64,000 nucleotides of DNA from an uncultured bacterium (GCA_963801165.1 CAWDDT010000007.1:1-64000); one strand, 5' to 3'; shown: positions 1 through 64,000, counted from the stretch's first letter. Numbers and translations: made by a program. The notes: generated by a model from the sequence alone, not told the origin.

Positions 1-540
1 TGTCACCACGATCACCATGCCCACCGTGTAGACCACGCCACCGACCGCGATCAGGACCACGACCGCGGCACCGACGCGCTGGGCCAGCGGAACCATGAGC
101 GCCAACGACAGCCAACCCATCGTGACCATGAGCCCGATGGAGAAATCAAAACGTTGGCGTCTCACCAACACGAGATGGCCAACGCCGAATGCGGCGATGG
201 ACCACGCGATCGACACGCTGGCGACACGCATCCACCCGTCGAGCGCTATCACACCGATGGGGGTGAACGTGCTCGCGATGAGCACGAAGATCATGGCGTG
301 GTCGAGTCGTTGCATTCGCTTTTTCCACTTCTCACGCCATGGAACGGAGTGATATAGAGAGCTGGTGGTGTATAGCGCGACGAGGCCCAGGCCGTATACC
401 GCCACAGCAACGCGGCGCTGCCCCGACGAAGCCCTGGCGATCAGAACTACTGCACCGACCGCTGCGGCCAGGGCTGCCGAACCGTGCAGAAACCCACGTA
501 CGGGGTTCTGCATTTTGCCCAGAGTGACTCGGCCTTGCAC
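1..540 (-). CDS. Hemolysin III / PAQR family membrane protein (3' end runs off window)
   Basis: Manual translation: ...KMQNPVRGFLHG...SSLYHSVPW...MQRLDHAMIFVLIASTFTP...GGVVYTVG; the SxxYH and LDHxxI motifs are typical of HlyIII. Start GTG 540 or ATG 513. Confidence 0.85.
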   Translation of the reverse strand, partial: MQGRVTLGKMQNPVRGFLHGSAALAAAVGAVVLIARASSGQRRVAVAVYGLGLVALYTTSSLYHSVPWREKWKKRMQRLDHAMIFVLIASTFTPIGVIALDGWMRVASVSIAWSIAAFGVGHLVLVRRQRFDFSIGLMVTMGWLSLALMVPLAQRVGAAVVVLIAVGGVVYTVGMVIVVT

Positions 541-649
541 ATCCCGATAATGGCAGATCGCAACACAATTAGCATCTAGGGCTCGCGCCTATGCCCTGGA
601 CTCGGGTGGCAGCGGCGAGGTGAACCAAGTGCAGGCCCACCCGGTCTCG

Positions 650-1684
650 TCACTCGACAGTCGTCACCTTGTCAATTCGCGTGAACTGACCAGCGCTGTG
701 CCCGTCGCGCTCTGCGAGTGCAACGGAGAGCACCTGAGCGGGAAGGATCTCGAGAACCGGGCGCAGGAGCATCGGAACCTCCGGTATGACCAGCGGGCCG
801 GCGCCGGTCCCAACCCGCACAGAGTCGGATGCGCCGCCGACATCACGGATATCCGCGACGAGGCGCTCGACGAGGGCGCCGACCTGTCCGGCGCCGACAA
901 ACGCGACGACATACTCGCCGGGCGACGCCATCTCGATCGGGCCATGGCGGTAGGCAGCGCCACTCATGCCTCCGGCCGCGACATGGGCCGATTCTCGAAG
1001 GATGAGCGCTCCACATCCGACCGTGGCGAGCGATACCCCGCGACCCACGAATGTGACGGTCGAGGCGTCGCCCACCCGACTTCGCATGGAATCAACGTGC
1101 GAAGACCACTCGTCTAGGTAGCGTGCCGCGGCCTCGGCGGTCTCGGCCAACCCTGTCATGGCTCGTATGCCATCCTCACCGACGAGGAGGCGCCCTAGCC
1201 AGTGGAGCGCAACGAGGGCTGTCGTATACGTCTTGCTCGACACCGAGTGTTCGATTCCTGCGGCGGTGAGCACGAGCGCATCCGCCTCAGCTGCCAGGGT
1301 CCCGTCGGCCGTGTTGGTGACACCGATGACGGTGACATCGTCGGGGACGAGCGAGAGCAATGAAACGACTTCGGCGCTCTCGCCCGACTGTGAAGTGACT
1401 ATCAGCGTCGATCCAGACGTGAGGAGACCCTGGAGCGAATGGACGAGTTCGGAAGTCTCCACGATATGCACGTCGCGGCCCCCGGATGCGAGAACGTAGT
1501 ACAAGGGAACGAGAGCGTGGTACGACGCCCCCATCCCCGTGAGAACGATCCGAGCCGTTGCGCGCCTCACGGCACCGATCACATCTGGACGCTCCACAAG
1601 CAGGTCGATGGTTCGTGCGAGCGCTCCCGGCTGGTTCAGGATGTCGCGGATGTATGGGTTCGTTTCGGGCGTGTTCAAAGACAC
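650..1684 (-). CDS. Double-SIS sugar-phosphate isomerase/deaminase (GlmS C-terminal / GlmD-like)
   Basis: GMGAS, SQSGES, SSKTY and YRHGPIE motifs; no glutaminase domain. Confidence 0.85.
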   Translation of the reverse strand: MSLNTPETNPYIRDILNQPGALARTIDLLVERPDVIGAVRRATARIVLTGMGASYHALVPLYYVLASGGRDVHIVETSELVHSLQGLLTSGSTLIVTSQSGESAEVVSLLSLVPDDVTVIGVTNTADGTLAAEADALVLTAAGIEHSVSSKTYTTALVALHWLGRLLVGEDGIRAMTGLAETAEAAARYLDEWSSHVDSMRSRVGDASTVTFVGRGVSLATVGCGALILRESAHVAAGGMSGAAYRHGPIEMASPGEYVVAFVGAGQVGALVERLVADIRDVGGASDSVRVGTGAGPLVIPEVPMLLRPVLEILPAQVLSVALAERDGHSAGQFTRIDKVTTVE

Positions 1685-2580
1685 GGCGGTTCCTTCCTCT
1701 TCAGGTAGGCGGCAGCCGCACCAATGAGGGCGGTGTGTGGGCGAAGGGTTGCGGGCGTGACAATGACATCACCAGGTACGTCGCGCGTGTTCTCGTCGAT
1801 GGTCTCGAGCACTTCATCACGTAGGATCTCCCAGCTCCCCATGACTCCACCGCCGAGTGCGACGACTTCCGGGCGAAGGATCGAGATCAGGTTTGCAAGG
1901 CCCATCCCGAGGTACCGCGCCGTCTGCTGGCGTACGGTCGACGATGGCGGGTCATCGGAGGCGAGAAGCTTGCCGGCACCAACCGTACGCGGATCCACGC
2001 CTCGTGCTTCGACGGCGTGACGAGCAACCGCGGACCCGCTCGCCAATGCCTCCCAACAACCTCTTCTTCCGCAGTAGCACGCTGGTCCGTCGCTCATGAT
2101 GATGTGGTGGCCCATTTCCGGATGTTGCCCATCGGGGTCGCGCACGAGACGGCGATCGCGAACATAGCCCGCTCCGATGCCGGTGCTCACCGTCACGAAG
2201 AGCAACGACGAGTTCTCGCGACCCGACCCCCACATTGACTCGCCTATGGCTGCGGCGTCGGCGTCGTTCTCCACGACGACTGGGAGACCGAGCTCTGCTT
2301 GGAGAGATTCGATCACGCTTCCGCCACGCCACCCGGGAAGGAGGCCGACATCGCCGAAATGTCCGGTCCACGGGTCGATAGGTCCGGTAGCGGCGACGCC
2401 GATTCCATCGAGTGAATTGGTGCCGGCGAGATCGCGCATCGTCACAATGACCTGAGTCATCGCGGTGTCGAAACCTCGCTCGGGTTCGGTCGGGAATCGA
2501 TCATGCGCTATGAGCTCCCCGTCGTTCCGGACCAGACCAACAGCGGTCTTTGTGCCGCCGATGTCGACAACGCCGATCAT
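1675..2580 (-). CDS. ROK family sugar kinase
   Basis: DIGGTKT, ENDADAAA, STGIG, EMGH, CYCGRRGCWE; start MIGVVD at 2580. Confidence 0.9.
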   Translation of the reverse strand: MIGVVDIGGTKTAVGLVRNDGELIAHDRFPTEPERGFDTAMTQVIVTMRDLAGTNSLDGIGVAATGPIDPWTGHFGDVGLLPGWRGGSVIESLQAELGLPVVVENDADAAAIGESMWGSGRENSSLLFVTVSTGIGAGYVRDRRLVRDPDGQHPEMGHHIIMSDGPACYCGRRGCWEALASGSAVARHAVEARGVDPRTVGAGKLLASDDPPSSTVRQQTARYLGMGLANLISILRPEVVALGGGVMGSWEILRDEVLETIDENTRDVPGDVIVTPATLRPHTALIGAAAAYLKRKEPPCL

Positions 2581-3446
2581 CGTTTCACAGCCCCCTCCGT
2601 CATCCCCGAGATGAATTGACGCTGCATCAGCAGGAACACAACGATCAGGGGAAGCGCGGTGATCGTCGCTCCTGCCATCGTGGTTCCCCACGTGCTCGTG
2701 TTGCGCATCTGGAGTTGGGCGAGTCCGAGTGGAAGCGTGAACATCTGCTCCGAGTTCAACACGAGTCGCGGCCACAGGAAGTCGTTCCACATCGCCATGA
2801 ATGTGAAGATAGCGAGGGCCGCCATCCCGGGAAGGGCGAGCGGCATAACGATCTTCCTGACGATCCGGAGCTCACCGGCACCATCGACGCGGGCAGCGTC
2901 GAGTATGTCGTCAGGAATCGACTTGATGTATTGGCGCATTAGGAAGATCCCGAGCACACTCGTCATCTGCGGAACGATGAGGGCGGCATAGGTGTCAAGC
3001 CATCCCAGAGCAGACACAATGCGGAATACGGGGATCAGGTTCACCTGGAACGGAATCATGAGACCGAGTAGCAAGATGAAGAACAGCTTGTCGCGCCCGG
3101 GGAATTCGAGCTTGGCGAACGCGTAGCCGGCCAGAGTGTCGAATATGACTCGTAGCAGTGTGACGGCCACCGTGACGATCGTGCTGTTGAGAAAGAACCT
3201 CGGAAACGGGATCCTCGTGAGAACCTCGCGATAGTGATCCCAGGTGAAGGGGTTGGGCAGCCACTGCGGGGGGTTGGCGAAGACGAGACCCTCGAGCTTC
3301 AGCGATGACGCAATGGTCCAGTAGAACGGAAAGAGCATCAGGACCGATGTCACGATCAGTGTGACATATAGCAGTATGCGACCCCGGGATCGTTTTGCCC
3401 GCTTCGTCCGGTTCGCGGTATCTCGGCTCAGCGACGTGCCAATCAT
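2577..3446 (-). CDS. Carbohydrate ABC transporter permease (MalG-like)
   Basis: EAA-like loop DAARVDGA, WNDFLWP; start MIGTS at 3446. Confidence 0.92.
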   Translation of the reverse strand: MIGTSLSRDTANRTKRAKRSRGRILLYVTLIVTSVLMLFPFYWTIASSLKLEGLVFANPPQWLPNPFTWDHYREVLTRIPFPRFFLNSTIVTVAVTLLRVIFDTLAGYAFAKLEFPGRDKLFFILLLGLMIPFQVNLIPVFRIVSALGWLDTYAALIVPQMTSVLGIFLMRQYIKSIPDDILDAARVDGAGELRIVRKIVMPLALPGMAALAIFTFMAMWNDFLWPRLVLNSEQMFTLPLGLAQLQMRNTSTWGTTMAGATITALPLIVVFLLMQRQFISGMTEGAVKR

Positions 3447-4327
3447 CAGTCGCGCTCCCGAAGGACATGCCACTGGAGGAAGGAGAAAAGGGCGAGGATG
3501 GCAAACAGCACATATGCAATCGCCGAGGCGTAGCCCAGCCGGAGACTGAGGAAGCGCGAATATAGGTAGTAGACGAGCGTCGTCGTCGAGTTGACGGGCC
3601 CGCCACGCGTCATCACGAACACCTGATCGAACACCTGGAAGCTGCCGATGATGCCCACGATGAAGACGAAGATCAGCACTGGTCTGAGCTCGGGCAGCGT
3701 GACGTGGCGGAACTTCCGGAGTGTGCCCGCGCCGTCGACGGCGGCGGCAGCGTAGAGGTCCCGGGGGATCGCCTGTAATGCCGCAAGAAAGATGACGGTT
3801 TCGAAGCCGAATCCCTGCCAGATGCTCGCCGCAATGATCGACGGCAGAGCGAAGTGTGGGTCCGACAACCAACCGATGGGGCTCATCCCGAACAGCGCAA
3901 GGAAATCGTTCAAGAGGCCGTTGCGGTTCAACAGCATGCGCCAGATGGTGGCGGTCACAACGAGCGACGTCATCACTGGCAGAAAGTAGGCGGTGCGGAA
4001 GAAGGCTTGGAACCGCACCTTCTGGTTTAGCAGCAGCGCCGTCGCCAGACCGAGCGCAGGCCCGATCAGCATGCCGAAAAGGGTGAAGATCGCAGTGTTC
4101 TCGAGCGCCCTGATGAAGATCGCGTCCTTGGTGAACAACTCGACGTAGTTGGCCAGTCCGACGAACTTGGCGGGCTCGATGCCGTTGTACTCGTTCAGGC
4201 TCCACCAAGCAGAAATGACCATCGGCCCGTACAGGAAGACAATCGACGACACCACCGGCACTGCGACGAACGCGAGCGCGATCATCGTCCTCCTGCGTCT
4301 CATCGTCAGGGTGTGCGTGACGTGCAT
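3446..4327 (-). CDS. Carbohydrate ABC transporter permease (MalF-like)
   Basis: FVGLANY, AAAVDGA, FDQVFVMTRGGP. Confidence 0.92.
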   Translation of the reverse strand: MHVTHTLTMRRRRTMIALAFVAVPVVSSIVFLYGPMVISAWWSLNEYNGIEPAKFVGLANYVELFTKDAIFIRALENTAIFTLFGMLIGPALGLATALLLNQKVRFQAFFRTAYFLPVMTSLVVTATIWRMLLNRNGLLNDFLALFGMSPIGWLSDPHFALPSIIAASIWQGFGFETVIFLAALQAIPRDLYAAAAVDGAGTLRKFRHVTLPELRPVLIFVFIVGIIGSFQVFDQVFVMTRGGPVNSTTTLVYYLYSRFLSLRLGYASAIAYVLFAILALFSFLQWHVLRERD

Positions 4328-4408
4328 GGAGCCCCTTGTCGTCAGATCGGTGCTGCAGGTGCCGCGGGCCGGGCGGTTGGTAGCGCCCGGCCCGGAACCA
4401 GGGTGGTG

Positions 4409-5707
4409 CTATCCGCCGAGTTCAGCGTCGACGGCGGCAGCCGCATCGGTGAGGGCCGTCGCCACGTCCTTGTCGCCTATGGCGATCTGTTCCAGGGCGG
4501 TGGTGAAGATCTCGTCGATGGTTGTCCACTCACGCACATATGGAAACGGCGTTGATGTCTCCATGGCCTTCGCAAAGACCTCGAGTGTTTTCTGGCCGCC
4601 GAAGTACGGATCCGGTGCGTCGACCCGCGGGTCCGAAAGTGCGGCTTGGAGGGCCGGTGCAGCACCTGAGGTCGAGAACAGCTCGACCTGGTTGTCCAAT
4701 GTCATTGCGTACTCGATGAACTTCCACGACGCTTCTTGGTTAGTCGATGCCGCCGGGATTACGAGACCCGTGCCTCCTTGGTACGACCCCGGCTGGAGGC
4801 TGTATGGATGCTGGGCGACGCGCCACTTGCCTTCCATCTCGGGTGCTGCGTCCTTGATGATGCCCATGTAGTAGGCGCCGTCGGAGAACATCGCGAGACG
4901 ATCGTCCTTGAGGCCCGGCGTGACCTCCCAGCCCTCGTCGGCGGACCAGTAGTAAGCCGACCCGTTTGCGAGCATTCCCGTGTACTGCTCGATCGCCTCG
5001 ACCGCAGCCGGTTTCGCAAAGACTGCCTTGGTGTTGTCCTCATTGAGGATCGATCCGCCGTTCTCGTAGATCCACTGGGCACCGTGGAAGGTGTCTGTGG
5101 AGAGCGCGTAGCGGTACTTGCCGTCGACGCTGATCTTGGCCGCGACGTCGTTGAGCTCATCCCAGGTAGTGGGCACGCTCAAGCCCATCTCGTCGAAGAT
5201 GTCGGCGCGGTAATAGAGGGCGTACGCATCGAAGTCGTAGAGCATCGCCAGGGTTTCACCGTTGAAGGTCATGGCGTCCAGCGCACCCGGAGCATATTGA
5301 TCGGCGATCGGCGCCCCGTTTAGCTGCCCTCCAGAGAGTTTGTTCAAGTCCGCGAACGCTCCGAGCGGTGCGTAGGTTGGCAGCCATGTCATGTCGAGTG
5401 TGATCACATCCGGGGGTGTTCCGCCAGTGAGTACGACATTGAGCTTCTCGAGCATTGTGTCCCAGTCGAGTGACTCGATGTTCACCTTGATGCCCGGGTT
5501 CTCCTGTTCAAACTGCGCGGCGACGGCCGGGATGACCGAGGACTCGCCGTAGTAGTCCCAGATGGTGATCGTGACCTCGTCCTGGCCCGAGCCAGGCGCA
5601 TCGGTTGTAGCCGCGTCCGTCGGCGTCGTTGTGCCGCCGCCACAGCCTGCAAATGTCAGAGCGATTCCGGCGATGAGCACGAGGAATCGTGTCGGTCGTT
5701 GTTTCAT
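4409..5707 (-). CDS. Sugar ABC substrate-binding lipoprotein
   Basis: Lipobox FAGC after MKQRP; PDVI, LYYRADIF, PTTWDEL. Confidence 0.92.
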   Translation of the reverse strand: MKQRPTRFLVLIAGIALTFAGCGGGTTTPTDAATTDAPGSGQDEVTITIWDYYGESSVIPAVAAQFEQENPGIKVNIESLDWDTMLEKLNVVLTGGTPPDVITLDMTWLPTYAPLGAFADLNKLSGGQLNGAPIADQYAPGALDAMTFNGETLAMLYDFDAYALYYRADIFDEMGLSVPTTWDELNDVAAKISVDGKYRYALSTDTFHGAQWIYENGGSILNEDNTKAVFAKPAAVEAIEQYTGMLANGSAYYWSADEGWEVTPGLKDDRLAMFSDGAYYMGIIKDAAPEMEGKWRVAQHPYSLQPGSYQGGTGLVIPAASTNQEASWKFIEYAMTLDNQVELFSTSGAAPALQAALSDPRVDAPDPYFGGQKTLEVFAKAMETSTPFPYVREWTTIDEIFTTALEQIAIGDKDVATALTDAAAAVDAELGG

Positions 5708-5769
5708 GAACCAGTTCTCCTTCCTGAAAACGGAGCGTTGTTTGTTCGAGTGGAGCGGGCGGCGGATGA

Positions 5770-7836
5770 TCACGATGTACCGATCTTGTGCAGGCGGTAG
5801 TGAACGATCGCGACGCCGAATGGCCCTAGTTCGATGGTGAAGGAGCGCCCATCGCAATCGAGCGGCAGGGAGCCCGTCGTTGTCAGCGCGCTGACCGCCG
5901 CAAGCGCCTCTCGGCAAGCCACGGTCACAGGCGCCGTGGCCGCGGTATGGCGGGTCACCACCGCATAGCCCTCGTGGTCTCCGGACAGAATTCCCACCTC
6001 GACGGAGGGTTGGTCGGTCGTCATGAACGGGGTGATCCCGCTCCATTCGGCCAGCGCCCGGTACAGGCGATGGGTCGGTTCACCGGTCGAGAACGCGTTC
6101 GGCGTGCGAGCTTGGTAGCACTCGAGGGGGAACGCCGACAGAAGGGTGTGGCCGGAGCCGTGCTGGTTGGCGATGATCGCCGGGCGCCCGTCCGCATCGA
6201 CTGCGACGATGGTCCCACCCCTCGGCTCGATAATGGCAGGCCATTCGGAGACGTTTCGTGGGTCGACTTTGTAGCTGAACGTCTCGCCGGCCTCGAGCGA
6301 TCCGATTGGCTCGACGATCGTGAGCTCAACGGTGTCCACGGGCGTGTGATCAGCGAGGATTGCTCCGAACAGCTCGTGCATCTCCGGTATTGCTGCGTCG
6401 GCACACACCGACGCGTAGATGCTGCCACCGTCTCTGACGTATTGCTCCGCCGTCTTCCAGAAAGTCGTGTGAAGATGCACCAGGTTGTACTCGGTGCTCG
6501 TGACCGGAGACGGCAATAACAGCATCGGATAGCGGTCGAGATCCGAGTACTCGCGAGGCATGGCGACGGCGAGACCCGCACGTCGACCATTGATGAACGT
6601 CGAGAGAAGCGCGCCCATGAGCCATTCGTTGAGCGCCGCGTTCCCGTCCGTGTGCACGTCCTGGACGGAGGCATAAGGTATCGATTGTGGTTCGGCCAAG
6701 CCGGACCTGCTGAAGTCGCCGTATGGCTTCGACCACTCGTACGGCACGACGAGCGCGGCATCGGCTGAAGCGAGGTCAATGTCGGCGAGGTCCATCTGGT
6801 CGAGAACAGAGCTCATCTCGCGGAGCTCGGATCCGGCCGGTCGATGCTTCCGATCCCACGTCGTCAAGCCGAACTGGGTCTCGTGGGGTGCACGGAGGTA
6901 CGGCAACCGCTCGAAGGTCTCGGGTGCCGCATCCGTGTGACACCACAACACGAGGCCGTTGGTGCCGTTGCCGAGCGCCGAGTACATAGAGACACGGTCG
7001 AAGAGCGCGATCCGCTGCGGATCGTATTGCGCCGAGGATGCACCGAGCTCATGAACCATCGCCGCCTTGCCGGCGCCGGCCGACAGGACGACCTGGAACG
7101 CCGAGCAGTATGTGACACGCTCCGAGAGCAGCGGATCGGGGAAGAGCTGGGGTGCGTAGATCGGGTATGGATGGACCGAGAGGAAATCGATGTGGTCGAC
7201 GATCATGTCCGGCCGGAACGGGCCGTGGAGGAGATCCTGATCGGCGGTGCCGACGCAGATCGGTGTTCCCGGATCGTGTTTCCTGATTGCCTCGGACAGA
7301 CATCGTGTCCACTCGACAGCCATTGCGTCCGTCGTCTCGCTCCCGACGATCCAGAACGGAGGCTCGTCCGTGAGGTCCCATGCGAGGATCGCCGGCTCGC
7401 CCGCATAGCGGCGTGCGAACTCCGAGGCGTGCGCAGCCTGCAGCCGCAGCATCTCGGGGTCTGCGTGTGGATGTCTTCCATCTCGCCAAGGAACGTCCCA
7501 GTAGGCTTCGCCCACCTCACCACCGATGAAAAGTGTGGGGTGCAGGTAGATCTCAAAGCGGTGGCAGAGCTCGATGAGATGGTCGATCTGGCTGAAGGCT
7601 TCCTCGTTGAAGGAACCCGGGCGAGGCTCGAACCAAGCCCAGAACAGGTCGATCCGAACGATGTTGTACCCGAGGTCCTTCATCGTCTGAAAGTCGGCCT
7701 CTATGGACTCCTCGTTCCACTCGAGCGGCCACGACAGAGCCTCAACGGCAGGAACCCAATGCGCGCCGATGGGGATGAACGGCCGTCCGTCTCTGACGGC
7801 GTATCTCCCGGTCAGCGAAACCGGCGTGAGCGTCAT
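5770..7836 (-). CDS. Clan GH-A glycoside hydrolase (GH5/GH42/GH35-like) with C-terminal trimerisation-type domain
   Basis: GYNIVRI..WAWFEP, WDLTDEP (acid/base), SVHPY, VHELG (nucleophile), ETQFGL. Confidence 0.8.
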   Translation of the reverse strand: MTLTPVSLTGRYAVRDGRPFIPIGAHWVPAVEALSWPLEWNEESIEADFQTMKDLGYNIVRIDLFWAWFEPRPGSFNEEAFSQIDHLIELCHRFEIYLHPTLFIGGEVGEAYWDVPWRDGRHPHADPEMLRLQAAHASEFARRYAGEPAILAWDLTDEPPFWIVGSETTDAMAVEWTRCLSEAIRKHDPGTPICVGTADQDLLHGPFRPDMIVDHIDFLSVHPYPIYAPQLFPDPLLSERVTYCSAFQVVLSAGAGKAAMVHELGASSAQYDPQRIALFDRVSMYSALGNGTNGLVLWCHTDAAPETFERLPYLRAPHETQFGLTTWDRKHRPAGSELREMSSVLDQMDLADIDLASADAALVVPYEWSKPYGDFSRSGLAEPQSIPYASVQDVHTDGNAALNEWLMGALLSTFINGRRAGLAVAMPREYSDLDRYPMLLLPSPVTSTEYNLVHLHTTFWKTAEQYVRDGGSIYASVCADAAIPEMHELFGAILADHTPVDTVELTIVEPIGSLEAGETFSYKVDPRNVSEWPAIIEPRGGTIVAVDADGRPAIIANQHGSGHTLLSAFPLECYQARTPNAFSTGEPTHRLYRALAEWSGITPFMTTDQPSVEVGILSGDHEGYAVVTRHTAATAPVTVACREALAAVSALTTTGSLPLDCDGRSFTIELGPFGVAIVHYRLHKIGTS

Positions 7837-8651
7837 ATCCGAGCACCTTCGATGTCGGGAGCTGCCGAGTCTTCTTCGCGGCGCAGGCCACGACGACCCA
7901 CGTCTCCTTGCCGGAAGTGGAAGTGAAATCGAGCATGTCCGGCAGGTGTGAGAGACCGCGTGTATTCGACGGGCGTGCCCTCCTGGCTATAGCCAACGAC
8001 CTCGCTGAGGATCGCCGGCGCACCCGCTTTCGAGCGGAGGAGATCCGCCTCAGCCGCGGAGAGGAGCACCGGCTCCATTGTCTGATCGATGGCCACGACG
8101 TCGATGCCATGCCTCACGGAGAGGTAGTCGTACAACGATCCTCCTTCGACCGCGTGGGTGTCCAGCTCTGGCACCGCAAAACCGTTCAGCCACGCCTTCT
8201 CGAACGCAACCGGCTCGGAGTCGGCTAGGCGTAGCCTTTCGAGGACGAGAACGGGGTCGCCTTCGCTGATGCCTAGGGAGGGGGCTACGGAAGCCGGGCA
8301 CGGACTCTGCGTCAGCGATATCACCCGGCTAGTCGGTTCCAGGCCGACCATCTGCATGTTCTTGGTGAAGCTCAGCGAGCTTGGGATGATCTGCGCCGCG
8401 CCAACCCGCGCCACGAAGGTCCCGACGCCGTGGCGGCGAACGATCAACCCGGTTCTCTGAAGGTTCCCAAGCGAGCGACGGACTGTGAGACGACTCACCC
8501 CGAACAGCGCAGCGAGTTCGGGCTCGGAAGGAAAGACCTGGCCGGGTGCGAGATCGCCGGTGCGTATTGCTCTGCGGAGGATCTCTTCGACCTGGTCGTA
8601 CAGGGGGGTGGCGCTCAACCGATCCGGTCTTTGCAGCTCGTTCCAGTTCAT
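7833..8651 (-). CDS. GntR/HutC-family regulator (wHTH + UTRA)
   Basis: PLYDQV...PSEPELAALFGVSRLTVRR...GVGTFV followed by UTRA domain. Confidence 0.92.
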   Translation of the reverse strand: MNWNELQRPDRLSATPLYDQVEEILRRAIRTGDLAPGQVFPSEPELAALFGVSRLTVRRSLGNLQRTGLIVRRHGVGTFVARVGAAQIIPSSLSFTKNMQMVGLEPTSRVISLTQSPCPASVAPSLGISEGDPVLVLERLRLADSEPVAFEKAWLNGFAVPELDTHAVEGGSLYDYLSVRHGIDVVAIDQTMEPVLLSAAEADLLRSKAGAPAILSEVVGYSQEGTPVEYTRSLTPAGHARFHFHFRQGDVGRRGLRREEDSAAPDIEGARI

Positions 8652-8663
8652 TCCTCAAGTCCT

Positions 8664-8685
8664 CTAGATGTCAGTACAACCTAGA
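8664..8685. promoter_or_regulatory. Candidate GntR operator
   Basis: Imperfect palindrome CTAGATGTCAGTACAACCTAG just upstream of the gntR start. Confidence 0.4.
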
Positions 8686-8863
8686 TCATCCGGCTTGTCC
8701 CGTCAAACGGCTTGACGTTGACAGGAGCATGCGTTTCGTAGGACACCTGTCGTGGGAGCCTTGACAGCACGGAGGTGGTGCACACGGCTACATCCGTCGC
8801 GCACGGGAAATGGCACTCGCCTACGACGCGATCAAGCGCACAGGGGCTCCGTCCGAATCGAGT

Positions 8864-9883
8864 TCAGAGGAGTCCGTGGCCGATGCGACCGGAGTCCGTA
8901 ATCTCGTCGATCTCGATCAATTCGGCATCGGCGAATTCGAGGTTGTCGAGAGCGCCGAGGTTGTCGTTGAGTTGCGACCAGTTGCTGGCGCCGACGATGG
9001 CAGATGTCACCCTCGGGTCTCGCAGCACCCAGGAGATCGCCATCTGAGCGAGCGTCTGCCCGCGCCGTCGGGCTACTCGTTCGAGCGCCTGCATCGCGTT
9101 CAGATACGTGTCCGTTCGGAACTCCGGGGTGAGGGCGTCGCCGTGTGCGGCCCGAGACGACTCCGGGATACCCGAGAGGTACCTCCCGGTGAGGATTCCC
9201 TGGGATAGAGGGGAGAAGACGACGCAACCGAGCCCGGTCTCGTCCAGCACATCGAGGACCCCTTCGTCCTCTATCCATCGATCGACGATCGAGTACGAAG
9301 GCTGGTGGACGAGACAGGGTGTCCCGAGGCTGTGCAAGAGGGCCACGGCCTCGACCGTGCGGCTTGCGTCATACGATGAGATGCCGACGTAGAGGGCCTT
9401 GCCCTGCTGGACCGCAGTCGCGAGGGCCGACATGGTTTCCTCGAGCGGGGTGGTCGGGTCGTCGCGATGCGAGTAGAAGATGTCTACGTAGTCGACGCTC
9501 ATACGCCGCAGGCTTTGATCGAGGCTGGCAAGTATGTACTTCCGCGAGCCCCCTCCCTGACCATATGGACCGGGCCACATGTCGTAGCCGGCCTTTGTGG
9601 AGATGATGATCTCGTCCCGGTATACACCGAGATCGTGCGTCATCACCCTGCCAAAGGTCTCCTCCGCCGAGCCATACGGCGTCCCGTAGTTGTTGGCCAG
9701 ATCGAAGTAGGTGACGCCCCTATCGAAGGAACGTAGCACCATGGTGCGAGCGGTCTCGAACGAGACCGAACCACCGAAGTTGTGCCACATACCTAGGGCG
9801 ATCTTCGGCAGGTCGAGGCCGCTCCGGCCGCATCGGGCGTACTTCATCTGCTCGTAGCGGTCGCTTGCCGGCAGATACGTCAT
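8864..9883 (-). CDS. Aldo/keto reductase, L-glyceraldehyde-3-phosphate reductase (YghZ/MgrA)-like
   Basis: LGMWHNFG, FDLANNYG, STKAGYDMWPGPYG, HQPSYS. Confidence 0.9.
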   Translation of the reverse strand: MTYLPASDRYEQMKYARCGRSGLDLPKIALGMWHNFGGSVSFETARTMVLRSFDRGVTYFDLANNYGTPYGSAEETFGRVMTHDLGVYRDEIIISTKAGYDMWPGPYGQGGGSRKYILASLDQSLRRMSVDYVDIFYSHRDDPTTPLEETMSALATAVQQGKALYVGISSYDASRTVEAVALLHSLGTPCLVHQPSYSIVDRWIEDEGVLDVLDETGLGCVVFSPLSQGILTGRYLSGIPESSRAAHGDALTPEFRTDTYLNAMQALERVARRRGQTLAQMAISWVLRDPRVTSAIVGASNWSQLNDNLGALDNLEFADAELIEIDEITDSGRIGHGLL

Positions 9884-10091
9884 CGTCGTGTTCTCATATG
9901 TCGCTTGGATCCCGCCCGTTGTCGACAGCTTCATCTTGGCCCGACGTCGAACCCTAGTTGGAGCCGCGCCGCGCATTGGTGCGCCGCTGGGTCCATGGAC
10001 ACCGAGATGGTGTTGCTTCCCCTACGGTTTCCAACTCGGGACTCGGAGGTAGGCCATTGACGCGGCCTTCCGCATCCGGCAACGCCGGCTC

Positions 10092-11249
10092 TTGCATAGG
10101 ATGGTGCGGTGTTCTACGAAGCCTTCGACTGTGGCTGAGCCCGCCCGACCCTGGGGCGAGTTGTTTGCGTTCACCGTCGACCGGTTGAGCACCACAGTCG
10201 AGGAGATGCACACAGCGATCGTGCGGCCGTGGTTTCGCATGGCCGGGCCCGCCGAGTCAGAGCTCCGGGGCGCCTATATCAGTGCAGCCTCCGGCGTCTA
10301 TCGAAGTGTCAGGGCGGTGGCCTCGATCGCCGGCCGAGTTACGGACATCGTTCGGGGTGGGTCACAGACCGAGCCGACGCGGCGATCGGATGCCGTCCAA
10401 GCCTTTGCCAACGCGGTCTGGGGCGATGAGATGGAGCGTCGGGGGTCTTCGATGGCGATCGGTATGGGCGTTCGAGATCGTTCTGGTGTGATCGTCGATC
10501 TCGACCCGTCGTCTCTGGCGGAAGCGTTCCCCGACGCGTCGGGTCGTCTCGTCGTGCTGCTGCATGGGCTTGGCCAGACCGAGCGTTGCTTCTCGCCGTC
10601 GGGCACGACCCCGGGGTTGGCAGAAGCGCTCGCATCGTCGTCCTTTACGCCGGTCCTGGTCCGCTACAACTCAGGCCGTGCCGTTGCGGTGAACGGGCGC
10701 GACCTCTCGGCCCTCCTGGAGGAAGTGGTTGCGCGTTGGCCGGTCCCCGTTACCGAACTCGCCTTGGTCGGTCACTCGATGGGTGGGCTGGTCGGGCGCG
10801 CTGCGATCGCGTCAGGTCGATCGAATGCCGGCAGATGGGTCGGGACCGTTCGTCATGTAGTCACCATCGCCACGCCGCACGCGGGGTCACCGATCGAAAA
10901 GGGCGTCGAGGCGACGTTTCGGGCACTTATGGTGGCCCCTCAGACCAGAGCGCTCGGAGGGTTTCTGGCGCAACGAAGTGAGGGGATTCGCGATCTCCAT
11001 TCAGGAGCCCACCTGCCTCCTACCTTCGCCGGCATCAATCTTCTGGTTATTGCTTCGGTGATGACGGAGGACGTCTCACACCCGATCGGGTCGCTGTTCG
11101 GTGATCTAGTCGTCACGCCCGGTAGTGCAACCGGCGGAGGGCGAGTCGTCGCCAACGACAAAACCCTGATCGGCGGGCGCCGTCACCACGAAATCCTGGC
11201 AGACCCGTCGATTCCGGACCGCATCCTCGAGTGGATCGAGCCGGCCTGA
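10092..11249 (+). CDS. Alpha/beta hydrolase (lipase/PGAP1-like)
   Basis: LLHGL, GHSMGG nucleophile elbow, TPHAGS, GDLVV; start uncertain. Confidence 0.8.
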   Translation: MHRMVRCSTKPSTVAEPARPWGELFAFTVDRLSTTVEEMHTAIVRPWFRMAGPAESELRGAYISAASGVYRSVRAVASIAGRVTDIVRGGSQTEPTRRSDAVQAFANAVWGDEMERRGSSMAIGMGVRDRSGVIVDLDPSSLAEAFPDASGRLVVLLHGLGQTERCFSPSGTTPGLAEALASSSFTPVLVRYNSGRAVAVNGRDLSALLEEVVARWPVPVTELALVGHSMGGLVGRAAIASGRSNAGRWVGTVRHVVTIATPHAGSPIEKGVEATFRALMVAPQTRALGGFLAQRSEGIRDLHSGAHLPPTFAGINLLVIASVMTEDVSHPIGSLFGDLVVTPGSATGGGRVVANDKTLIGGRRHHEILADPSIPDRILEWIEPA

Positions 11250-11275
11250 CCGACCGCCGATCGAGTCGGAAGACT

Positions 11276-11307
11276 CACAGTCTCTGTGGTTCTGTGATAC
11301 TGTGATG
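11276..11307. promoter_or_regulatory. Putative antitoxin autoregulatory operator
   Basis: CACAG..CTGTG inverted repeat plus repeated CTGTG immediately before the antitoxin ATG. Confidence 0.5.
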
Positions 11308-11309
11308 CC

Positions 11310-11549
11310 ATGAAGAACATCACGATCGCCGTGCCCGACGAGGTCTATCGATCGGCAAGAATTCACGCTGCCGAAGGCGGAACATCGGTGAGCGCCCTCG
11401 TTGCCGATTACCTGACCTCGCTTACGCACCGCGACGCCGAGTTTGCACGGCTCGCCGCCCAGCAGCGGCGAATCACAGACGAGATCCACCAATTCCGGGC
11501 CTCAGATCGGCTCGATCGAGACGAACTTCACGATCGTGCGCTTCGTTGA
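11310..11549 (+). CDS. RHH-type antitoxin (VapB-like)
   Basis: MKNITIAVPDEVY...TSVSALV...RLDRDELHDR; overlaps the PIN gene. Confidence 0.8.
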   Translation: MKNITIAVPDEVYRSARIHAAEGGTSVSALVADYLTSLTHRDAEFARLAAQQRRITDEIHQFRASDRLDRDELHDRALR

Positions 11550-11943
11550 TACCAACGTCCTGCTGTACGCCATTTCGACGGACCCCGCCGAGCAGCGCAA
11601 GGCTGAACTAGCCGGCCAGATACTTGACGAGGGCGACGTGGCTCTGTCGGTGCAAGTGCTGCAAGAGTTCTACGTCCAGGCGACGAGAACGTCCCGACCT
11701 GATGCGCTGACCCACGATCAGGCGCTGGGGCTGGTGGAGTCGTTCCTGCGGTTCCCAACCCAAGCCGTTGATACGCCCATCCTGCTCGCCGCTTGTGCGA
11801 GCCGCGACACCTTCGGAATCTCATACTGGGACGCCGCCATCATCGAAGCCGCCAGAGCCATGGCCTGCCGCGAGGTCCTATCCGAAGATCTCAGCCATCA
11901 TCAGGACTACCACGGCATCCGGGTTGTGAACCCCTTCGGCTGA
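11536..11943 (+). CDS. vapC: PIN-domain toxin (VapC)
   Basis: FVDTNVLLY, QVLQEF, SYWDAAI, LSEDL, VVNPF. Confidence 0.9.
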   Translation: MRFVDTNVLLYAISTDPAEQRKAELAGQILDEGDVALSVQVLQEFYVQATRTSRPDALTHDQALGLVESFLRFPTQAVDTPILLAACASRDTFGISYWDAAIIEAARAMACREVLSEDLSHHQDYHGIRVVNPFG

Positions 11944-11969
11944 CCGAGCCGCAAGCACGACCCGCCAAA

Positions 11970-11990
11970 CGACCTTTGGGTTATGAGCCC
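11970..11990 (-). pseudogene. tRNA-fMet remnant (anticodon arm), att-like copy A
   Basis: Reverse complement GGGCTCATAACCCAAAGGTCG = initiator tRNA anticodon arm (CAT, three G-C pairs). Confidence 0.7.
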
Positions 11991-12134
11991 CTTTCCAGCG
12001 GTGTCGGTCGGGGACAGCTAATGCGGGAAAGTGCTGTCCAACGAGGCGTTTCGCGAATCGGCTTACGACGCGCGACGCAAGAACGAGGTTCGGCGATGGG
12101 CGACTTTCGGGTTCGGTGGTGGGGCTTCGTCGCA

Positions 12135-12446
12135 CTAGTTGAAATTGGCGATGGCCAGGGCAAGAGCCGTGATCAGAGAGCCCGAAGCGACGACCAATAC
12201 CCATGACACGATGACGGTGGTAGTCAGGAATCTGCCGTGACGCTGATGCGATCTCAGCAGAGCGATCACTCCGACCACAATGCCGACGAGGGTGCTTGCG
12301 ACAGTTACTAGGTTGTTGTCGAACCACCTCACCGAGATGAAGACGCCGATCAGCGACCCAACACCTGCGCCTGCTAGCAAACCGATGATCACATCGTGGA
12401 TCATCCATTGAGACCTCGGTGCGACGGTTGTTGACTCGACCGACAT
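12135..12446 (-). CDS. Small hypothetical membrane protein (3 TM)
   Basis: GAAGGA RBS then MSVESTT; three hydrophobic segments. Confidence 0.6.
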   Translation of the reverse strand: MSVESTTVAPRSQWMIHDVIIGLLAGAGVGSLIGVFISVRWFDNNLVTVASTLVGIVVGVIALLRSHQRHGRFLTTTVIVSWVLVVASGSLITALALAIANFN

Positions 12447-12651
12447 TCCTTCTCTCCTTCGCGAATCCGTATAGGTGGTAGAAATCACAGTCAGGCCACC
12501 AACCAGACCACCAACACCAGCACTACCGGGGGCCACACCCAACTGAGAACAGCTTGCGCATCGAGACCTGGCGTTCTCGAGTAACGGACACAGAGCGGCC
12601 AGCTCCGGGTAGCGCTCCTGGAGCTGGCCTTGATGGTGGTGGTCTTCGTTG

Positions 12652-13371
12652 TCACGCAGGCATGCCGGCCGAGATCGGTGAGGGCTTGAAGCCTTTGAAT
12701 GCCAGGTATGCGCCCAGGGAGAATTCCCACACTGCTATTGGAATTGTCGCAATCGCGGTTTGTGCGGAGGATGAATCCCAGGCACCGAACATCGTGCCGA
12801 CAAACGCGGCGATGAGTATCGGCGCCCCGATGAGTCCGAGCAGCGGGAGCTTCCTCGGCACTAGCCCCGACTGGTATAGCAGGGAGCCGAGCAGGAGCGC
12901 GTTCACGGCTGGTATGAAGCTCTGTGAGACGAGGAACGTCTTGTCATACAGCCCGACAAGGGCTTGGCCGGTGACCAACCCGTCTGCTCCAACTCCGGAC
13001 TGCCGTAGGGCCACGACTGTGAGGAGGCTGGCCACGCCAGCGAAGATCATGGTGCCTTCGAGGACGCGCGAACCGACGAGGCCCAATGCGCGCCCTTGGC
13101 TTTGTCTCTTGACAACCGGGTACAGCACGACGGCGGTGCCGATGCCGGCGAGAGCAACGATCAGTTCCAGGATGCCTCCGAAGAACACGCCGGTGTCCGA
13201 GCCGGAGCCGAGCATGAAATCCGCCTCGTGCACCGGACCGTAGAGGGCGAGGGTCGGAATCGAGACAAAGGTGATCAGGTAGAGCACTCCAGCCCAGAGC
13301 GATGTCTTCCTCAGTGAGTCCATCGGGACTCGTTTGTTTGCGACTGGTCGGTCGATGACGGTTGTTGCCAT
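12652..13371 (-). CDS. DUF4386-like membrane protein
   Basis: AGVLYLITFVSIP, AVVLYPV, GLVPR, WEFSLG..L.FKGF. Confidence 0.8.
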   Translation of the reverse strand: MATTVIDRPVANKRVPMDSLRKTSLWAGVLYLITFVSIPTLALYGPVHEADFMLGSGSDTGVFFGGILELIVALAGIGTAVVLYPVVKRQSQGRALGLVGSRVLEGTMIFAGVASLLTVVALRQSGVGADGLVTGQALVGLYDKTFLVSQSFIPAVNALLLGSLLYQSGLVPRKLPLLGLIGAPILIAAFVGTMFGAWDSSSAQTAIATIPIAVWEFSLGAYLAFKGFKPSPISAGMPA

Positions 13372-13459
13372 GGCCCTTGTCCTCTCTTCGATCTAAGGTC
13401 TTTCGTGCACGTACTATACACATGCGCAATATCTACGTGTGAAATAGTATGCTGCAGGC

Positions 13460-13987
13460 ATGACACAGTCGAGTTTTGTTGACGAGTCCGTGGCGGGCTG
13501 GAGCCGCCTCTTCCCGGATCGGGACATGCTCAGCCTGGGAGTCGTCCAACGCTTGGTCTGGAGCGGGCGTCTGGCCCACAAGCTCCTGGAACGGACTGCC
13601 ATCGCCTCCGGGCTGCAGAGGCGGGGCGACTACGAGGTGCTGGCGATACTGCGCCGGTACGAACCAACACTCCTCACACCCCTAGAGGTTGCACAACAGC
13701 TCCTGACTTCACCGTCGGGCATGACCGGCAAACTCGATCGACTCGAGGAACAAGGCCTCATCCAACGAACACCCGACCCCGAAGACCGAAGGGCGGTCAG
13801 ACTGAGAATCACCGACTCGGGCCGTACCTTGATCGACGAAGCGTTCACAGCCAGCCTCAGTGTGTACGAATCCATGCTTGATGAGTTGCCACACACCGAG
13901 GTAGAGAACCTAGAGGCCCTTCTCGAAAAACTCCTCAAACGACTAGACAACCTCACACAGACGAGCCAAACCAAGACCACAAGCTAG
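13460..13987 (+). CDS. MarR family regulator
   Basis: DYEVLAILRR, SGMTGKLDRLE..GLI.R..DPEDRR. Confidence 0.9.
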   Translation: MTQSSFVDESVAGWSRLFPDRDMLSLGVVQRLVWSGRLAHKLLERTAIASGLQRRGDYEVLAILRRYEPTLLTPLEVAQQLLTSPSGMTGKLDRLEEQGLIQRTPDPEDRRAVRLRITDSGRTLIDEAFTASLSVYESMLDELPHTEVENLEALLEKLLKRLDNLTQTSQTKTTS

Positions 13988-13989
13988 AG

Positions 13990-14140
13990 GTCAGCGTTCC
14001 AGCGCGGAGACGTGACGTGCGTTGTGAACATCGACTCGCCGTCGTCCATCTCGCTCCCGGAAGGTGAGCCGCTTATCAGCACCGAGCCGCTCACCGGAAA
14101 CCAGTTGCCCTCTGATGCAGCCGCACGGATTCTGACCGAG
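13990..14140 (+). pseudogene. C-terminal fragment of a GH13 alpha-glucosidase
   Basis: AFQRGDVTCVVNIDS..ISLPEGEPLISTEPL..LPSDAAA resembles actinobacterial GH13 C-termini; no start. Confidence 0.45.
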
Positions 14141-14228
14141 AGCGATTGATCGTACGAACTGTGCCGACAAGGCTGTGTCGACCCTCCGACGTTCGGGTTG
14201 TGAGCCTGACGATGGTCGGACGTACCGG

Positions 14229-14400
14229 TCACATGGGGGCGATGCCGCCGATGTCAATTGCCGCGGCGCCCTCCGCCATCCTCTTGTTGTACGTCACCAG
14301 CGCGTCCAGTTCGTCACCGATCTCCATGGCGGCGGCGAAGTGGAGCGCGTTGAGGCTTCGGAGGCGTATGTCCGGTTCCAGCACGGCCGCCCGCTCACAT
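14229..14400 (-). pseudogene. VapC/PIN C-terminal fragment
   Basis: LRSLNALHFAAA...LVTYNKRMAEGA corresponds to the LRSLDAIH..TYD.R motif, degraded. Confidence 0.6.
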
Positions 14401-14494
14401 AGAACAGACAATCGACGGCAATGCGCCTGAGACCATCTGAGTCGGCTGGCTCAGTCCACGACCATGTAGGGTCGTGAGCCGGACGGCGGGGATA

Positions 14495-14821
14495 GTGAAA
14501 GACGGAACATACCAATTCGTGGTGACGGCAAACAGCGGTGCGGTCGAAGCACTGGCAACCCTCGCGGGAGGAGCGATCGACGGTGCAAGTCTTGGCTACG
14601 AGTTCGGAGGTCGGCTGACCGCGATCGGCGACCGCGTCGAAGGTGTGATCACGGCGGTGTGGACGGGATCGTTGCCCCCTTCACTCGGTATGTTCAAGAG
14701 CATCTCCGTCCACGTCAACGGGCCGTACGATCCGGTCACCGGCGGGTTCACGTTGGAAGGGCAGGTCAGCGGTCATCACGTCGTCTCGATCAAGGTTGTG
14801 GCGACTCCGGTCCACAGCTGA
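14495..14821 (+). CDS. Hypothetical protein, GrlR-like beta barrel
   Basis: MKDGTYQFVV...GAIDGASLGYEFGG resembles the GrlR-family N-terminus. Confidence 0.45.
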   Translation: MKDGTYQFVVTANSGAVEALATLAGGAIDGASLGYEFGGRLTAIGDRVEGVITAVWTGSLPPSLGMFKSISVHVNGPYDPVTGGFTLEGQVSGHHVVSIKVVATPVHS

Positions 14822-14889
14822 GCTCAGGCTACGCGACGAAATCCGTTGGGTCGTGTGTACTCGCGGGCTGATCGCTTTTCGGGCGGGAG

Positions 14890-15208
14890 ATGCCGTCAGT
14901 AAAGACCCGAGGAGTCGGATTCCCCGAGGCACATCGTTGCTCTCGTGACCACTTGCGGTGTCGGTGCGACCACCAAAACGATCGAGCACGTCGATCCACG
15001 GAGATACCCGGTCAACTCTACTTACGATGCGCGACGGTCGCATCGAAGCAGGCGAAGGCTGAGCTGAAGAACACGACATCAGCATCATCGATGCCAACAC
15101 CGGAGAGATCCTTCGCCACCTCACCCTCAATCCCGACCACGACTACCAGCTCCAACCAAGAACCCCCAAACCGTAGGTTTGGGGGTTCCCGGTGTCTTGC
15201 GCATCACA
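14890..15208 (+). mobile_element. IS481-family remnant (degraded transposase C-terminus, hairpin, terminal repeat)
   Basis: IIDANTGEILRHLTLNPDHDYQ; hairpin 15160-15188; end TGTCTTGCGCATCACA 15193-15208. Confidence 0.7.
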
Positions 15209-15210
15209 AT

Positions 15211-15258
15211 TCGTACCGGGGTAGGGATCTGAGCCCACGACCTTCGGTTTGAGCGCCC
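15211..15258 (-). pseudogene. Degenerate tRNA-fMet 3' half, copy B
   Basis: TCGTACCGGGGTAGGGATCTGAGCCCACGACCTTCGGTTTGAGC aligns to copies D and E. Confidence 0.55.
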
Positions 15259-15331
15259 ACCTGGGAGGTGCGCGGTCCGCATTGAGTCCGCGAAACGCCT
15301 GGGCATTGACTGTTCTGACGCTGTAAGACCG

Positions 15332-16456
15332 CTAGCCGCCAACCGCCTGGTGGAGATAGCCGACGAGTTCGAACACCTTGTCCAGCGTCGTGTGGCCGCC
15401 CGGGTATTCGTCGAGCGTGACGTCGATCCCAGCTTCAGAAAGCCGCTGTGCCAGCAGCTGTCCGGCGTCGATATAGCTGACGACGCCGTCATCGAGCTGT
15501 CCGAGCTGCTCCAGGTCGGCGCGAATCGACCCGGAGGGGTCCCGCAGAGCGAGCCAACCGGGCACGTCCGACGCATTGTCAATGATCCTGGGGTTGGTGC
15601 CGTCGGATGCGATCCAGAGGAAGAACCTGGCGTCGAGATTCGGGGGCCAATAGCTCGGATCCGTCATTGCTGCCACCTCGGCCTGCATCGCCTCCGGGTC
15701 GGCGGCAAAGGCTTCGTCGAAGTTCTGGGAGTGCAGGAGGTACTCGCCGTCGCCGAGCACCACACCGACGGGCGGAGTGGGAGGCGCATCGGTTGCGCAC
15801 CCCTCGATCGGGGCGTCGATCGGTTCCAGCGAGCCGAACAGCGCCGGGCCGACCCCTGCCGAGAATCCGTACAGGACCGTGGCGGCGGGGTCGCCCCCGT
15901 AGCTGGCGGCGCTCTGTTGCGCAAAGGCGATCGCACAGTTCGCCGTCTCCTTCCATGCCTCGAAGGTGTCGACGGTGATGGGGAGGGCGGCGAAGTCGAC
16001 CCACGACGGCGTGAACACCACCATGCCCTGGGCTGCGGCTTCATCGGCAACAACGGTGGTCGCCATCTCGTCCTTCAGCTTGTCGTCGAACCCGTGGAAG
16101 GCAACGACGACCGGCCACGGACCTTCGCCCGACGCGGGGGTGCGGACGTCCATCGAGAAGTCGAAGGTATCCGTCTTCATGTAGACGAGATCGGTTGTCT
16201 CGGTGAATGCCTCATCATCATCGGCCGTCGCGCTTTCGTTCCCCGGGCTGACCGTGGTTGCCGGAGCCGCGACCGCGATGGCCGGAGCCTGGACCGTGGT
16301 GGCAGTTGTGGTGGACGTCACCGCCTCGCTCGTTGTGGTTCCGGCTGTGCCGGTCGAGCACGCGGCAGCGACCACACCGAGTACTATCACCGCGGCGAAC
16401 CTCAGTCGTCGTCCAGCTCCGCGGTCATCGCAGTGCTGGTTGTCTCTGTACCTCAT
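15332..16456 (-). CDS. Lipoprotein with alpha/beta hydrolase fold
   Basis: Lipobox AAAC, Thr-rich linker, PVVVAFHG, GFSAG, C-terminal GGH. Confidence 0.75.
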   Translation of the reverse strand: MRYRDNQHCDDRGAGRRLRFAAVIVLGVVAAACSTGTAGTTTSEAVTSTTTATTVQAPAIAVAAPATTVSPGNESATADDDEAFTETTDLVYMKTDTFDFSMDVRTPASGEGPWPVVVAFHGFDDKLKDEMATTVVADEAAAQGMVVFTPSWVDFAALPITVDTFEAWKETANCAIAFAQQSAASYGGDPAATVLYGFSAGVGPALFGSLEPIDAPIEGCATDAPPTPPVGVVLGDGEYLLHSQNFDEAFAADPEAMQAEVAAMTDPSYWPPNLDARFFLWIASDGTNPRIIDNASDVPGWLALRDPSGSIRADLEQLGQLDDGVVSYIDAGQLLAQRLSEAGIDVTLDEYPGGHTTLDKVFELVGYLHQAVGG

Positions 16457-16602
16457 ATCCGTGCCCTTCGCTCGCGTACTCCGCGGTCACTCGACCGCTG
16501 CTGTCACGGGAAAGGGTCACCGACGGGCATTAACAGAAGATTGCAGCGGCGTAGAGTCGACTGTTAACAGATCTGAAAGTGGAGGGCGGTTGTATCGCTG
16601 CC

Positions 16603-19600
16603 ATGGAGTTTCACGCGCTCGGTCGGCTGGCGGCATATCGCAACGGCGATGAGGTGGATCTCGGAACGCCCAAGCAGAAAGCGGTGTTGGCATTCCTCCT
16701 GATCAACGCGAACAGGCCCGTGTCCGTCGATCGTCTTCTCGACGCAGTCTGGGGCGACGACGGCCACGGCAAGGAGAACGCTCTGCGCGTCTACCTGTCC
16801 CGTTTGCGCTCGGCGCTCGAACCGGAGCGGCAACGAGGTGAGAGCTCCTTGTTGGCCAACCGCGGGAACGCATACCAGCTGACAGTCGACCCCGATCACT
16901 TCGATGTAGTCCAGTTCGAGCGGGAAGCCGCCGAGGGTCGCCTCCTGCTGAAGACTGATCCGGCAGCGGCAGCCAAGGTACTCACGTCCGCGCTGAGCCG
17001 GTGGAGGGGCCCGGCCTTCGACGATTTCGTCTATGACGATTTCGCACAGGTCGAGCGCATGAGGCTGAACGAGGCCCGGGTGACGGCGATCGAGGACCGT
17101 ATCGAAGCCGACCTGACCTTGGGTCTGGCCGGCGAACTCCTCAGCGAGCTCGAGGTGCTCAGAGACGAGCATCCGCTGCGAGAACGCCTGGTGTCGCACC
17201 AGGCGCTGTCCCTCTACCGAGCGGGCCGTCCTGCCGACGCGCTTCGGGCCATCGAGCGATTCCGTCGGTACGTGGGTGAAGAGCTGGGGATCGACCCCTC
17301 GCCACAACTCCTCCGTCTGGAGGAGCAGGTGCTGTTGCACGATCAGAGCATTCAGCCGCGAACACCGCGTGGAAGATCGCCGCTGGGTCAACCTGAGGCT
17401 GCAAATCCGTTCAAGGGGCTCCTGCCGTTCGGGCCCGAGGACGCCGAGTTCTTCTTCGGGAGAGATACCCTTGTAGCTGAGCTCCTTCGCATGCTCGGCA
17501 TTGGTCAGCGCGTCGTGGCGCTGGTAGGCGCCAGCGGGTCGGGGAAATCGAGTGTCGTTCGAGCCGGTCTCATCCCCGCTCTGGCAAAGGGCGCGATCGA
17601 AGGATCAGATCGATGGCTTGTCGCCAGCATGATGCCCGGATCCCACCCGTTCGCCGAGCTGGAAGCTGCGCTTCTCCACTCGGTGATCGATGGCCCCGAC
17701 AGCCTCGATGAGCAACTGCGGGACGGCAAGGCAGGGCTCCTTCGTGCTGCCCTACGGATCCTCCCCACCGAAGGCTCGCGCCTGTTGTTGATAATCGACC
17801 AGTTCGAGGAGCTCTTCACCATGGTCGACGGCGACGCCGTGCGCGAACGCTTCCTGTCGAACCTCGTCACAGCGGTGGATGACCCACATGATCGTATTTC
17901 AGTTCTGGTCACGCTGCGCGCTGACTTCTACGGGCTGCCGTTGCAGCACCCCGAGTTCGGCGCTCGTCTTGGCACCGGCGTCGTGAACGTCACACCAATG
18001 ACCGTCGAAGAACTCGAGGCCGCTGCGCTCAAGCCCGCAGAACGTGTCGGCGTCGGCTTTGAACCGGCGTTGCTCGGCCAGCTCATCGCAGATGTGGGCA
18101 GACAGCCGGGAGCGCTTCCCCTGTTCCAGTACGCGCTGACCGATCTGTTCGATCGTCGCGCCGGTGACACGCTGCTCGCGGCGACCTATCGGTCGATGGG
18201 CGGAATCGAAGGAGCGCTCCGCAGACGGGCAACCGACCTCTACCAGCAACTGGATTCCGCTCACCAGGAGGCTGCTCGCCAGCTGTTCCTCCGCCTGGTG
18301 TCCCTCACCGAGCAGGGCCAACGAAGCCGCCGACGTGTCGCGGCCAGGGACGTCGCCTCGCTGGCCGGGGACACGGTGACGATGCACGACGTGATCAACC
18401 TGTTCGGAGACCACCGACTGTTGTCCTTCGACGCTGATCCTCTCACGGGCGCACCGACCGTAGAGCTGGCACACGAGGCTCTGCTTGGAGCCTGGCCGAC
18501 GCTCGAAGGGTGGATCGATGAGTGTCGTGAGGACCTTCGCCGGCAGACTGCCCTGGCCGTGGCGGTGCGAGAATGGCAGCTGGCCGATCACGACCCCAAC
18601 TACCTGCTGCCGGCGGTGCGGCTCGCGGACTACGAAGAGTGGTGCCGCTCGTCACGCATGGCGCTCAACTCCGCCGAGCAGGCCTTTCTCGAAGCCGGCC
18701 GGGCACGCGCCGACGATGAGTCTGCCGCCGATGAACGCCGGCGTCAGGGCGAGGCCCGATCCCGGCGCAGGCTGCGGTTGCTGGTCGGCACATTGGCAGG
18801 CACACTGGGCGTCGTTGCGCTGGTACTCCTTGTGGTGTTTCTCCGCGGCGAGGATCCGACTGTGACGTTCTTCGACAGCCCCAGCTCCGCCTGGGACGCC
18901 AACATCGCGTCCGGGCTCGAGCGGGCAGATCGCGAGCTCGACATGTCTCTCGTCGATGTTCCCTGGGTTGTCGACCCCCCTGCGGAGCTCCGCGAGTTGG
19001 CGGCCACAGCCCCGGAGATCGTCATCATGGACGAGGCCGCGACCTCGCTCGATCCCAAAGTGATGGAAGGCTTTCCAGAGGTTCGATTCGGGATTATCGA
19101 CGGGACGGCTGAGGGGTCGAATGTCACATCGGCCGTGTTCGCCAACGAACAGGGTGGGTTCCTGGCGGGTGCCGCAGCTGCGCTGAAAAGCGAAACCGGG
19201 ATCGTGGGGTTCATCGGGGCTACCCAGCTCGCGACGGTCGAGCAATACCGGGCCGGCTTTGAAGCCGGCGTTCGATCCGTGTCACCGGAGACGATCGTTC
19301 TCGCAACATTCGTCGACCAGACCGGCGAGACAGATGGGTTCTCTCGCCCGGATTTTGCCGAGGCGCGGGCTGTCGCATTGTTCCAGCGGGGGGCCGACGT
19401 GATCTTTGCAGCAGCAGGTCAATCGGGCCTGGGGGTGTTCCGGGCGGCAGATACCCAATCGGCGGTCGTCGGCCGGGATTTGCAGGTGATCGGCGTGGAC
19501 AACGATCAATGGTTCGAAGTGCCGTTGGAGGAGCGGTCCCACGTGCTGACCTCGATTATCAAGCGGGGTGACCTCGCCGCCTACGAACTCGTCGAACACA

Positions 19601-20466
19601 TGCTGAGCGGGGGCCCACCGGGCGTAGCGGTTCGTCTCGGTCTTGCCGACGGAGGCTTCGAGTACTCCACACAGGGCGATGGGCTCACCGCGGACATGCG
19701 AGCCCGACTCGATCAGATCGTCGCCGACTTCGGCGAGGGCAAGATCGACGCTCCGTCGACTCCGACGGGGCCGCTGCTGACGCTCGATCTCGACGGCAAC
19801 GACGTGACCGACCCGGAGCCCGTGACCTACGAGCTGCCACCCGGCGTCGACGGGTTTGCTCAGGATGCACTGCTGGCCCCCGGGACGTACGAAGTGTCGG
19901 CACTCGGTACGCCGTTCACGATCACGATCGCCGGTGACTGGTTCGTGCAAGTCAACGAGCCGGGTCACACGGTCTTCAGCCACCCGGAAGCCGAGCGAAT
20001 GGGAGATCGAGATGTGGTCTTTCTCCGTCCGACGCTTCTTGCGGATCCCACCAATCCTGGGGCGAGCCTCGATCGACAGGTCTGGTGGCCGCTCGACGAC
20101 ATCGAAGGCTGGCTGGACAAACTGGTCGACGGCATCGTGGCAGCCGGCCCCGAGCAAACCGAGATCGGGGGCCGGCCCGCCGTCTACTTCGAGGTCGAGA
20201 TCACCAACGAAGACGTCTGCGGCACGTTCGGCTACTGCGCCGGCTTCATCATCAACACGTTCTACGACGTCGGCGGAATCAGCGGTCAGAGCTTTGAGCG
20301 AGGATTCCGACATCGGGTGTGGTGGGTGGATGGCGGCGACGAACCGCCTCTAGTGATCATCGCCAGCACCCGTAGCGGTGATCGGAGCTTCGAGGCCCGC
20401 GCCGACGAACTGCTCGGGAGCCTCGTGATCGGCGAGCCGGGTCCTCACCCGCTCGCCGGGGATTAG
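16603..20466 (+). CDS. SARP/BTAD regulator + nSTAND1-type NTPase + TM + BMP-family ligand-binding domain + extra C-terminal domain
   Basis: LGTPKQKAVL, HPLRERL (BTAD); NPFKGL..F, GASGSGKSS, IIDQFEELFT, LPLFQYAL, ELAHEAL; TM LVGTLAGTLGVVALVLLVVFL; NEQGGFLAG, GADVIFAAAG, IGVDNDQ (BMP). Confidence 0.88.
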   Translation: MEFHALGRLAAYRNGDEVDLGTPKQKAVLAFLLINANRPVSVDRLLDAVWGDDGHGKENALRVYLSRLRSALEPERQRGESSLLANRGNAYQLTVDPDHFDVVQFEREAAEGRLLLKTDPAAAAKVLTSALSRWRGPAFDDFVYDDFAQVERMRLNEARVTAIEDRIEADLTLGLAGELLSELEVLRDEHPLRERLVSHQALSLYRAGRPADALRAIERFRRYVGEELGIDPSPQLLRLEEQVLLHDQSIQPRTPRGRSPLGQPEAANPFKGLLPFGPEDAEFFFGRDTLVAELLRMLGIGQRVVALVGASGSGKSSVVRAGLIPALAKGAIEGSDRWLVASMMPGSHPFAELEAALLHSVIDGPDSLDEQLRDGKAGLLRAALRILPTEGSRLLLIIDQFEELFTMVDGDAVRERFLSNLVTAVDDPHDRISVLVTLRADFYGLPLQHPEFGARLGTGVVNVTPMTVEELEAAALKPAERVGVGFEPALLGQLIADVGRQPGALPLFQYALTDLFDRRAGDTLLAATYRSMGGIEGALRRRATDLYQQLDSAHQEAARQLFLRLVSLTEQGQRSRRRVAARDVASLAGDTVTMHDVINLFGDHRLLSFDADPLTGAPTVELAHEALLGAWPTLEGWIDECREDLRRQTALAVAVREWQLADHDPNYLLPAVRLADYEEWCRSSRMALNSAEQAFLEAGRARADDESAADERRRQGEARSRRRLRLLVGTLAGTLGVVALVLLVVFLRGEDPTVTFFDSPSSAWDANIASGLERADRELDMSLVDVPWVVDPPAELRELAATAPEIVIMDEAATSLDPKVMEGFPEVRFGIIDGTAEGSNVTSAVFANEQGGFLAGAAAALKSETGIVGFIGATQLATVEQYRAGFEAGVRSVSPETIVLATFVDQTGETDGFSRPDFAEARAVALFQRGADVIFAAAGQSGLGVFRAADTQSAVVGRDLQVIGVDNDQWFEVPLEERSHVLTSIIKRGDLAAYELVEHMLSGGPPGVAVRLGLADGGFEYSTQGDGLTADMRARLDQIVADFGEGKIDAPSTPTGPLLTLDLDGNDVTDPEPVTYELPPGVDGFAQDALLAPGTYEVSALGTPFTITIAGDWFVQVNEPGHTVFSHPEAERMGDRDVVFLRPTLLADPTNPGASLDRQVWWPLDDIEGWLDKLVDGIVAAGPEQTEIGGRPAVYFEVEITNEDVCGTFGYCAGFIINTFYDVGGISGQSFERGFRHRVWWVDGGDEPPLVIIASTRSGDRSFEARADELLGSLVIGEPGPHPLAGD

Positions 20467-20568
20467 CAAAGCGACCCCGGGCCGTCAGGAGACGACAGAC
20501 ATGACGCGCCGCCTCCAACGCACGCGATACAGAACCCGCAGGCCTACGACCAGACGGCATGACAGAGA

Positions 20569-21024
20569 ATGAGCCTGAGAACAAGACCCGCGTCCCGTAT
20601 TTCTCTGTCGATGGCCGAGGGAACAACTGAACTGGACCACATCGATGGCCACACGATCGTGATCGATCGGCGCCGGGAGCAGGTATGGGCCGCCCTCGAT
20701 CGTTATGTGTCACAGCACATGGTGGCCCGGCACAGCACGAGGCTGGGGAGGATCCTCGGTGCCGACCCACCGGGGGGCTTTGCACGCATCAGCGCCGAAG
20801 AGGGACGCGAAGTCATCTTGACCGGGTGCCACCGTTTCTCCCGCTACCGGCTGTCCTTCGAACTCACGGACACCACCGACGGACGGACCCGATTGACCGC
20901 AACTACCCACGCCACCTTTCCTGGGGTCAGCGGGAAGCTGTACCGGCTAGCGGTCATCGGCAGCCGCGGCCACGCCATGGTGGTGAAACGAATGCTGCGA
21001 TCGGTCGAGCGGCGGTCTCGCTAG
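20569..21024 (+). CDS. Hypothetical protein (SRPBCC-like)
   Basis: VWAAL...GCHRFSRYRLSF...FPGVSGKLYRLAVIGSRGH, a recurring actinobacterial hypothetical pattern. Confidence 0.6.
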   Translation: MSLRTRPASRISLSMAEGTTELDHIDGHTIVIDRRREQVWAALDRYVSQHMVARHSTRLGRILGADPPGGFARISAEEGREVILTGCHRFSRYRLSFELTDTTDGRTRLTATTHATFPGVSGKLYRLAVIGSRGHAMVVKRMLRSVERRSR

Positions 21025-21332
21025 GCGGGCGGGAAGGACCTCGACGACACCGATATCGCAGACCTCGAGTCTGTAGCACCCGATTCACGGCACGCAAACG
21101 CCGGCAAACGGTCGCTCGAGAGACTCGCGCTCAGTAGATCGGACAAGCCGATCCCGCGTGCGGAGGAACACCCGGCGACGAGCCGTCCCTAACCGCAGAG
21201 TGCCGAGTATCCGGGGGATTCCGGTTCTCTCATTCAGGGTCTGTCTCATCTCTATGACGGGTCCGACAGGGGCTAATTCGAGGCGTATAGGATGTGCCGA
21301 TGTCGTGACGCAGGTCCTGAAGGAGGGCTTCC

Positions 21333-22541
21333 ATGTTCGATACCGGCAGTACTGGTTTCATGTTGGTTGCGACCAGCCTGGTGATGCTGATGACGCCGGG
21401 TCTGGCGTTCTTCTACGGTGGGTTGGTAGGCCGCAAGAACGTGCTCTCCATCATGATGCAGAGCTTCGTTTCAATGGGTATTACGACGATTCTCTGGTAC
21501 GCGGTCGGGTTCTCTCTATGCTTCAGCGGAGGCAAGGGCGGGATCATCGGGAACCTTGACATGGCGTTTCTGCGGGGTGTCGATCCGACCACGCCGTTCG
21601 CCGCCGGTCACATCCCGCTGATGGTGTTCATCGCCTACCAGATGATGTTTGCCATCATCACCCCGGCGCTGATCACGGGAGCCTTCGCCAACCGCGTCCG
21701 CTTCGGGCCGTACTTGACGTTCCTGGTGACCTGGCTGATGCTGGTCTACTTCCCCTTTGTGCACATGATTTGGGGCGGTGGCCTGCTGGCTGAGTGGGGC
21801 GTGTTGGACTTCGCGGGCGGCATTGCTGTGCACAACATCGCCGGAATGGCAGCGCTGGCCTCGGTCCTGTTCTTGGGCCGGCGTCGGATCAAAGACCCGA
21901 GGCCCCACAGCATCCCCCTGGTGGCTCTTGGTACGGCACTGCTCTGGTTCGGTTGGTACGGCTTCAACGCCGGCAGTCAGTTGCAGGTGGATGGGATCAC
22001 GGCCCAGGCATTCCTCAACACCGATATTGCTGCGTCGTTCGCCGCGATCACCTGGATGTCCGTCGCGTGGGTCAGAGACAAGCGGCCCAGCTTCGTCGGG
22101 CTGCTCACCGGCGCGGTCGCCGGGTTGGCCACCATCACTCCGGCCGCAGGATTCGTATCCACGAACAGTGCCGTCATCATTGGTATCGTCGCCGGCCTTG
22201 CGTGCTATGCCGCCGTCGGGATGAAGAACGCTCTGGATTGGGACGACGCGCTGGATGTGTGGGGCGTGCACGGAGTCGGCGGCGCCGTTGGCGTTGTGCT
22301 GCTCGGCGTGTTCGCCAGCACCGCCGTCAACGCCGCCGGCGCGGATGGTCTCCTCCTTGGGGGCGGCAGCTTCTTCGGAAAGGAGCTCATCGCGGTCATC
22401 GCGTCCTCGGCGTACGCGTTCGCCTTCACCTACGGCATGCTCTGGATCATCAACAAGGTCACCCCGGTTCACACCACCGAGATCGAGGAAGGCGAATTGG
22501 ACGCCTCGCTGCTCGGCGAGTCCGCGTATGAGCAGTTGTAG
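21333..22541 (+). CDS. amt: Ammonium transporter
   Basis: TPGLAFFYGG, QMMFAIITPAL, DFAGGIAVH, LWFGWYGFN, DDALDVWGVHGVGG; AGGAGG RBS. Confidence 0.96.
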   Translation: MFDTGSTGFMLVATSLVMLMTPGLAFFYGGLVGRKNVLSIMMQSFVSMGITTILWYAVGFSLCFSGGKGGIIGNLDMAFLRGVDPTTPFAAGHIPLMVFIAYQMMFAIITPALITGAFANRVRFGPYLTFLVTWLMLVYFPFVHMIWGGGLLAEWGVLDFAGGIAVHNIAGMAALASVLFLGRRRIKDPRPHSIPLVALGTALLWFGWYGFNAGSQLQVDGITAQAFLNTDIAASFAAITWMSVAWVRDKRPSFVGLLTGAVAGLATITPAAGFVSTNSAVIIGIVAGLACYAAVGMKNALDWDDALDVWGVHGVGGAVGVVLLGVFASTAVNAAGADGLLLGGGSFFGKELIAVIASSAYAFAFTYGMLWIINKVTPVHTTEIEEGELDASLLGESAYEQL

Positions 22542-22582
22542 GGAACAGACGGCGACCGCAAGGGGACTTCCCCCGGCGCTGG

Positions 22583-22627
22583 GTTGTTGCGGATGGCGGT
22601 ACGACGCTCGGGTCTGAGCCCGACGAG
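22583..22627 (-). pseudogene. Highly degenerate tRNA-fMet 3' remnant, copy C
   Basis: TACGACGCTCGGGTCTGAGCCCGACGAG versus expected TACGACCTTCGGGTTATGAGCCCGACGAG. Confidence 0.45.
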
Positions 22628-22660
22628 TATGTGATCCCGACCGGTTCGATCACTTCGTCC

Positions 22661-24262
22661 TCATTGCAGCGCCTGCACCGCGGCGCGTTCAATCGCCAGC
22701 CCCTTCTGATGGCGGGCAAAGAACGCATCGAACCCGGCGACGTCTTGCGGGTCGGGAGTGACCGGGGCGCCGATGCTCCCCGCCATGACGCCGTCCAGGT
22801 AGTCGGGGAGTGACTGCCCGGCGTCGTCGCGAAGCATGTAGGCAGCGAGTACCGCCATGCCCCAGGCACCACCCTCGCCGGCCGTCGCCGGGAGGCTGAC
22901 GGGGACGTTGAGTGCGGCTGCCATCATCCGCTGCCCGGTGTCACCGCCCTTGAAGAAGCCGCCGTGCCCCCGGATCTCCTCGATGACCACACCCTCCTCC
23001 TCGGTGAGGATGTTCACGCCGCTACGGATTGCGCAGAGCGATGAGTAGAACATCGCCCGCATGAAGTTCTCGATCGTGAACCGGCCGTCCTGATTGCGGA
23101 CAACGAGCGGCCGACCCTCCACAAAGCCGGTGATGTGCTCACCGGAGACGTAGTTGATGGCGAGAAGCCCGCCTGCGTCGGGTTGGCCGGCGAGGGCGAG
23201 CGGGGGGAGCCTCTCGTAGAGCTCGGCCGGTGATGCCGGGGCGCCCAGTGCAGCCGCAACCTGGCCAAATAGGGCCAGCCAGGCGTCGAGGTCCGACGAG
23301 CCGTTGTTGGCGTGGACCATTGCCACCGGTCGGCCGTCCGGAGTCACGATGACGTCGATCTCTTCGTGGACGCGTGAGACGCTTCTCTCCAGCACGATCA
23401 TGGCAAAGACCGAGGTCCCTGCCGATACGTTCGCCGACCGGGGACGGACGGTATTGGTCGCCACCATGCCGGTCGCCGCGTCGCCTTCGGGTGCGCAGAG
23501 CGGGATTCCAGCCCCGAGTGCACCCGACGGATCCAGCAGCCTGGCGCCTTCAGGGGTCAGCGTCCCGGCGGGCACTCCCGCCGCCAGGACAGCAGGCAGG
23601 ACGTCGCCGAGTGTCCAGCTGAACCCGCGTGGTGCTATGAGTTCGTCGAACTTCGCCATGCGCCCGGCGTCCCATTCGCCGCTCACCGGGTCTATTGGGA
23701 AAATCCCCGAGGCTTCATCGAAGCCCGCGACGTGCTTGCCCGTCAGCCTCCAATGGACGTATGTCGCCAGCGTCTTGAGATGGGCCAAGTCGGTGAGATG
23801 AGGCTGTTCCTCGAGTATCGACTGATAAAGGTGTGCGATGGTCCAGCGCTGTGGCACCGCAAAGGAGAGGAGAGGCGTCAACTCTGCACACGCCTGCTCG
23901 GTGATGTTGTTGCGCCAGGTTCGGAACGGTACGAGCAGGTCGCCGTCGGCGTCGAGAGCTACGTAGCCGTGCATCATGGCGCTGATGCCGAGCGCGGCAA
24001 ACGTCGTGAGTTCCACACCGTGGCGCGCGCGGACATCCTCGACCAGCGACGCGTACGACCCCGCGAGCCCCTTCCACACCTCCGCCAAGTCATAGGTCCA
24101 CACCCCGTCCCGGAGCTGGTTCTCCCAGACATACGAGCCAGAGGCCAGGGGGGTTGTGTCCGGGCCGATCAACGCTGCCTTGATGCGGGTCGAGCCAAAT
24201 TCGATCCCAACGATCCCCCGGCCCGAACGGATCACCTCGACGCTGCTCGATACCTCGTTCAA
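22661..24262 (-). CDS. FGGY pentulose kinase (L-ribulokinase/xylulokinase-like)
   Basis: GIEFGSTRIKA, SAMMHGY, PFRTWRN, PEGDA, SAGTS, GHGGFF, EGGAWG. Confidence 0.88.
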   Translation of the reverse strand: MNEVSSSVEVIRSGRGIVGIEFGSTRIKAALIGPDTTPLASGSYVWENQLRDGVWTYDLAEVWKGLAGSYASLVEDVRARHGVELTTFAALGISAMMHGYVALDADGDLLVPFRTWRNNITEQACAELTPLLSFAVPQRWTIAHLYQSILEEQPHLTDLAHLKTLATYVHWRLTGKHVAGFDEASGIFPIDPVSGEWDAGRMAKFDELIAPRGFSWTLGDVLPAVLAAGVPAGTLTPEGARLLDPSGALGAGIPLCAPEGDAATGMVATNTVRPRSANVSAGTSVFAMIVLERSVSRVHEEIDVIVTPDGRPVAMVHANNGSSDLDAWLALFGQVAAALGAPASPAELYERLPPLALAGQPDAGGLLAINYVSGEHITGFVEGRPLVVRNQDGRFTIENFMRAMFYSSLCAIRSGVNILTEEEGVVIEEIRGHGGFFKGGDTGQRMMAAALNVPVSLPATAGEGGAWGMAVLAAYMLRDDAGQSLPDYLDGVMAGSIGAPVTPDPQDVAGFDAFFARHQKGLAIERAAVQALQ

Positions 24263-24360
24263 TGCAGACCTCCCAGGTCACCTGAGTCAGATGGAAACTG
24301 AACGTGCAAAGGCGACGATAGACCTTGCGACCCCACGACGATCCCTGAACCCAAGCTCAG

Positions 24361-25560
24361 CTATAGGGAGAAGAGCCGCTGTTCCGCTCCGAGATGTGGT
24401 GCCCAAGCGATCCGGCCCACGCGGGCGAAACGCATGTACGCGAGCAGCCCTTCGCGCATGGACACGACGAACCCGTCGGTACGGCTCGGGACGAAACCAT
24501 CTTCCCACCAGATGTTGAGCACCCGCACGCAGCCTTCGTCCACGTCGATTCGCGGCTCGATACGCCCCACGAGGTGATCGCCGAACATGATCGGCAGGAC
24601 GTACCAGCCCCAACGGCGCTTGGCCGCCGGGAAGTAGCCTTCCCATACGTATTCGAAGTCGAACAGCCTCGCGAGAAGGGCGGTGTCCCACAGCAACGAG
24701 TCGAACGGCGCGATGAAGGCGACAGAATGCGCCGGCTCTGGTGGTGTCTCTAGCAGCGCGAGTTCCTCGGCGACGACGAATCGTTTGCCGCGTATGCCTT
24801 CGACTTCGACGGTGACCAACGCGCCGGACTCGACAAGTTCCTTGTGCAACTGCCTGCGGTCCTGTGGATCCGCGATACGGGCGAAGGTGCCACCGGCGCC
24901 GCCGGCACCGAGCAGGCCGTGCGCCCGATACCGCGACAGCAGCTTGTGCCTGAGCTGATCACGCTCCGGCACCTCGTGGGAGAGCAAGTCAGGCGGCAGT
25001 AACCGCTCGAGCAGGTCGTAGTAACGCCGGTTGCCGTCGCGTCGCGCCAGGCCGAGCACGCCGCTGACCGTGTACGCCTCGAAAACGGCGCGCACCGCGT
25101 TTTCCGGCAAGCCGAACCAGTTCTTGGTCGGGCTGCTCTCACTTTCGAAGTCGGCCGAGGACATCGGCCCCTCCGTTCGGATCCGTTCGACAACGCGCTC
25201 GGCCACTGCGGCGTTGTCGGCGAGAGCCTGGGCGTGGAATCGGGGCCCTTTTCGGCCCGAATTCACCCGGAACCATGGGAACTCGCCGGCGAGTATGAAC
25301 GACAGTGCCTTGTTGGTGGTCTCGAAGATCTCACGCCGCTCGAACAGCTCGTCGCACCACGCAGGCTCGTATCCCGCGACGCGGGCATGCAGCACCAGAT
25401 CGTGGTTGCGGCCGGCCACCGCGATCGGATCGAACTGGATCGATCCCAACCGCCGCAAGACCTCCAGCACGCCGTCGGGTCCTCCCGCGACCGACCGCGC
25501 CGGCGCGAGGAAGTGCCGAGCGAGAAGAAAGCGACGCGCCGCATCGGCCGTGACCCGCAC
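24361..25560 (-). CDS. YcaQ/AlkZ-like (HTH_42) crosslink-repair DNA glycosylase
   Basis: IQFDPI (QxD), APFDSLLWD, FEYVWEGY.P..KRRWGWYVLP. Confidence 0.85.
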   Translation of the reverse strand: MRVTADAARRFLLARHFLAPARSVAGGPDGVLEVLRRLGSIQFDPIAVAGRNHDLVLHARVAGYEPAWCDELFERREIFETTNKALSFILAGEFPWFRVNSGRKGPRFHAQALADNAAVAERVVERIRTEGPMSSADFESESSPTKNWFGLPENAVRAVFEAYTVSGVLGLARRDGNRRYYDLLERLLPPDLLSHEVPERDQLRHKLLSRYRAHGLLGAGGAGGTFARIADPQDRRQLHKELVESGALVTVEVEGIRGKRFVVAEELALLETPPEPAHSVAFIAPFDSLLWDTALLARLFDFEYVWEGYFPAAKRRWGWYVLPIMFGDHLVGRIEPRIDVDEGCVRVLNIWWEDGFVPSRTDGFVVSMREGLLAYMRFARVGRIAWAPHLGAEQRLFSL

Positions 25561-25663
25561 CCGGCGAACCCTAGCGGTGGGGTCCCGCCAACAGCTTCAC
25601 CACACTGCTGCCAGAGAGAGACCCGACAACTGATTCAGGCCCCGGGCAGCAGGGACTTCCGGT

Positions 25664-25708
25664 TCGTGGCGGGGGGAGGATTTGAACCTCCGACCTTGGG
25701 GATATGAG
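25664..25708 (-). pseudogene. tRNA-fMet 3' half, copy D
   Basis: Reverse complement CTCATATCCCCAAGGTCGGAGGTTCAAATCCTCCCCCCGCCACGA: CAT anticodon, intact T-arm GGAGG-TTCAAAT-CCTCC, acceptor strand; 5' half absent. Confidence 0.75.
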
Positions 25709-25959
25709 TTACATGGCACGGTTCGGACACATATCGCTAGGTCGGCCCTCGTAGCCTCCAATCCGGTGGCTGGACCCATTGGTGATGCGCAATTCGGATG
25801 GAGACGATTCCCTCCGGCGGCGTTCGTCTGACGCCGTAGGGCACGCTCGGCCGACCAACCGAGGCATCCGGATTCATAGTCGATCCTGACAACATCTTGC
25901 GGGGGGGCTTCCCGGCGGTACGTTAGCCTCCGCTCGCCATTTCCGAGCAGCGGAGTCAT

Positions 25960-26335
25960 CTGCTCCCAGCAATCCCTGATCCGTTATTCCACCCACCGGC
26001 CAAAGGTTGGAATACGAAACGTGAACATCGTTCTCCTCGAGGATGGCAAGCTGGTGGAGGGTTGGTTCGGGATGGACCAACTGGTGGCGATGTAGCAGAT
26101 GGAGGCTGCCGAGTCTTCACCGCCCGGCCCGCTCAACCAAAGCGAACTGGACCAGCTTCGGGGGCTCGTGTTTCAAGCCGTTACCGATCAGAAACAGACC
26201 AGAAACCGCCCTCATCTCGATTCCCGCCCCGAGAATCAGGACACCGAGGTCGAGCGACTCATCCGCCGGACGAACCTGCTCGTGACGGCAGCCTGGAAGC
26301 GCCACGACCACGGTCGGCGGGCCGGTCACTGCTAA
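25960..26335 (+). pseudogene. SnoaL/ester-cyclase-like fragment
   Basis: IPPTGQRLEY..[shift]..NIVLLEDGKLVEGWFGMDQLVAM* with an internal TAG. Confidence 0.5.
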
Positions 26336-26358
26336 GGGCCGGACTGTACAATTCGCTG

Positions 26359-28197
26359 ATGCGAACGAGGGTCGGTCGGGTGTGGATTGCCGCTGCCAGT
26401 GTCTTGGTGGCTACCGCCTGCTCGGGCGGAGCGCAGCAGGAGGTCACAACCACCACCGCGACGAGCACGACCGTTGCCACGTTGGATCGCTCGACGAGCA
26501 CAACGGGCACGACGACGAGCACGACGACGAGCACGACGGAGGCGGCTGCGGCTTCCCACCGGTTCGACTACTCGAATGGTCCCGTCGTGGTGTTGCAGCC
26601 GCTGCCGCCGCTCACCGATCCGACGCTGCCGTTCGCTGCGGGGTCCGTGGACTACTTCGCCCTATTCGCACCGGATGCTCCTTGGACGGAAGCCGCCAAG
26701 AGGGTCGACGTCTTCGAGGTGCCGACGACATGGGTGCGGCACTACTCGACCGACGAACAGGTGCACGCCCTGATCGACGGTCTGGCGAGCCGTGGTATCG
26801 CCCTTTCGTTGCAGCTGGGCCCGCTCCCCGGCCCCGAAACCTCGGAGGGCTGCACAGGCGGCGAGAGCTACGGAGGGGTGTACGAGATCGAAATGATGCA
26901 GCGGATCATGGATCTCGGGGGCACCGTCGACGTCATCTCCTTCGATGAGCCCTACGCCTTTGGGCACAAGGCCGATGGTCCTACGAGTTGCGAGCGGCCC
27001 CTCGAGCAAATCGCCGCCGAGGCCGCTGGCTTCACCCGCTTGGCACGGGCCCTCAACCCGAATGTCATCGTTGGCGACATAGAACCGATGTGGGTCCAGC
27101 CCGAGATCGGTGCCGCCGACATGGCTGCCTGGCTTGACGCCTATGAGGCTGCTGCCGGTGAGCCGTTCGCATTCCTCCACATCGACATGGATTGGACCCG
27201 ACCCGGCTGGGCCCAGGTAGCCCGCCAGGTCGAAGCCGTTGCTGACGAACGGGACGTCCCGTTCGGAGTGATCTACTTCGGGGGGCCCGAAGGCACCTCC
27301 GATCAGACATGGATCCAACTCGCGGCCGAACACGCCTACGAGTTCGAGCAGGTCGCCGGGGGAACCCCGGCGGACATCCCGATCTCATCCTGGGAGGACT
27401 ACCCCCAGCGCACACTGCCGGAATCTGACCCCAACACACTCACCGGGCTCGTCGACCGCTACTTTGCGCCGAGAACGACCCTCACAATCACACAAGGAAC
27501 CGGGGCTTCCGGGGTGCTTCCGGTAGCCGCCACGCTCCAGACGACCACCGGCGAGGCGGTCGCCGACGCAAGCGTCTCCGTTGACGTGACCCCGCGGGAT
27601 GGTCAGATGCAGACACAGTCCACCACAGGCCGGGTGCCCGACAGCGCGGTGAGTGCCGTCGGCATCGTCAGGGTCAACACCGAAGGCGCCGGACCGGGCG
27701 CCACCGACATTCGTCTCTATGAAGCCACCTATTCGGACGACGGCGGCGCCAACGGACTCCCCGCGGTCACGCACACTGGCTGGGCACCGTATGGCGCCGG
27801 GTCCGGCACGTTCCCGGCTTCCGACCACGGGAGCGGAACGATGCTGCAACTCTCCGCACAGCCGGATCAGGATCTCTTCGTCGACTCGAGTGTGTTCCCG
27901 GTGACTGCCGGCACCGCCTTCGAATTCGCCGTCGACGACTCGGTACCCGAGACATCGATCGGCACCGCCTACGTCGGAGTCGTGTTCCTTGGCTCGGACG
28001 GCCTGGAGATCAGCAGAACGATCATCCCCTTCGAATCGGCACCACAGCGACTCGGGACGGTCAGGACGGACGCCTCAGGATCCGGTGTCGCCGACTTCGA
28101 CGGGCTTGGAGCAGGCAGATACTCGGTTCGGCTGTCCTACCCCGGTGACCTGAATCACTGGCCGAGCAGCAGTGACTACGACACGACGGTGGAGTGA
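26359..28197 (+). CDS. Lipoprotein of unknown function (putative TIM-barrel/glycoside hydrolase-like domain plus beta-rich domains)
   Basis: TACAAT -10 just before ATG (leaderless-style); lipobox ATAC; Thr-rich linker; SFDEP and GDIEP acidic motifs. Confidence 0.7.
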   Translation: MRTRVGRVWIAAASVLVATACSGGAQQEVTTTTATSTTVATLDRSTSTTGTTTSTTTSTTEAAAASHRFDYSNGPVVVLQPLPPLTDPTLPFAAGSVDYFALFAPDAPWTEAAKRVDVFEVPTTWVRHYSTDEQVHALIDGLASRGIALSLQLGPLPGPETSEGCTGGESYGGVYEIEMMQRIMDLGGTVDVISFDEPYAFGHKADGPTSCERPLEQIAAEAAGFTRLARALNPNVIVGDIEPMWVQPEIGAADMAAWLDAYEAAAGEPFAFLHIDMDWTRPGWAQVARQVEAVADERDVPFGVIYFGGPEGTSDQTWIQLAAEHAYEFEQVAGGTPADIPISSWEDYPQRTLPESDPNTLTGLVDRYFAPRTTLTITQGTGASGVLPVAATLQTTTGEAVADASVSVDVTPRDGQMQTQSTTGRVPDSAVSAVGIVRVNTEGAGPGATDIRLYEATYSDDGGANGLPAVTHTGWAPYGAGSGTFPASDHGSGTMLQLSAQPDQDLFVDSSVFPVTAGTAFEFAVDDSVPETSIGTAYVGVVFLGSDGLEISRTIIPFESAPQRLGTVRTDASGSGVADFDGLGAGRYSVRLSYPGDLNHWPSSSDYDTTVE

Positions 28198-28329
28198 AGC
28201 TTCTCCGGCAGCTTTTGAGAGCTCCACTGCGGCCCGAATCTGATCCCCGACCACGCGGAAACGCTCGTTGACCCCACCGAGCAGGACAGGGTCGGAGGTA
28301 GCTGATGCAACCCGTGCGGTGCGTGGTAC

Positions 28330-28869
28330 GTGCCGCCGACCGCGTCCCGCGGCTGTCCGAGGATCTCATCGCATACATTGGCGGGGACGAACACCCCGCG
28401 CTCATCCAAGGCTGTGATTGCTTTGGGACCAGCCGATAGCCCGGAGCGATCGGACGCGGCACATACCTGGCTTCGCACCTTCGCCGGCGCCACCCTCAGG
28501 GCATGTCAAGACGCCCAAACCTACGCCGTGCGGATCGACAGCCTGGTAGACCAATGGCGGAGTGCCCTCGGCACCGTCCGCAAAGGGTCGGCACTCGACC
28601 TCCTTCTCGACGTTCTACCCGACACTCCACTCATGACCGTCGACTCTGCCGCCCGGCTGGTCGACCGCTCCGATGTGGCGGTGGGGGCGGCCATCAACCG
28701 TCTCGCCGACGCCGAGGTACTCACCCAACGCAATATCGGCAAGCAGCGCTACCGGATCTTCGAGGCACCCGAGGTGCTCGAGCTCTTCACATCAATGGAA
28801 CGAGCGCTTGCCAGCCCGACCGGCGACACCACTACAGAGTCTCCTATCGGGCCGGTACCGAGACGATGA
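28330..28869 (+). pseudogene. Fic-family protein C-terminal (wHTH) fragment
   Basis: WLRTFA...AINRLADAEVL..RNIGKQRYRIFEAPEV..ERALASPTGDT; the HPFxxGNGR core is missing. Confidence 0.6.
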
Positions 28870-28921
28870 CGGCGCTAGCAAAACCTAGAGCCCTCGGACC
28901 TTTGCGGGCCTGAGGGCCCTT

Positions 28922-28969
28922 TCGTAGCGGGGGCAGGACTTGAACCCACGACCTTCGGGGGTTATGAGC
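28922..28969 (-). pseudogene. tRNA-fMet 3' half, copy E
   Basis: TCGTAGCGGGGGCAGGACTTGAACCCACGACCTTCGGGGGTTATGAGC; preceded on + by hairpin GCCCTC..GAGGGC. Confidence 0.75.
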
Positions 28970-28983
28970 TCGAGCCCGCTCCT

Positions 28984-29868
28984 TCACAGCTCCGGCAGCG
29001 GCACGTAGATGCGCTTCCTGGCGTCGAATCGGAGGTGGTGGGTGTAGCCGGCGGTGCGAGCAGCGGCGACGACTGCGGCCAGCTCCAAGGCCGTGTCCTG
29101 AGGGCGATGCGCATCAGACGCCAGGGTTATCGGCACATTGGCCCGCTGGAACATCTCGAGGAATAGGGGAGCGGGGTAGATCTCCTGGATGGTCTGGCGG
29201 AGGCCGGCGCTCGACACCTCGACCGCAGTGCCGCTGGCCGCAGCCGCCTGGACGACCTCGTTGTACAGATCGACCGGGGGGTGGTACGGCCGCCCGCCGG
29301 CACGCTTGACGAAATCGACGTGGGCCAGCACATCGACGAGACCCGATCCCGCCAGAGCCGTCTCCGCGGCAAAGTACTTCTCATAGGCGGCACGATCGCC
29401 AATACGCTCGTATTCCTTCATACCGGCCTTGCGATCGGGCCACCAGGCACCGACCCAGTGGACCGAGCCGATCAGGTAGTCGAACGGGTACGGGGCCAGC
29501 AGCTCGAGGATCTTCTCCTCAGTGCCCGGCTGGAAGTCGACCTCCAAACCCAGCTTGACAGGAAGACCGCGGTCCTTGGCGTCGACGACAACCTCCACGT
29601 ACCGCTCCAGCGAGAGGCTTCGCTCGCTGCCGACGATCCTGGCGATCTCGTCGGCCAGCCCCGGGTTGGGATCGTCCTCCCACCACCGCCCGAGTACCGG
29701 CTCCGATTCGTGGCAGCGGTAGAAGTGCTCGGTGAACCCGATCTCGGTCGCCCCGCGCTCGAGCGCAGTATCCACATACTGATCGATATACCCGGCGGGG
29801 TACTCGCCCATAGGCGGAGCCCACGGCGTGGGATGGTGAGGATGGAGGTGGAGGTGATAGTCGCTCAT
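28984..29868 (-). CDS. PHP-family histidinol-phosphatase (HisJ-like)
   Basis: DYHLH, GFTEH, GLEVDF, IGSVH, AHVD, ASDAH. Confidence 0.85.
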   Translation of the reverse strand: MSDYHLHLHPHHPTPWAPPMGEYPAGYIDQYVDTALERGATEIGFTEHFYRCHESEPVLGRWWEDDPNPGLADEIARIVGSERSLSLERYVEVVVDAKDRGLPVKLGLEVDFQPGTEEKILELLAPYPFDYLIGSVHWVGAWWPDRKAGMKEYERIGDRAAYEKYFAAETALAGSGLVDVLAHVDFVKRAGGRPYHPPVDLYNEVVQAAAASGTAVEVSSAGLRQTIQEIYPAPLFLEMFQRANVPITLASDAHRPQDTALELAAVVAAARTAGYTHHLRFDARKRIYVPLPEL

Positions 29869-30008
29869 TCGGCGCGTTCGTCTCGTCGGGCGCGGATCAG
29901 GATCACCGCCAGCCTAGGGCCGGCGTCGCCGCCGTGCGGCGATGGGGAGCAGCAAGCGAGGCCGCGGCCCGGGAACAGGGGGGACGACTCCCGGACCGCG
30001 GCCTGGAC

Positions 30009-30860
30009 CTATGCCTTCAGCTCGTCGTACAGCGACCCTGCGTTGTAGGAGTTGATGTAATCCATCATGTACTCCTGGCCGATGTCGACGGGGTAGCGGT
30101 CCTTGAACTGCACCCGCTCGACGGTCTCGTCCCGTGACCAGCCTTTGGCAATGGCAACGGCGACGGCCGTCTTCCACTCCAGCAGCATCGAGCGCTGGGT
30201 CGCCACGTATTTGGTGGTCGTCACGGGGCCGTGGCCGGGGATGACGTGGTCGACGTCGAGCGACTCGACGACGTCGAGCGCCGCCAGCCACTGGTCGACG
30301 TTCGATGTCATCAGCCAGGTCTGGCATTCGCTGAAGATCGTGTCGCCGGTGAACACGGCCCGCTCCTCGGGAATATGCACCGCCACCTGGCCCGGGGTGT
30401 GCCCCGGTGTGTGGATCAGCTCGAAAGTGTGCCCGCCGACCCGTAGCGTCAGATTCCCGGTGAACACGATCGAGCCCTTGTTGGGATCCTGGTAGTACTC
30501 GTCGCGGTCGGGGAAGATCGCCTCACCCTCGGGATCGTCGGTCGGGATGGCCTCGGCGGCGTAGGCAAATGGGTCGAGCTCGGGCCCGACCACCATGAAG
30601 TTGTCGTACACCCCCTGGTGGTGCACCACCTCGCCTGCGCCCCTGAAGTAGTAGTTGCCAAAGATGTGGTCGACGTGGTGCTCGGTGTTGATGACGTAGC
30701 GAATCTCGCCGTACTCCTCGGCGTCCTTGCGCATTTGCACGGCGCGAGTCGGCAGCTGCGGCGTGTCGATGACGACCACCCCGTCGGATGTGGTCACAAA
30801 ACTCGGATTACAGCCACGTAGCTTCGTTTCCGTGAAGATGTTTCTGGTCACATTCTCCAT
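30009..30860 (-). CDS. MBL-fold metallo-hydrolase (cyclase-like)
   Basis: NTEHHVDH, PGHTPG, FTGD, IPGHG. Confidence 0.85.
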   Translation of the reverse strand: MENVTRNIFTETKLRGCNPSFVTTSDGVVVIDTPQLPTRAVQMRKDAEEYGEIRYVINTEHHVDHIFGNYYFRGAGEVVHHQGVYDNFMVVGPELDPFAYAAEAIPTDDPEGEAIFPDRDEYYQDPNKGSIVFTGNLTLRVGGHTFELIHTPGHTPGQVAVHIPEERAVFTGDTIFSECQTWLMTSNVDQWLAALDVVESLDVDHVIPGHGPVTTTKYVATQRSMLLEWKTAVAVAIAKGWSRDETVERVQFKDRYPVDIGQEYMMDYINSYNAGSLYDELKA

Positions 30861-30881
30861 CGGTGTTCCTCCTTGTGAGAT

Positions 30882-31667
30882 CTACTGAGTGGCCGTGAGC
30901 CCGCCATCGATGGTCAGGATCTGACCGGTGATGAACGAGCAAGCGTCCGAACAGAACAGCAATGCGGCGCCGACGAGATCGTCGGTCTGGCCCACCCGGG
31001 CCAGCGGTATCCGGTTGACGATGCCGGCCTTGAAATCAGGGTCGTCGAGCAGCATGGCAACCTGGGGCGTGTCGACGAACGTCGGGGCGATGGCATTGAC
31101 GGTGATGCCGTGCTTGGCCCACTCGGTGGCCCACTGTCTGGTCAGTGAGTCGATGGCGCCCTTGGCGGCGACGTACGCCGAATACCCGGCGTCGATGCCG
31201 AGTTGGCCGCGCACCGACGAGACGTTGAGGACGTGGCCCCCGTGGCCGCCGGCGATCATTGCCTTCACCGCCGCCTGGGTGGCGAGCAGGGTGCTGCGGA
31301 CGTTCAGGTCGAAGATCCAGTCCCAATCGTCCTCTGGGTACTCCTCGGCGCCGTGGAGCACGTTTCCGGCGCCGCCACCGATCGTGTTGACGATGATGTC
31401 TACCCGGCCGAAACGCTCCATTACCTCTGCGACGGTGCGGTCCGCATCTGGCTTCTTGGTCATGTCGGCTTCGATGGCGAGTGCCTCCGAACCGGCTTCC
31501 CGGACGCGTTTGGCGGCCGCATCGGCCCGCTCGCGTGACCGGCCGACGATCGCCACGTTTGCCCCGGCACCGGAGAGCGCCACTCCAAGCGCAGAGCCGA
31601 TGGCTCCACTCCCACCCGGGATCATGGCCACCTTGCCGTCCAGTCTGAAAATGTCGGTTTGGCCCAT
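30882..31667 (-). CDS. SDR oxidoreductase (gluconate 5-DH/KduD-like)
   Basis: GGSGAIG, YVAAK, VNAIAP, ITGQILTIDGG. Confidence 0.9.
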   Translation of the reverse strand: MGQTDIFRLDGKVAMIPGGSGAIGSALGVALSGAGANVAIVGRSRERADAAAKRVREAGSEALAIEADMTKKPDADRTVAEVMERFGRVDIIVNTIGGGAGNVLHGAEEYPEDDWDWIFDLNVRSTLLATQAAVKAMIAGGHGGHVLNVSSVRGQLGIDAGYSAYVAAKGAIDSLTRQWATEWAKHGITVNAIAPTFVDTPQVAMLLDDPDFKAGIVNRIPLARVGQTDDLVGAALLFCSDACSFITGQILTIDGGLTATQ

Positions 31668-31714
31668 CCCGGGTTCTCCTTGTGATCGTCCGGTCGTTGC
31701 AGTCGTCTGGGGCG

Positions 31715-32077
31715 CTAGTCCTTCTCGTAAGAGCCGGGGACCACCGGGGGAGAGAACGAGGTGACCATGGTCAGCGGTTCGGGCCCGTGCGATACCGTTT
31801 GGTGGTGCAGACCCGGCGGGATGTACACGACTGTGCCCGGGGTGAGAGTGGCCGTTCCGTCCGGCGTCACCAGCTCGCCCGCTCCCGTGATGATGTAGAT
31901 GACTTCCTCCTGGGTGGGGTGGACGTGACCCTCCGGCGCCGATCCGGCCGGGAACTCGGAGAAACCGACGGTGATGTTCTCCGCCCCGTTGATCTCCGGT
32001 CCGATGTAGTGAAGCCAATCACGGCCCGGCAGGTGATAGACCCGCGCTTGTTCCCGTCCCACGGCTTTGAGTTCCAC
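31715..32077 (-). CDS. Cupin domain protein
   Basis: HVHPTQEE...PPGLHH; AAGGAGG RBS before GTG. Confidence 0.85.
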   Translation of the reverse strand: MELKAVGREQARVYHLPGRDWLHYIGPEINGAENITVGFSEFPAGSAPEGHVHPTQEEVIYIITGAGELVTPDGTATLTPGTVVYIPPGLHHQTVSHGPEPLTMVTSFSPPVVPGSYEKD

Positions 32078-32116
32078 TCGTCGCCTCCTTGGATCCCGGG
32101 TCCTTCCCGAAAGACG

Positions 32117-32143
32117 CTCAATCATCGATTATCGAGTATTGAG
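32117..32143. promoter_or_regulatory. 27-bp palindromic operator upstream of the cupin-SDR-MBL operon
   Basis: CTCAAT-CA-TCGAT-T-ATCGA-GT-ATTGAG. Confidence 0.65.
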
Positions 32144-32201
32144 ATTAGTTGTTGACGGGGACGATGGTCAAAAACCGTCGGGTCGTGGGGCTTTTTGGGC
32201 G

Positions 32202-32696
32202 TCAGCTGAGGTGCCGGACCGCCTGATTCCAGGCGTCCTCGTCGACCAGCTCGCCCAGGTGGGCGACGGCAAACTCGATCTGTCGCATACATCCGTTCCT
32301 CCACACGCCGCTGGCGATGAAGGCGTCATGCTGGGAGGGGATAGAAATGTCGTAGCCGATTAGGTCCGCACAGTCCCGGCTGCCGAACTCGGTCTCGAAC
32401 TTGTTGACGAGATCCTGGATGATGCCGCGTGCGACTCTTTTGGCTTGCTTGTGGTCGGCGAGACGTACCCCGGCGAGACGACCGACCGCCACCGCCGCCC
32501 CGGTTATGGCGCCACAGACGCCGCCGCTGTATGCAACGCCGCCGCTGAGGGCCATGGCAGGGGACGAGTCGGACGGGTCGGGCATCGCAAAGATCGTCTG
32601 CAGAGCTACGAGTGTGGCCTCGGCACAGCCGTAGAGGTTGTCGTCACGGAGGAACAGATCTCTCGCCAGCTCCCGGGGATCCTCCGTTTCAGCCAT
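32202..32696 (-). CDS. C-GCAxxG-C-C family putative redox protein
   Basis: GCAE...VCGAITG...SRDCADL...NGC. Confidence 0.85.
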   Translation of the reverse strand: MAETEDPRELARDLFLRDDNLYGCAEATLVALQTIFAMPDPSDSSPAMALSGGVAYSGGVCGAITGAAVAVGRLAGVRLADHKQAKRVARGIIQDLVNKFETEFGSRDCADLIGYDISIPSQHDAFIASGVWRNGCMRQIEFAVAHLGELVDEDAWNQAVRHLS

Positions 32697-33016
32697 GCCG
32701 ACGCATCCTTTCCGCCCGTCTCTCCGCAACCGCCAGGGCCACCTCGAGAATAGCCACAACCAGGAACCGCCCATCGGGCACTGTGCGCAACTAGCGATCC
32801 CCCAATTCCGGCGGGATGTGGGCGTCTTGGGTGGCGAGGAGGTCGATTTCATCAGCCTTCTGAGCGATCCGGGTTGCACTCTTTTTGTGAATCTGGACCT
32901 GTTCGCAAGGCCCTCCTCGACCTGGCCCTGCGGGCCGGTCGATCCTCCCAGAGGGAGGATGAATTCCTTTTCCTCCGGAGAAGTGGCGGGCTCTTTGTGT
33001 GGGTTGGGGGCAAGCA

Positions 33017-33333
33017 GTGATCCCCCCATTTCGGGGGGATCGGGCGGCCTCCCGGGCCGTCCGAGGGGGGAAGGACGAGCGGCGGTCGCCGTTGGTTTTG
33101 TCTCCCCTCCCGGTCCGGTCCCTCCCTGCGGTCGGGTCTGGCCCCGCCCTCCCGCAAGGGGAGGGCTACTACTGGCGTGACCGCCGATCGGGTGCTGTGG
33201 GCATGTGATCCCCCCATTTCGGGGGGATCGGGCGGCCTCCCGGGCCGTCCGAGGGGGGAAGGACGAGCGGCGGTCGCCGTTGGTTTTGTCCCCCTCCCCG
33301 TCCAGTCCCTCCCTGCGGTCGTGTCTGGCCCCG
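33017..33333. repeat. Tandem ~130-bp direct repeat (33017-33146 and 33205-33333; first 86 bp identical)
   Basis: Direct comparison; each unit has palindrome GATCCCCCCATTTCGGGGGGATC and, on the minus strand, hairpin CGTCC-TTCCCCCCTC-GGACG. Confidence 0.95.
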
Positions 33334-33385
33334 AACGCCCCTCCCACATGGTGGACAATCGCGAGAAGTAGTACGGTCTCTCGAC

Positions 33386-34114
33386 ATGGACGACTCCCCG
33401 GACCAGGGCCCCGCCCCGCGAGTCAAGGTTCTCGCCTGTGCCACGGTGCTCGAGGAGATCCGCCCTCTACTGGAGCCGGAAACGGCAGTCGAAATGTTCG
33501 ACTTCGGGCTCCATCTCCGACCCGGGGGACTGCGCGAAGCGCTCCAGAACGCCGTCGACGAAGCCGGTGAGGACTACGACGTCGTGCTCCTCGGCTACGG
33601 TCTCTGTTCGATGGCCGTTGTCGGGCTGGAAGCCAACAACTGCACGATCGTCATCCCCCGGGTGGACGACTGCATCGGGGCATTCCTCGGTTCCCAGGAG
33701 GAGTATCTGGCCCGCTCGGCCGAGGAGCCGGGCACCTATTACCTCAGCAAGGGATGGATCGAGGTCGGTGACACACTGCTCGGCGAATACCACCGCATGG
33801 CCGAAAGACACGGTGAGGAGAAGGCGATGCGGATGATGTCGCTGATGCTGGAGCACTACAAGCGTCTCGTGTATATCGATACCGGCCACTCCGACCAGGA
33901 GCCGTACCGGGAGAAGGCCCGGGCCATCGCCGCCCACTTCGATCTCGAGTACCAGGAGATCACAGGCTCGAACCGGCTGCTCGGCAAGCTGCTCAACGGT
34001 CCCTGGGACGATGACTTCGTGGTCGCCCCGCCGGGCACAACAGTCGGCTACAACGATTTCAGGTCGACCGCACCGGTCTCCGCCAATGTCACGATCGGAA
34101 GAGTGGCCGAGTGA
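33386..34114 (+). CDS. DUF1638 family protein
   Basis: LAC, FGLH..P, GYGLC, PRVDDCI, PGTYYLSKGW. Confidence 0.88.
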   Translation: MDDSPDQGPAPRVKVLACATVLEEIRPLLEPETAVEMFDFGLHLRPGGLREALQNAVDEAGEDYDVVLLGYGLCSMAVVGLEANNCTIVIPRVDDCIGAFLGSQEEYLARSAEEPGTYYLSKGWIEVGDTLLGEYHRMAERHGEEKAMRMMSLMLEHYKRLVYIDTGHSDQEPYREKARAIAAHFDLEYQEITGSNRLLGKLLNGPWDDDFVVAPPGTTVGYNDFRSTAPVSANVTIGRVAE

Positions 34115-35964
34115 CCTCGGGGCACGAGGTCCGGTTCCAGCCGATCGGCAGACGGATCACGGTGTCCGCGGATACGACGGTGTTCGACGCAGCCAGAGAC
34201 GCCGGGGTGGATCTGACCTCGGCGTGCGGGGGCGAGGGCCGCTGCGGTCTATGCCGGGTCGAGGCCGTCTCCGGGGAGGTGTCCCAGCCCGAGACTGCCG
34301 AGTTGGCGGTGCTCGGCTCACAGGTCGACGATCGACTCAGGCTGGCATGCCGGATGCGGATCGGCAGCGACGTCGTCGTCCGTATCCCGGCCACCTCGAT
34401 GCTCTCGGGCCCCCGACTCCAGGTCGGCGGAGTCGCCGTGCCCGTCGAGGTCGACCCGGTGGTGCAGGCCTATCAGATAACGATGGAGCCGGCCACGCTG
34501 ACCGATCCCCGTGCCGATCTGGACAGGCTGCTGGGGGCGCTCGCCGCTGCGCACGGGGTGCTCGCAACGGGTGCCTCGTTGCCGGTGATCAGCGCTCTCA
34601 GCGGGCCGCTGCGCGACCACGACTGGACGGTTACCGCCTTTGTCCGGGGTGATCAACTTGTCGGAATCGCCGAGCCGGACGCCGCCCCGATCGGGATCGC
34701 GGTCGATCTGGGAACGACCAAGATCGCCGCCCACCTGCTCGATCTGGCCACCGGCGAGAACCTGGGCGCAGCGGGCGTGCCCAACCCGCAGATCGCATAC
34801 GGCGAGGATGTCATCAGCCGCCTCGAGCACGCCTACCGAAATCCCGACGGCGGCGATCAGCTCGCCGGGGTTGTCTGCGAGGCGATCGATGGCCTCGCAG
34901 GCGAGCTTCTCGAGCAGGCCGGGAAGAAGCGGGAGCAGCTCGTCGACGCCTGCATCGTCGGGAACACGGCCATGATCCATCTGCTGCTCGGCTATCCAAT
35001 CCGCCAGCTCATCAAGGCCCCGTTCATCGCGTCGTCGGCCCGTCCCAGCGACGTCCCGGCGGCGGCGATCTCGCTGGACGCCGCCCCAGGTGCGCTGGTC
35101 CACGTGCCGGGCTCGATCGGTGGTTTCGTCGGGGCCGACCACGTCGCCATGATCCTCGCGTCCGACATCGGTCTCGCCGACACAACCGTGCTCGGCATCG
35201 ACATCGGTACCAACACCGAGATCGTCCTGAGCAAGAGAGGGGCTGGTCGTCTCACCGCCACCTCGTGTGCGTCCGGTCCGGCGTTTGAGGGTGCGCACAT
35301 CGCCGATGGGATGCGAGCCGCCGCAGGCGCCATCGAGCGTCTCACCATCACCGAGGCGGGTGTCGAATACGAGACGATCGAGGACGCCGCCCCTATCGGG
35401 CTGTGCGGCTCGGGCATCGTCGATGCCGTAGCCGAGCTGCATCGGCGCGGGATCATCAACCCGCGTGGGCGTTTCGAAAAGGACGATCCGAGGGTCACGA
35501 TCGGTGACGGGGGTCCCCAGCTCGTCTTGGCGGCTGCGGCGACCACGGGCAGCGGCCGCGACGTGGTGATCACCCAGCATGACGTCAACGAGATACAGCT
35601 CGCCAAGGGCGCCATCCACGCCGGGGTCGAGATTCTGCTCGAGCTCACAGAAACCGAGCCGGAGGAAGTCGACATCGTGCTCATCGCGGGCGCGTTCGGC
35701 TCGTTCCTCACGGTGGACAGTGCCCTCGACATCGGTCTACTGCCCCGGCTGCCTCGCGCCGGCTACCGCCAGGTCGGCAACGCGGCCGTTGTCGGTGCCG
35801 TGCGCATGCTGGTATCAGCCTCTGAGCGGCGCCGGGCCGAGGAGATTCTCGACAACACCGGGTACGAGGAACTGACGGTGCAGCCTGTCTTCGGGAGACG
35901 CTTCGCCATGGGCATGCTTCTCCCGAATCTGGAGGCGACATCCAACATGGAAAGGACGGCATGA
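34111..35964 (+). CDS. ATP-dependent reductive activator of corrinoid proteins (RACo/RamA-type; 2Fe-2S + ASKHA)
   Basis: CGGEGRCGLC...RLAC; DLGTT, GEDVISR, FVGAD, DIGTNTE, GPAFEG, GLCGSG, QLAKGA, AGAFG. Confidence 0.92.
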   Translation: MTSGHEVRFQPIGRRITVSADTTVFDAARDAGVDLTSACGGEGRCGLCRVEAVSGEVSQPETAELAVLGSQVDDRLRLACRMRIGSDVVVRIPATSMLSGPRLQVGGVAVPVEVDPVVQAYQITMEPATLTDPRADLDRLLGALAAAHGVLATGASLPVISALSGPLRDHDWTVTAFVRGDQLVGIAEPDAAPIGIAVDLGTTKIAAHLLDLATGENLGAAGVPNPQIAYGEDVISRLEHAYRNPDGGDQLAGVVCEAIDGLAGELLEQAGKKREQLVDACIVGNTAMIHLLLGYPIRQLIKAPFIASSARPSDVPAAAISLDAAPGALVHVPGSIGGFVGADHVAMILASDIGLADTTVLGIDIGTNTEIVLSKRGAGRLTATSCASGPAFEGAHIADGMRAAAGAIERLTITEAGVEYETIEDAAPIGLCGSGIVDAVAELHRRGIINPRGRFEKDDPRVTIGDGGPQLVLAAAATTGSGRDVVITQHDVNEIQLAKGAIHAGVEILLELTETEPEEVDIVLIAGAFGSFLTVDSALDIGLLPRLPRAGYRQVGNAAVVGAVRMLVSASERRRAEEILDNTGYEELTVQPVFGRRFAMGMLLPNLEATSNMERTA

Positions 35965-36755
35965 AGCTAATCGGAGAGAAGATCAACGGCACCCGGAAGC
36001 GGGTTGCTGCCGCCATTACAGACCGCGACGGCGATTACATCACCCAGCTGGCAACCAGCCAGGCCGGGGCCGGGGCGACGTGGCTCGATCTCAACGCGGG
36101 AACCCACCCAGACCGCGAGCCCGATGATCTTGTTTGGCTCATCGAGACCGTCCAGTCGGCTGTCGACCTGCCCCTGTCTCTGGACAGCGCGAACCCGACG
36201 GCGCTCGAAACGGCGCTCGGCCACGTCGCCAGGACGCCGATCATCAATTCGATCAGCGGCGAGCGCGCCCGGATCGAGGGGATCCTCCCCCTGGCCGCTA
36301 AACACGGCACAGGGGTGGTAGCTCTTGCCATTTCCGAGACCGGGATCCCCGAGACCGCCGACGAGCGGATGGCCGTGGTTCGCAACCTCATCGCGGCGAC
36401 CCGAGCCGCCGGTGTCGCCGACCACGACGTTTACGTCGATCCGCTCTTGTTGACGGTCGCCACCAACAACGACGGGGCTCTCATTGCGCTCACCACCATG
36501 AAGATGGTCCGCAAGGAGTTTCCCGACGCCCATCTCACCGTCGGGCTCAGCAATGTCTCGTTCGGGCTGCCCGCCCGGGCGCAGATCAACCGTGGTTTTC
36601 TGACCCTCGCCATCGAGGCCGGGCTGGACACGGCGATCGCCGACCCGCTCGACAAGGGTCTGCAGGCACAGATACTGGTCACCGAGATGCTGCTGGGCCG
36701 GGACCGGCACTGTCTCAACTACGTCAGAGCATCACGAACAGGCCTGTTCGAATAG
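35961..36755 (+). CDS. Methyltetrahydrofolate:corrinoid methyltransferase (AcsE/MT2, pterin-binding)
   Basis: IGEKING, LDLNAG, LSLDS, INSISGE, GLSNVSFGLP. Confidence 0.9.
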   Translation: MKLIGEKINGTRKRVAAAITDRDGDYITQLATSQAGAGATWLDLNAGTHPDREPDDLVWLIETVQSAVDLPLSLDSANPTALETALGHVARTPIINSISGERARIEGILPLAAKHGTGVVALAISETGIPETADERMAVVRNLIAATRAAGVADHDVYVDPLLLTVATNNDGALIALTTMKMVRKEFPDAHLTVGLSNVSFGLPARAQINRGFLTLAIEAGLDTAIADPLDKGLQAQILVTEMLLGRDRHCLNYVRASRTGLFE

Positions 36756-36774
36756 CAACCGGAAAGGAACACAC

Positions 36775-37407
36775 ATGACTACACCCGCGGATCTGGTGTC
36801 GGCGATAACCGACATGCGGGAGGATGACGCCACGACCTACGCTCGGGAGTTGCTCGACGGGGGGACCAAGCCGGTTGCCATCCTCGAGGCCTGCCGTGAG
36901 GCGATGGACATCATCGGCAAGCGGTTTGAGGTAGGGGAGGCCTTCATCCCCGAGCTGATCCTCGCCGGCGAGATGCTCAAATCGGTGACCGAGGTCGTCA
37001 AGCCGCACCTCGAGGCAGAGGCGCCGCAGGAGCCGGTGGGCAAGGTCGTTCTGGGCACCGTTGAGGGCGATATCCACGACATCGCCAAAGACATTGTCGG
37101 TTTCATGCTCGAGATCAACGGCTTTGAGGTCACCGACCTCGGTGTCGACGTGCCTGCTGCCAAGTTCGTAGAGACGGTCGGGCAGACCGGGGCGAAGATC
37201 GTCGGTCTGAGCGGATTCCTCACCCTCGCCTATGACCCGATGAGGGACACGGTCGAGGCTCTCAAGGCCTCCGGTTTCGACGGCAAGGTCATGGTGGGCG
37301 GCGGTCAGGTCGACGAGAGCATCCGTGATTACACGGGGGCCGATGCGTACGGGAAGGACGCCATGGCTGCTGTTGCCCTCGCCAAGGAGTGGTCGGGCGC
37401 AGCTTGA
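36775..37407 (+). CDS. Corrinoid (B12-binding) protein
   Basis: Cap domain (FIPELILAG) plus GDIHDIAK, DLGVDV, GLSG, VGGG. Confidence 0.92.
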   Translation: MTTPADLVSAITDMREDDATTYARELLDGGTKPVAILEACREAMDIIGKRFEVGEAFIPELILAGEMLKSVTEVVKPHLEAEAPQEPVGKVVLGTVEGDIHDIAKDIVGFMLEINGFEVTDLGVDVPAAKFVETVGQTGAKIVGLSGFLTLAYDPMRDTVEALKASGFDGKVMVGGGQVDESIRDYTGADAYGKDAMAAVALAKEWSGAA

Positions 37408-37453
37408 GCTCCACCGGAAACAAGGCCGATTGCTAAACCAAGGAGTCACAGAG

Positions 37454-38797
37454 ATGCTTCCCGACAATTGGAACGAAATGACCCCTGCCGAGCGGCAGGA
37501 ATTCAGGCTTGCCGGCTGGGCATCCGCCGGCGGCATGGACTTTGCCTCCCCGGAGGCCAAGGAGAAGTACAGGATTAGGACCAAGCGGTTCATCGACGTT
37601 CTGAAGCTGCGCGAGCCCGACACTGTTCCCGTCGAGCTGGTCGGCGGCGGGGTGATCGCCGAGCATGCCGGATTCACTCACGGCGACATGATGTACGACT
37701 ACGAGAAGGCCACCGCGGCGGCGCTCAAGATTCACGAAGACTTTGATGTCGATTACCAGGTCGCGGGCAATTTCTGGCCGGGCCGGATGTTCGATCGTCT
37801 CGGCTACAAGCTCTACAAGTGGCCGGGACACAATCTGGCGGACAATCAGCCGTACCAGGCGGTCGAGGGCGAGTACATGATGGCCGACGAGTACGCCGAG
37901 CTCATCAACGACTCGGAAAAGTTCATGCTCCGCAAGTACTTCCCCCGGGTGTTCGAGTCGCTGGGGGCCTTCTCGATGCTGCCGTCGTTCTGGGGCGCCA
38001 CGGAACTGCCGTTTGTGCCGTTCATGATGACTCCGTTTGGCATCCCGCCGGTACAGGAGGCATTCGCAGCGTTCCTCGATGCCGCCAAGTTGTCGCTCGA
38101 GTTCATGGGTGCGATGGGTGCCCTCGGTGGTCAGCTCGCTGCCGTCCACGGTATCCCGGGGACGCTCGGCGGGTTCTCCAAGGTTCCGTTTGACTTCATC
38201 GGTGACACCCTGCGGGGCACGAAGGGCATCATGCTCGACATGTTCCGCAGGCCGGACGAGGTGCTGGCGGCATCCGACGCCCTGCTCCCGATGGCGATCG
38301 AGTTCGCCGTTGGCAACGCCAATGCCTCCGGCAACCCCTTCATCTACATCGTCATGCACAAGGGTGCCGACGGATTCATGTCCAACGACGATTTCAAGAA
38401 GTTCTACTGGCCAGGCTTCAAGAAGCTGATGCTCGGGATCATCGAGCAGGGTGCGATCCCGTTCAACTTCGTCGAGGGTGCCTACAACAGCCGGCTCGAC
38501 ATAATCGCCGAAGACGGTGACATCCCGCCGGGCACGACGATGTGGATGTTCGACAAGACCGACATCGGCGAGGCCAAGAAGAAGTTCGGCCCCTGGGCGG
38601 CCATTGGTGGCAACATCGCCGCCTCGCTGTTCAAGGCGGGGACGCCCGAGCAGATGCGGGACAAGGTGCGCGAGACCATGGAGATCGCCGCACCCGGTGG
38701 TGGCTACTTCATGACCCCTGGTGCGGTCATCGACAATGCCACCGACGCCAACATCGAGGCCTATCTCGCCGCCGGAAAGGAGTACGGCAGGTATTGA
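37454..38797 (+). CDS. UroD-fold protein, probable substrate:corrinoid methyltransferase (MT1)
   Basis: EPDTVP, PFD...LRG..G.M.DM.R.P, HKGADGFMS, FYWP, GGN, APGGGY; operon context. Confidence 0.78.
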   Translation: MLPDNWNEMTPAERQEFRLAGWASAGGMDFASPEAKEKYRIRTKRFIDVLKLREPDTVPVELVGGGVIAEHAGFTHGDMMYDYEKATAAALKIHEDFDVDYQVAGNFWPGRMFDRLGYKLYKWPGHNLADNQPYQAVEGEYMMADEYAELINDSEKFMLRKYFPRVFESLGAFSMLPSFWGATELPFVPFMMTPFGIPPVQEAFAAFLDAAKLSLEFMGAMGALGGQLAAVHGIPGTLGGFSKVPFDFIGDTLRGTKGIMLDMFRRPDEVLAASDALLPMAIEFAVGNANASGNPFIYIVMHKGADGFMSNDDFKKFYWPGFKKLMLGIIEQGAIPFNFVEGAYNSRLDIIAEDGDIPPGTTMWMFDKTDIGEAKKKFGPWAAIGGNIAASLFKAGTPEQMRDKVRETMEIAAPGGGYFMTPGAVIDNATDANIEAYLAAGKEYGRY

Positions 38798-39287
38798 CGA
38801 GGGTGTAGCTCATTGCGGCGGCGGGTGGCCGCTGTCGCATGAGCTTGGATCGCTGTGACGGTTGGGCGAAGGCGGTGACGGTTAGGTAAGGGAATGTCGG
38901 GTCGCTGTGCCCCGCCGTTCATGTTGATCACCGCCACATACCGTAGTTGCCAGATAACGGGATGACCCGGATATTGCCCGGATCTCGGACGCTGGTGGGT
39001 GCTCGATAACGCGCGTGGTGGTTGGTGTTATGGGCGGGCCTTTTCGGGGTTCTGATGCTCCTCTTTCTTGGGAACTTTCTGCCGCTGTTTGGAGTCATAC
39101 TTGGTGAGATCTAGGGCGGCGTTGCCCGAAGCCAGTGGTCCCGACTGTCGTGTCTCCGTGGTGATCGGGATCGAGTGGAGCTTCGCCGTATTTCGGGTGA
39201 TTCTCCCTTCCTGAAAGGGTTTGTGTCGTGTTGATGCTCCGAGGCTTGGCGTTTGTAGGGAAGGCTCGGGACGAGAACCGAGGCAAA

Positions 39288-40468
39288 ATGTTGGTGCGCT
39301 CGGCATTGGTACTTGTGGCGGTGCTTATCGGTGTCGCCGCGTGCGGTGACGGCACGAGCTCGGGAAACTCGTCCACGACCGGTGCGCGTTTGAGTCCGTC
39401 CTCGACCATCGCGGCGACATCGACAACTTCTACCTCTTCGACGACTTCGGTTCCAACGACGACCGTGCCAGGTGCTCTGCTGCCGGATCAGGCTGTCTTG
39501 CCGGTGATGTTGTTCGTGAACGGAGTCGTGTACGACCTCTCGGAGGTCCCGGCGCGCGAGATCGTCGACATCGGACAGTCGAGCGTTCCCTATGCGGGTC
39601 CGCCGATCCTCACAGAGGAAGGGTTGCTGTCGGCCACGGGCGAATCGTATGACGCAACCCTGAACCTTTATCCAGCAAACGGGGGTGATCCCGTCGAGCT
39701 GGCACGTGGGGTTGGCAGCTTCACTCTCAGCCCGGACGGTTAGCGGCTCGCCTGGGCCGAACCGACCCCTACCGACCGTGACGGCGAGGTCAGGTTCTCC
39801 ACACCACCACGTTCAGTGGGTTCCCCTTCCCCGACGTCGACCCGCCGGTGGGATTCGCCGACGCCGTAACTTATGTTGGCGACAACGTCCTGCTGATGAC
39901 CGGAGACGGAGCGGTCGCCGCCGCTGCGGTATGGACACCCGCCACTGGTGATATCACGATCATTCCGGGATACAGCAGCGGGCTAGTCGGCAACGCAACC
40001 GGCAACAGCGTGGTTCTCTCCCAAGGTGACGGACCCTGTGGAGTAATCGCTTCGATCGGCGATGATGGATCGGTCAGCCCTCTCGACGGCGGCGATACGA
40101 ACAAGGCGCTCGACTGTTGGGCAAGCTCGGCCCCGACCTTCTCGCCAGACGGTGCCGTCATTGCCAGCGCAGGAACCGACGGTGAAACCGGGCCACCGAT
40201 CCTGCTGCTGACCTCTGCGGAAGGTCCCGAGCTCGCACGCCTACCGATCAACGACGTTCCCGGGCACTACTTCCAGCCGCACACCATGAGTTGGCTCGAC
40301 AAACAAACCCTCGTACTCCTCGCCTCAAGCTTCGATTCGAACCGGGGGGACGAGGAATGGGAAATCTGGCGATGCGATTCCCAGCAGTCCGAATGCGACC
40401 TGGCACAGGCAATCGACTTCAGCCCCACCGACTTCAACCAAGTCGCTCTCATCGACGCAGTGAAATAG
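39288..40468 (+). pseudogene. Disrupted lipoprotein (beta-propeller-like)
   Basis: Lipobox VAAC; in-frame TAG in FTLSPDG*RLAWAE at 39741, then a frameshift near 39790 into the ...FSPDGAVIA frame. Confidence 0.65.
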
Positions 40469-40647
40469 CGCAATCGAACAACAATCATGCAGCGAGAACG
40501 CAGCACTTCGGCGCGTAAGCGATGACGGCACCTCGAGGCTCGGCTCGGTGGCCACTGAGGGTGGCGCTGCGCGGGGTGGGGGTGCGCTCGTCGGGCTGTT
40601 GAGTCGATCCGGTTGCATCGATGCGCTATTTGTGGCATGTTTGTGGC

Positions 40648-40884
40648 ATGGCAAGAGTCCGGGTTAGTACAACAGTGGATGAAGGGCTTCTCGAAGAAGC
40701 CAGAAGACTGCGAGCCGGAAGTAACGACGCTGCGCTGCTGGATGAGGCGCTTGGCGCACTCCTCGCGCAACATCGTCGAGCCCAGGTTGACGCAGGCTAT
40801 GCAGCCTATGACGCGATACCTCTAGACGAGCCCGATGAGTGGGGCGATCTTGCGTCATTCCGAGAGGCGGCCGGATCGTCATGA
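40648..40884 (+). CDS. Antitoxin (MazE/VapB-like)
   Basis: [12 protein letters not shown]...DEWGDLASF; upstream direct repeat TGTGGCATG x2. Confidence 0.8.
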
Positions 40885-41210
40885 ACGGTCTGCCCACCCG
40901 GGGTGAAGTCTGGTGGTGTGAACTGCCGGAGGTCTCTCGACGACCGGTCGTCGTCTTATCCCGTGCGGCTGCGATCCCTCGACTGCGAAGGACGGTGATT
41001 GCGCCGTGCACAACCAATATCCGGGGACTGCCTAGCGAGGTTGTGCTCGAGCCGAGAGAAGACCCGGTTCCCAGGGTATCGGCAGTCAACCTCGACTCGA
41101 TCGAGAGCGTCTCGGTGGGATCGCTCACGCAGCGGGTGGGTCGCCTCAGCGATGACCGCATGCGTCAGATCTGTGCCGCTTTCAACATTGCTATGGATTG
41201 TGATCCATGA
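40881..41210 (+). CDS. mazF: PemK/MazF toxin
   Basis: [24 protein letters not shown]. Confidence 0.9.
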
Positions 41211-41274
41211 GAAGCGCGATTGTGCGTAGAGCAACAAATATCGAGCGAGAACGAGCACATCGCCGAACCACGCA

Positions 41275-42790
41275 GACCGAAGCCTCTTTGTGTCAAGGGG
41301 GTCTTTTTGGGGTTTGGGCGCGGTGGGTTGGCCTGGCCTGTTCAGGGGGCCGGGTTGGTTCTAGTGTTGGGGCTGGGTCCGGGAAGTGACTTGTCCGAAG
41401 AGCCGGCCTTTCAGGATGTTGAGCCGGTCACGCTGGACTTAGAGTCGTTCCTGAGTGTCCTCCCGGACCCGTTTCGATCAGGTTGCTGTGGAGCGTCGGG
41501 CATCTGCGATGAGGTGCTGGTAGGCCCGATCGGAGATCTTCCGTTTCAGCGCCCGGATGGCTTCCTTGCTGGTTTTGCCTTCCGCGATCTTTTTGTCGTA
41601 GTAGGTGCGGCCCTCGCCGGGATAACGGAGCTGGCAGATAGCGGCGATGTGGATGGCGTGGTTGAGTTTCCGGTTCCCTCTTGGGTTGAGACGATGCCGC
41701 GGCCTGTCGCCTGAAGACGCTTCGATCGGTGCAGTGGCGTTGTAGGTAGCGAAGTGTCCTTTGGTCGGGAAACGGGTGACGTCTCCGGTGAACCCGATGA
41801 TGATCGCAGCACAGATCGGACCGATCCCGACAATGTCAGTCAGGGTTGTTGCTGATGCGGTAACAGCCACTTTGATTCGTTTCTTCGAGGCTTTCAACAT
41901 GGTGTCGAGTCGGGCAATGTCATCGACCAGTTCGGTAGCGATAACCAGCCGATGCCGTGTTACCTCCCCATCGACTGTGACCCTGGTGAGTAGCTGATTC
42001 GCTTTGTTAACAGTGATTTCTGAGCCGATCCCGCCCGGTTCGAGCTCGAGCAACAATGCATGTAAGCGGGTGCAGTGCTTGTTACGTAGCCGGGCCATGT
42101 CGCGGTGTCGTTTCGCCAGTATTCGCAGCACTTGGGTGTGGTCATCTGGCCGGACCCGGGCCAGTCGATCAGAACGCAACGCCGCGATCGCGACCGACCG
42201 GGCATCATTCGGGTCGTTCTTTTGTGACCTTCCCGAGCCCAACACCCGAACCCGCGACGCCAACAGCGGTGGCACATCAAAAACAGTCTCACCGGTCGCA
42301 ACTAGCTGTTGAGCGACCAGATAACCGAGCCCGTTCGCCGACTCGACAGCCCATTCCCGCTTCTCGAAACCAGCAGCCCATTCGCACAGCCGGTCCGTCT
42401 GGCTGGTTGATGCACGGAGCTTGAACTCGTCAAGTACTGCTTCGTTGTCGTCGACCGCCACTGCAGTGTGGGTTGCCTTGTGCGGATCAATACCGATCAT
42501 GGTCATGAGAATGCCTTCCTCCTAGACGATGGTGAACCGAGGTGGGCACTCCTGATTTGGGTCGATGTGTTCTCGCCTCTTTCGAGCCACACCCCAGTCG
42601 GGTAACCGGTCGGCAAGCATCTCGTTCGAAAGCCAACCCCAAAAGGGGTGGCAGGCACTGATAGAGCCCACCGATCGGACCACCCGAACGCTACGGAACC
42701 ACCGCAACGCATGCCACCAGTATCAATCCGGCACTGATGCGTGCCGCGCATCGAGTACCCACAGTGGTGGTCTTGGTTTGGCCGCAGGAT
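41275..42790 (-). mobile_element. IS110-family insertion sequence (ends approximate)
   Basis: Intact transposase flanked by ~200-bp and ~280-bp non-coding segments; lower GC than flanks. Confidence 0.8.
41478..42506 (-). CDS. IS110 transposase/recombinase
   Basis: DEDD residues in GIDPHK, AVES, KNDPND; GIGPI, EASSG, GNRKLN, RALKR. Confidence 0.95.
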   Translation of the reverse strand: MTMIGIDPHKATHTAVAVDDNEAVLDEFKLRASTSQTDRLCEWAAGFEKREWAVESANGLGYLVAQQLVATGETVFDVPPLLASRVRVLGSGRSQKNDPNDARSVAIAALRSDRLARVRPDDHTQVLRILAKRHRDMARLRNKHCTRLHALLLELEPGGIGSEITVNKANQLLTRVTVDGEVTRHRLVIATELVDDIARLDTMLKASKKRIKVAVTASATTLTDIVGIGPICAAIIIGFTGDVTRFPTKGHFATYNATAPIEASSGDRPRHRLNPRGNRKLNHAIHIAAICQLRYPGEGRTYYDKKIAEGKTSKEAIRALKRKISDRAYQHLIADARRSTAT

Positions 42791-43007
42791 CAGAGCGCGG
42801 TGTTGGGACAAGAGTTGCAGTGACGGGACACGAGTCAGAGTCAGGCAAGGAGTGAGATGAAGCCCACAACGATCACGACACTACCGGCACATCTCCGCTC
42901 GGTAGGACGAATACTCTGGTCGTCACGGGTGACTTGCCTCGAGCGCGCTTGGTAGATATCGCCGCGATCCGATCGCCTCGGTAGGCTCGTGGGAGGGAGG
43001 TGCCCAC

Positions 43008-43511
43008 ATGCTGTCATTGCCGGGCCTTGAATTTGCGCTGCCCGAGGAGCCGGGTGCGGATCAGTCGATGCGCGAGCTGCTTACCGGCTGGCTGGATTAC
43101 CAGCGGGCCCATTTCCGCCGCAAGCTGCGTGATCTGTCACCTGAAGGGATGGCGGCGTGGTCGGTGCCGCCGCTCGAGTTGTCGATCCTCGGTTTGATCC
43201 GGCACCTGGCGCAGATGGAGCACTTCTACCTGGCGTGGGGGCTCGGCGGGGGACAGCGTTTCGAGCTGTACGGTGAAGACGACTATGCAGGCGGCAGTGT
43301 CGACACTCTCGCCGAGGACTGGGAGACCTACCGGCGTCACGTCGCCGCTGCCGACACAGCGATCGCCGCTTTGCCGGATCTGGATGCGGTGGGGAAGGGC
43401 CATGGCCGGCCGCTTGGCGCCACACTGGTCAAGATGATCGACGAGTACGCCGTACACAGCGGGGAGGCCCACATGCTCCGTTACGCCGCGCTGGGACGGA
43501 TGGTCAGGTGA
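43008..43511 (+). CDS. DinB/DUF664 family protein
   Basis: WLDYQR, SILGLIRHL..E, MIDEYAVHSGEA. Confidence 0.82.
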   Translation: MLSLPGLEFALPEEPGADQSMRELLTGWLDYQRAHFRRKLRDLSPEGMAAWSVPPLELSILGLIRHLAQMEHFYLAWGLGGGQRFELYGEDDYAGGSVDTLAEDWETYRRHVAAADTAIAALPDLDAVGKGHGRPLGATLVKMIDEYAVHSGEAHMLRYAALGRMVR

Positions 43512-44157
43512 GCGCAGCCCGCTCCAGCCCGTCGATGATCAGGTCGAGGCCGAACTCGAAGGAGTTGCCGAAGGCGTAGCCGTCGCGCAGCACGTGCTCG
43601 GTAGTGAACTCGTGCAGGTTGGGATACTCGCCGGCAAAAGCCTCCATCAGATCAGCAGCAAGGTCGACGATCTCACCTCCGCCTCCCCCGGGAAGCGCAG
43701 CCTCTTCCATGGCAAAGCCGTAGAGATAGCTATCGAGGATGGCATAGGCGTGGGCCGTGAGCTCAACCGACAGTCCGCCGCGCCGGAAGCATCCGAGCAC
43801 CTCATCGTGGTGGCGGAGCGAATCGGCGCCGGGGGAGGTGCGTGATTCCATCACCGGCGGCGCCCAGGGGTGACGATTGAGGACCTGGCGCGCCGAGACG
43901 TACCGGGTCCTGATAGCGCGCTTCCAGTCGACTCCGGATGGCGGCAGCGCGATCTCGGCGAACACCATGTCGACCATACCGTCCACGATCGCCTCCTTAC
44001 TCGGGACGTGGTAGTAGATCGTCATAGGCTTGACGCCGAGTGCGGAAGCCAGGCTGCGAATGGTCAGACCCTCCATCCCCGCCTCGTCTGCAAGCTTCAC
44101 CGCCGTTTCCAGGACCCGATCTCGCGACAGATGCGGCTTGTCCGTTTTAGTGGTCAT
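43504..44157 (-). CDS. TetR family regulator (TetR_C)
   Basis: LSRDRVL..A..LAD...LGVKPMTIYYHV.SK; FEFGLDLIIDGL. Confidence 0.92.
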   Translation of the reverse strand: MTTKTDKPHLSRDRVLETAVKLADEAGMEGLTIRSLASALGVKPMTIYYHVPSKEAIVDGMVDMVFAEIALPPSGVDWKRAIRTRYVSARQVLNRHPWAPPVMESRTSPGADSLRHHDEVLGCFRRGGLSVELTAHAYAILDSYLYGFAMEEAALPGGGGGEIVDLAADLMEAFAGEYPNLHEFTTEHVLRDGYAFGNSFEFGLDLIIDGLERAALT

Positions 44158-44188
44158 CTAGCTCTCCTACAAAAGACTGTTGACATCA

Positions 44189-44237
44189 TCGTACTTAGTA
44201 CGGTAACCTCCGGTCAATTCTTCGTACATTGTACGAA
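44189..44237. promoter_or_regulatory. Two TetR operator palindromes
   Basis: CGTACTTAGTACG and TTCGTACATTGTACGAA in the divergent intergenic region, next to TTGACA. Confidence 0.75.
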
Positions 44238-44258
44238 CGCAACACAGGAGAGAAGGCA

Positions 44259-45272
44259 ATGACTGTAGAGAACACAACCGCGACAACCCGGGACACGATG
44301 CGGGCAGTGGCGCGACACTCATATGGCACACTCGAGCAGGTCCAGCTGGAAAATATCGCGAGGCCCGAGCCGGGGCGTGGCCAGGTGCTGATCGAGGTTC
44401 ATGCCGCCGGGGTCGACCAGGGTGTGTGGCATCTGATGACCGGGTTGCCGTATCTGGTCAGGCTCGCCGGTTTTGGGCTGACCAGGCCGAAGAACCCCAC
44501 ACTCGGTCTCGACGTCGCCGGTCGGGTCGCGGCCGTCGGCCCCGGCGTAGAACGGTTCGCCGTCGGCGACGAGGTCTTCGGTTTTGCCGACGGGTCGTTC
44601 GCCGAGTACGCACTCGCCGAGGAATCGAGCCTCGCCCTCAAGCCCGTCTCGATGACCTACGAGCAGGCCGCTGCGGTACCCGTTTCCGGTGTCACCGCAC
44701 TCCAAGCGCTGACCGACGTCGGCCGGCTGCAACCGGGTCAGAGCGTGCTCGTAATCGGCGCTTCGGGCGGAGTGGGCAGCTACGCGGTCCAACTGGCGGT
44801 GGCTCTCGGTGCCCGGGTCACCGGCGTGGCGGGTGGCTCGAAGACCGACCTCGTGCGCTCTCTCGGCGCCTCGGAGGTTGTCGACTACAAAGCGACCGAC
44901 TATCTCGACGGTTCCCGGCGCTACGACCTCATCGTCGACACGGGTGGCCGCAACCCCGTTCGCAAGCTCCGCAAGGCGCTGACCGACCAGGGCACCCTCG
45001 TCATCGTCGGAGGTGAGGGCGGTGGCCGATGGACCGGTGGCATTGGCCGTCAGATCCGAGCCACGCTGTTGTCGCCGTTCGTGTCGCACCGACTGGCCAT
45101 GTTCATCAGCAGACAGAGCCACGAGCTGCTGGAACGGCTCGGATCGTACCTCGACTCCGGGGACGTGACGCCCGCCGTAGGCCGCACCTACACACTCGAC
45201 CAGGCACCCACCGCCATCGCCGACCTGGAAGCTGGCCGCACGGCCGGGAAGTCCGTCATCAGCGTTCGCTGA
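44259..45272 (+). CDS. MDR-family NAD(P)-dependent oxidoreductase (quinone-reductase-like)
   Basis: GLDVAG, GSFAEY, GASGGVG; no Zn cysteines. Confidence 0.88.
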   Translation: MTVENTTATTRDTMRAVARHSYGTLEQVQLENIARPEPGRGQVLIEVHAAGVDQGVWHLMTGLPYLVRLAGFGLTRPKNPTLGLDVAGRVAAVGPGVERFAVGDEVFGFADGSFAEYALAEESSLALKPVSMTYEQAAAVPVSGVTALQALTDVGRLQPGQSVLVIGASGGVGSYAVQLAVALGARVTGVAGGSKTDLVRSLGASEVVDYKATDYLDGSRRYDLIVDTGGRNPVRKLRKALTDQGTLVIVGGEGGGRWTGGIGRQIRATLLSPFVSHRLAMFISRQSHELLERLGSYLDSGDVTPAVGRTYTLDQAPTAIADLEAGRTAGKSVISVR

Positions 45273-45290
45273 GAGCGAAAGGATCTCGAA

Positions 45291-46052
45291 ATGATCGCAA
45301 CAGATATCACTCGTGACAACGTCCATCTGACGCCGAACTACCCCGGCGCGATGCGCCCCGGGTTCTCACCGCGGCGTGCCGCCCGCATCGCCGGTGTCTC
45401 TTACATCCTCCTGTTCGTGCTGGCGATCTTCGGCAACTTCGTCGTGGTCCAAGGAATGGTCGACCCGGACAGCGGGGCGGCGACGCTGGCGAATATCACA
45501 CGATCACTCGGGTTGTTCCGTCTCGGCCTCATCGCGTTCATGGTGATCTTCCTGCTGGACGTCGTCGTTGCCTGGGCCTTGCACATGGTCTTCCGCGAAG
45601 TTGATCACGACGTGTCGCTCGGTGCGGCGTGGTTCCGGGTCGTCTATACCGTGCTGCTCGGTGTTGCGCTCGTGTTCTTCTATCAGGCGCTTCACCTGGT
45701 GAGCGATGCCGGCCTCGCATCGGCGTTCAGTACCGAACAGATAGGGGCGCAGACATTGGCGGCGATGCAGTCGTTCAACGACGTCTGGCTCGTTGGGTTG
45801 GCGGCGTTTGGTGTTCACCTGGTGATCATCGGGTATCTGGTCAATCGGTCCGGGTACACGTCCAGGGTGCTCGGATGGCTCCTGGTGGCGGCCGGGGTTG
45901 CGTACATCCTCGACACGACTGCAAGGACCCTGCTCGGCAACTACGCGGACTTCGAGAATCTGTTTCTGGCTGTGGTCGCTATCCCGTCGATGGTCGGTGA
46001 GGGATGGCTCGGGCTCTGGCTGCTGCTCGGCAATCAGAAGCCGGCGTCCTGA
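45291..46052 (+). CDS. DUF4386-like membrane protein
   Basis: ARIAGVSY, DVVVAWAL, FGVHL, GE..LGLWLL. Confidence 0.8.
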   Translation: MIATDITRDNVHLTPNYPGAMRPGFSPRRAARIAGVSYILLFVLAIFGNFVVVQGMVDPDSGAATLANITRSLGLFRLGLIAFMVIFLLDVVVAWALHMVFREVDHDVSLGAAWFRVVYTVLLGVALVFFYQALHLVSDAGLASAFSTEQIGAQTLAAMQSFNDVWLVGLAAFGVHLVIIGYLVNRSGYTSRVLGWLLVAAGVAYILDTTARTLLGNYADFENLFLAVVAIPSMVGEGWLGLWLLLGNQKPAS

Positions 46053-46082
46053 GTCTCCCGACCGGGTTTCTACACTCGCCGC

Positions 46083-46514
46083 ATGGAGCTAACGCCACAA
46101 CAACACCAATTTCTCGAGGGCACGCACGGTGCCGCCATGATTACCGTCGGCGGTGACGGGTTTTCCAAGGCGGCGCGGGTCGGAGTAGCGCTCGTCGACG
46201 GCAAGCTGCAGAGCAGCGCCCGCGGCGGCGCCGTGCGGACGGCACGGCTCAGACGAGATCCACGCTGCACCTTGTTCGTTTTCGACTCGCGGTTTTCCTA
46301 TCTCACCCTGGAGACCACCGTGACGATCGTCGGCCAACCCGAGTCGGTCGACGCATCGGTCACGTTGTTCCGTGCCATGCAGGGTCGCCCCGAAGGTCCG
46401 CTGGCCTGGTTCGGCCGCGAGCTCGAAGAAGATGAGTTCCGCCGCCAGATGGTGGATGAAGATCGCATCGTGTTCGAGTTCGAGGTGAGTAGGGCCTACG
46501 GTCTCGTCACATAG
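46083..46514 (+). CDS. PPOX/pyridoxamine-5'-phosphate-oxidase-like protein
   Basis: LRRDPRCTL, YLTLE, MVDEDRIV; TACACT -10 just before ATG. Confidence 0.78.
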   Translation: MELTPQQHQFLEGTHGAAMITVGGDGFSKAARVGVALVDGKLQSSARGGAVRTARLRRDPRCTLFVFDSRFSYLTLETTVTIVGQPESVDASVTLFRAMQGRPEGPLAWFGRELEEDEFRRQMVDEDRIVFEFEVSRAYGLVT

Positions 46515-46692
46515 CGCCGACGAACTCCGCGATCGCTTCGGTGATGGATTTGTGATCGGTCGATGCGGCAGGTCGAATCATCTCAGCACACTTGAGATCG
46601 TGTCCCGGCCATGGTGAGTGTGGATGCCCCCGTCGTTGTCAGCCCGGCCCGGGCTCGTCGAGATCGTGTCACTGCGGCGCGATACGCTGGGG

Positions 46693-47709
46693 ATGTCGTT
46701 TGAGGACACCATGGCACGAGTATTCCAGTTGAACGAGCCCGGCCCCGTCGAGTCGCGGCCGCTGCGCGCCACCGACCGCCTCGATTTCGACCCGGAACCG
46801 GGGGAGGTCCTCATCGACGTATCGGCGTGTGCGGTGTGCCGGACCGATCTCCAGATTGTCGAAGGTGACGTGACCCCGCGGCAGCTCCCGATCGTCCCCG
46901 GCCATCAGGTGGTCGGCACCATCCGGGCGATCGGTGACGGCGTTGCCAACTGGCAACCCGGGGCGCGTGTCGGGGTCGCCTGGCTGGGTGGTACGTGCGG
47001 GACTTGCCGGTACTGCACTACCGGCCGGGAGAATCTGTGCGAGGAGGCGCGGTTCACCGGCTGGGACCGCGATGGCGGGTTTGCCGAGACGATCACCGCC
47101 CGTGCGGATTTCGTCTTCGCCATCCCCGGGCAGTTCACCGACCAGCAGGCGGCGCCGTTGTTGTGTGGCGGCATCATCGGATACCGGTCGCTGAAACTCT
47201 CCGGTATCGAGCCGGGTGGCAGGCTCGGTCTGTACGGGTTCGGCGCATCGGCTCTGCTCGCCTTCCAGGTGGCCAGACACTGGGGTTGTGAGATATTCGT
47301 GGCTACCCGGTCCCGCGCCGAACAGCAGCGGGCGCTCGACATGGGTGCCACCTGGGCAGGCTCGTATCACGATCAGCCGCAGGTGCCACTCGACGCCGCG
47401 ATCACATTTGCTCCCGTGGGGTACGTAGTAGTCGAGGCGCTCAAGGCGATCGCCCCCGGGTCGACGGTGGCGATCAACGCCATCCACCTCGACACCGTGC
47501 CCGAGTTCCCCTACGACCTGCTGTGGAGGGAGCGGAGCATCAGGAGCGTCGCCAATTTCACCCGACACGACGCCCGGGAGTTCCTCGAGCTGGCGGCGGC
47601 TATCCCCGTCGAGACAGTTGTCGATTCGTACCCGCTTTCGGATGTCAACATCGCCCTGGCACAGTTGAAGCAGAGCGAGGTAAGCGGAGCAGCCGTCCTC
47701 TCAGTGTGA
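46693..47709 (+). CDS. Zn-dependent alcohol dehydrogenase family protein
   Basis: CRTDL, PGHQ, CGTCRYC..GRENLC, APLLC, YGFGASA. Confidence 0.92.
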   Translation: MSFEDTMARVFQLNEPGPVESRPLRATDRLDFDPEPGEVLIDVSACAVCRTDLQIVEGDVTPRQLPIVPGHQVVGTIRAIGDGVANWQPGARVGVAWLGGTCGTCRYCTTGRENLCEEARFTGWDRDGGFAETITARADFVFAIPGQFTDQQAAPLLCGGIIGYRSLKLSGIEPGGRLGLYGFGASALLAFQVARHWGCEIFVATRSRAEQQRALDMGATWAGSYHDQPQVPLDAAITFAPVGYVVVEALKAIAPGSTVAINAIHLDTVPEFPYDLLWRERSIRSVANFTRHDAREFLELAAAIPVETVVDSYPLSDVNIALAQLKQSEVSGAAVLSV

Positions 47710-48840
47710 CGTTGCAGCAGGCGTCACTGCCAACCGCGTTGTCCACACCATCGCCGCCATGAACAACGGCACGAGGCCGAACCCGTACCGGATCGGCATG
47801 ATGCGGTCGAGGACACCCAGCAGTGCCGGGGTGATGGTGATGGCGACGCCTGAAGCGTATGCCGCCAGCGCAATGAGACGTTGCTCCGGCAGGCTCGGAT
47901 CGGCGAGCAGAAAGTCCAGCAACACCGGATACAGGACGGCGATCCCCAGACCGGCGAGAAAGAGACCGGCAATCAGAACCGTGACGCCGCCACCGAACAC
48001 GACAAGCACACCTGCAAGCGACGTGACGACTGCCGACACCAGGACCGGTGAGCGCAGTCCCCGTGGGCCGACAAGCCGCCCCACGGCCATACCGACGGCA
48101 AAGGCCGCTGCCAAACCGCTGGCTACGCTGTCGGTGGCGCCACCGTCGACAAGACGGGCGGCACCCCAGGTCCAGAAGCAGAACTCTGCGGAAACGGCGA
48201 GCACGATGGCCAGCCAACGCCACCAGGTGCTCGCCGTCATTCGCCCGGAAGATGTCACGCTGACTGCCGACAAGGTTCCTGCCGGGCTCCGCCTCCGCGT
48301 CGTGGTGAGCGCAGCGGGAATAACCCAGAGCAGGGGGAGGATCAGGGCGACACGGCCGGTGGTGAACAGACGGTCGGCCAGGGCCACCGCGCCGGGGGCG
48401 ATGAGACCGGCGACACTCGAGGCACCGACCGCGACGGCGAGACGGTGCGAGCGGTCGTCGGTCCCGACAAGGGCGGGGGTTGCGATCACAAACGCCGAGC
48501 ACCCCGCCCCTTGGAGCAACCCCCCGGCTCCGAGGAGAGACAATCTGTCACCGAACCCGAGGAGGGCCGTGCCGGCCAACAGCAGCAACGCTCCCACCGC
48601 CACAACCGGTGCCGGGCCCCGGCTCAGCGCGCGCCTCCCCAGCAGACCAGCTCCGAGCAGGGTGAACCCGAATGCCGACCCCAGCCACGCCAGTTGGTAG
48701 CGGGGGACGTTGAGATCCCGTGCCCCGAGAATCAGAACGGGTCCGAGACCACCCAGACACCATCCGACGGCCGCCTGGATGGCGAACACATGCCGATCAC
48801 GAGCGAGCAGCGTTGTGGCCACGCGGGCGAGTGTACGCAT
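47701..48840 (-). CDS. MFS transporter
   Basis: About 12 hydrophobic segments, AEFCFWTW, MAVGR, YP motifs. Confidence 0.78.
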   Translation of the reverse strand: MRTLARVATTLLARDRHVFAIQAAVGWCLGGLGPVLILGARDLNVPRYQLAWLGSAFGFTLLGAGLLGRRALSRGPAPVVAVGALLLLAGTALLGFGDRLSLLGAGGLLQGAGCSAFVIATPALVGTDDRSHRLAVAVGASSVAGLIAPGAVALADRLFTTGRVALILPLLWVIPAALTTTRRRSPAGTLSAVSVTSSGRMTASTWWRWLAIVLAVSAEFCFWTWGAARLVDGGATDSVASGLAAAFAVGMAVGRLVGPRGLRSPVLVSAVVTSLAGVLVVFGGGVTVLIAGLFLAGLGIAVLYPVLLDFLLADPSLPEQRLIALAAYASGVAITITPALLGVLDRIMPIRYGFGLVPLFMAAMVWTTRLAVTPAATSH

Positions 48841-48867
48841 CGGGGCGAGCGATGTGGCGGGCCCGGT

Positions 48868-50901
48868 CTACGCGTCCGGCTGCAGACGGGCCCGGTCGGC
48901 AGGGGCGGGGACGACACCGCCCAGGCTCGGCGCCCCACCACTCTGGGGGCCGCTGAACTGGGCGTTGTAAAGGTCCGCATACGCTCCGCCCCTGGCGATC
49001 AACTCGTCGTGGTTGCCCTGCTCGACAATCGCTCCGTGCTCCATGACCAGGATCAGGTCGGCGTCCCGGATAGTGGACAGACGGTGGGCGATGACGAAGC
49101 TGGTGCGCTGGGTCCGCAACGCCGCCATGGCATGCTGCAGCAGCGCCTCGGTGCGAGTGTCGACCGAGCTGGTGGCCTCATCGAGGATGAGCAGCGCGGG
49201 GTTGGCGAGGAACGCCCGGGCGATCGTAATCAGCTGCTTCTCACCGGCGCTGATGTTGGCGCCCTCGTCGTCGACGATGGTGTCGTAGCCGTCGGGGAGA
49301 CTGTGTACGAACCGGTCGACAAACGTCGCCTCGGCGGCGGCATGGATCTCCTCTTCCGACGCTCCCAGCTTGCCGTATGCGATGTTGTCGCGGATCGTGC
49401 CGTCGAAGAGCCACGTGTCCTGCAGTACCATCCCGGTGTTGGCGCGGACGTCGTGACGCTTCATCTGTGAGATGTCCTCACCGTCGAGAGTGATCCGACC
49501 GCTATCGAGCTCGTAGAAGCGCATGATCAGGTTGACCAGCGTTGTCTTGCCGGCGCCGGTCGGCCCGACGATGGCGATGGTGTGGCCCGGTTCGACGGTC
49601 AACGACAGATCCTCGATCAGCGGCTGGTCATCTTCGTAGCGGAAGGACACATGCTCGAAGGCGACCCGGCCGCGCCGGTCGGTCGTGCTCACCGCAAGGG
49701 CGTGATCGGGCTCCTGTTCCTCCGCATCGAGCAACTCGAACACTCGCTCTGCAGAGGCCACCCCAGACTGCAGCAGGTTGACCATCGACGCCACCTGGGT
49801 GACCGGCTGGGTGAACCGGCGGGTGTACTGGATGAAGGCCTGCACTTCACCCAGGCTCATCGTGCCACCGGCGACCCGCAGTCCGCCGAGCACTGCGATG
49901 ACCACATAGTTGATGTTGCCGATGAACATCATGATCGGCATGATCAGCCCGGAAAGGAATTGGGCTTTGAAGCTGGCCTCGTACATCTGGTCGTTCTCGA
50001 CCTCGAAATCGGATTGAACCTCTTCCTGACGACCGAAGACCTTGGTGAGGGCATGGCCGGTGAAAGCTTCCTCCACCTGGGCGTTGAGTGCACCGGTGTG
50101 GCGCCACTGTCCGATGAACTGGGTGCGAGAGCGGCGCATCACCAATGCGGCGAGGGCCATGCTCACCGGGACCGTGATCAGCACGAACAGTGCCAGGGTC
50201 CACGAGATGTCGATCATCATGACCATGATGAAGACAATGGTGAGCAGCGAGGTGAGCATCTGGCTCATCGTCTGTTGCAGGCTCTGTGCCAGGTTGTCCA
50301 TGTCGTTGGTGACCCGGCTCAACAGCTCGCCGCGCGGCTGCTGATCGAAGTAGCGGAGCGGCACACTGTTGATCTTGTCCTCGACCGCGGAGCGGAGCCG
50401 GAGGACGGTGGCCTGAACGACGTCGTTGAGCAGCCATCCCTGGACGTAGGAGAGCAGTGTCGAGCCGATATAGAGGGCGAGCACGATCGCCAGCACGTGC
50501 CACAGCGCACCGAAGTCGATGCCCTGGCCGGGCACCAGGTCGATACCGCCGAGCAGGTCCGCGACCTTGCCGTTACCGGCCGCCCTGGCGGCGTCGATTG
50601 CCTGTGCCTTTGTTATCCCCGCCGGCAGGGTCTTGCCGACCGCCCCGGCGAAGATGATGTCGGTGCCACGCCCCAGGACCCGCGGCCCCGTGACGGCCAG
50701 TGCCACGCTGGCAATGGCGGCGACGATGACCGCCCCTATCTTGGTGCGCTCGGGCCGAAGCCAGCCGAGCAACCGCCTCGCCGATCCCTTGAAGTTGCTT
50801 GCCTTCTGGCCGACCATGCCCCCGCCGTGTGGTCCCCGCCCGGGAGTCATGTGGCCGGTGATCCGCTCGGTCTTCTTCATCTTCTGAGGTGGAGTGCTCA
50901 T
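48868..50901 (-). CDS. ABC exporter ATP-binding/permease subunit
   Basis: GPTGAGKTT, ISAGEKQ, LILDEATS, IAHRLST. Confidence 0.94.
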   Translation of the reverse strand: MSTPPQKMKKTERITGHMTPGRGPHGGGMVGQKASNFKGSARRLLGWLRPERTKIGAVIVAAIASVALAVTGPRVLGRGTDIIFAGAVGKTLPAGITKAQAIDAARAAGNGKVADLLGGIDLVPGQGIDFGALWHVLAIVLALYIGSTLLSYVQGWLLNDVVQATVLRLRSAVEDKINSVPLRYFDQQPRGELLSRVTNDMDNLAQSLQQTMSQMLTSLLTIVFIMVMMIDISWTLALFVLITVPVSMALAALVMRRSRTQFIGQWRHTGALNAQVEEAFTGHALTKVFGRQEEVQSDFEVENDQMYEASFKAQFLSGLIMPIMMFIGNINYVVIAVLGGLRVAGGTMSLGEVQAFIQYTRRFTQPVTQVASMVNLLQSGVASAERVFELLDAEEQEPDHALAVSTTDRRGRVAFEHVSFRYEDDQPLIEDLSLTVEPGHTIAIVGPTGAGKTTLVNLIMRFYELDSGRITLDGEDISQMKRHDVRANTGMVLQDTWLFDGTIRDNIAYGKLGASEEEIHAAAEATFVDRFVHSLPDGYDTIVDDEGANISAGEKQLITIARAFLANPALLILDEATSSVDTRTEALLQHAMAALRTQRTSFVIAHRLSTIRDADLILVMEHGAIVEQGNHDELIARGGAYADLYNAQFSGPQSGGAPSLGGVVPAPADRARLQPDA

Positions 50902-52628
50902 GACGCCTCCGCCTTGAGCTGAGACTCGACGATCTCGATGTAGGTCGGGCAGGTGTCGAGCAGTTCGTCGTGAGTCCCCAGCCCGACAACCTCACCGTCC
51001 TCGAGCACCGCGATCTGGTCGGCATCGGTGATGGTGAAGACACGCTGTGCCACGATCAGCACGGTCGCGCCGGCGGTCACGGCCTTGAGCGCATGCCGGA
51101 GCCGGGCGTCGGTGGCGACATCGAGCGCCGAGAACGAGTCGTCGAACAGGTAGATCTCGGGTCGGCGTATCACCGCACGGGCGATGGCGAGGCGCTGCCG
51201 CTGTCCACCGGATACGTTGGTACCTCCCTGGGCGATTGGAGCGTCGAGACCCTCGGGCATGTCGGCGACGAAAGCCTTGGCCTGGGCAATCTCGAGAGCC
51301 TCCCACATCTCCTCCTCGGTGGCGTCGGGCTTGCCGTGACGCAAATTGGAGGCGACGGTTCCTGAGAACAGGTAAGCCTTCTGTGGGACCAGACCTATCT
51401 TGCCCCACAAGACCTGAGGGTCGAGGTCTCTCACGTCGATCCCGTCGACGAGGACGCTTCCGCCGGTTACGTCGAACAGACGCGGAATCAGGCTGAGCAG
51501 CGTCGTTTTGCCTGCTCCGGTTGATCCGACGATGGCGGTGGTCTTGCCCGGTTTTGCCGAGAAGCTGATATCGCGCAGGACCGGGTGGGCGGCGCCGGCA
51601 TACGTGAACTCGGCGCCCTGGAACTCCACCTCGCCGTGCTTGAGCACAGTGGTGACACCCAGCTCGGGAGGCACGACGGAAGAGCTGGTGTCGAGCACGT
51701 CGACGATGCGTTCGGCCGACACGGCGGCCCGCGGGACCATCACGAGCATGAAAGTGGACATCATCACCGAGATGAGGATCTGGATCAGGTAGGAGAGAAA
51801 GGCCGTGAGCGCACCGATCTGCATCGCACCCGAATCGATGCGGTGGCCGCCGAACCAGAGCACGGCGACGCTGGAGACGTTCATCACCAACATCACGGTG
51901 GGGAACATGGCGGCCATCCACCTGCCGACGAATATGCCGATGTCGGTCAGGTCTTTGTTCGCCGTTTCGAATCGGTCGGTCTCGAAGGGTTCCCGAACAA
52001 ATGCCCGGATGACGCGGATACCGGTGATCTGTTCCCGCAGCACCTTGTTGACGGTGTCGAGCCGGGTCTGCATGAGCCGGAAACCGGGCACCATGCGAGA
52101 GATGATCAAGCCCGTGATGGCGGCCAGAACAGGCACGGCGACGGCGACCAGCCAGGACAGCCCGATGTCTTCTCGCATTGCCATTATCACGCCGCCGACG
52201 AGCATGATGGGAGCGGAGATCATCATGGTGAACGCCATTACGACGAGCATCTGAACCTGCTGAACGTCGTTGGTGTTGCGGTTGATCAGCGACGGGGCCC
52301 CGAACCGGCCCACCTCACGGCTCGAGAACGACCCGACCCGGTGGAAGAACCGGGACCGGACATCCCGCCCGAAGGCCATCGCCGTCTTGGCGCCGAAGTA
52401 CACCGCGGTGATGGTGCATGCGATCTGGATAAGCGATACGGCAAGCATCCACGCCCCGATGCGCATGATGTAGCCGGTGTCGCCGGTCACTACGCCCTTG
52501 TCGATGATGTCGGCATTGAGGCTCGGGAGGTACAGCGCGGCGATAGTGCCGACCAGTTGGAGGGCGAGGACGATGGCGATCCATCGCTTGTATGGGCGCA
52601 GGTTCTCTTTGAGCAGACGGAGCAGCAT
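50898..52628 (-). CDS. ABC exporter ATP-binding/permease subunit (degenerate-site partner)
   Basis: GSTGAGKTT, VSGGQRQ, FDDSFS, VAQR. Confidence 0.94.
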   Translation of the reverse strand: MLLRLLKENLRPYKRWIAIVLALQLVGTIAALYLPSLNADIIDKGVVTGDTGYIMRIGAWMLAVSLIQIACTITAVYFGAKTAMAFGRDVRSRFFHRVGSFSSREVGRFGAPSLINRNTNDVQQVQMLVVMAFTMMISAPIMLVGGVIMAMREDIGLSWLVAVAVPVLAAITGLIISRMVPGFRLMQTRLDTVNKVLREQITGIRVIRAFVREPFETDRFETANKDLTDIGIFVGRWMAAMFPTVMLVMNVSSVAVLWFGGHRIDSGAMQIGALTAFLSYLIQILISVMMSTFMLVMVPRAAVSAERIVDVLDTSSSVVPPELGVTTVLKHGEVEFQGAEFTYAGAAHPVLRDISFSAKPGKTTAIVGSTGAGKTTLLSLIPRLFDVTGGSVLVDGIDVRDLDPQVLWGKIGLVPQKAYLFSGTVASNLRHGKPDATEEEMWEALEIAQAKAFVADMPEGLDAPIAQGGTNVSGGQRQRLAIARAVIRRPEIYLFDDSFSALDVATDARLRHALKAVTAGATVLIVAQRVFTITDADQIAVLEDGEVVGLGTHDELLDTCPTYIEIVESQLKAEAS

Positions 52629-53245
52629 CAGATCACCACCGGGTCTCGGGTCATTGCGCCGTGCAGGACGACTGCCACGATTTCTTCGACCGTGAGCTTG
52701 TCATCCGAGGCGAATAGGGGATGAGTGTTGACAAAGACTAGACCACGAAGCGCAACCGCAACGCGCGCCGGCTCGATGAGCAGCCGGTCGCTGTGCCTCC
52801 CGATGATGCCCGCCAGATCGGCTGTTATGGCCTCGAGCGATTCCGATGCGTAGCGTCTCGGGCTGGTACCCGGTGTCGGGTGTTTGATGTCGTGTGACAT
52901 CCCTCGCAACATCCCGACGAGGGCGGTGATCCGCTCGAAGTACCCGGCGAGAGCCTGTGCGGCGGCGAGCATCTGTGATTCGAGGGGCATATTCACGGGT
53001 ATCTGCCGCAGGGTCTCTCTGACCGGGAGCGGGTTCATGGTCGCTTTGACCGCTTCGTGCAGCAGGGTCGCCTTGTCGGGGAACACACGGAATATCGTGC
53101 CCTCTGCGATCCCCGCCGCTTGTGCCATCTCGGCGGTGGTCACGGCGGCTCCCTTCTCGAGCAGCAACGGGCACACCGCATCGAGGATCGCGGTGCGGCG
53201 GTCGTCAGGAGAGAGTGGCTTGGCTCTGCCGGTCTTGGCGCACAT
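52628..53245 (-). CDS. TetR family regulator
   Basis: AGIAEGTIFRVFPDK; upstream palindrome TGAGTGAGCACTCACTCA at about 53261-53278. Confidence 0.9.
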   Translation of the reverse strand: MCAKTGRAKPLSPDDRRTAILDAVCPLLLEKGAAVTTAEMAQAAGIAEGTIFRVFPDKATLLHEAVKATMNPLPVRETLRQIPVNMPLESQMLAAAQALAGYFERITALVGMLRGMSHDIKHPTPGTSPRRYASESLEAITADLAGIIGRHSDRLLIEPARVAVALRGLVFVNTHPLFASDDKLTVEEIVAVVLHGAMTRDPVVI

Positions 53246-53384
53246 CCGTGGGAATATACATGAGTGAGCACTCACTCACAAGGGGGTATTCGCGTCGCGG
53301 GGCGCCCGTGTCCGGCGGGCCCATCCGGCGCCGGCGACCCGATGCGATCATCCCCGTGCTAACGGAACGGCAATCTGTCGCTCC

Positions 53385-53636
53385 TCATCCTGGCGGTGTG
53401 CCACGTTTGCGTCTCATCCTCCGGGCGACGATGACACCCGCGACCGGTCCGGCGGCGAAGACCAGCACCGTGAGAACCCCGACGATCGTGTTTTGGCGAA
53501 ATACCTGCTTGATGCTCGCCTCGTAACCACCCTCGATACCGGAATAGATGATGACGTTGACTGCAGCGATCGCACCGACAACGCCGCCGACCAGACCACC
53601 CATTGTCAGATCTGTGAGCCAGGCTCGACCCCGCAT
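53385..53636 (-). CDS. Small hypothetical membrane protein
   Basis: Two TM segments and a basic tail. Confidence 0.55.
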   Translation of the reverse strand: MRGRAWLTDLTMGGLVGGVVGAIAAVNVIIYSGIEGGYEASIKQVFRQNTIVGVLTVLVFAAGPVAGVIVARRMRRKRGTPPG

Positions 53637-53684
53637 GGAGACATCATCGCAACCGCGGTCGGGTTTTGCCAGAGCACGCCGCGG

Positions 53685-55067
53685 TCAGGCCACGACCACC
53701 GTCTTTGCGTTGACGAACTCCCTGATCCCCTCGCCGGCGAGCTCACGGCCGTATCCGGAGCGCTTGATTCCGCCGAAGGGGAGCCGGGGATCTGATGCAA
53801 CCGGGGCGTTCACGAAGCAGGCGCCGGCCTCGAGCCGGTCTGCCGCGATCCGCTCCCCGCGGGCGACGTCGCGAGTGAATACGGCGGCGCCGAGCCCGTA
53901 CTCCGTGCTGTTGGCGATCGCGATGGCGGCGTCCTCATCGCGTGCCGGGATCACGGCGGCCACGGGCCCAAACGTCTCTTCGCTGTAGACCGGCATCGCA
54001 CTGGTCACCCCGGACAACAGGGTCGCCGGGTAGAACGCACCCGGCCCCGCGGGAATCTCGCCGCCGAGCACGACGTTCGCTCCTGCGGCGATGCTGGCTG
54101 CCACCTGGCGAGACAGCTCGTCCCGCAGGTCTACCCGGGCCTGTGGGCCGATGTCTGTCTCCTCGTCGAGGGGATCACCGAGCTTGCGGGTCGCCATCGC
54201 CGCCGCGAGCTTCTCTACGAAATTGTCGTGAACGGACGAGGCGACGATGAACCGCTTGGCTGCAATACAGCTCTGTCCACCGTTGATCAGCCGGCTCGCC
54301 GCACAGACCTCGGCTGCAAGGTCGAGGTCGGCATCGGCGAGAACCAGATACGGGTCGCTACCACCGAGCTCGAGTACCGTCTTCTTCAACAACGATCCGG
54401 CCTTGGCGGCTACCGCGGCTCCGGCCGGGCCCGACCCGGTGAGTGTCGCGGCAACGACGCGTGGGTCCTCCAGCACGGCGGCAACGCGTGACGACCCGAT
54501 GACCAGAACTCCGAACAGACCGGCCGGCAGCCCGGCATCCTCGACGATCCGCTCGATGGCGAGGGCACACCCGGTGACATTCGATGCGTGTTTGAGCAAC
54601 ACGCCGTTGCCGGCCATCAGGGCAGGAGCCGAGAAGCGGAACACCTGCCAGAGCGGGAAGTTCCACGGCATGACGGCCAGGATCACTCCCAGCGGGCGAT
54701 AGGCGACGTAGCTGGCCGCCCGTTCGGTGGCGATGGGGGAGTCCTCCAGGTAGCCCTCTGCGTTCTCGGCGTAGTGGCGGCACACCCAGGCGCACTTGGT
54801 CGCTTCCGAGCGACCCTCCCGCACCGGTTTGCCCATCTCTAGAGCCATGAGTTGCGCCAGTTCGTCGCGGCGCTCCTCGAGTAGATCAGCCATTCGTAGC
54901 AGCACTGGCGCACGTTCGGCGTAAGTGAGATGGCTCCAATCGCGAAAACAGTTGTGTGCCAGCCCGATACGGGTGGCCACCTGATCTGCGGTGTGCTCCG
55001 CGTAGCCGGCGAGCAGCTCGCCGGTGGCCGGGTTGTAGGTCTCGATCGTATCCAAAGCCTGGCTCAC
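53685..55067 (-). CDS. gabD: NAD(P)-dependent succinate-semialdehyde dehydrogenase (Sad/GabD1-like)
   Basis: MPWNFP, LKHASN, LTGS, LELGGSD, GQSCIA, EETFGP, PFGGIKRSG. Confidence 0.85.
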   Translation of the reverse strand: MSQALDTIETYNPATGELLAGYAEHTADQVATRIGLAHNCFRDWSHLTYAERAPVLLRMADLLEERRDELAQLMALEMGKPVREGRSEATKCAWVCRHYAENAEGYLEDSPIATERAASYVAYRPLGVILAVMPWNFPLWQVFRFSAPALMAGNGVLLKHASNVTGCALAIERIVEDAGLPAGLFGVLVIGSSRVAAVLEDPRVVAATLTGSGPAGAAVAAKAGSLLKKTVLELGGSDPYLVLADADLDLAAEVCAASRLINGGQSCIAAKRFIVASSVHDNFVEKLAAAMATRKLGDPLDEETDIGPQARVDLRDELSRQVAASIAAGANVVLGGEIPAGPGAFYPATLLSGVTSAMPVYSEETFGPVAAVIPARDEDAAIAIANSTEYGLGAAVFTRDVARGERIAADRLEAGACFVNAPVASDPRLPFGGIKRSGYGRELAGEGIREFVNAKTVVVA

Positions 55068-55116
55068 ACCGCCTCCTCGTATCTCTTGTGTTTCCCGCTG
55101 CTCGTAGTCCTCTCAC

Positions 55117-55755
55117 TCACAGCAACTTGCCGTCGCCTTCCCGGCCATGGACGAACCAGATCGCCCGCACCGGCTCATCTCCCTCGTTGAATAGCCGGTG
55201 GGGTCGCGTCGAGTCGAAGGCGATCGAGTCGCCCGGGTGCAGCTCGTACTTCTGGAAGCCGATCTGGATGCTCAGAACACCCGAGATCACATAGCCGTAC
55301 TCGCGGCCGTGATGGCGCATCAGCGACTCGTCGGGCGTCGACGCGCCTCCGACCTCATAGGTTGCGTGAAGAAAGTCAACAGTGTCTTCCGGGACAGGGT
55401 TGAGGTCTTCCCACCTCACCCCCGAGTCGAGGTCGATGACCCCACGATCCCGAGGATGGACCAGGGGAGCGGTCGGATGCGACGGGTTCCGGGGAGGCTC
55501 GTCGCCATCGTGGTAGTCCTCGCCGCGGATCACCCTGTCCAGGGAGACGTCGAGCTCGGTGACGATGGCGTACAGCGTGCCCACCGAGGGTTTCGACTGA
55601 CCGCTCTCGATCTGCGAGATCATGCTCGCCGATAGGCCGAGACGGCGGGCGAGCTCGCGCTGGCTCAGCCCGGCATTGACCCGTTCCTCCCGGAGCCGAT
55701 CAGCGATTCCGTCGAGTCTCTCCTGCACCCTGGCGTCCCCATGTGCATCAGTCAC
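55117..55755 (-). CDS. XRE HTH + cupin regulator
   Basis: LSQRELA...SMISQIESG..PSV; HHGREYG, FDSTRPH. Confidence 0.9.
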   Translation of the reverse strand: MTDAHGDARVQERLDGIADRLREERVNAGLSQRELARRLGLSASMISQIESGQSKPSVGTLYAIVTELDVSLDRVIRGEDYHDGDEPPRNPSHPTAPLVHPRDRGVIDLDSGVRWEDLNPVPEDTVDFLHATYEVGGASTPDESLMRHHGREYGYVISGVLSIQIGFQKYELHPGDSIAFDSTRPHRLFNEGDEPVRAIWFVHGREGDGKLL

Positions 55756-56444
55756 AGCAACATCCAGCCGCCGTCAACGTAGAGGTTGGTGCCGTTCATG
55801 GCGGGGTTCTCGAGCAAGAATTCCGTTGCCCCCACGATGTCGGCCATGGTGGCGAGCCGCCGGGTCGGCGTTCGCTCGATCACCGCATCGAGCGGCTTGT
55901 CCTTCCAGAAGGGGCTGTCGCCGACGATCCCCGGGTGGAGGGCGTTGAAGCGCACCGGCGCAAGTTCGATTGCCAGGGTTCGGATCAGGCTGCTGACACC
56001 GCCGTTGACGGTAGTCACCGTTGTCGATCCGGGGTAGGGACGGTCCTTGGCGCGACCGCCGAAGAGCACGACGGACGCGTCATCGGTGAACCGTGAGATA
56101 AGGGTGTGGACCGTCTCGGTGTAGCCGACCAGCTTCATTGTCGTCAGGTACATGGCACCCGGGATGGTGTATTCCCTGATCGGGTTGTTGTCCCGGGCGA
56201 TGGCGAGCAGCACCAGACGGGACACCGGTCCGATGCCGGCGAGGGCAGATGAAATCGTCTCCGGCTCCGCCATGTCGAACGCGATTGCGGAGACATCTCC
56301 GCCGAGGTCTGCAGCGACCCGGTCTGCCTTTGCCTGATCCCGACCCGTGATGACAACGGAGGCGCCCCTGTCCGCATAGTGACGAGCCACCTCGCGTCCG
56401 ATCCCCCCGGTGCCCCCAACCACGACCACTGTGCCATCTGCCAT
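55752..56444 (-). CDS. Atypical SDR oxidoreductase
   Basis: GGTGGIG, ELAPVRFNALHPG, VDGG; no YxxxK (VTTVN instead). Confidence 0.82.
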   Translation of the reverse strand: MADGTVVVVGGTGGIGREVARHYADRGASVVITGRDQAKADRVAADLGGDVSAIAFDMAEPETISSALAGIGPVSRLVLLAIARDNNPIREYTIPGAMYLTTMKLVGYTETVHTLISRFTDDASVVLFGGRAKDRPYPGSTTVTTVNGGVSSLIRTLAIELAPVRFNALHPGIVGDSPFWKDKPLDAVIERTPTRRLATMADIVGATEFLLENPAMNGTNLYVDGGWMLL

Positions 56445-56563
56445 CGTTCACCTCTCCTTTGCATCCGGCGGACTGTCTCCCGGTTCTACCTGTTAGCGAG
56501 GATAGACGTCCGAAGGCGACAGCGTGTAGTGTCGCTGGACAGACTAGCCGATCAAATGAAGGT

Positions 56564-57781
56564 GTGGACATCACAAACGAAAGATTCGATGTGTGCGTTG
56601 TCGGTGGTGGTCTCGTCGGGCTCGCCGTCGCCAGAGCTATCGCCCACGGATTCGTTGGTGCCTCGATTCTCGTACTGGAGAAGGAGGGCGAGGTTGCAGC
56701 GCACCAGAGCAGCCACAACAGCGGCGTGGTCCACTCCGGCCTCTACTACCGGCCGGGCTCGCTCAAGGCACGGCTGTGTGTCGTCGGACGCAAGGATGTG
56801 TATGACATGTGCGCCGACTACGACATCCCTTACCGCGTGTCGGGAAAGCTCGTGATCGCAACGCGGTCGTCCGAGATGGCAGCGCTTGATGAGTTGGAAC
56901 GGCGTGGACGGGCCAACGGCCTGACCGGGCTCCGCAGGCTTGGAGCCGCAGAAATTACCGAGATCGAGCCCGCTGCCGCAGGGTTGGCGGCGCTCCATGT
57001 ACCGGAAGCCGGCGTCGCCGACTACCCGGCGCTGGCTCTTTGCCACGTCTCGGCGCTCGAGAGCGTGGGAGCCGTGGTAGTCACCGGGGCCGCTGTGGTC
57101 AGGATCGAGCACCTCGAATCGGGCGTTGCGGTTACCACATCGAGCCAGCGATATGTCGCACGGACATTGGTGAATTGCGCTGGTCTGCACGCCGACCAGG
57201 TGGCGGCGATGGCAGACGTCGAGTCGAGCATCAGGATCATCCCGTTTCGTGGCGAGTACTACCGGATGGCGCCGGAAGCGGCGGGTCTGGTGCGCAGCCT
57301 CATCTACCCGGTGCCCGATCCACGCTTTCCCTTCCTGGGCGTCCACTTCACCAGGAGGATCGACGACACCGTAGAAGTCGGGCCAAATGCGGTCCTGGCG
57401 CTCGGACGCGAGCATTACCGCGGAGCGGCGCCGGATTGGTCCGAGCTGCGTTCGGTGATCGCCTATCCGGGTTTCCGCAGACTGGCGGGACGTCACTTGC
57501 TGTCGGGGACGAAGGAACTGGTCAACTCCAGGTCGACCCGGCTTTACGCCCGCCTGGCGCGCCGTCTGATTCCGGCGCTGCGTCGCGATCACCTCCTCAC
57601 CGGCGGTGCCGGGGTGCGAGCCCAGGCGGTCGATGCGCAGGGCAATCTCGTTGACGACTTCGTCATCGAAACGGCTGGCGCGACGGTCCACGTTCTCAAT
57701 GCACCTTCACCGGGCGCAACAGCCAGCATTGCCATAGGGAAATACGTCGCCGCGAAAATAAAACCCCTTTTGTCCCACTAA
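56564..57781 (+). CDS. lhgO: L-2-hydroxyglutarate oxidase family FAD enzyme
   Basis: GGGLVG, HQSSHNSGVVHSG.YY.PGSLKA, PFRGEY, FPFLGVH, GVRAQA, NAPSPGAT. Confidence 0.9.
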   Translation: MDITNERFDVCVVGGGLVGLAVARAIAHGFVGASILVLEKEGEVAAHQSSHNSGVVHSGLYYRPGSLKARLCVVGRKDVYDMCADYDIPYRVSGKLVIATRSSEMAALDELERRGRANGLTGLRRLGAAEITEIEPAAAGLAALHVPEAGVADYPALALCHVSALESVGAVVVTGAAVVRIEHLESGVAVTTSSQRYVARTLVNCAGLHADQVAAMADVESSIRIIPFRGEYYRMAPEAAGLVRSLIYPVPDPRFPFLGVHFTRRIDDTVEVGPNAVLALGREHYRGAAPDWSELRSVIAYPGFRRLAGRHLLSGTKELVNSRSTRLYARLARRLIPALRRDHLLTGGAGVRAQAVDAQGNLVDDFVIETAGATVHVLNAPSPGATASIAIGKYVAAKIKPLLSH

Positions 57782-57812
57782 ACACCGAATCTGATGTGTA
57801 GTGTCGCTAATC

Positions 57813-58706
57813 ATGGTTGAGGACCAGCGTACTGTGGCAGTGATCGGCCTCGGCACCATGGGAAGCGCGATGGCTCGCCGCCTCCGGGGTGCTGGGTACG
57901 AGTTGACCGTTTGGAATCGCAGCCGCTCGAGAGCCGAGGCACTGGCGTCCGAGATCGGCGCAACCGTCGCCCCAACCGCAGCCGAGGCGGCGAAGACGGT
58001 CTCGATCACCATCACCAGTCTCGCCGACGACGCGGCGGTGGAGGCGGTCTACCTGGGAGCGGATGGGATCGTCGCCGGGATCGGCCCCGGGACGATTGCC
58101 GTCGACACCAGCACTGTTGATCCGGATACGATTCTCCGAGTCGGGAACGCCGTTGATGCGACGGGTGCGGAGTTCTTCGATTGCCCGGTGTCCGGGAGCG
58201 TGGCGACGGTCTCGGCCGGCGCGTTGACGATGATGGCCGGCGACCAGGGTGATCTCGTCGGGCGGGTTGAGCCGGTGCTGCTGTCGTCGATCGCCACGCG
58301 TGTCATCCGGGTCGGGCCCCGCGGCTCGGGATCCGCCTGCAAGCTCGCAGTCAACGGTTTGCTCCACGGTCTCAACGTCGCGCTCTCCGAAGCGCTCGTG
58401 CTCGCGGAGAAGGCGGGTATCAAGCGGAATATCGCATACGAGGTCTTTGCCGGTGGTGCGGGAGGTGCTCCGTTCGTCCAATACAAGCGAAACGCCTACG
58501 AAAACCCGGAAACGGCGCCGGTGGACTTCAGTCTCGAACTGGTTCTCAAGGATCTCGACCTGATCACAGGTCTCGGCGAGAAGGTCGGCGCACCTATGGA
58601 TCAAGCCGAGACCGGTCGAGCGATCGTGCGCGGGGCAATAGCCGCCGGCTTCGGCGGCAGGGATCTGAGTGCGATCGCGATGTACCTGCGAAGCGAGGCG
58701 GAATAA
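57813..58706 (+). CDS. Beta-hydroxyacid (3-hydroxyisobutyrate-type) dehydrogenase
   Basis: GLGTMG, WNRS, DTST, DCPVSGS, KLAVN, KDL. Confidence 0.88.
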   Translation: MVEDQRTVAVIGLGTMGSAMARRLRGAGYELTVWNRSRSRAEALASEIGATVAPTAAEAAKTVSITITSLADDAAVEAVYLGADGIVAGIGPGTIAVDTSTVDPDTILRVGNAVDATGAEFFDCPVSGSVATVSAGALTMMAGDQGDLVGRVEPVLLSSIATRVIRVGPRGSGSACKLAVNGLLHGLNVALSEALVLAEKAGIKRNIAYEVFAGGAGGAPFVQYKRNAYENPETAPVDFSLELVLKDLDLITGLGEKVGAPMDQAETGRAIVRGAIAAGFGGRDLSAIAMYLRSEAE

Positions 58707-59632
58707 TGGCCAACCACATCGTCAAGAAGACAACCGACCTGTTCCACACCGCACCCGCAGAGTTCGTTCGGAGGAGCACGGGATACACGACGGCTGCGAT
58801 CGTCGACGAGGAAGGCGGTGCGGTCCAGATGGGCTTCCGGATGGCTCGTCTCGACCCGGGGGGCAGCGTGGCCGCCCACGTTCACTCCTTCGAAGAGACC
58901 GTTTACGTCATTGACGGTTCGCTGGTCGTCGACACGCCGGACGGAAGCCGGCGGCTGTCCACCGGCGACTACGGGCTTCTGCCCGTCGGGCTAACCCACG
59001 CCTTCCGCAACCCGGGGTCCGCCCCCGTCGAGTTCGCCGAGATGAAGGCCCCGCTGCCGCGAGCCCGTTTCGACTTCGATACACAGTTCCCCGAACCGCT
59101 GACCACAACCGACCCGCAGCCGATCGATGTCAGGGACCCGCGCAACCTGAGCTTCGGGCACATCGACCCCGAGTCCATGGACCCCACCCTGCAAACCCAG
59201 AACCGTCTTGCGCTCAGCGCCAGCATGCGCACCGCGTTGCTCGTCTACAGCGGGATCACCGTGAAGATGATGATCGACTCCGATCTCGGAGCGGACCTCT
59301 CGACGATGTTCATGGTGCAATACGAGCCGGGCGGCTTTGCGGGAGCGCACGACCATCCGCTCGAGGAGGCGTATCTGATCCTCGCCGGGGAGGTCGAGGC
59401 GACCTTCGACGGGAACGTCTACCAGCTCGGACCGGGTGACATCGCCTGGGCAGGCGTGGGCTGCGTCCACGAGTTTCACAACCTGGGCACCGGCTTCGTC
59501 AGATGGTTGGAGACTCAGGCGCCGCAGCCGCCACCCCGGCACTCCTACAGATTTGCCCGTGACTGGACCTACCTCGAGAACCTGCTTGCCATACGCACAG
59601 AAAAGACCAATGAAGAAGGAGGGGCCCAATGA
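58706..59632 (+). CDS. Bicupin protein
   Basis: HVHSFEE...H and HDHPLEE...CVH. Confidence 0.85.
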   Translation: MANHIVKKTTDLFHTAPAEFVRRSTGYTTAAIVDEEGGAVQMGFRMARLDPGGSVAAHVHSFEETVYVIDGSLVVDTPDGSRRLSTGDYGLLPVGLTHAFRNPGSAPVEFAEMKAPLPRARFDFDTQFPEPLTTTDPQPIDVRDPRNLSFGHIDPESMDPTLQTQNRLALSASMRTALLVYSGITVKMMIDSDLGADLSTMFMVQYEPGGFAGAHDHPLEEAYLILAGEVEATFDGNVYQLGPGDIAWAGVGCVHEFHNLGTGFVRWLETQAPQPPPRHSYRFARDWTYLENLLAIRTEKTNEEGGAQ

Positions 59633-60882
59633 ACGAGTTTCCGGTAGCCACCAGTCCCGCCCCAGGGGTGATGGGCGTCGATTGGGAGAATCGAGTCGAC
59701 TTCGAGCGCCTTCGCCAGTATCGCCTCGCCCGGGTGAAGAAGATGCTCGAGCAATTCGACCTGGGTGCAGTGCTGTTGTTCGAGACGTCGAACATCCGGT
59801 ACGCCACCGCCACCCAGATCGGGTATTGGGCGTTCAACAAGGGGGAGCGCTATGCGCTCGTCACCAGAGACAGCCGGCCCCGCATCTGGGACTTCGGCTC
59901 TGCCGCCAAGGCGCATCGTTTGCAGCTGCCGCACATGTACGACACGGAGAACACGGTAGGGGGCAACACGGGCCTCCAGGGTGCCATTGGGCCGGAGACC
60001 GGTCTCCATTCCGGTGCGGCACGCGAGATCAAGGCAGTGCTCGAAGCGGAGGGACTGGCCGGCGAGAAGCTGGGAGTCGACCTCGCCGAGACCGGCGTCT
60101 TCCTGGCGCTGCAAGCCGAGGGTCTCAACGTCGTCGACGGGCAACAAGCAATGATGCACGCCCGCGAGATCAAGAGCCAGGACGAGATCATCCTGCTCAC
60201 CCAGGCATGCGCCATGGTCGACGGCGTCTACCAGGACATCTACGAAGCTCTGAAGCCGGGAGTGCGGGAGTCGGACATCGTCGGTCTTGCTCACGCCCGG
60301 CTCTTCGAGATGGGCTCGGAGTTCGTCGAAGCGATCAACTCGATCGCCGGCGAGCGCTGCAGCCCGCACCCGCATGTATTCAGCGACCGCCTGATCCGCC
60401 CCGGCGACCAGGCCTACTTCGACATCATCCACGTGTTCAACGGCTATCGGACCTGTTATTACCGGACGTTCGTCGTCGGACGCGCCACCCAGCCGCAACG
60501 TGACGCCTTCAAGCAGTCACGCGAGTGGATGGATGCCGCCATCGAGTTGGTGCGTCCGGGAACCACGACCGATCAGATCGCCAAGGTTTGGCCGCGGGCG
60601 GAGGAGTTCGGGTTCGAGAACGAGATGGATGCGTTCGGCCTCCAGTTCGGTCATGGGGTCGGTGTCGGCCTCCACGAGCGTCCCATCATCAGCAGGCTCA
60701 ATTCGCTCGACTCTCCCGTCGAGATCGAGGAGGGCATGCTCTTTGCGCTCGAGACGTACGCCCCGGCCTCAGACGGGCGGTCGGCGGCGCGCATCGAGGA
60801 GGAGGTCGTCGTCACCGCAGACGGCTGCAAGGTGATCACGCTCTTCCCGTGCGAGGAACTGATGGTCGCCAATGCATACTGA
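59629..60882 (+). CDS. M24 (pita-bread fold) protein, Xaa-Pro peptidase/creatinase-like
   Basis: NIRY, AREIKS.DEI, FD...GYRTCYYRT, GHGVG...HE.P, ETY, RIEEE. Confidence 0.85.
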   Translation: MNEFPVATSPAPGVMGVDWENRVDFERLRQYRLARVKKMLEQFDLGAVLLFETSNIRYATATQIGYWAFNKGERYALVTRDSRPRIWDFGSAAKAHRLQLPHMYDTENTVGGNTGLQGAIGPETGLHSGAAREIKAVLEAEGLAGEKLGVDLAETGVFLALQAEGLNVVDGQQAMMHAREIKSQDEIILLTQACAMVDGVYQDIYEALKPGVRESDIVGLAHARLFEMGSEFVEAINSIAGERCSPHPHVFSDRLIRPGDQAYFDIIHVFNGYRTCYYRTFVVGRATQPQRDAFKQSREWMDAAIELVRPGTTTDQIAKVWPRAEEFGFENEMDAFGLQFGHGVGVGLHERPIISRLNSLDSPVEIEEGMLFALETYAPASDGRSAARIEEEVVVTADGCKVITLFPCEELMVANAY

Positions 60883-62983
60883 TCCCCGATACGACTATGC
60901 ACAGCGTCAACCCCGCCCTCCGCAGCCGGTCGATGCCGGCCTTCTCGAAGCGGACATACCCGTCGAGGTGCGGCTGAGCCTGTATCGCAAGCTCCAGGAG
61001 TTGCGGCAGTGGGGCAAGCGCACCCACGACCTGTTCCTACAGAACCTCGTGAAGGGCACAAGCCACCTCTCGCTCGGCATGGAGGCGATCGCCACCGGTT
61101 TCGCCGCTGCCATGGAGCCCGACGACTACACGTTCGCCACATACCGGGGACACGGCCACAGCCTGGCGCGCGGCATGGGCCCCGGTCCGGCGCTGGCCGA
61201 GATGCTGGGACGGGAGAACGGCATCCTCGGTGGCAAGGGCGGGTCCATGCATCTCACCGATGTGGAGCACGGGATGATGGGCTCGTACGCCATTGTCGGC
61301 GCCCACATGTGCGTCGCCAACGGCGCCGCCTGGTCGGCGCAGATGCGCGCCAGCGGCCAGGTAGCTGTGTGCTTCTTTGGTGACGGAACCACCAACATCG
61401 GTGCGTTTCACGAAGCCCTCAACCTGGCGAAGATCTGGAACCTCCCGGTCGTGTTCGTGTGTGAGAACAACCTCTACATGGAGTACACGCCGATCGACCT
61501 GATCACCGCCGTGCCCCGGCCCGCCGCTGATCGTGCCCCGGCATACGGGCTGGATTCGATCGTCATCGACGGCAACGACCCCGACGCCGTGTACCTCGCC
61601 GCCCGCGAGGCTCTCGGACGGGCCCGTGGCGGCGACGGCCCGAGCCTCATCGAAGCCATCACCTATCGCAGTGGCGGTCACTCGCGGGCCGATCCGGCCA
61701 AGTATCGGCCGCCTGTCGAAGTCGAGGCATGGAAGGAACGCGACCCGATCACCGTCTACCGTTCCCGGCTGGTCGATCTGGGCACGGCAGCCGAGACCCT
61801 CGACGCCATCGAGCACGAGGTGTCGGTGGCTATCGACGCCGCGACCGAGTTCGCCAAGAACGGGCGGGAGCCCGGGGAGGACACGCTGCTCACCGACGTC
61901 TACGCCGACGGCGGCTCGCGCTGGCGCAACGGCACGCCGGAGAACCCGGTCGGGAGCGGTCCCGCCCCGGCTGCAATCTCTGCAACGGGCGGCACCTCGA
62001 CCCTCAGTTACCGCGAGGCGGTCGCCAGAGGCATCGCCCAGGAGATGCGGCGCGACCCGAGACTGGTCATGCTCGGCGAAGACGTCGCCGCTGCCGGTGG
62101 TGTGTTCAAGACAACGGTCGGCCTACTCGACGAGTTCGGGCCGGACCGGGTGCGGGACACGCCGATCTCGGAACAGGCCATCATCGGCGCCGCCATGGGT
62201 GCTGCGATGACCGGCACACCAGTGATCGCCGAGATCATGTTCTCCGACTTCCTCGCCGTCTGCTGGGACATGGTGGCCAACGAGATCGCCAAGAGCCGGT
62301 ACATGACCAACGGCCAGGTCAGCTTCCCGCTCGTCATCCGGACCGCAAACGGCGGCGGCGCCCGCTTCGGCGCCCAGCACTCCCAGAGCGTGGAGAACTG
62401 GGCCATGGCCATTCCCGGCCTCAAGGTCGTCGCCCCGTCATCCCCTGCGGACGTGGTCGGGCTGCTGGCCGCCGCGATCCGCGACCCCGACCCCGTCGTG
62501 TTCTTCGAGCACAAGGCGCTGATGGCGGCCAAAGCCGAGGTTCCCGACGGTGAGATCGTCGATCAGCTTGGTGTCGCCAGGGTGTTGCGCGAGGGGACCG
62601 ATTGCACGATCGCGGCGCTTGCCCTCATGGTGCCGAGGGCTCTCGAGGCGGCCGAGCAACTCGCCGGCGATGGGATCTCGGTCGAGGTCATCGACGTGCG
62701 CTCGCTCGTCCCCCTTGACACCGAGACGATCCTCGCCTCGGTGTCCAAGACCGGCCGGCTCTTCACGGTCGAAGAGAACCCCCGGTTGTGCGGGTGGGGA
62801 GCGGAGCTCGTTTCGATCGTCGACGAAGAGGCCTTCTGGAGCCTCGACGGTCCCAGCATCCGGATCACGACGCCACACATCCCGCTCCCGTCGGCAGCTG
62901 CGCTCGAGGACCTGGCAATGCCGTCGGCCGAGCGAATCTACACCACGGTTGCGAAGGCCCTGGAAGGTGGGGGCATGGAATGA
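60872..62983 (+). CDS. Fused TPP-dependent dehydrogenase E1 alpha+beta (acetoin/2-oxoacid DH-like)
   Basis: TYRGH, GKGGSMH, FFGDG..N, GHS.AD; linker; GEDV, DTPISE, AQHSQ, FEHK. Confidence 0.92.
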   Translation: MHTDPRYDYAQRQPRPPQPVDAGLLEADIPVEVRLSLYRKLQELRQWGKRTHDLFLQNLVKGTSHLSLGMEAIATGFAAAMEPDDYTFATYRGHGHSLARGMGPGPALAEMLGRENGILGGKGGSMHLTDVEHGMMGSYAIVGAHMCVANGAAWSAQMRASGQVAVCFFGDGTTNIGAFHEALNLAKIWNLPVVFVCENNLYMEYTPIDLITAVPRPAADRAPAYGLDSIVIDGNDPDAVYLAAREALGRARGGDGPSLIEAITYRSGGHSRADPAKYRPPVEVEAWKERDPITVYRSRLVDLGTAAETLDAIEHEVSVAIDAATEFAKNGREPGEDTLLTDVYADGGSRWRNGTPENPVGSGPAPAAISATGGTSTLSYREAVARGIAQEMRRDPRLVMLGEDVAAAGGVFKTTVGLLDEFGPDRVRDTPISEQAIIGAAMGAAMTGTPVIAEIMFSDFLAVCWDMVANEIAKSRYMTNGQVSFPLVIRTANGGGARFGAQHSQSVENWAMAIPGLKVVAPSSPADVVGLLAAAIRDPDPVVFFEHKALMAAKAEVPDGEIVDQLGVARVLREGTDCTIAALALMVPRALEAAEQLAGDGISVEVIDVRSLVPLDTETILASVSKTGRLFTVEENPRLCGWGAELVSIVDEEAFWSLDGPSIRITTPHIPLPSAAALEDLAMPSAERIYTTVAKALEGGGME

Positions 62984-64000
62984 GCGAGCGGGTGCTCATC
63001 AGAGGCGGGACGGTCCTATCGATGGACCGCTCGGTGGGCAACATGATCACGGGAGACGTCTTGATCGAGGACGGCACGATCACCGAGGTCGGGCCCAAGC
63101 TGCGGTCCCGCAACGCCGAGACGATCGACGCAACCGACACGATCGTGATGCCGGGTTTCGTCGACACCCATCGCCACGCGTGGCACGCTCTGTTCCGGAA
63201 CACGGCGCTGTCGTCGTTGGCGATCGAGCCTGCCACCGTCGGTCGGCATTGCGCCGCCGACCACGTCTATGCCGCGACGCTCGTCGGGCTGTTGGGTGCG
63301 GTCGAAGCCGGGATCACGACTGTGGTCGATTGGGCCGATATCGCGGGTGACCCGCAGGCGGTCGAAGCAGCGCTCCAGGCGCATGCCGATGCCGGGCTGA
63401 GAACCGTCTTCCTCGTGACGAGGCCGGCGTGGAGCGCCGAGCATTTGGAAATGGCAAGGCTGCGATCGGTCGTGACAAGGGCTGTGGGCCCCGAGCTGAC
63501 GTTCGGTTTCGGTGCCACAGATCCCGATCCCTCCGATCTCGAGCGTACGACGCAGGAGTGGGCCGCGGCCCGAACCGAAGGTCTCAGGATCCACACGCAC
63601 GCGGGAGGCGACCCGAAATCCCGCGGGGCCATCGCCCGGCTCGCTGCATCAGGTCTGCTCGGCGACGACGTCACCCTGGTTCATTGCACATATCTCGACG
63701 GAGATGACCTCGATGCGGTCGCCGCGGCGAAGGCGACCGTCGCGCTCACTCCGGCAGCCGAGATGACCGGCGGGGTGGGGACCCCTCCGTTGCAGGCGCT
63801 CATCGACCGGCGGATCAGGCCCGGTCTTGGCATCGGGAGTGCCGTACAGGCTCCCGGGGAGATGTTCGCCCAGATGCGGTCGGCTAACTCGCTGCAGCAT
63901 GCCACCCTCTTCGATCTCAAGCTGGCCGGCAAGGGCGGCGTGCCCAACCTCCTGACGACAAGGGACGTGATCAAGTTCGCCACCATCGACGGGGCCGTTG
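62980..64000 (+). CDS. Amidohydrolase family protein (runs off window)
   Basis: MSERVLIRGGTVLSMD, MPGFVDTHRH, GITTVVDW, VHCT, ATIDGA. Confidence 0.85.
   Translation, partial: MSERVLIRGGTVLSMDRSVGNMITGDVLIEDGTITEVGPKLRSRNAETIDATDTIVMPGFVDTHRHAWHALFRNTALSSLAIEPATVGRHCAADHVYAATLVGLLGAVEAGITTVVDWADIAGDPQAVEAALQAHADAGLRTVFLVTRPAWSAEHLEMARLRSVVTRAVGPELTFGFGATDPDPSDLERTTQEWAAARTEGLRIHTHAGGDPKSRGAIARLAASGLLGDDVTLVHCTYLDGDDLDAVAAAKATVALTPAAEMTGGVGTPPLQALIDRRIRPGLGIGSAVQAPGEMFAQMRSANSLQHATLFDLKLAGKGGVPNLLTTRDVIKFATIDGAV

Follow-up and report, generated by a model that had tools for sequence, protein, structure and literature searches.

The window analysed in this study (the whole stretch of 64,000 nucleotides, on contig C7 of an uncultured bacterium of the Acidimicrobiia) contains a row of small gene blocks between two conserved backbone genes. 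The left one is an alpha/beta hydrolase gene (10092-11249, plus strand), 75% identical to that of the congener G005. The right one, which forms the right border of the array, is a PHP-domain gene (28984-29868, minus strand; Pfam PF02811), and its DNA showed 73-81% identity in at least eight congeners. The distance between the two genes was 17.7 kb in the window genome versus 4.3 kb in G005. The blocks between them are separated by six tRNA-fMet 3' halves, F1 to F6 from left to right.

The interval between the hydrolase gene and F1 (11250-11968, plus strand) holds a VapC-like PIN-domain gene (11443-11943; PF01850, E 7.5e-10). This gene was missing from the syntenic place in G005, where homology ended at 11259. 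Block A (11991-14177), with a GC content of 59.4%, carries DUF4386 (12652-13371, minus) and MarR (13460-13987, plus) genes according to Pfam; it was found in G003 at 78-84% identity in another neighbourhood, adjoining C8-like genes. Block B (14213-15068) encodes a GrlR-like small protein (14474-14821, plus; PF16518); it contained no transposase, and its remaining ORFs had no Pfam match. Block C (15259-22599) comprises genes for an esterase-like protein (15332-16456, minus), a BTAD/STAND regulator with a Bmp domain (16579-20466, plus) and an ammonium transporter (21333-22541, plus), all assigned by Pfam, together with an ORF without assigned function (20569-21024, plus); among the matches listed, its identity to relatives was 65-71% at most. 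The Pfam-assigned genes of block D (22628-25662, minus) are an FGGY sugar kinase (22661-24262) and an AlkZ/YcaQ-like glycosylase (24361-25560), and no relative matched this block among the matches listed for 30 relatives. Block E (25712-28887, plus) contains the gene of a secreted protein of 711 aa (26062-28197), followed by a Fic gene truncated at its 5' end (28330-28869); the latter matches only the last 148 residues of a 422-aa Fic protein, at 81% identity. Both genes also occur as a pair in the G014 fMet island, and the large protein was 38% identical to its G014 counterpart over 535 aa.

The blocks thus carry one to four genes each on both strands, with regulators among them. The GC content of blocks C to E was the same as that of the backbone, and therefore composition showed no sign of a foreign origin. 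The gene content was mostly as the sequence-only reading had described it, except that the proposed IS481 element was not recovered (no rve domain anywhere on C7) and that the supposed lipoprotein at 15332-16456 matched the esterase family BD-FAE instead. Several truncated genes had been proposed near the junctions, and one, the Fic ORF, was confirmed. The proposal that the blocks are accessory, mutually unrelated and free of any integrase was upheld.

The tRNA-fMet halves and their arms

The genome's own initiator tRNA (C11:4064-4138, minus strand) was searched against the whole genome by blastn-short, and an nhmmer profile trained on nine copies, all outside the window, was used to obtain genome-wide E-values. 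All five sites of the sequence-only reading matched the initiator tRNA, and a sixth (F2) was added. All six lie on the minus strand, so the shared orientation holds for the additional site as well. Five of the six scored between E 5e-13 and 0.018 with the outside-window profile.

The best kept copy, F6 (28921-28973), covers tRNA positions 29-74 plus ACGAA (blastn 28973-28926, 87.5%, E 6e-8; nhmmer 28919-28972, E 5e-13). It begins 10 nt past the stop codon of PHP, where it anchors the array; its anticodon stem contains one insertion and one mismatch. F5 (25663-25711) spans positions 34-73 plus ACGAA (blastn 25708-25669, 90%, E 4e-7; nhmmer 25663-25711, E 4.7e-10). F3 (15210-15258) spans positions 31-72, followed by ACGAA (blastn 15258-15218, positions 31-70, 80%, E 0.003; nhmmer 15208-15254, E 1.8e-6). 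These three extend to the acceptor end, and most of their core is retained, with 80-90% identity. The other three are internal pieces, eroded to 22-35 nt of anticodon-arm sequence, with the T-arm and acceptor part gone. F1 (11969-11990), the left edge of the array, retains only positions 31-52 in the anticodon stem-loop region (blastn 11990-11969, 95% over 22 nt, E 0.06; nhmmer 11969-11990, E 0.0026), and F2 (14178-14212) retains positions 26-58 (blastn 14212-14180, 85% over 33 nt, E 0.003; nhmmer 14178-14208, E 0.018). F4 (22600-22627), directly 3' of the FGGY kinase stop codon, covers positions 25-53 with an indel (blastn 22627-22600, 25/29 identical, 86%, genome-wide E 0.17). It was absent from the whole-genome matches of the outside-window profile at E<=10, and thus its statistical support comes from blastn alone; F4 is the weakest of the six sites, supported by its place and orientation. 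Erosion of the halves grows broadly with distance from PHP.

In well-kept copies, the half starts in the anticodon stem or loop, reaches the acceptor end and is followed by ACGAA and a hairpin. After F6 and its ACGAA, the hairpin (28888-28920, minus) folds at -24.4 kcal/mol (z -2.4). Downstream of F3, a conserved arm (15069-15209, minus) carries a strong hairpin at about 15157-15192 (-34.6 kcal/mol, z -7 versus shuffles). This arm is homologous to the one beside an exact 41-nt fragment on C8; it was 76% identical to C8:6597-6784, and copies in G004 and G005 were 80-85% identical. The same layout was found at copies on C8, on C5 and in G014. Across the order, fragment 5' ends are clustered at position 29 or 34 of the tRNA and the 3' ends reach position 74, which is the anticodon-centred att type (PMC4383910).

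The resemblance might be a chance similarity of GC-rich sequence, or the contig might be a chimera of different organisms. The genome-wide E of 0.17 for F4, the shortness of F1 and F2, and an estimated bin contamination of 5.6% would fit such an explanation. Against it, three sites reached E <=2e-6 with a profile trained elsewhere, and one strand is common to all six. An 18-nt T-arm pattern with up to three mismatches was found three times versus 0.23 expected, and this count was reached in 0 of 100 shuffles. Moreover, in runs of three studies, independent contigs extend over all of this stretch and span five of the six junctions (F1, F2 with F3, F5, F6) with the layout unchanged. Chance or chimerism is therefore largely refuted and highly improbable.

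Integrase family and other copies in the genome

G014 encodes an intact tyrosine integrase of 402 aa (PF00589, E 2e-26), whose end is separated by 84 nt from an exact 46-nt fMet half. It lies inside a 7.1-kb unit bounded by two such exact halves; genes for conjugation or mobilisation were not seen in this intact relative. The surroundings of 70 loci with relatives of this integrase were examined for an adjacent tRNA. An intact tRNA-Met(CAT) lay on the opposite strand, 82-171 nt beyond the integrase end, at 29 loci, and an fMet half only at 27, in 21 of which there was room for a 5' half and none was present. Altogether, the integrase gene was closely followed by either a tRNA-Met(CAT) or an fMet half at 56 of the 70. 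Two loci were at tRNA-Asn, five ended too early to judge, and seven showed nothing despite room, six of these being at most 32% identical to the query. These counts mark the family as specific for tRNA-fMet.

The window genome keeps this type of integrase only as two broken pieces, both on contigs other than C7: one at C8:15798-16243 (residues 17-165 in two frames, 86% and 59%) and one at C5:548183-548292, adjoining the C5 fragment. The best other integrases of the genome were 37% identical and located at other tRNAs. An integrase and an intact tRNA-fMet near the array, for which the sequence-only reading had suggested a search, were both absent. C7 contained no recombinase domain (PF00589 at E<=1, PF00239 or PF00665), and the window blocks showed no integrase remnant (no tblastn match at E<=1e-3; orphan ORFs without Pfam match). 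ARAGORN found no tRNA gene in the window and Rfam no tRNA match even at E<=10; the sole initiator tRNA gene of the genome is on C11.

Genome-wide, 12 fMet fragments were found at three loci (six on C7, three on C8, and one each on C3, C2 and C5), with integrase remnants at two of the three. The main fMet island probably lies about 230 kb from the array, which is inverted relative to it; contig C2 is an alternative path of this island in the same assembly. A module of the main island with GH18 and YjbR-like genes has two halves and no recombinase. It was 98.9% identical to G005 (C8:18013-20155) and 99.3% identical to G014 (C8:18114-20020), versus only 75-77% for the backbone of the contig. This 2-kb module, about 99% identical in three species, indicates that integrase-less pieces do move. 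Such movement fits mobilisation as well as decay, and cis- or trans-mobilisation may occur in the lineage.

Origin and present state of the array

Comparison with related genomes showed that homology breaks exactly at the fragment edges and that the spot beside PHP is variable among congeners. The last PHP codons vary between genomes exactly at the start of the fragment. Two congeners, G003 and G005, have fragments at the same PHP-adjoining place, and G003 homology ends about 10 nt past F6; in G014, only 52 nt without a fragment separate the PHP stop from the next gene. At the other edge, contigs of run X1 part from the window sequence at 11955 and 11987, around F1. G005 also has the classical layout, with tRNA-fMet followed by four co-oriented fragments inside 30 kb.

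The region at about 11.3-28.97 kb is probably an old, fixed and decayed array in which five or six small integrative islets lie in tandem, and CIME-like tandem accretion is the best reading of it. Serial accretion at tRNA-fMet-type att sites, as the sequence-only reading had suggested, is supported by the att-type scars, the accessory blocks and the breaks at fragment edges. Each block may once have been an independent element, inserted by a tyrosine integrase recombining in the anticodon arm of the initiator tRNA gene. Such an element would carry in its attP a tRNA copy of its own that starts in the anticodon stem or loop and reaches the 3' end, followed by ACGAA and the hairpin. Because attP brings its own 3' half, each insertion at the same site would push the earlier element outward and leave one co-oriented half between neighbours. 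The target was presumably not a working tRNA-fMet gene but a tRNA-fMet-like site joined to the PHP gene at its 3' end, and the events may be ordered such that the newest scar adjoins PHP and the most eroded scars lie farthest away. The integrase genes would have been lost later, leaving between the scars the cargo of regulators, transporter, kinase, glycosylase, toxin-type PIN gene and truncated Fic gene. Since no integrase remnant is left in the window blocks, six clean losses must be assumed, which counts against this reading, as do the lack of an intact tRNA at the array end, the inversion versus the main island, the backbone-like GC content of blocks C to E, the statistical weakness of F4 and the shortness of F1 and F2. 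Instead of accreting in situ, the array could have been moved to its place as a unit.

Movement and reshuffling are central to another explanation, in which the halves arrived with one or a few composites, or by translocation or inversion from the main island, and homologous recombination and deletion between 40-50-nt repeats formed the mosaic, which would then mainly not stem from one integration per block. The same modules do have different neighbours: Fic is followed by a half in the window and by the GH18 module in G014, and block A adjoins C8-like genes in G003. Furthermore, the closest copies of the genes adjoining PHP in G005 and G014 lie in the main-island zone of G000 (C3:11.7-12.1 kb and C1), and the inversion and the alternative path on C2 also fit. 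However, the window repeats are now 75-90% identical over at most 40 nt, too diverged for efficient homologous exchange, and the conserved arms beyond the tRNA part and the integrase tie indicate site-specific events. This explanation, which accounts for reshuffling but not for the source of the halves, is unlikely as the main one. The earlier suggestion of a dispersed tRNA-derived repeat acting as a hotspot holds in part, for a secondary effect, namely the same modules in different fragment-bounded contexts; the copies themselves are integrase-tied att remnants, not self-propagating. Many copies with common ends at non-island sites, as in a SINE- or MITE-like repeat, were not seen among the 12 copies at three loci.

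The array might also be a working platform with live halves, where an fMet-specific integrase, encoded elsewhere or supplied by an arriving element, would capture, excise and exchange integrase-less blocks in trans, either integron-like or as a chain of cis- or trans-mobilisable CIMEs. The lack of a recombinase in any block, the cassette-like block sizes of 1-7 kb, the homology breaks at the edges of the halves and the nearly identical GH18/YjbR module in G005 and G014 are consistent with this, and in G014, blocks 0.85 and 1.0 kb long are found between halves, two of which are exact copies. But three of the six window sites lack the T-arm and acceptor part, the anticodon stem of F6 is altered, the genome has no intact cognate integrase, and genes run in both directions within blocks. 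In addition, no IntI-type gene, attI, attC or common promoter was found, and contigs of three studies gave the same layout with no trustworthy joint at any half, although rare excision is invisible in contigs. Since half the sites are probably eroded beyond function and strains from three studies share one layout, it is quite unlikely that an integron-like system is active here, and the integron-like array mobilised in trans of the sequence-only reading was not borne out. More broadly, the fMet 3' half with ACGAA and hairpin may serve in Acidimicrobiia as a portable boundary of 1-7 kb integrase-less cassettes moved in trans between species, which we regard as rather unlikely. If so, cassettes would stack not only at the one initiator tRNA gene but also at secondary sites, for instance the PHP end, as a tRNA-based analogue of integrons, with the window as an old silted-up platform and the GH18/YjbR module as a live one.

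Comparison with known systems

Integrons resemble the decayed islet array in having a one-directional row of short blocks split by a repeated recombination site. However, the window has no IntI gene, attI, Pc promoter or attC hairpin sites, and no tyrosine recombinase domain occurs on C7. Integron cassettes mostly consist of one promoterless ORF ending in an attC inverted repeat, whereas the window blocks are multi-gene, in both orientations and with their own regulators, and the recombination sites are tRNA-derived.

The following comparisons refer to those parts of the published sources that were consulted. The tandem tRNA/tmRNA island arrays of Islander (PMC4383910) share with the window the co-oriented 3' fragments of the target at island ends, all six here being on the minus strand, the anticodon-centred att type and a site-specific tyrosine integrase family. 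Islander demands that one end carry an intact tDNA and that every island contain an integrase; the window array has neither, as F6 abuts the PHP stop codon at the proximal end and the integrase is present in G014 but not on C7. Under these strict rules, arrays of three or more are rare, 4 of 3919 islands (Hudson, Lau and Williams 2015, PMC4383910).

The ssrA islands of Dehalococcoides (PMC3146451) are likewise many tandem islands bounded by direct repeats of the target 3' end, in a zone of strain-specific accessory content like that of the window array. Fifteen of them lack an integration module and were discussed as cis-mobilisable or fixed (McMurdie et al. 2011, PMC3146451). They differ in the tmRNA gene target, the 20-bp repeat, the serine recombinase and the intact ssrA at which the arrays start. 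[quoted passage not shown] 2017, PMC5704250). Integration and transfer genes are likewise lacking from the window blocks. By definition, the att sites of a CIME still work, whereas half the window sites are eroded, and a further difference is that the intact relative showed no conjugation or mobilisation genes.

The tycheposon islands of Prochlorococcus (Hackl et al., bioRxiv 10.1101/2020.12.28.424599) show, as does the window array on the tandem-array reading, repeated integration at one tRNA with older elements pushed inward, degenerate elements, broken integrases, scattered partial tRNAs and small niche-type cargo. The phylum differs, the integrase lineage is taken as different, intact tRNA genes adjoin those islands, and tRNA-Met had no occurrence in the searched text of that source. 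The same process in Prochlorococcus, in the ssrA islands of Dehalococcoides and in CIME accretion was counted for the tandem-array reading, in agreement with repeated insertion at a tRNA being an already known route of island growth.

Initiator tRNA remnants in the window and across the genome

The genome of the uncultured Acidimicrobiia bacterium (G000; 4.55 Mb, 64% GC, 13 contigs, estimated contamination of the bin 5.6%) carried one initiator-type tRNA-Met(CAT) gene, on contig C11 (C11:4064-4138, minus strand), whose 1:72 mismatch and GGG/CCC anticodon stem were read directly off the sequence. No tRNA gene was found in the window by ARAGORN. The Rfam search of the whole window at E<=10 returned no tRNA and no other credible family; half tRNAs are invisible to it. 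In contrast, all five tRNA-fMet 3'-half sites proposed in the sequence-only reading were recovered by a genome-wide blastn search with the C11 tRNA, which added a sixth (F2, 14180-14212), and the claimed co-orientation held, since all six lay on the minus strand. A remnant profile was trained on nine copies, all from outside the window, and its E-values were calculated genome-wide. The values for F6 (28919-28972), F5 (25663-25711), F3 (15208-15254), F1 (11969-11990), and F2 (profile span 14178-14208) were 5e-13, 4.7e-10, 1.8e-6, 0.0026, and 0.018, respectively. F4 (22600-22627) was not listed by the profile and was recognized by a blastn match of 25/29 (genome-wide E 0.17) together with its position and strand. 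Furthermore, the T-arm motif occurred three times in the window against 0.23 expected, and none of 100 shuffles reached three matches.

Across the order, the fragment matches began mostly at tRNA position 29 or 34, within the anticodon stem-loop. The well-preserved copies ended at tRNA position 74 and were followed by ACGAA and usually then by a stable hairpin. Direct folding gave stability z values against shuffles of -7 after F3 and -2.4 after F6, and no excess stability in the flank of F5 (z 0.05). Scanning 11-30 kb for terminator and promoter patterns gave a count at the shuffle level (9 found, 9.5 expected) and missed the hairpins after the halves, which have no T-runs. In addition, a further 140 nt beyond F3 was 76-85% identical to the flanks of copies in the same genome and in the relatives G004 and G005, as would be expected for an attP arm. 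The T-arm and acceptor part were missing from F1, F2, and F4, and the anticodon stem of F6 had a 2-nt insertion and one mismatch. The working C11 gene was itself followed by GGGAC (C11:4055-4064) and not by ACGAA, whereas the base A continued nearly all fMet halves of the genome and most integrase-adjacent halves in other Acidimicrobiia (trailers among 60 scored: ACGAA 23, ACTGA 14, and ACCAA 7). Therefore, the discriminator base of the C11 gene may be unusual, or its trailer may have been swapped.

Of the twelve fMet fragments counted in the genome, the window contained six and the 21-kb contig C8 three, including an exact 41-mer; C3, C2, and C5 had one each. The first 1164 nt of C3 were the reverse complement of the first 1164 nt of C8 at 99.9% identity (a head-to-head overlap), and the end of C2 was 99.9% identical to C3:24152-25652, so that C2 rejoins C3 at 24 kb. 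These overlaps indicated that the main fMet island consists of C8 and the start of C3, and that C2 is an alternative version in the same assembly. The two versions point to strain heterogeneity. One candidate, C9:426588-426626, was excluded from the counts because it was the 3' half of a tRNA-Lys. It lay 18 kb from the intact tRNA-Lys(TTT) gene (C9:444755-444829), the interval contained an integrase (C9:444087-444608) and three rve transposase genes, and the locus is a separate classical island. In a survey of 30 relatives, which represented 12 families of the order, fragments that began at position 29 or 34 were common, and a single genome had as many as eight matches. The unpublished genome G021 entered only such tallies and lists, and none of the claims depends on it. 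G005 showed the textbook layout, in which the tRNA-fMet gene (C2:69814-69887) was followed by four co-oriented fragments within 30 kb.

The tRNA-fMet integrase family and the movement of modules

In the relative G014, a 7.1-kb unit between two exact 46-nt halves encoded a 402-aa tyrosine integrase, whose gene ended 84 nt from the fMet half. The unit also carried an AbiEi/AbiEii pair and a nuclease-like gene, and no transfer or replication genes were recognized in it. The scan of 185,579 species genomes for relatives of this integrase yielded 70 loci, mostly from Acidimicrobiia MAGs. An intact tRNA-Met(CAT) stood on the opposite strand, 82-171 nt past the gene, at 29 of the 70 loci, and another 27 had only an fMet half. 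Among the latter, six lay at a contig end; the other 21 had space for the 5' half, yet none was present, which indicated that the integrase sits inside an array there. tRNA-Asn adjoined two loci, and seven had neither a tRNA nor a half despite room, six of which were at most 32% identical to the query. At the remaining five, the sequence ended too early to score. Judged by this tally of contexts, the integrase family is specific for tRNA-fMet.

In G000, the cognate integrase was represented by two pieces, an N-terminal remnant on C8 that matched in two frames at 86% and 59% identity and a scrap of 38 residues adjoining the C5 fragment, and no intact copy was found in the genome. The 20 other integrase-domain genes were all off C7, the contig whose first 64 kb are the window, and many adjoined other tRNAs. 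At least eight intact tyrosine integrase genes had a different tRNA gene (for Pro, Arg, Thr, Ile, Ser, SeC, Val, or Lys) no more than 1 kb away, indicating that tRNA-targeting islands are a general feature of this genome.

A piece of C8 of 1.9-2.1 kb, comprising a GH18 gene, a YjbR-like gene, and two fMet halves but no recombinase, was 98.9% identical to its counterpart in G005 and 99.3% identical to that in G014, the only two of 30 relatives that had it. Further, the identical stretch shared by G000 and G005 began exactly at the ACGAA of a half. The 8.5 kb of backbone-like genes on C8 were only 75-77% identical to the same two genomes, so integrase-less modules have recently crossed species borders. 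They traveled either as parts of larger composites or assisted in cis or trans. The accretion of CIMEs (cis-mobilisable elements) and ICEs provides examples of both routes (PMC5704250), and both have been proposed for Dehalococcoides (PMC3146451).

Gene content and insertion site of the array

Read in the tRNA sense from the PHP-domain gene (PHP; 28984-29868, minus strand), the order was F6, block E, F5, block D, F4, block C, F3, a GrlR-like gene, F2, MarR and DUF4386 genes (block A), F1, a PIN gene, and the conserved alpha/beta hydrolase gene (10092-11249, plus strand). Block E encoded a 711-aa secreted protein and, from a Fic gene, the final 148 residues, block D an AlkZ-like glycosylase and an FGGY kinase, and block C an ammonium transporter, an orphan ORF, a STAND/BTAD regulator, and an esterase-like gene. 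Among the matches listed for the 30 relatives, none was a close counterpart of block C or block D. Block A occurred in the relative G003 at 78-84% identity in another neighbourhood, and block E was a diverged copy of a gene pair from the fMet islands of G014 and G005. An IS481 element had been read into the array, but C7 contained neither an rve domain nor that of a tyrosine or serine recombinase, and the ORFs 14681-15130 and 14890-15252 had no Pfam match. Moreover, the search for integrase debris in the orphan ORFs 11878-12408, 12135-12542, 13984-14232, 20569-21024, 20685-21137, 25597-25959, and 28503-28913 gave nothing relevant.

To the right of F6, PHP, a metallo-beta-lactamase gene, and the genes after them were shared with at least eight congeners at 73-81% identity. 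The distance from the hydrolase to PHP was 4.3 kb in G005, compared with 17.7 kb in G000, and the PHP flank of G005 had only an 18-nt scrap of a fragment. G003 had a good fragment at the same PHP-side place, where the anticodon stem-loop was complete, and its homology with G000 ended about 10 nt beyond ACGAA. In G014, the PHP stop was only 52 nt from the next gene, with no fragment; around PHP, G005 and G014 were 11-21% different. The last PHP codons of the four genomes differed exactly from the start of the tRNA-like sequence, which places the insertion site at the very end of PHP.

The PHP-side array was inverted relative to the main fMet island and, from the contig overlap and the synteny with G005 and G014, probably lies about 230 kb from it; the probable contig order is C11 (with the tRNA-fMet gene), C8, C3, and C7. 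The site may have originated as a secondary attB, as the relic of a second tRNA-fMet gene, or through an att-mediated inversion. F6 may be a tRNA pseudogene of almost full length: the blastn match of G003 at this site reached tRNA position 9 with 75% identity; the part extending to position 9 overlapped the last PHP codons and was poor in G000. With PHP considered as an ancestral tRNA-fMet neighbour, tblastn gave no match between PHP and the 70 integrase loci, and the gene upstream of the G000 tRNA-fMet likewise had no match there.

Other repeats were observed in the window. The interval 32811-33351, upstream of a C_GCAxxG_C_C gene whose real start is apparently at about 32.7 kb, belonged to a dispersed family with units of about 75-190 nt and more than 100 copies spread over most contigs, often in tandem and 75-98% identical. 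The long ORF drawn over it had a nonsense-like translation, and the family is a possible REP/MITE-like element. At 38933-39037, a repeat of about 100 nt had four further genomic copies, each with an integrase gene no more than a few kb away; one of them (C13:67855-67949) directly followed the integrase C13:66956-67780. The adjoining 41-43 kb had a lower GC (0.59) and no high-GC3 ORF, and the region of 38.8-43.0 kb may be another island remnant.

Activity of the array and comparison with known systems

The array is probably inactive in G000, considering the erosion of F1, F2, and F4, the stem defects of F6, the absence of an intact cognate integrase, and the constant layout in public sequencing runs. 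Four runs from three studies, on soil and on salt marsh, provided assembled contigs that matched at 95-100% identity, covered the whole stretch, and bridged F1, F2 with F3, F3, F5, and F6 in an unchanged arrangement, rare excision being invisible to contigs. Notable branch points appeared only in run X1, at 11955, 11987, and 28987. These positions mark where the array ends on either side, which suggests a co-occurring variant with different PIN-PHP content. Two skips in run X6 (11451>18603 and 18057>28476) were disregarded because only 21-22 nt supported them on one side. In a contig of the salt-marsh run X5, 700 nt at 20550-21251, containing the orphan ORF 20569-21024, were replaced by 21 nt; the change is an indel between strains that lies within block C and does not coincide with a tRNA half.

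The array accounts for a 17-kb zone that varies among strains of an uncultured Acidimicrobiia lineage from soil and salt marsh. In this class, a widespread integrase family favours the single initiator tRNA gene for integration. Accordingly, fMet scar arrays serve as markers of accessory DNA in fragmented MAGs.

The integron-like array envisaged in the sequence-only reading was not supported. The array differed from integrons in every defining criterion, and it is quite unlikely that it reflects a more organised cassette system, a reading that draws support from the near-identical GH18/YjbR-like piece of C8. The mechanism of the array was the standard tRNA-targeting one described in the Islander work (PMC4383910). 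However, it departed from the formal Islander criteria in two respects, being without an intact tDNA and without an integrase for each island. The most fitting description is a decayed, CIME-like tandem array at a secondary tRNA-fMet-type site. For Prochlorococcus (bioRxiv 10.1101/2020.12.28.424599), Dehalococcoides (PMC3146451), and streptococcal ICE/CIME systems (PMC5704250), stacking accompanied by decay is already on record. Current ideas are not overturned. Tandem accretion, CIME-like decay, and scattered partial tRNAs are known from other phyla. The window goes slightly beyond the textbook in its secondary site, which has no tRNA gene and is fused to the end of a protein gene, and in the nearby evidence for recent interspecies movement of integrase-less modules.
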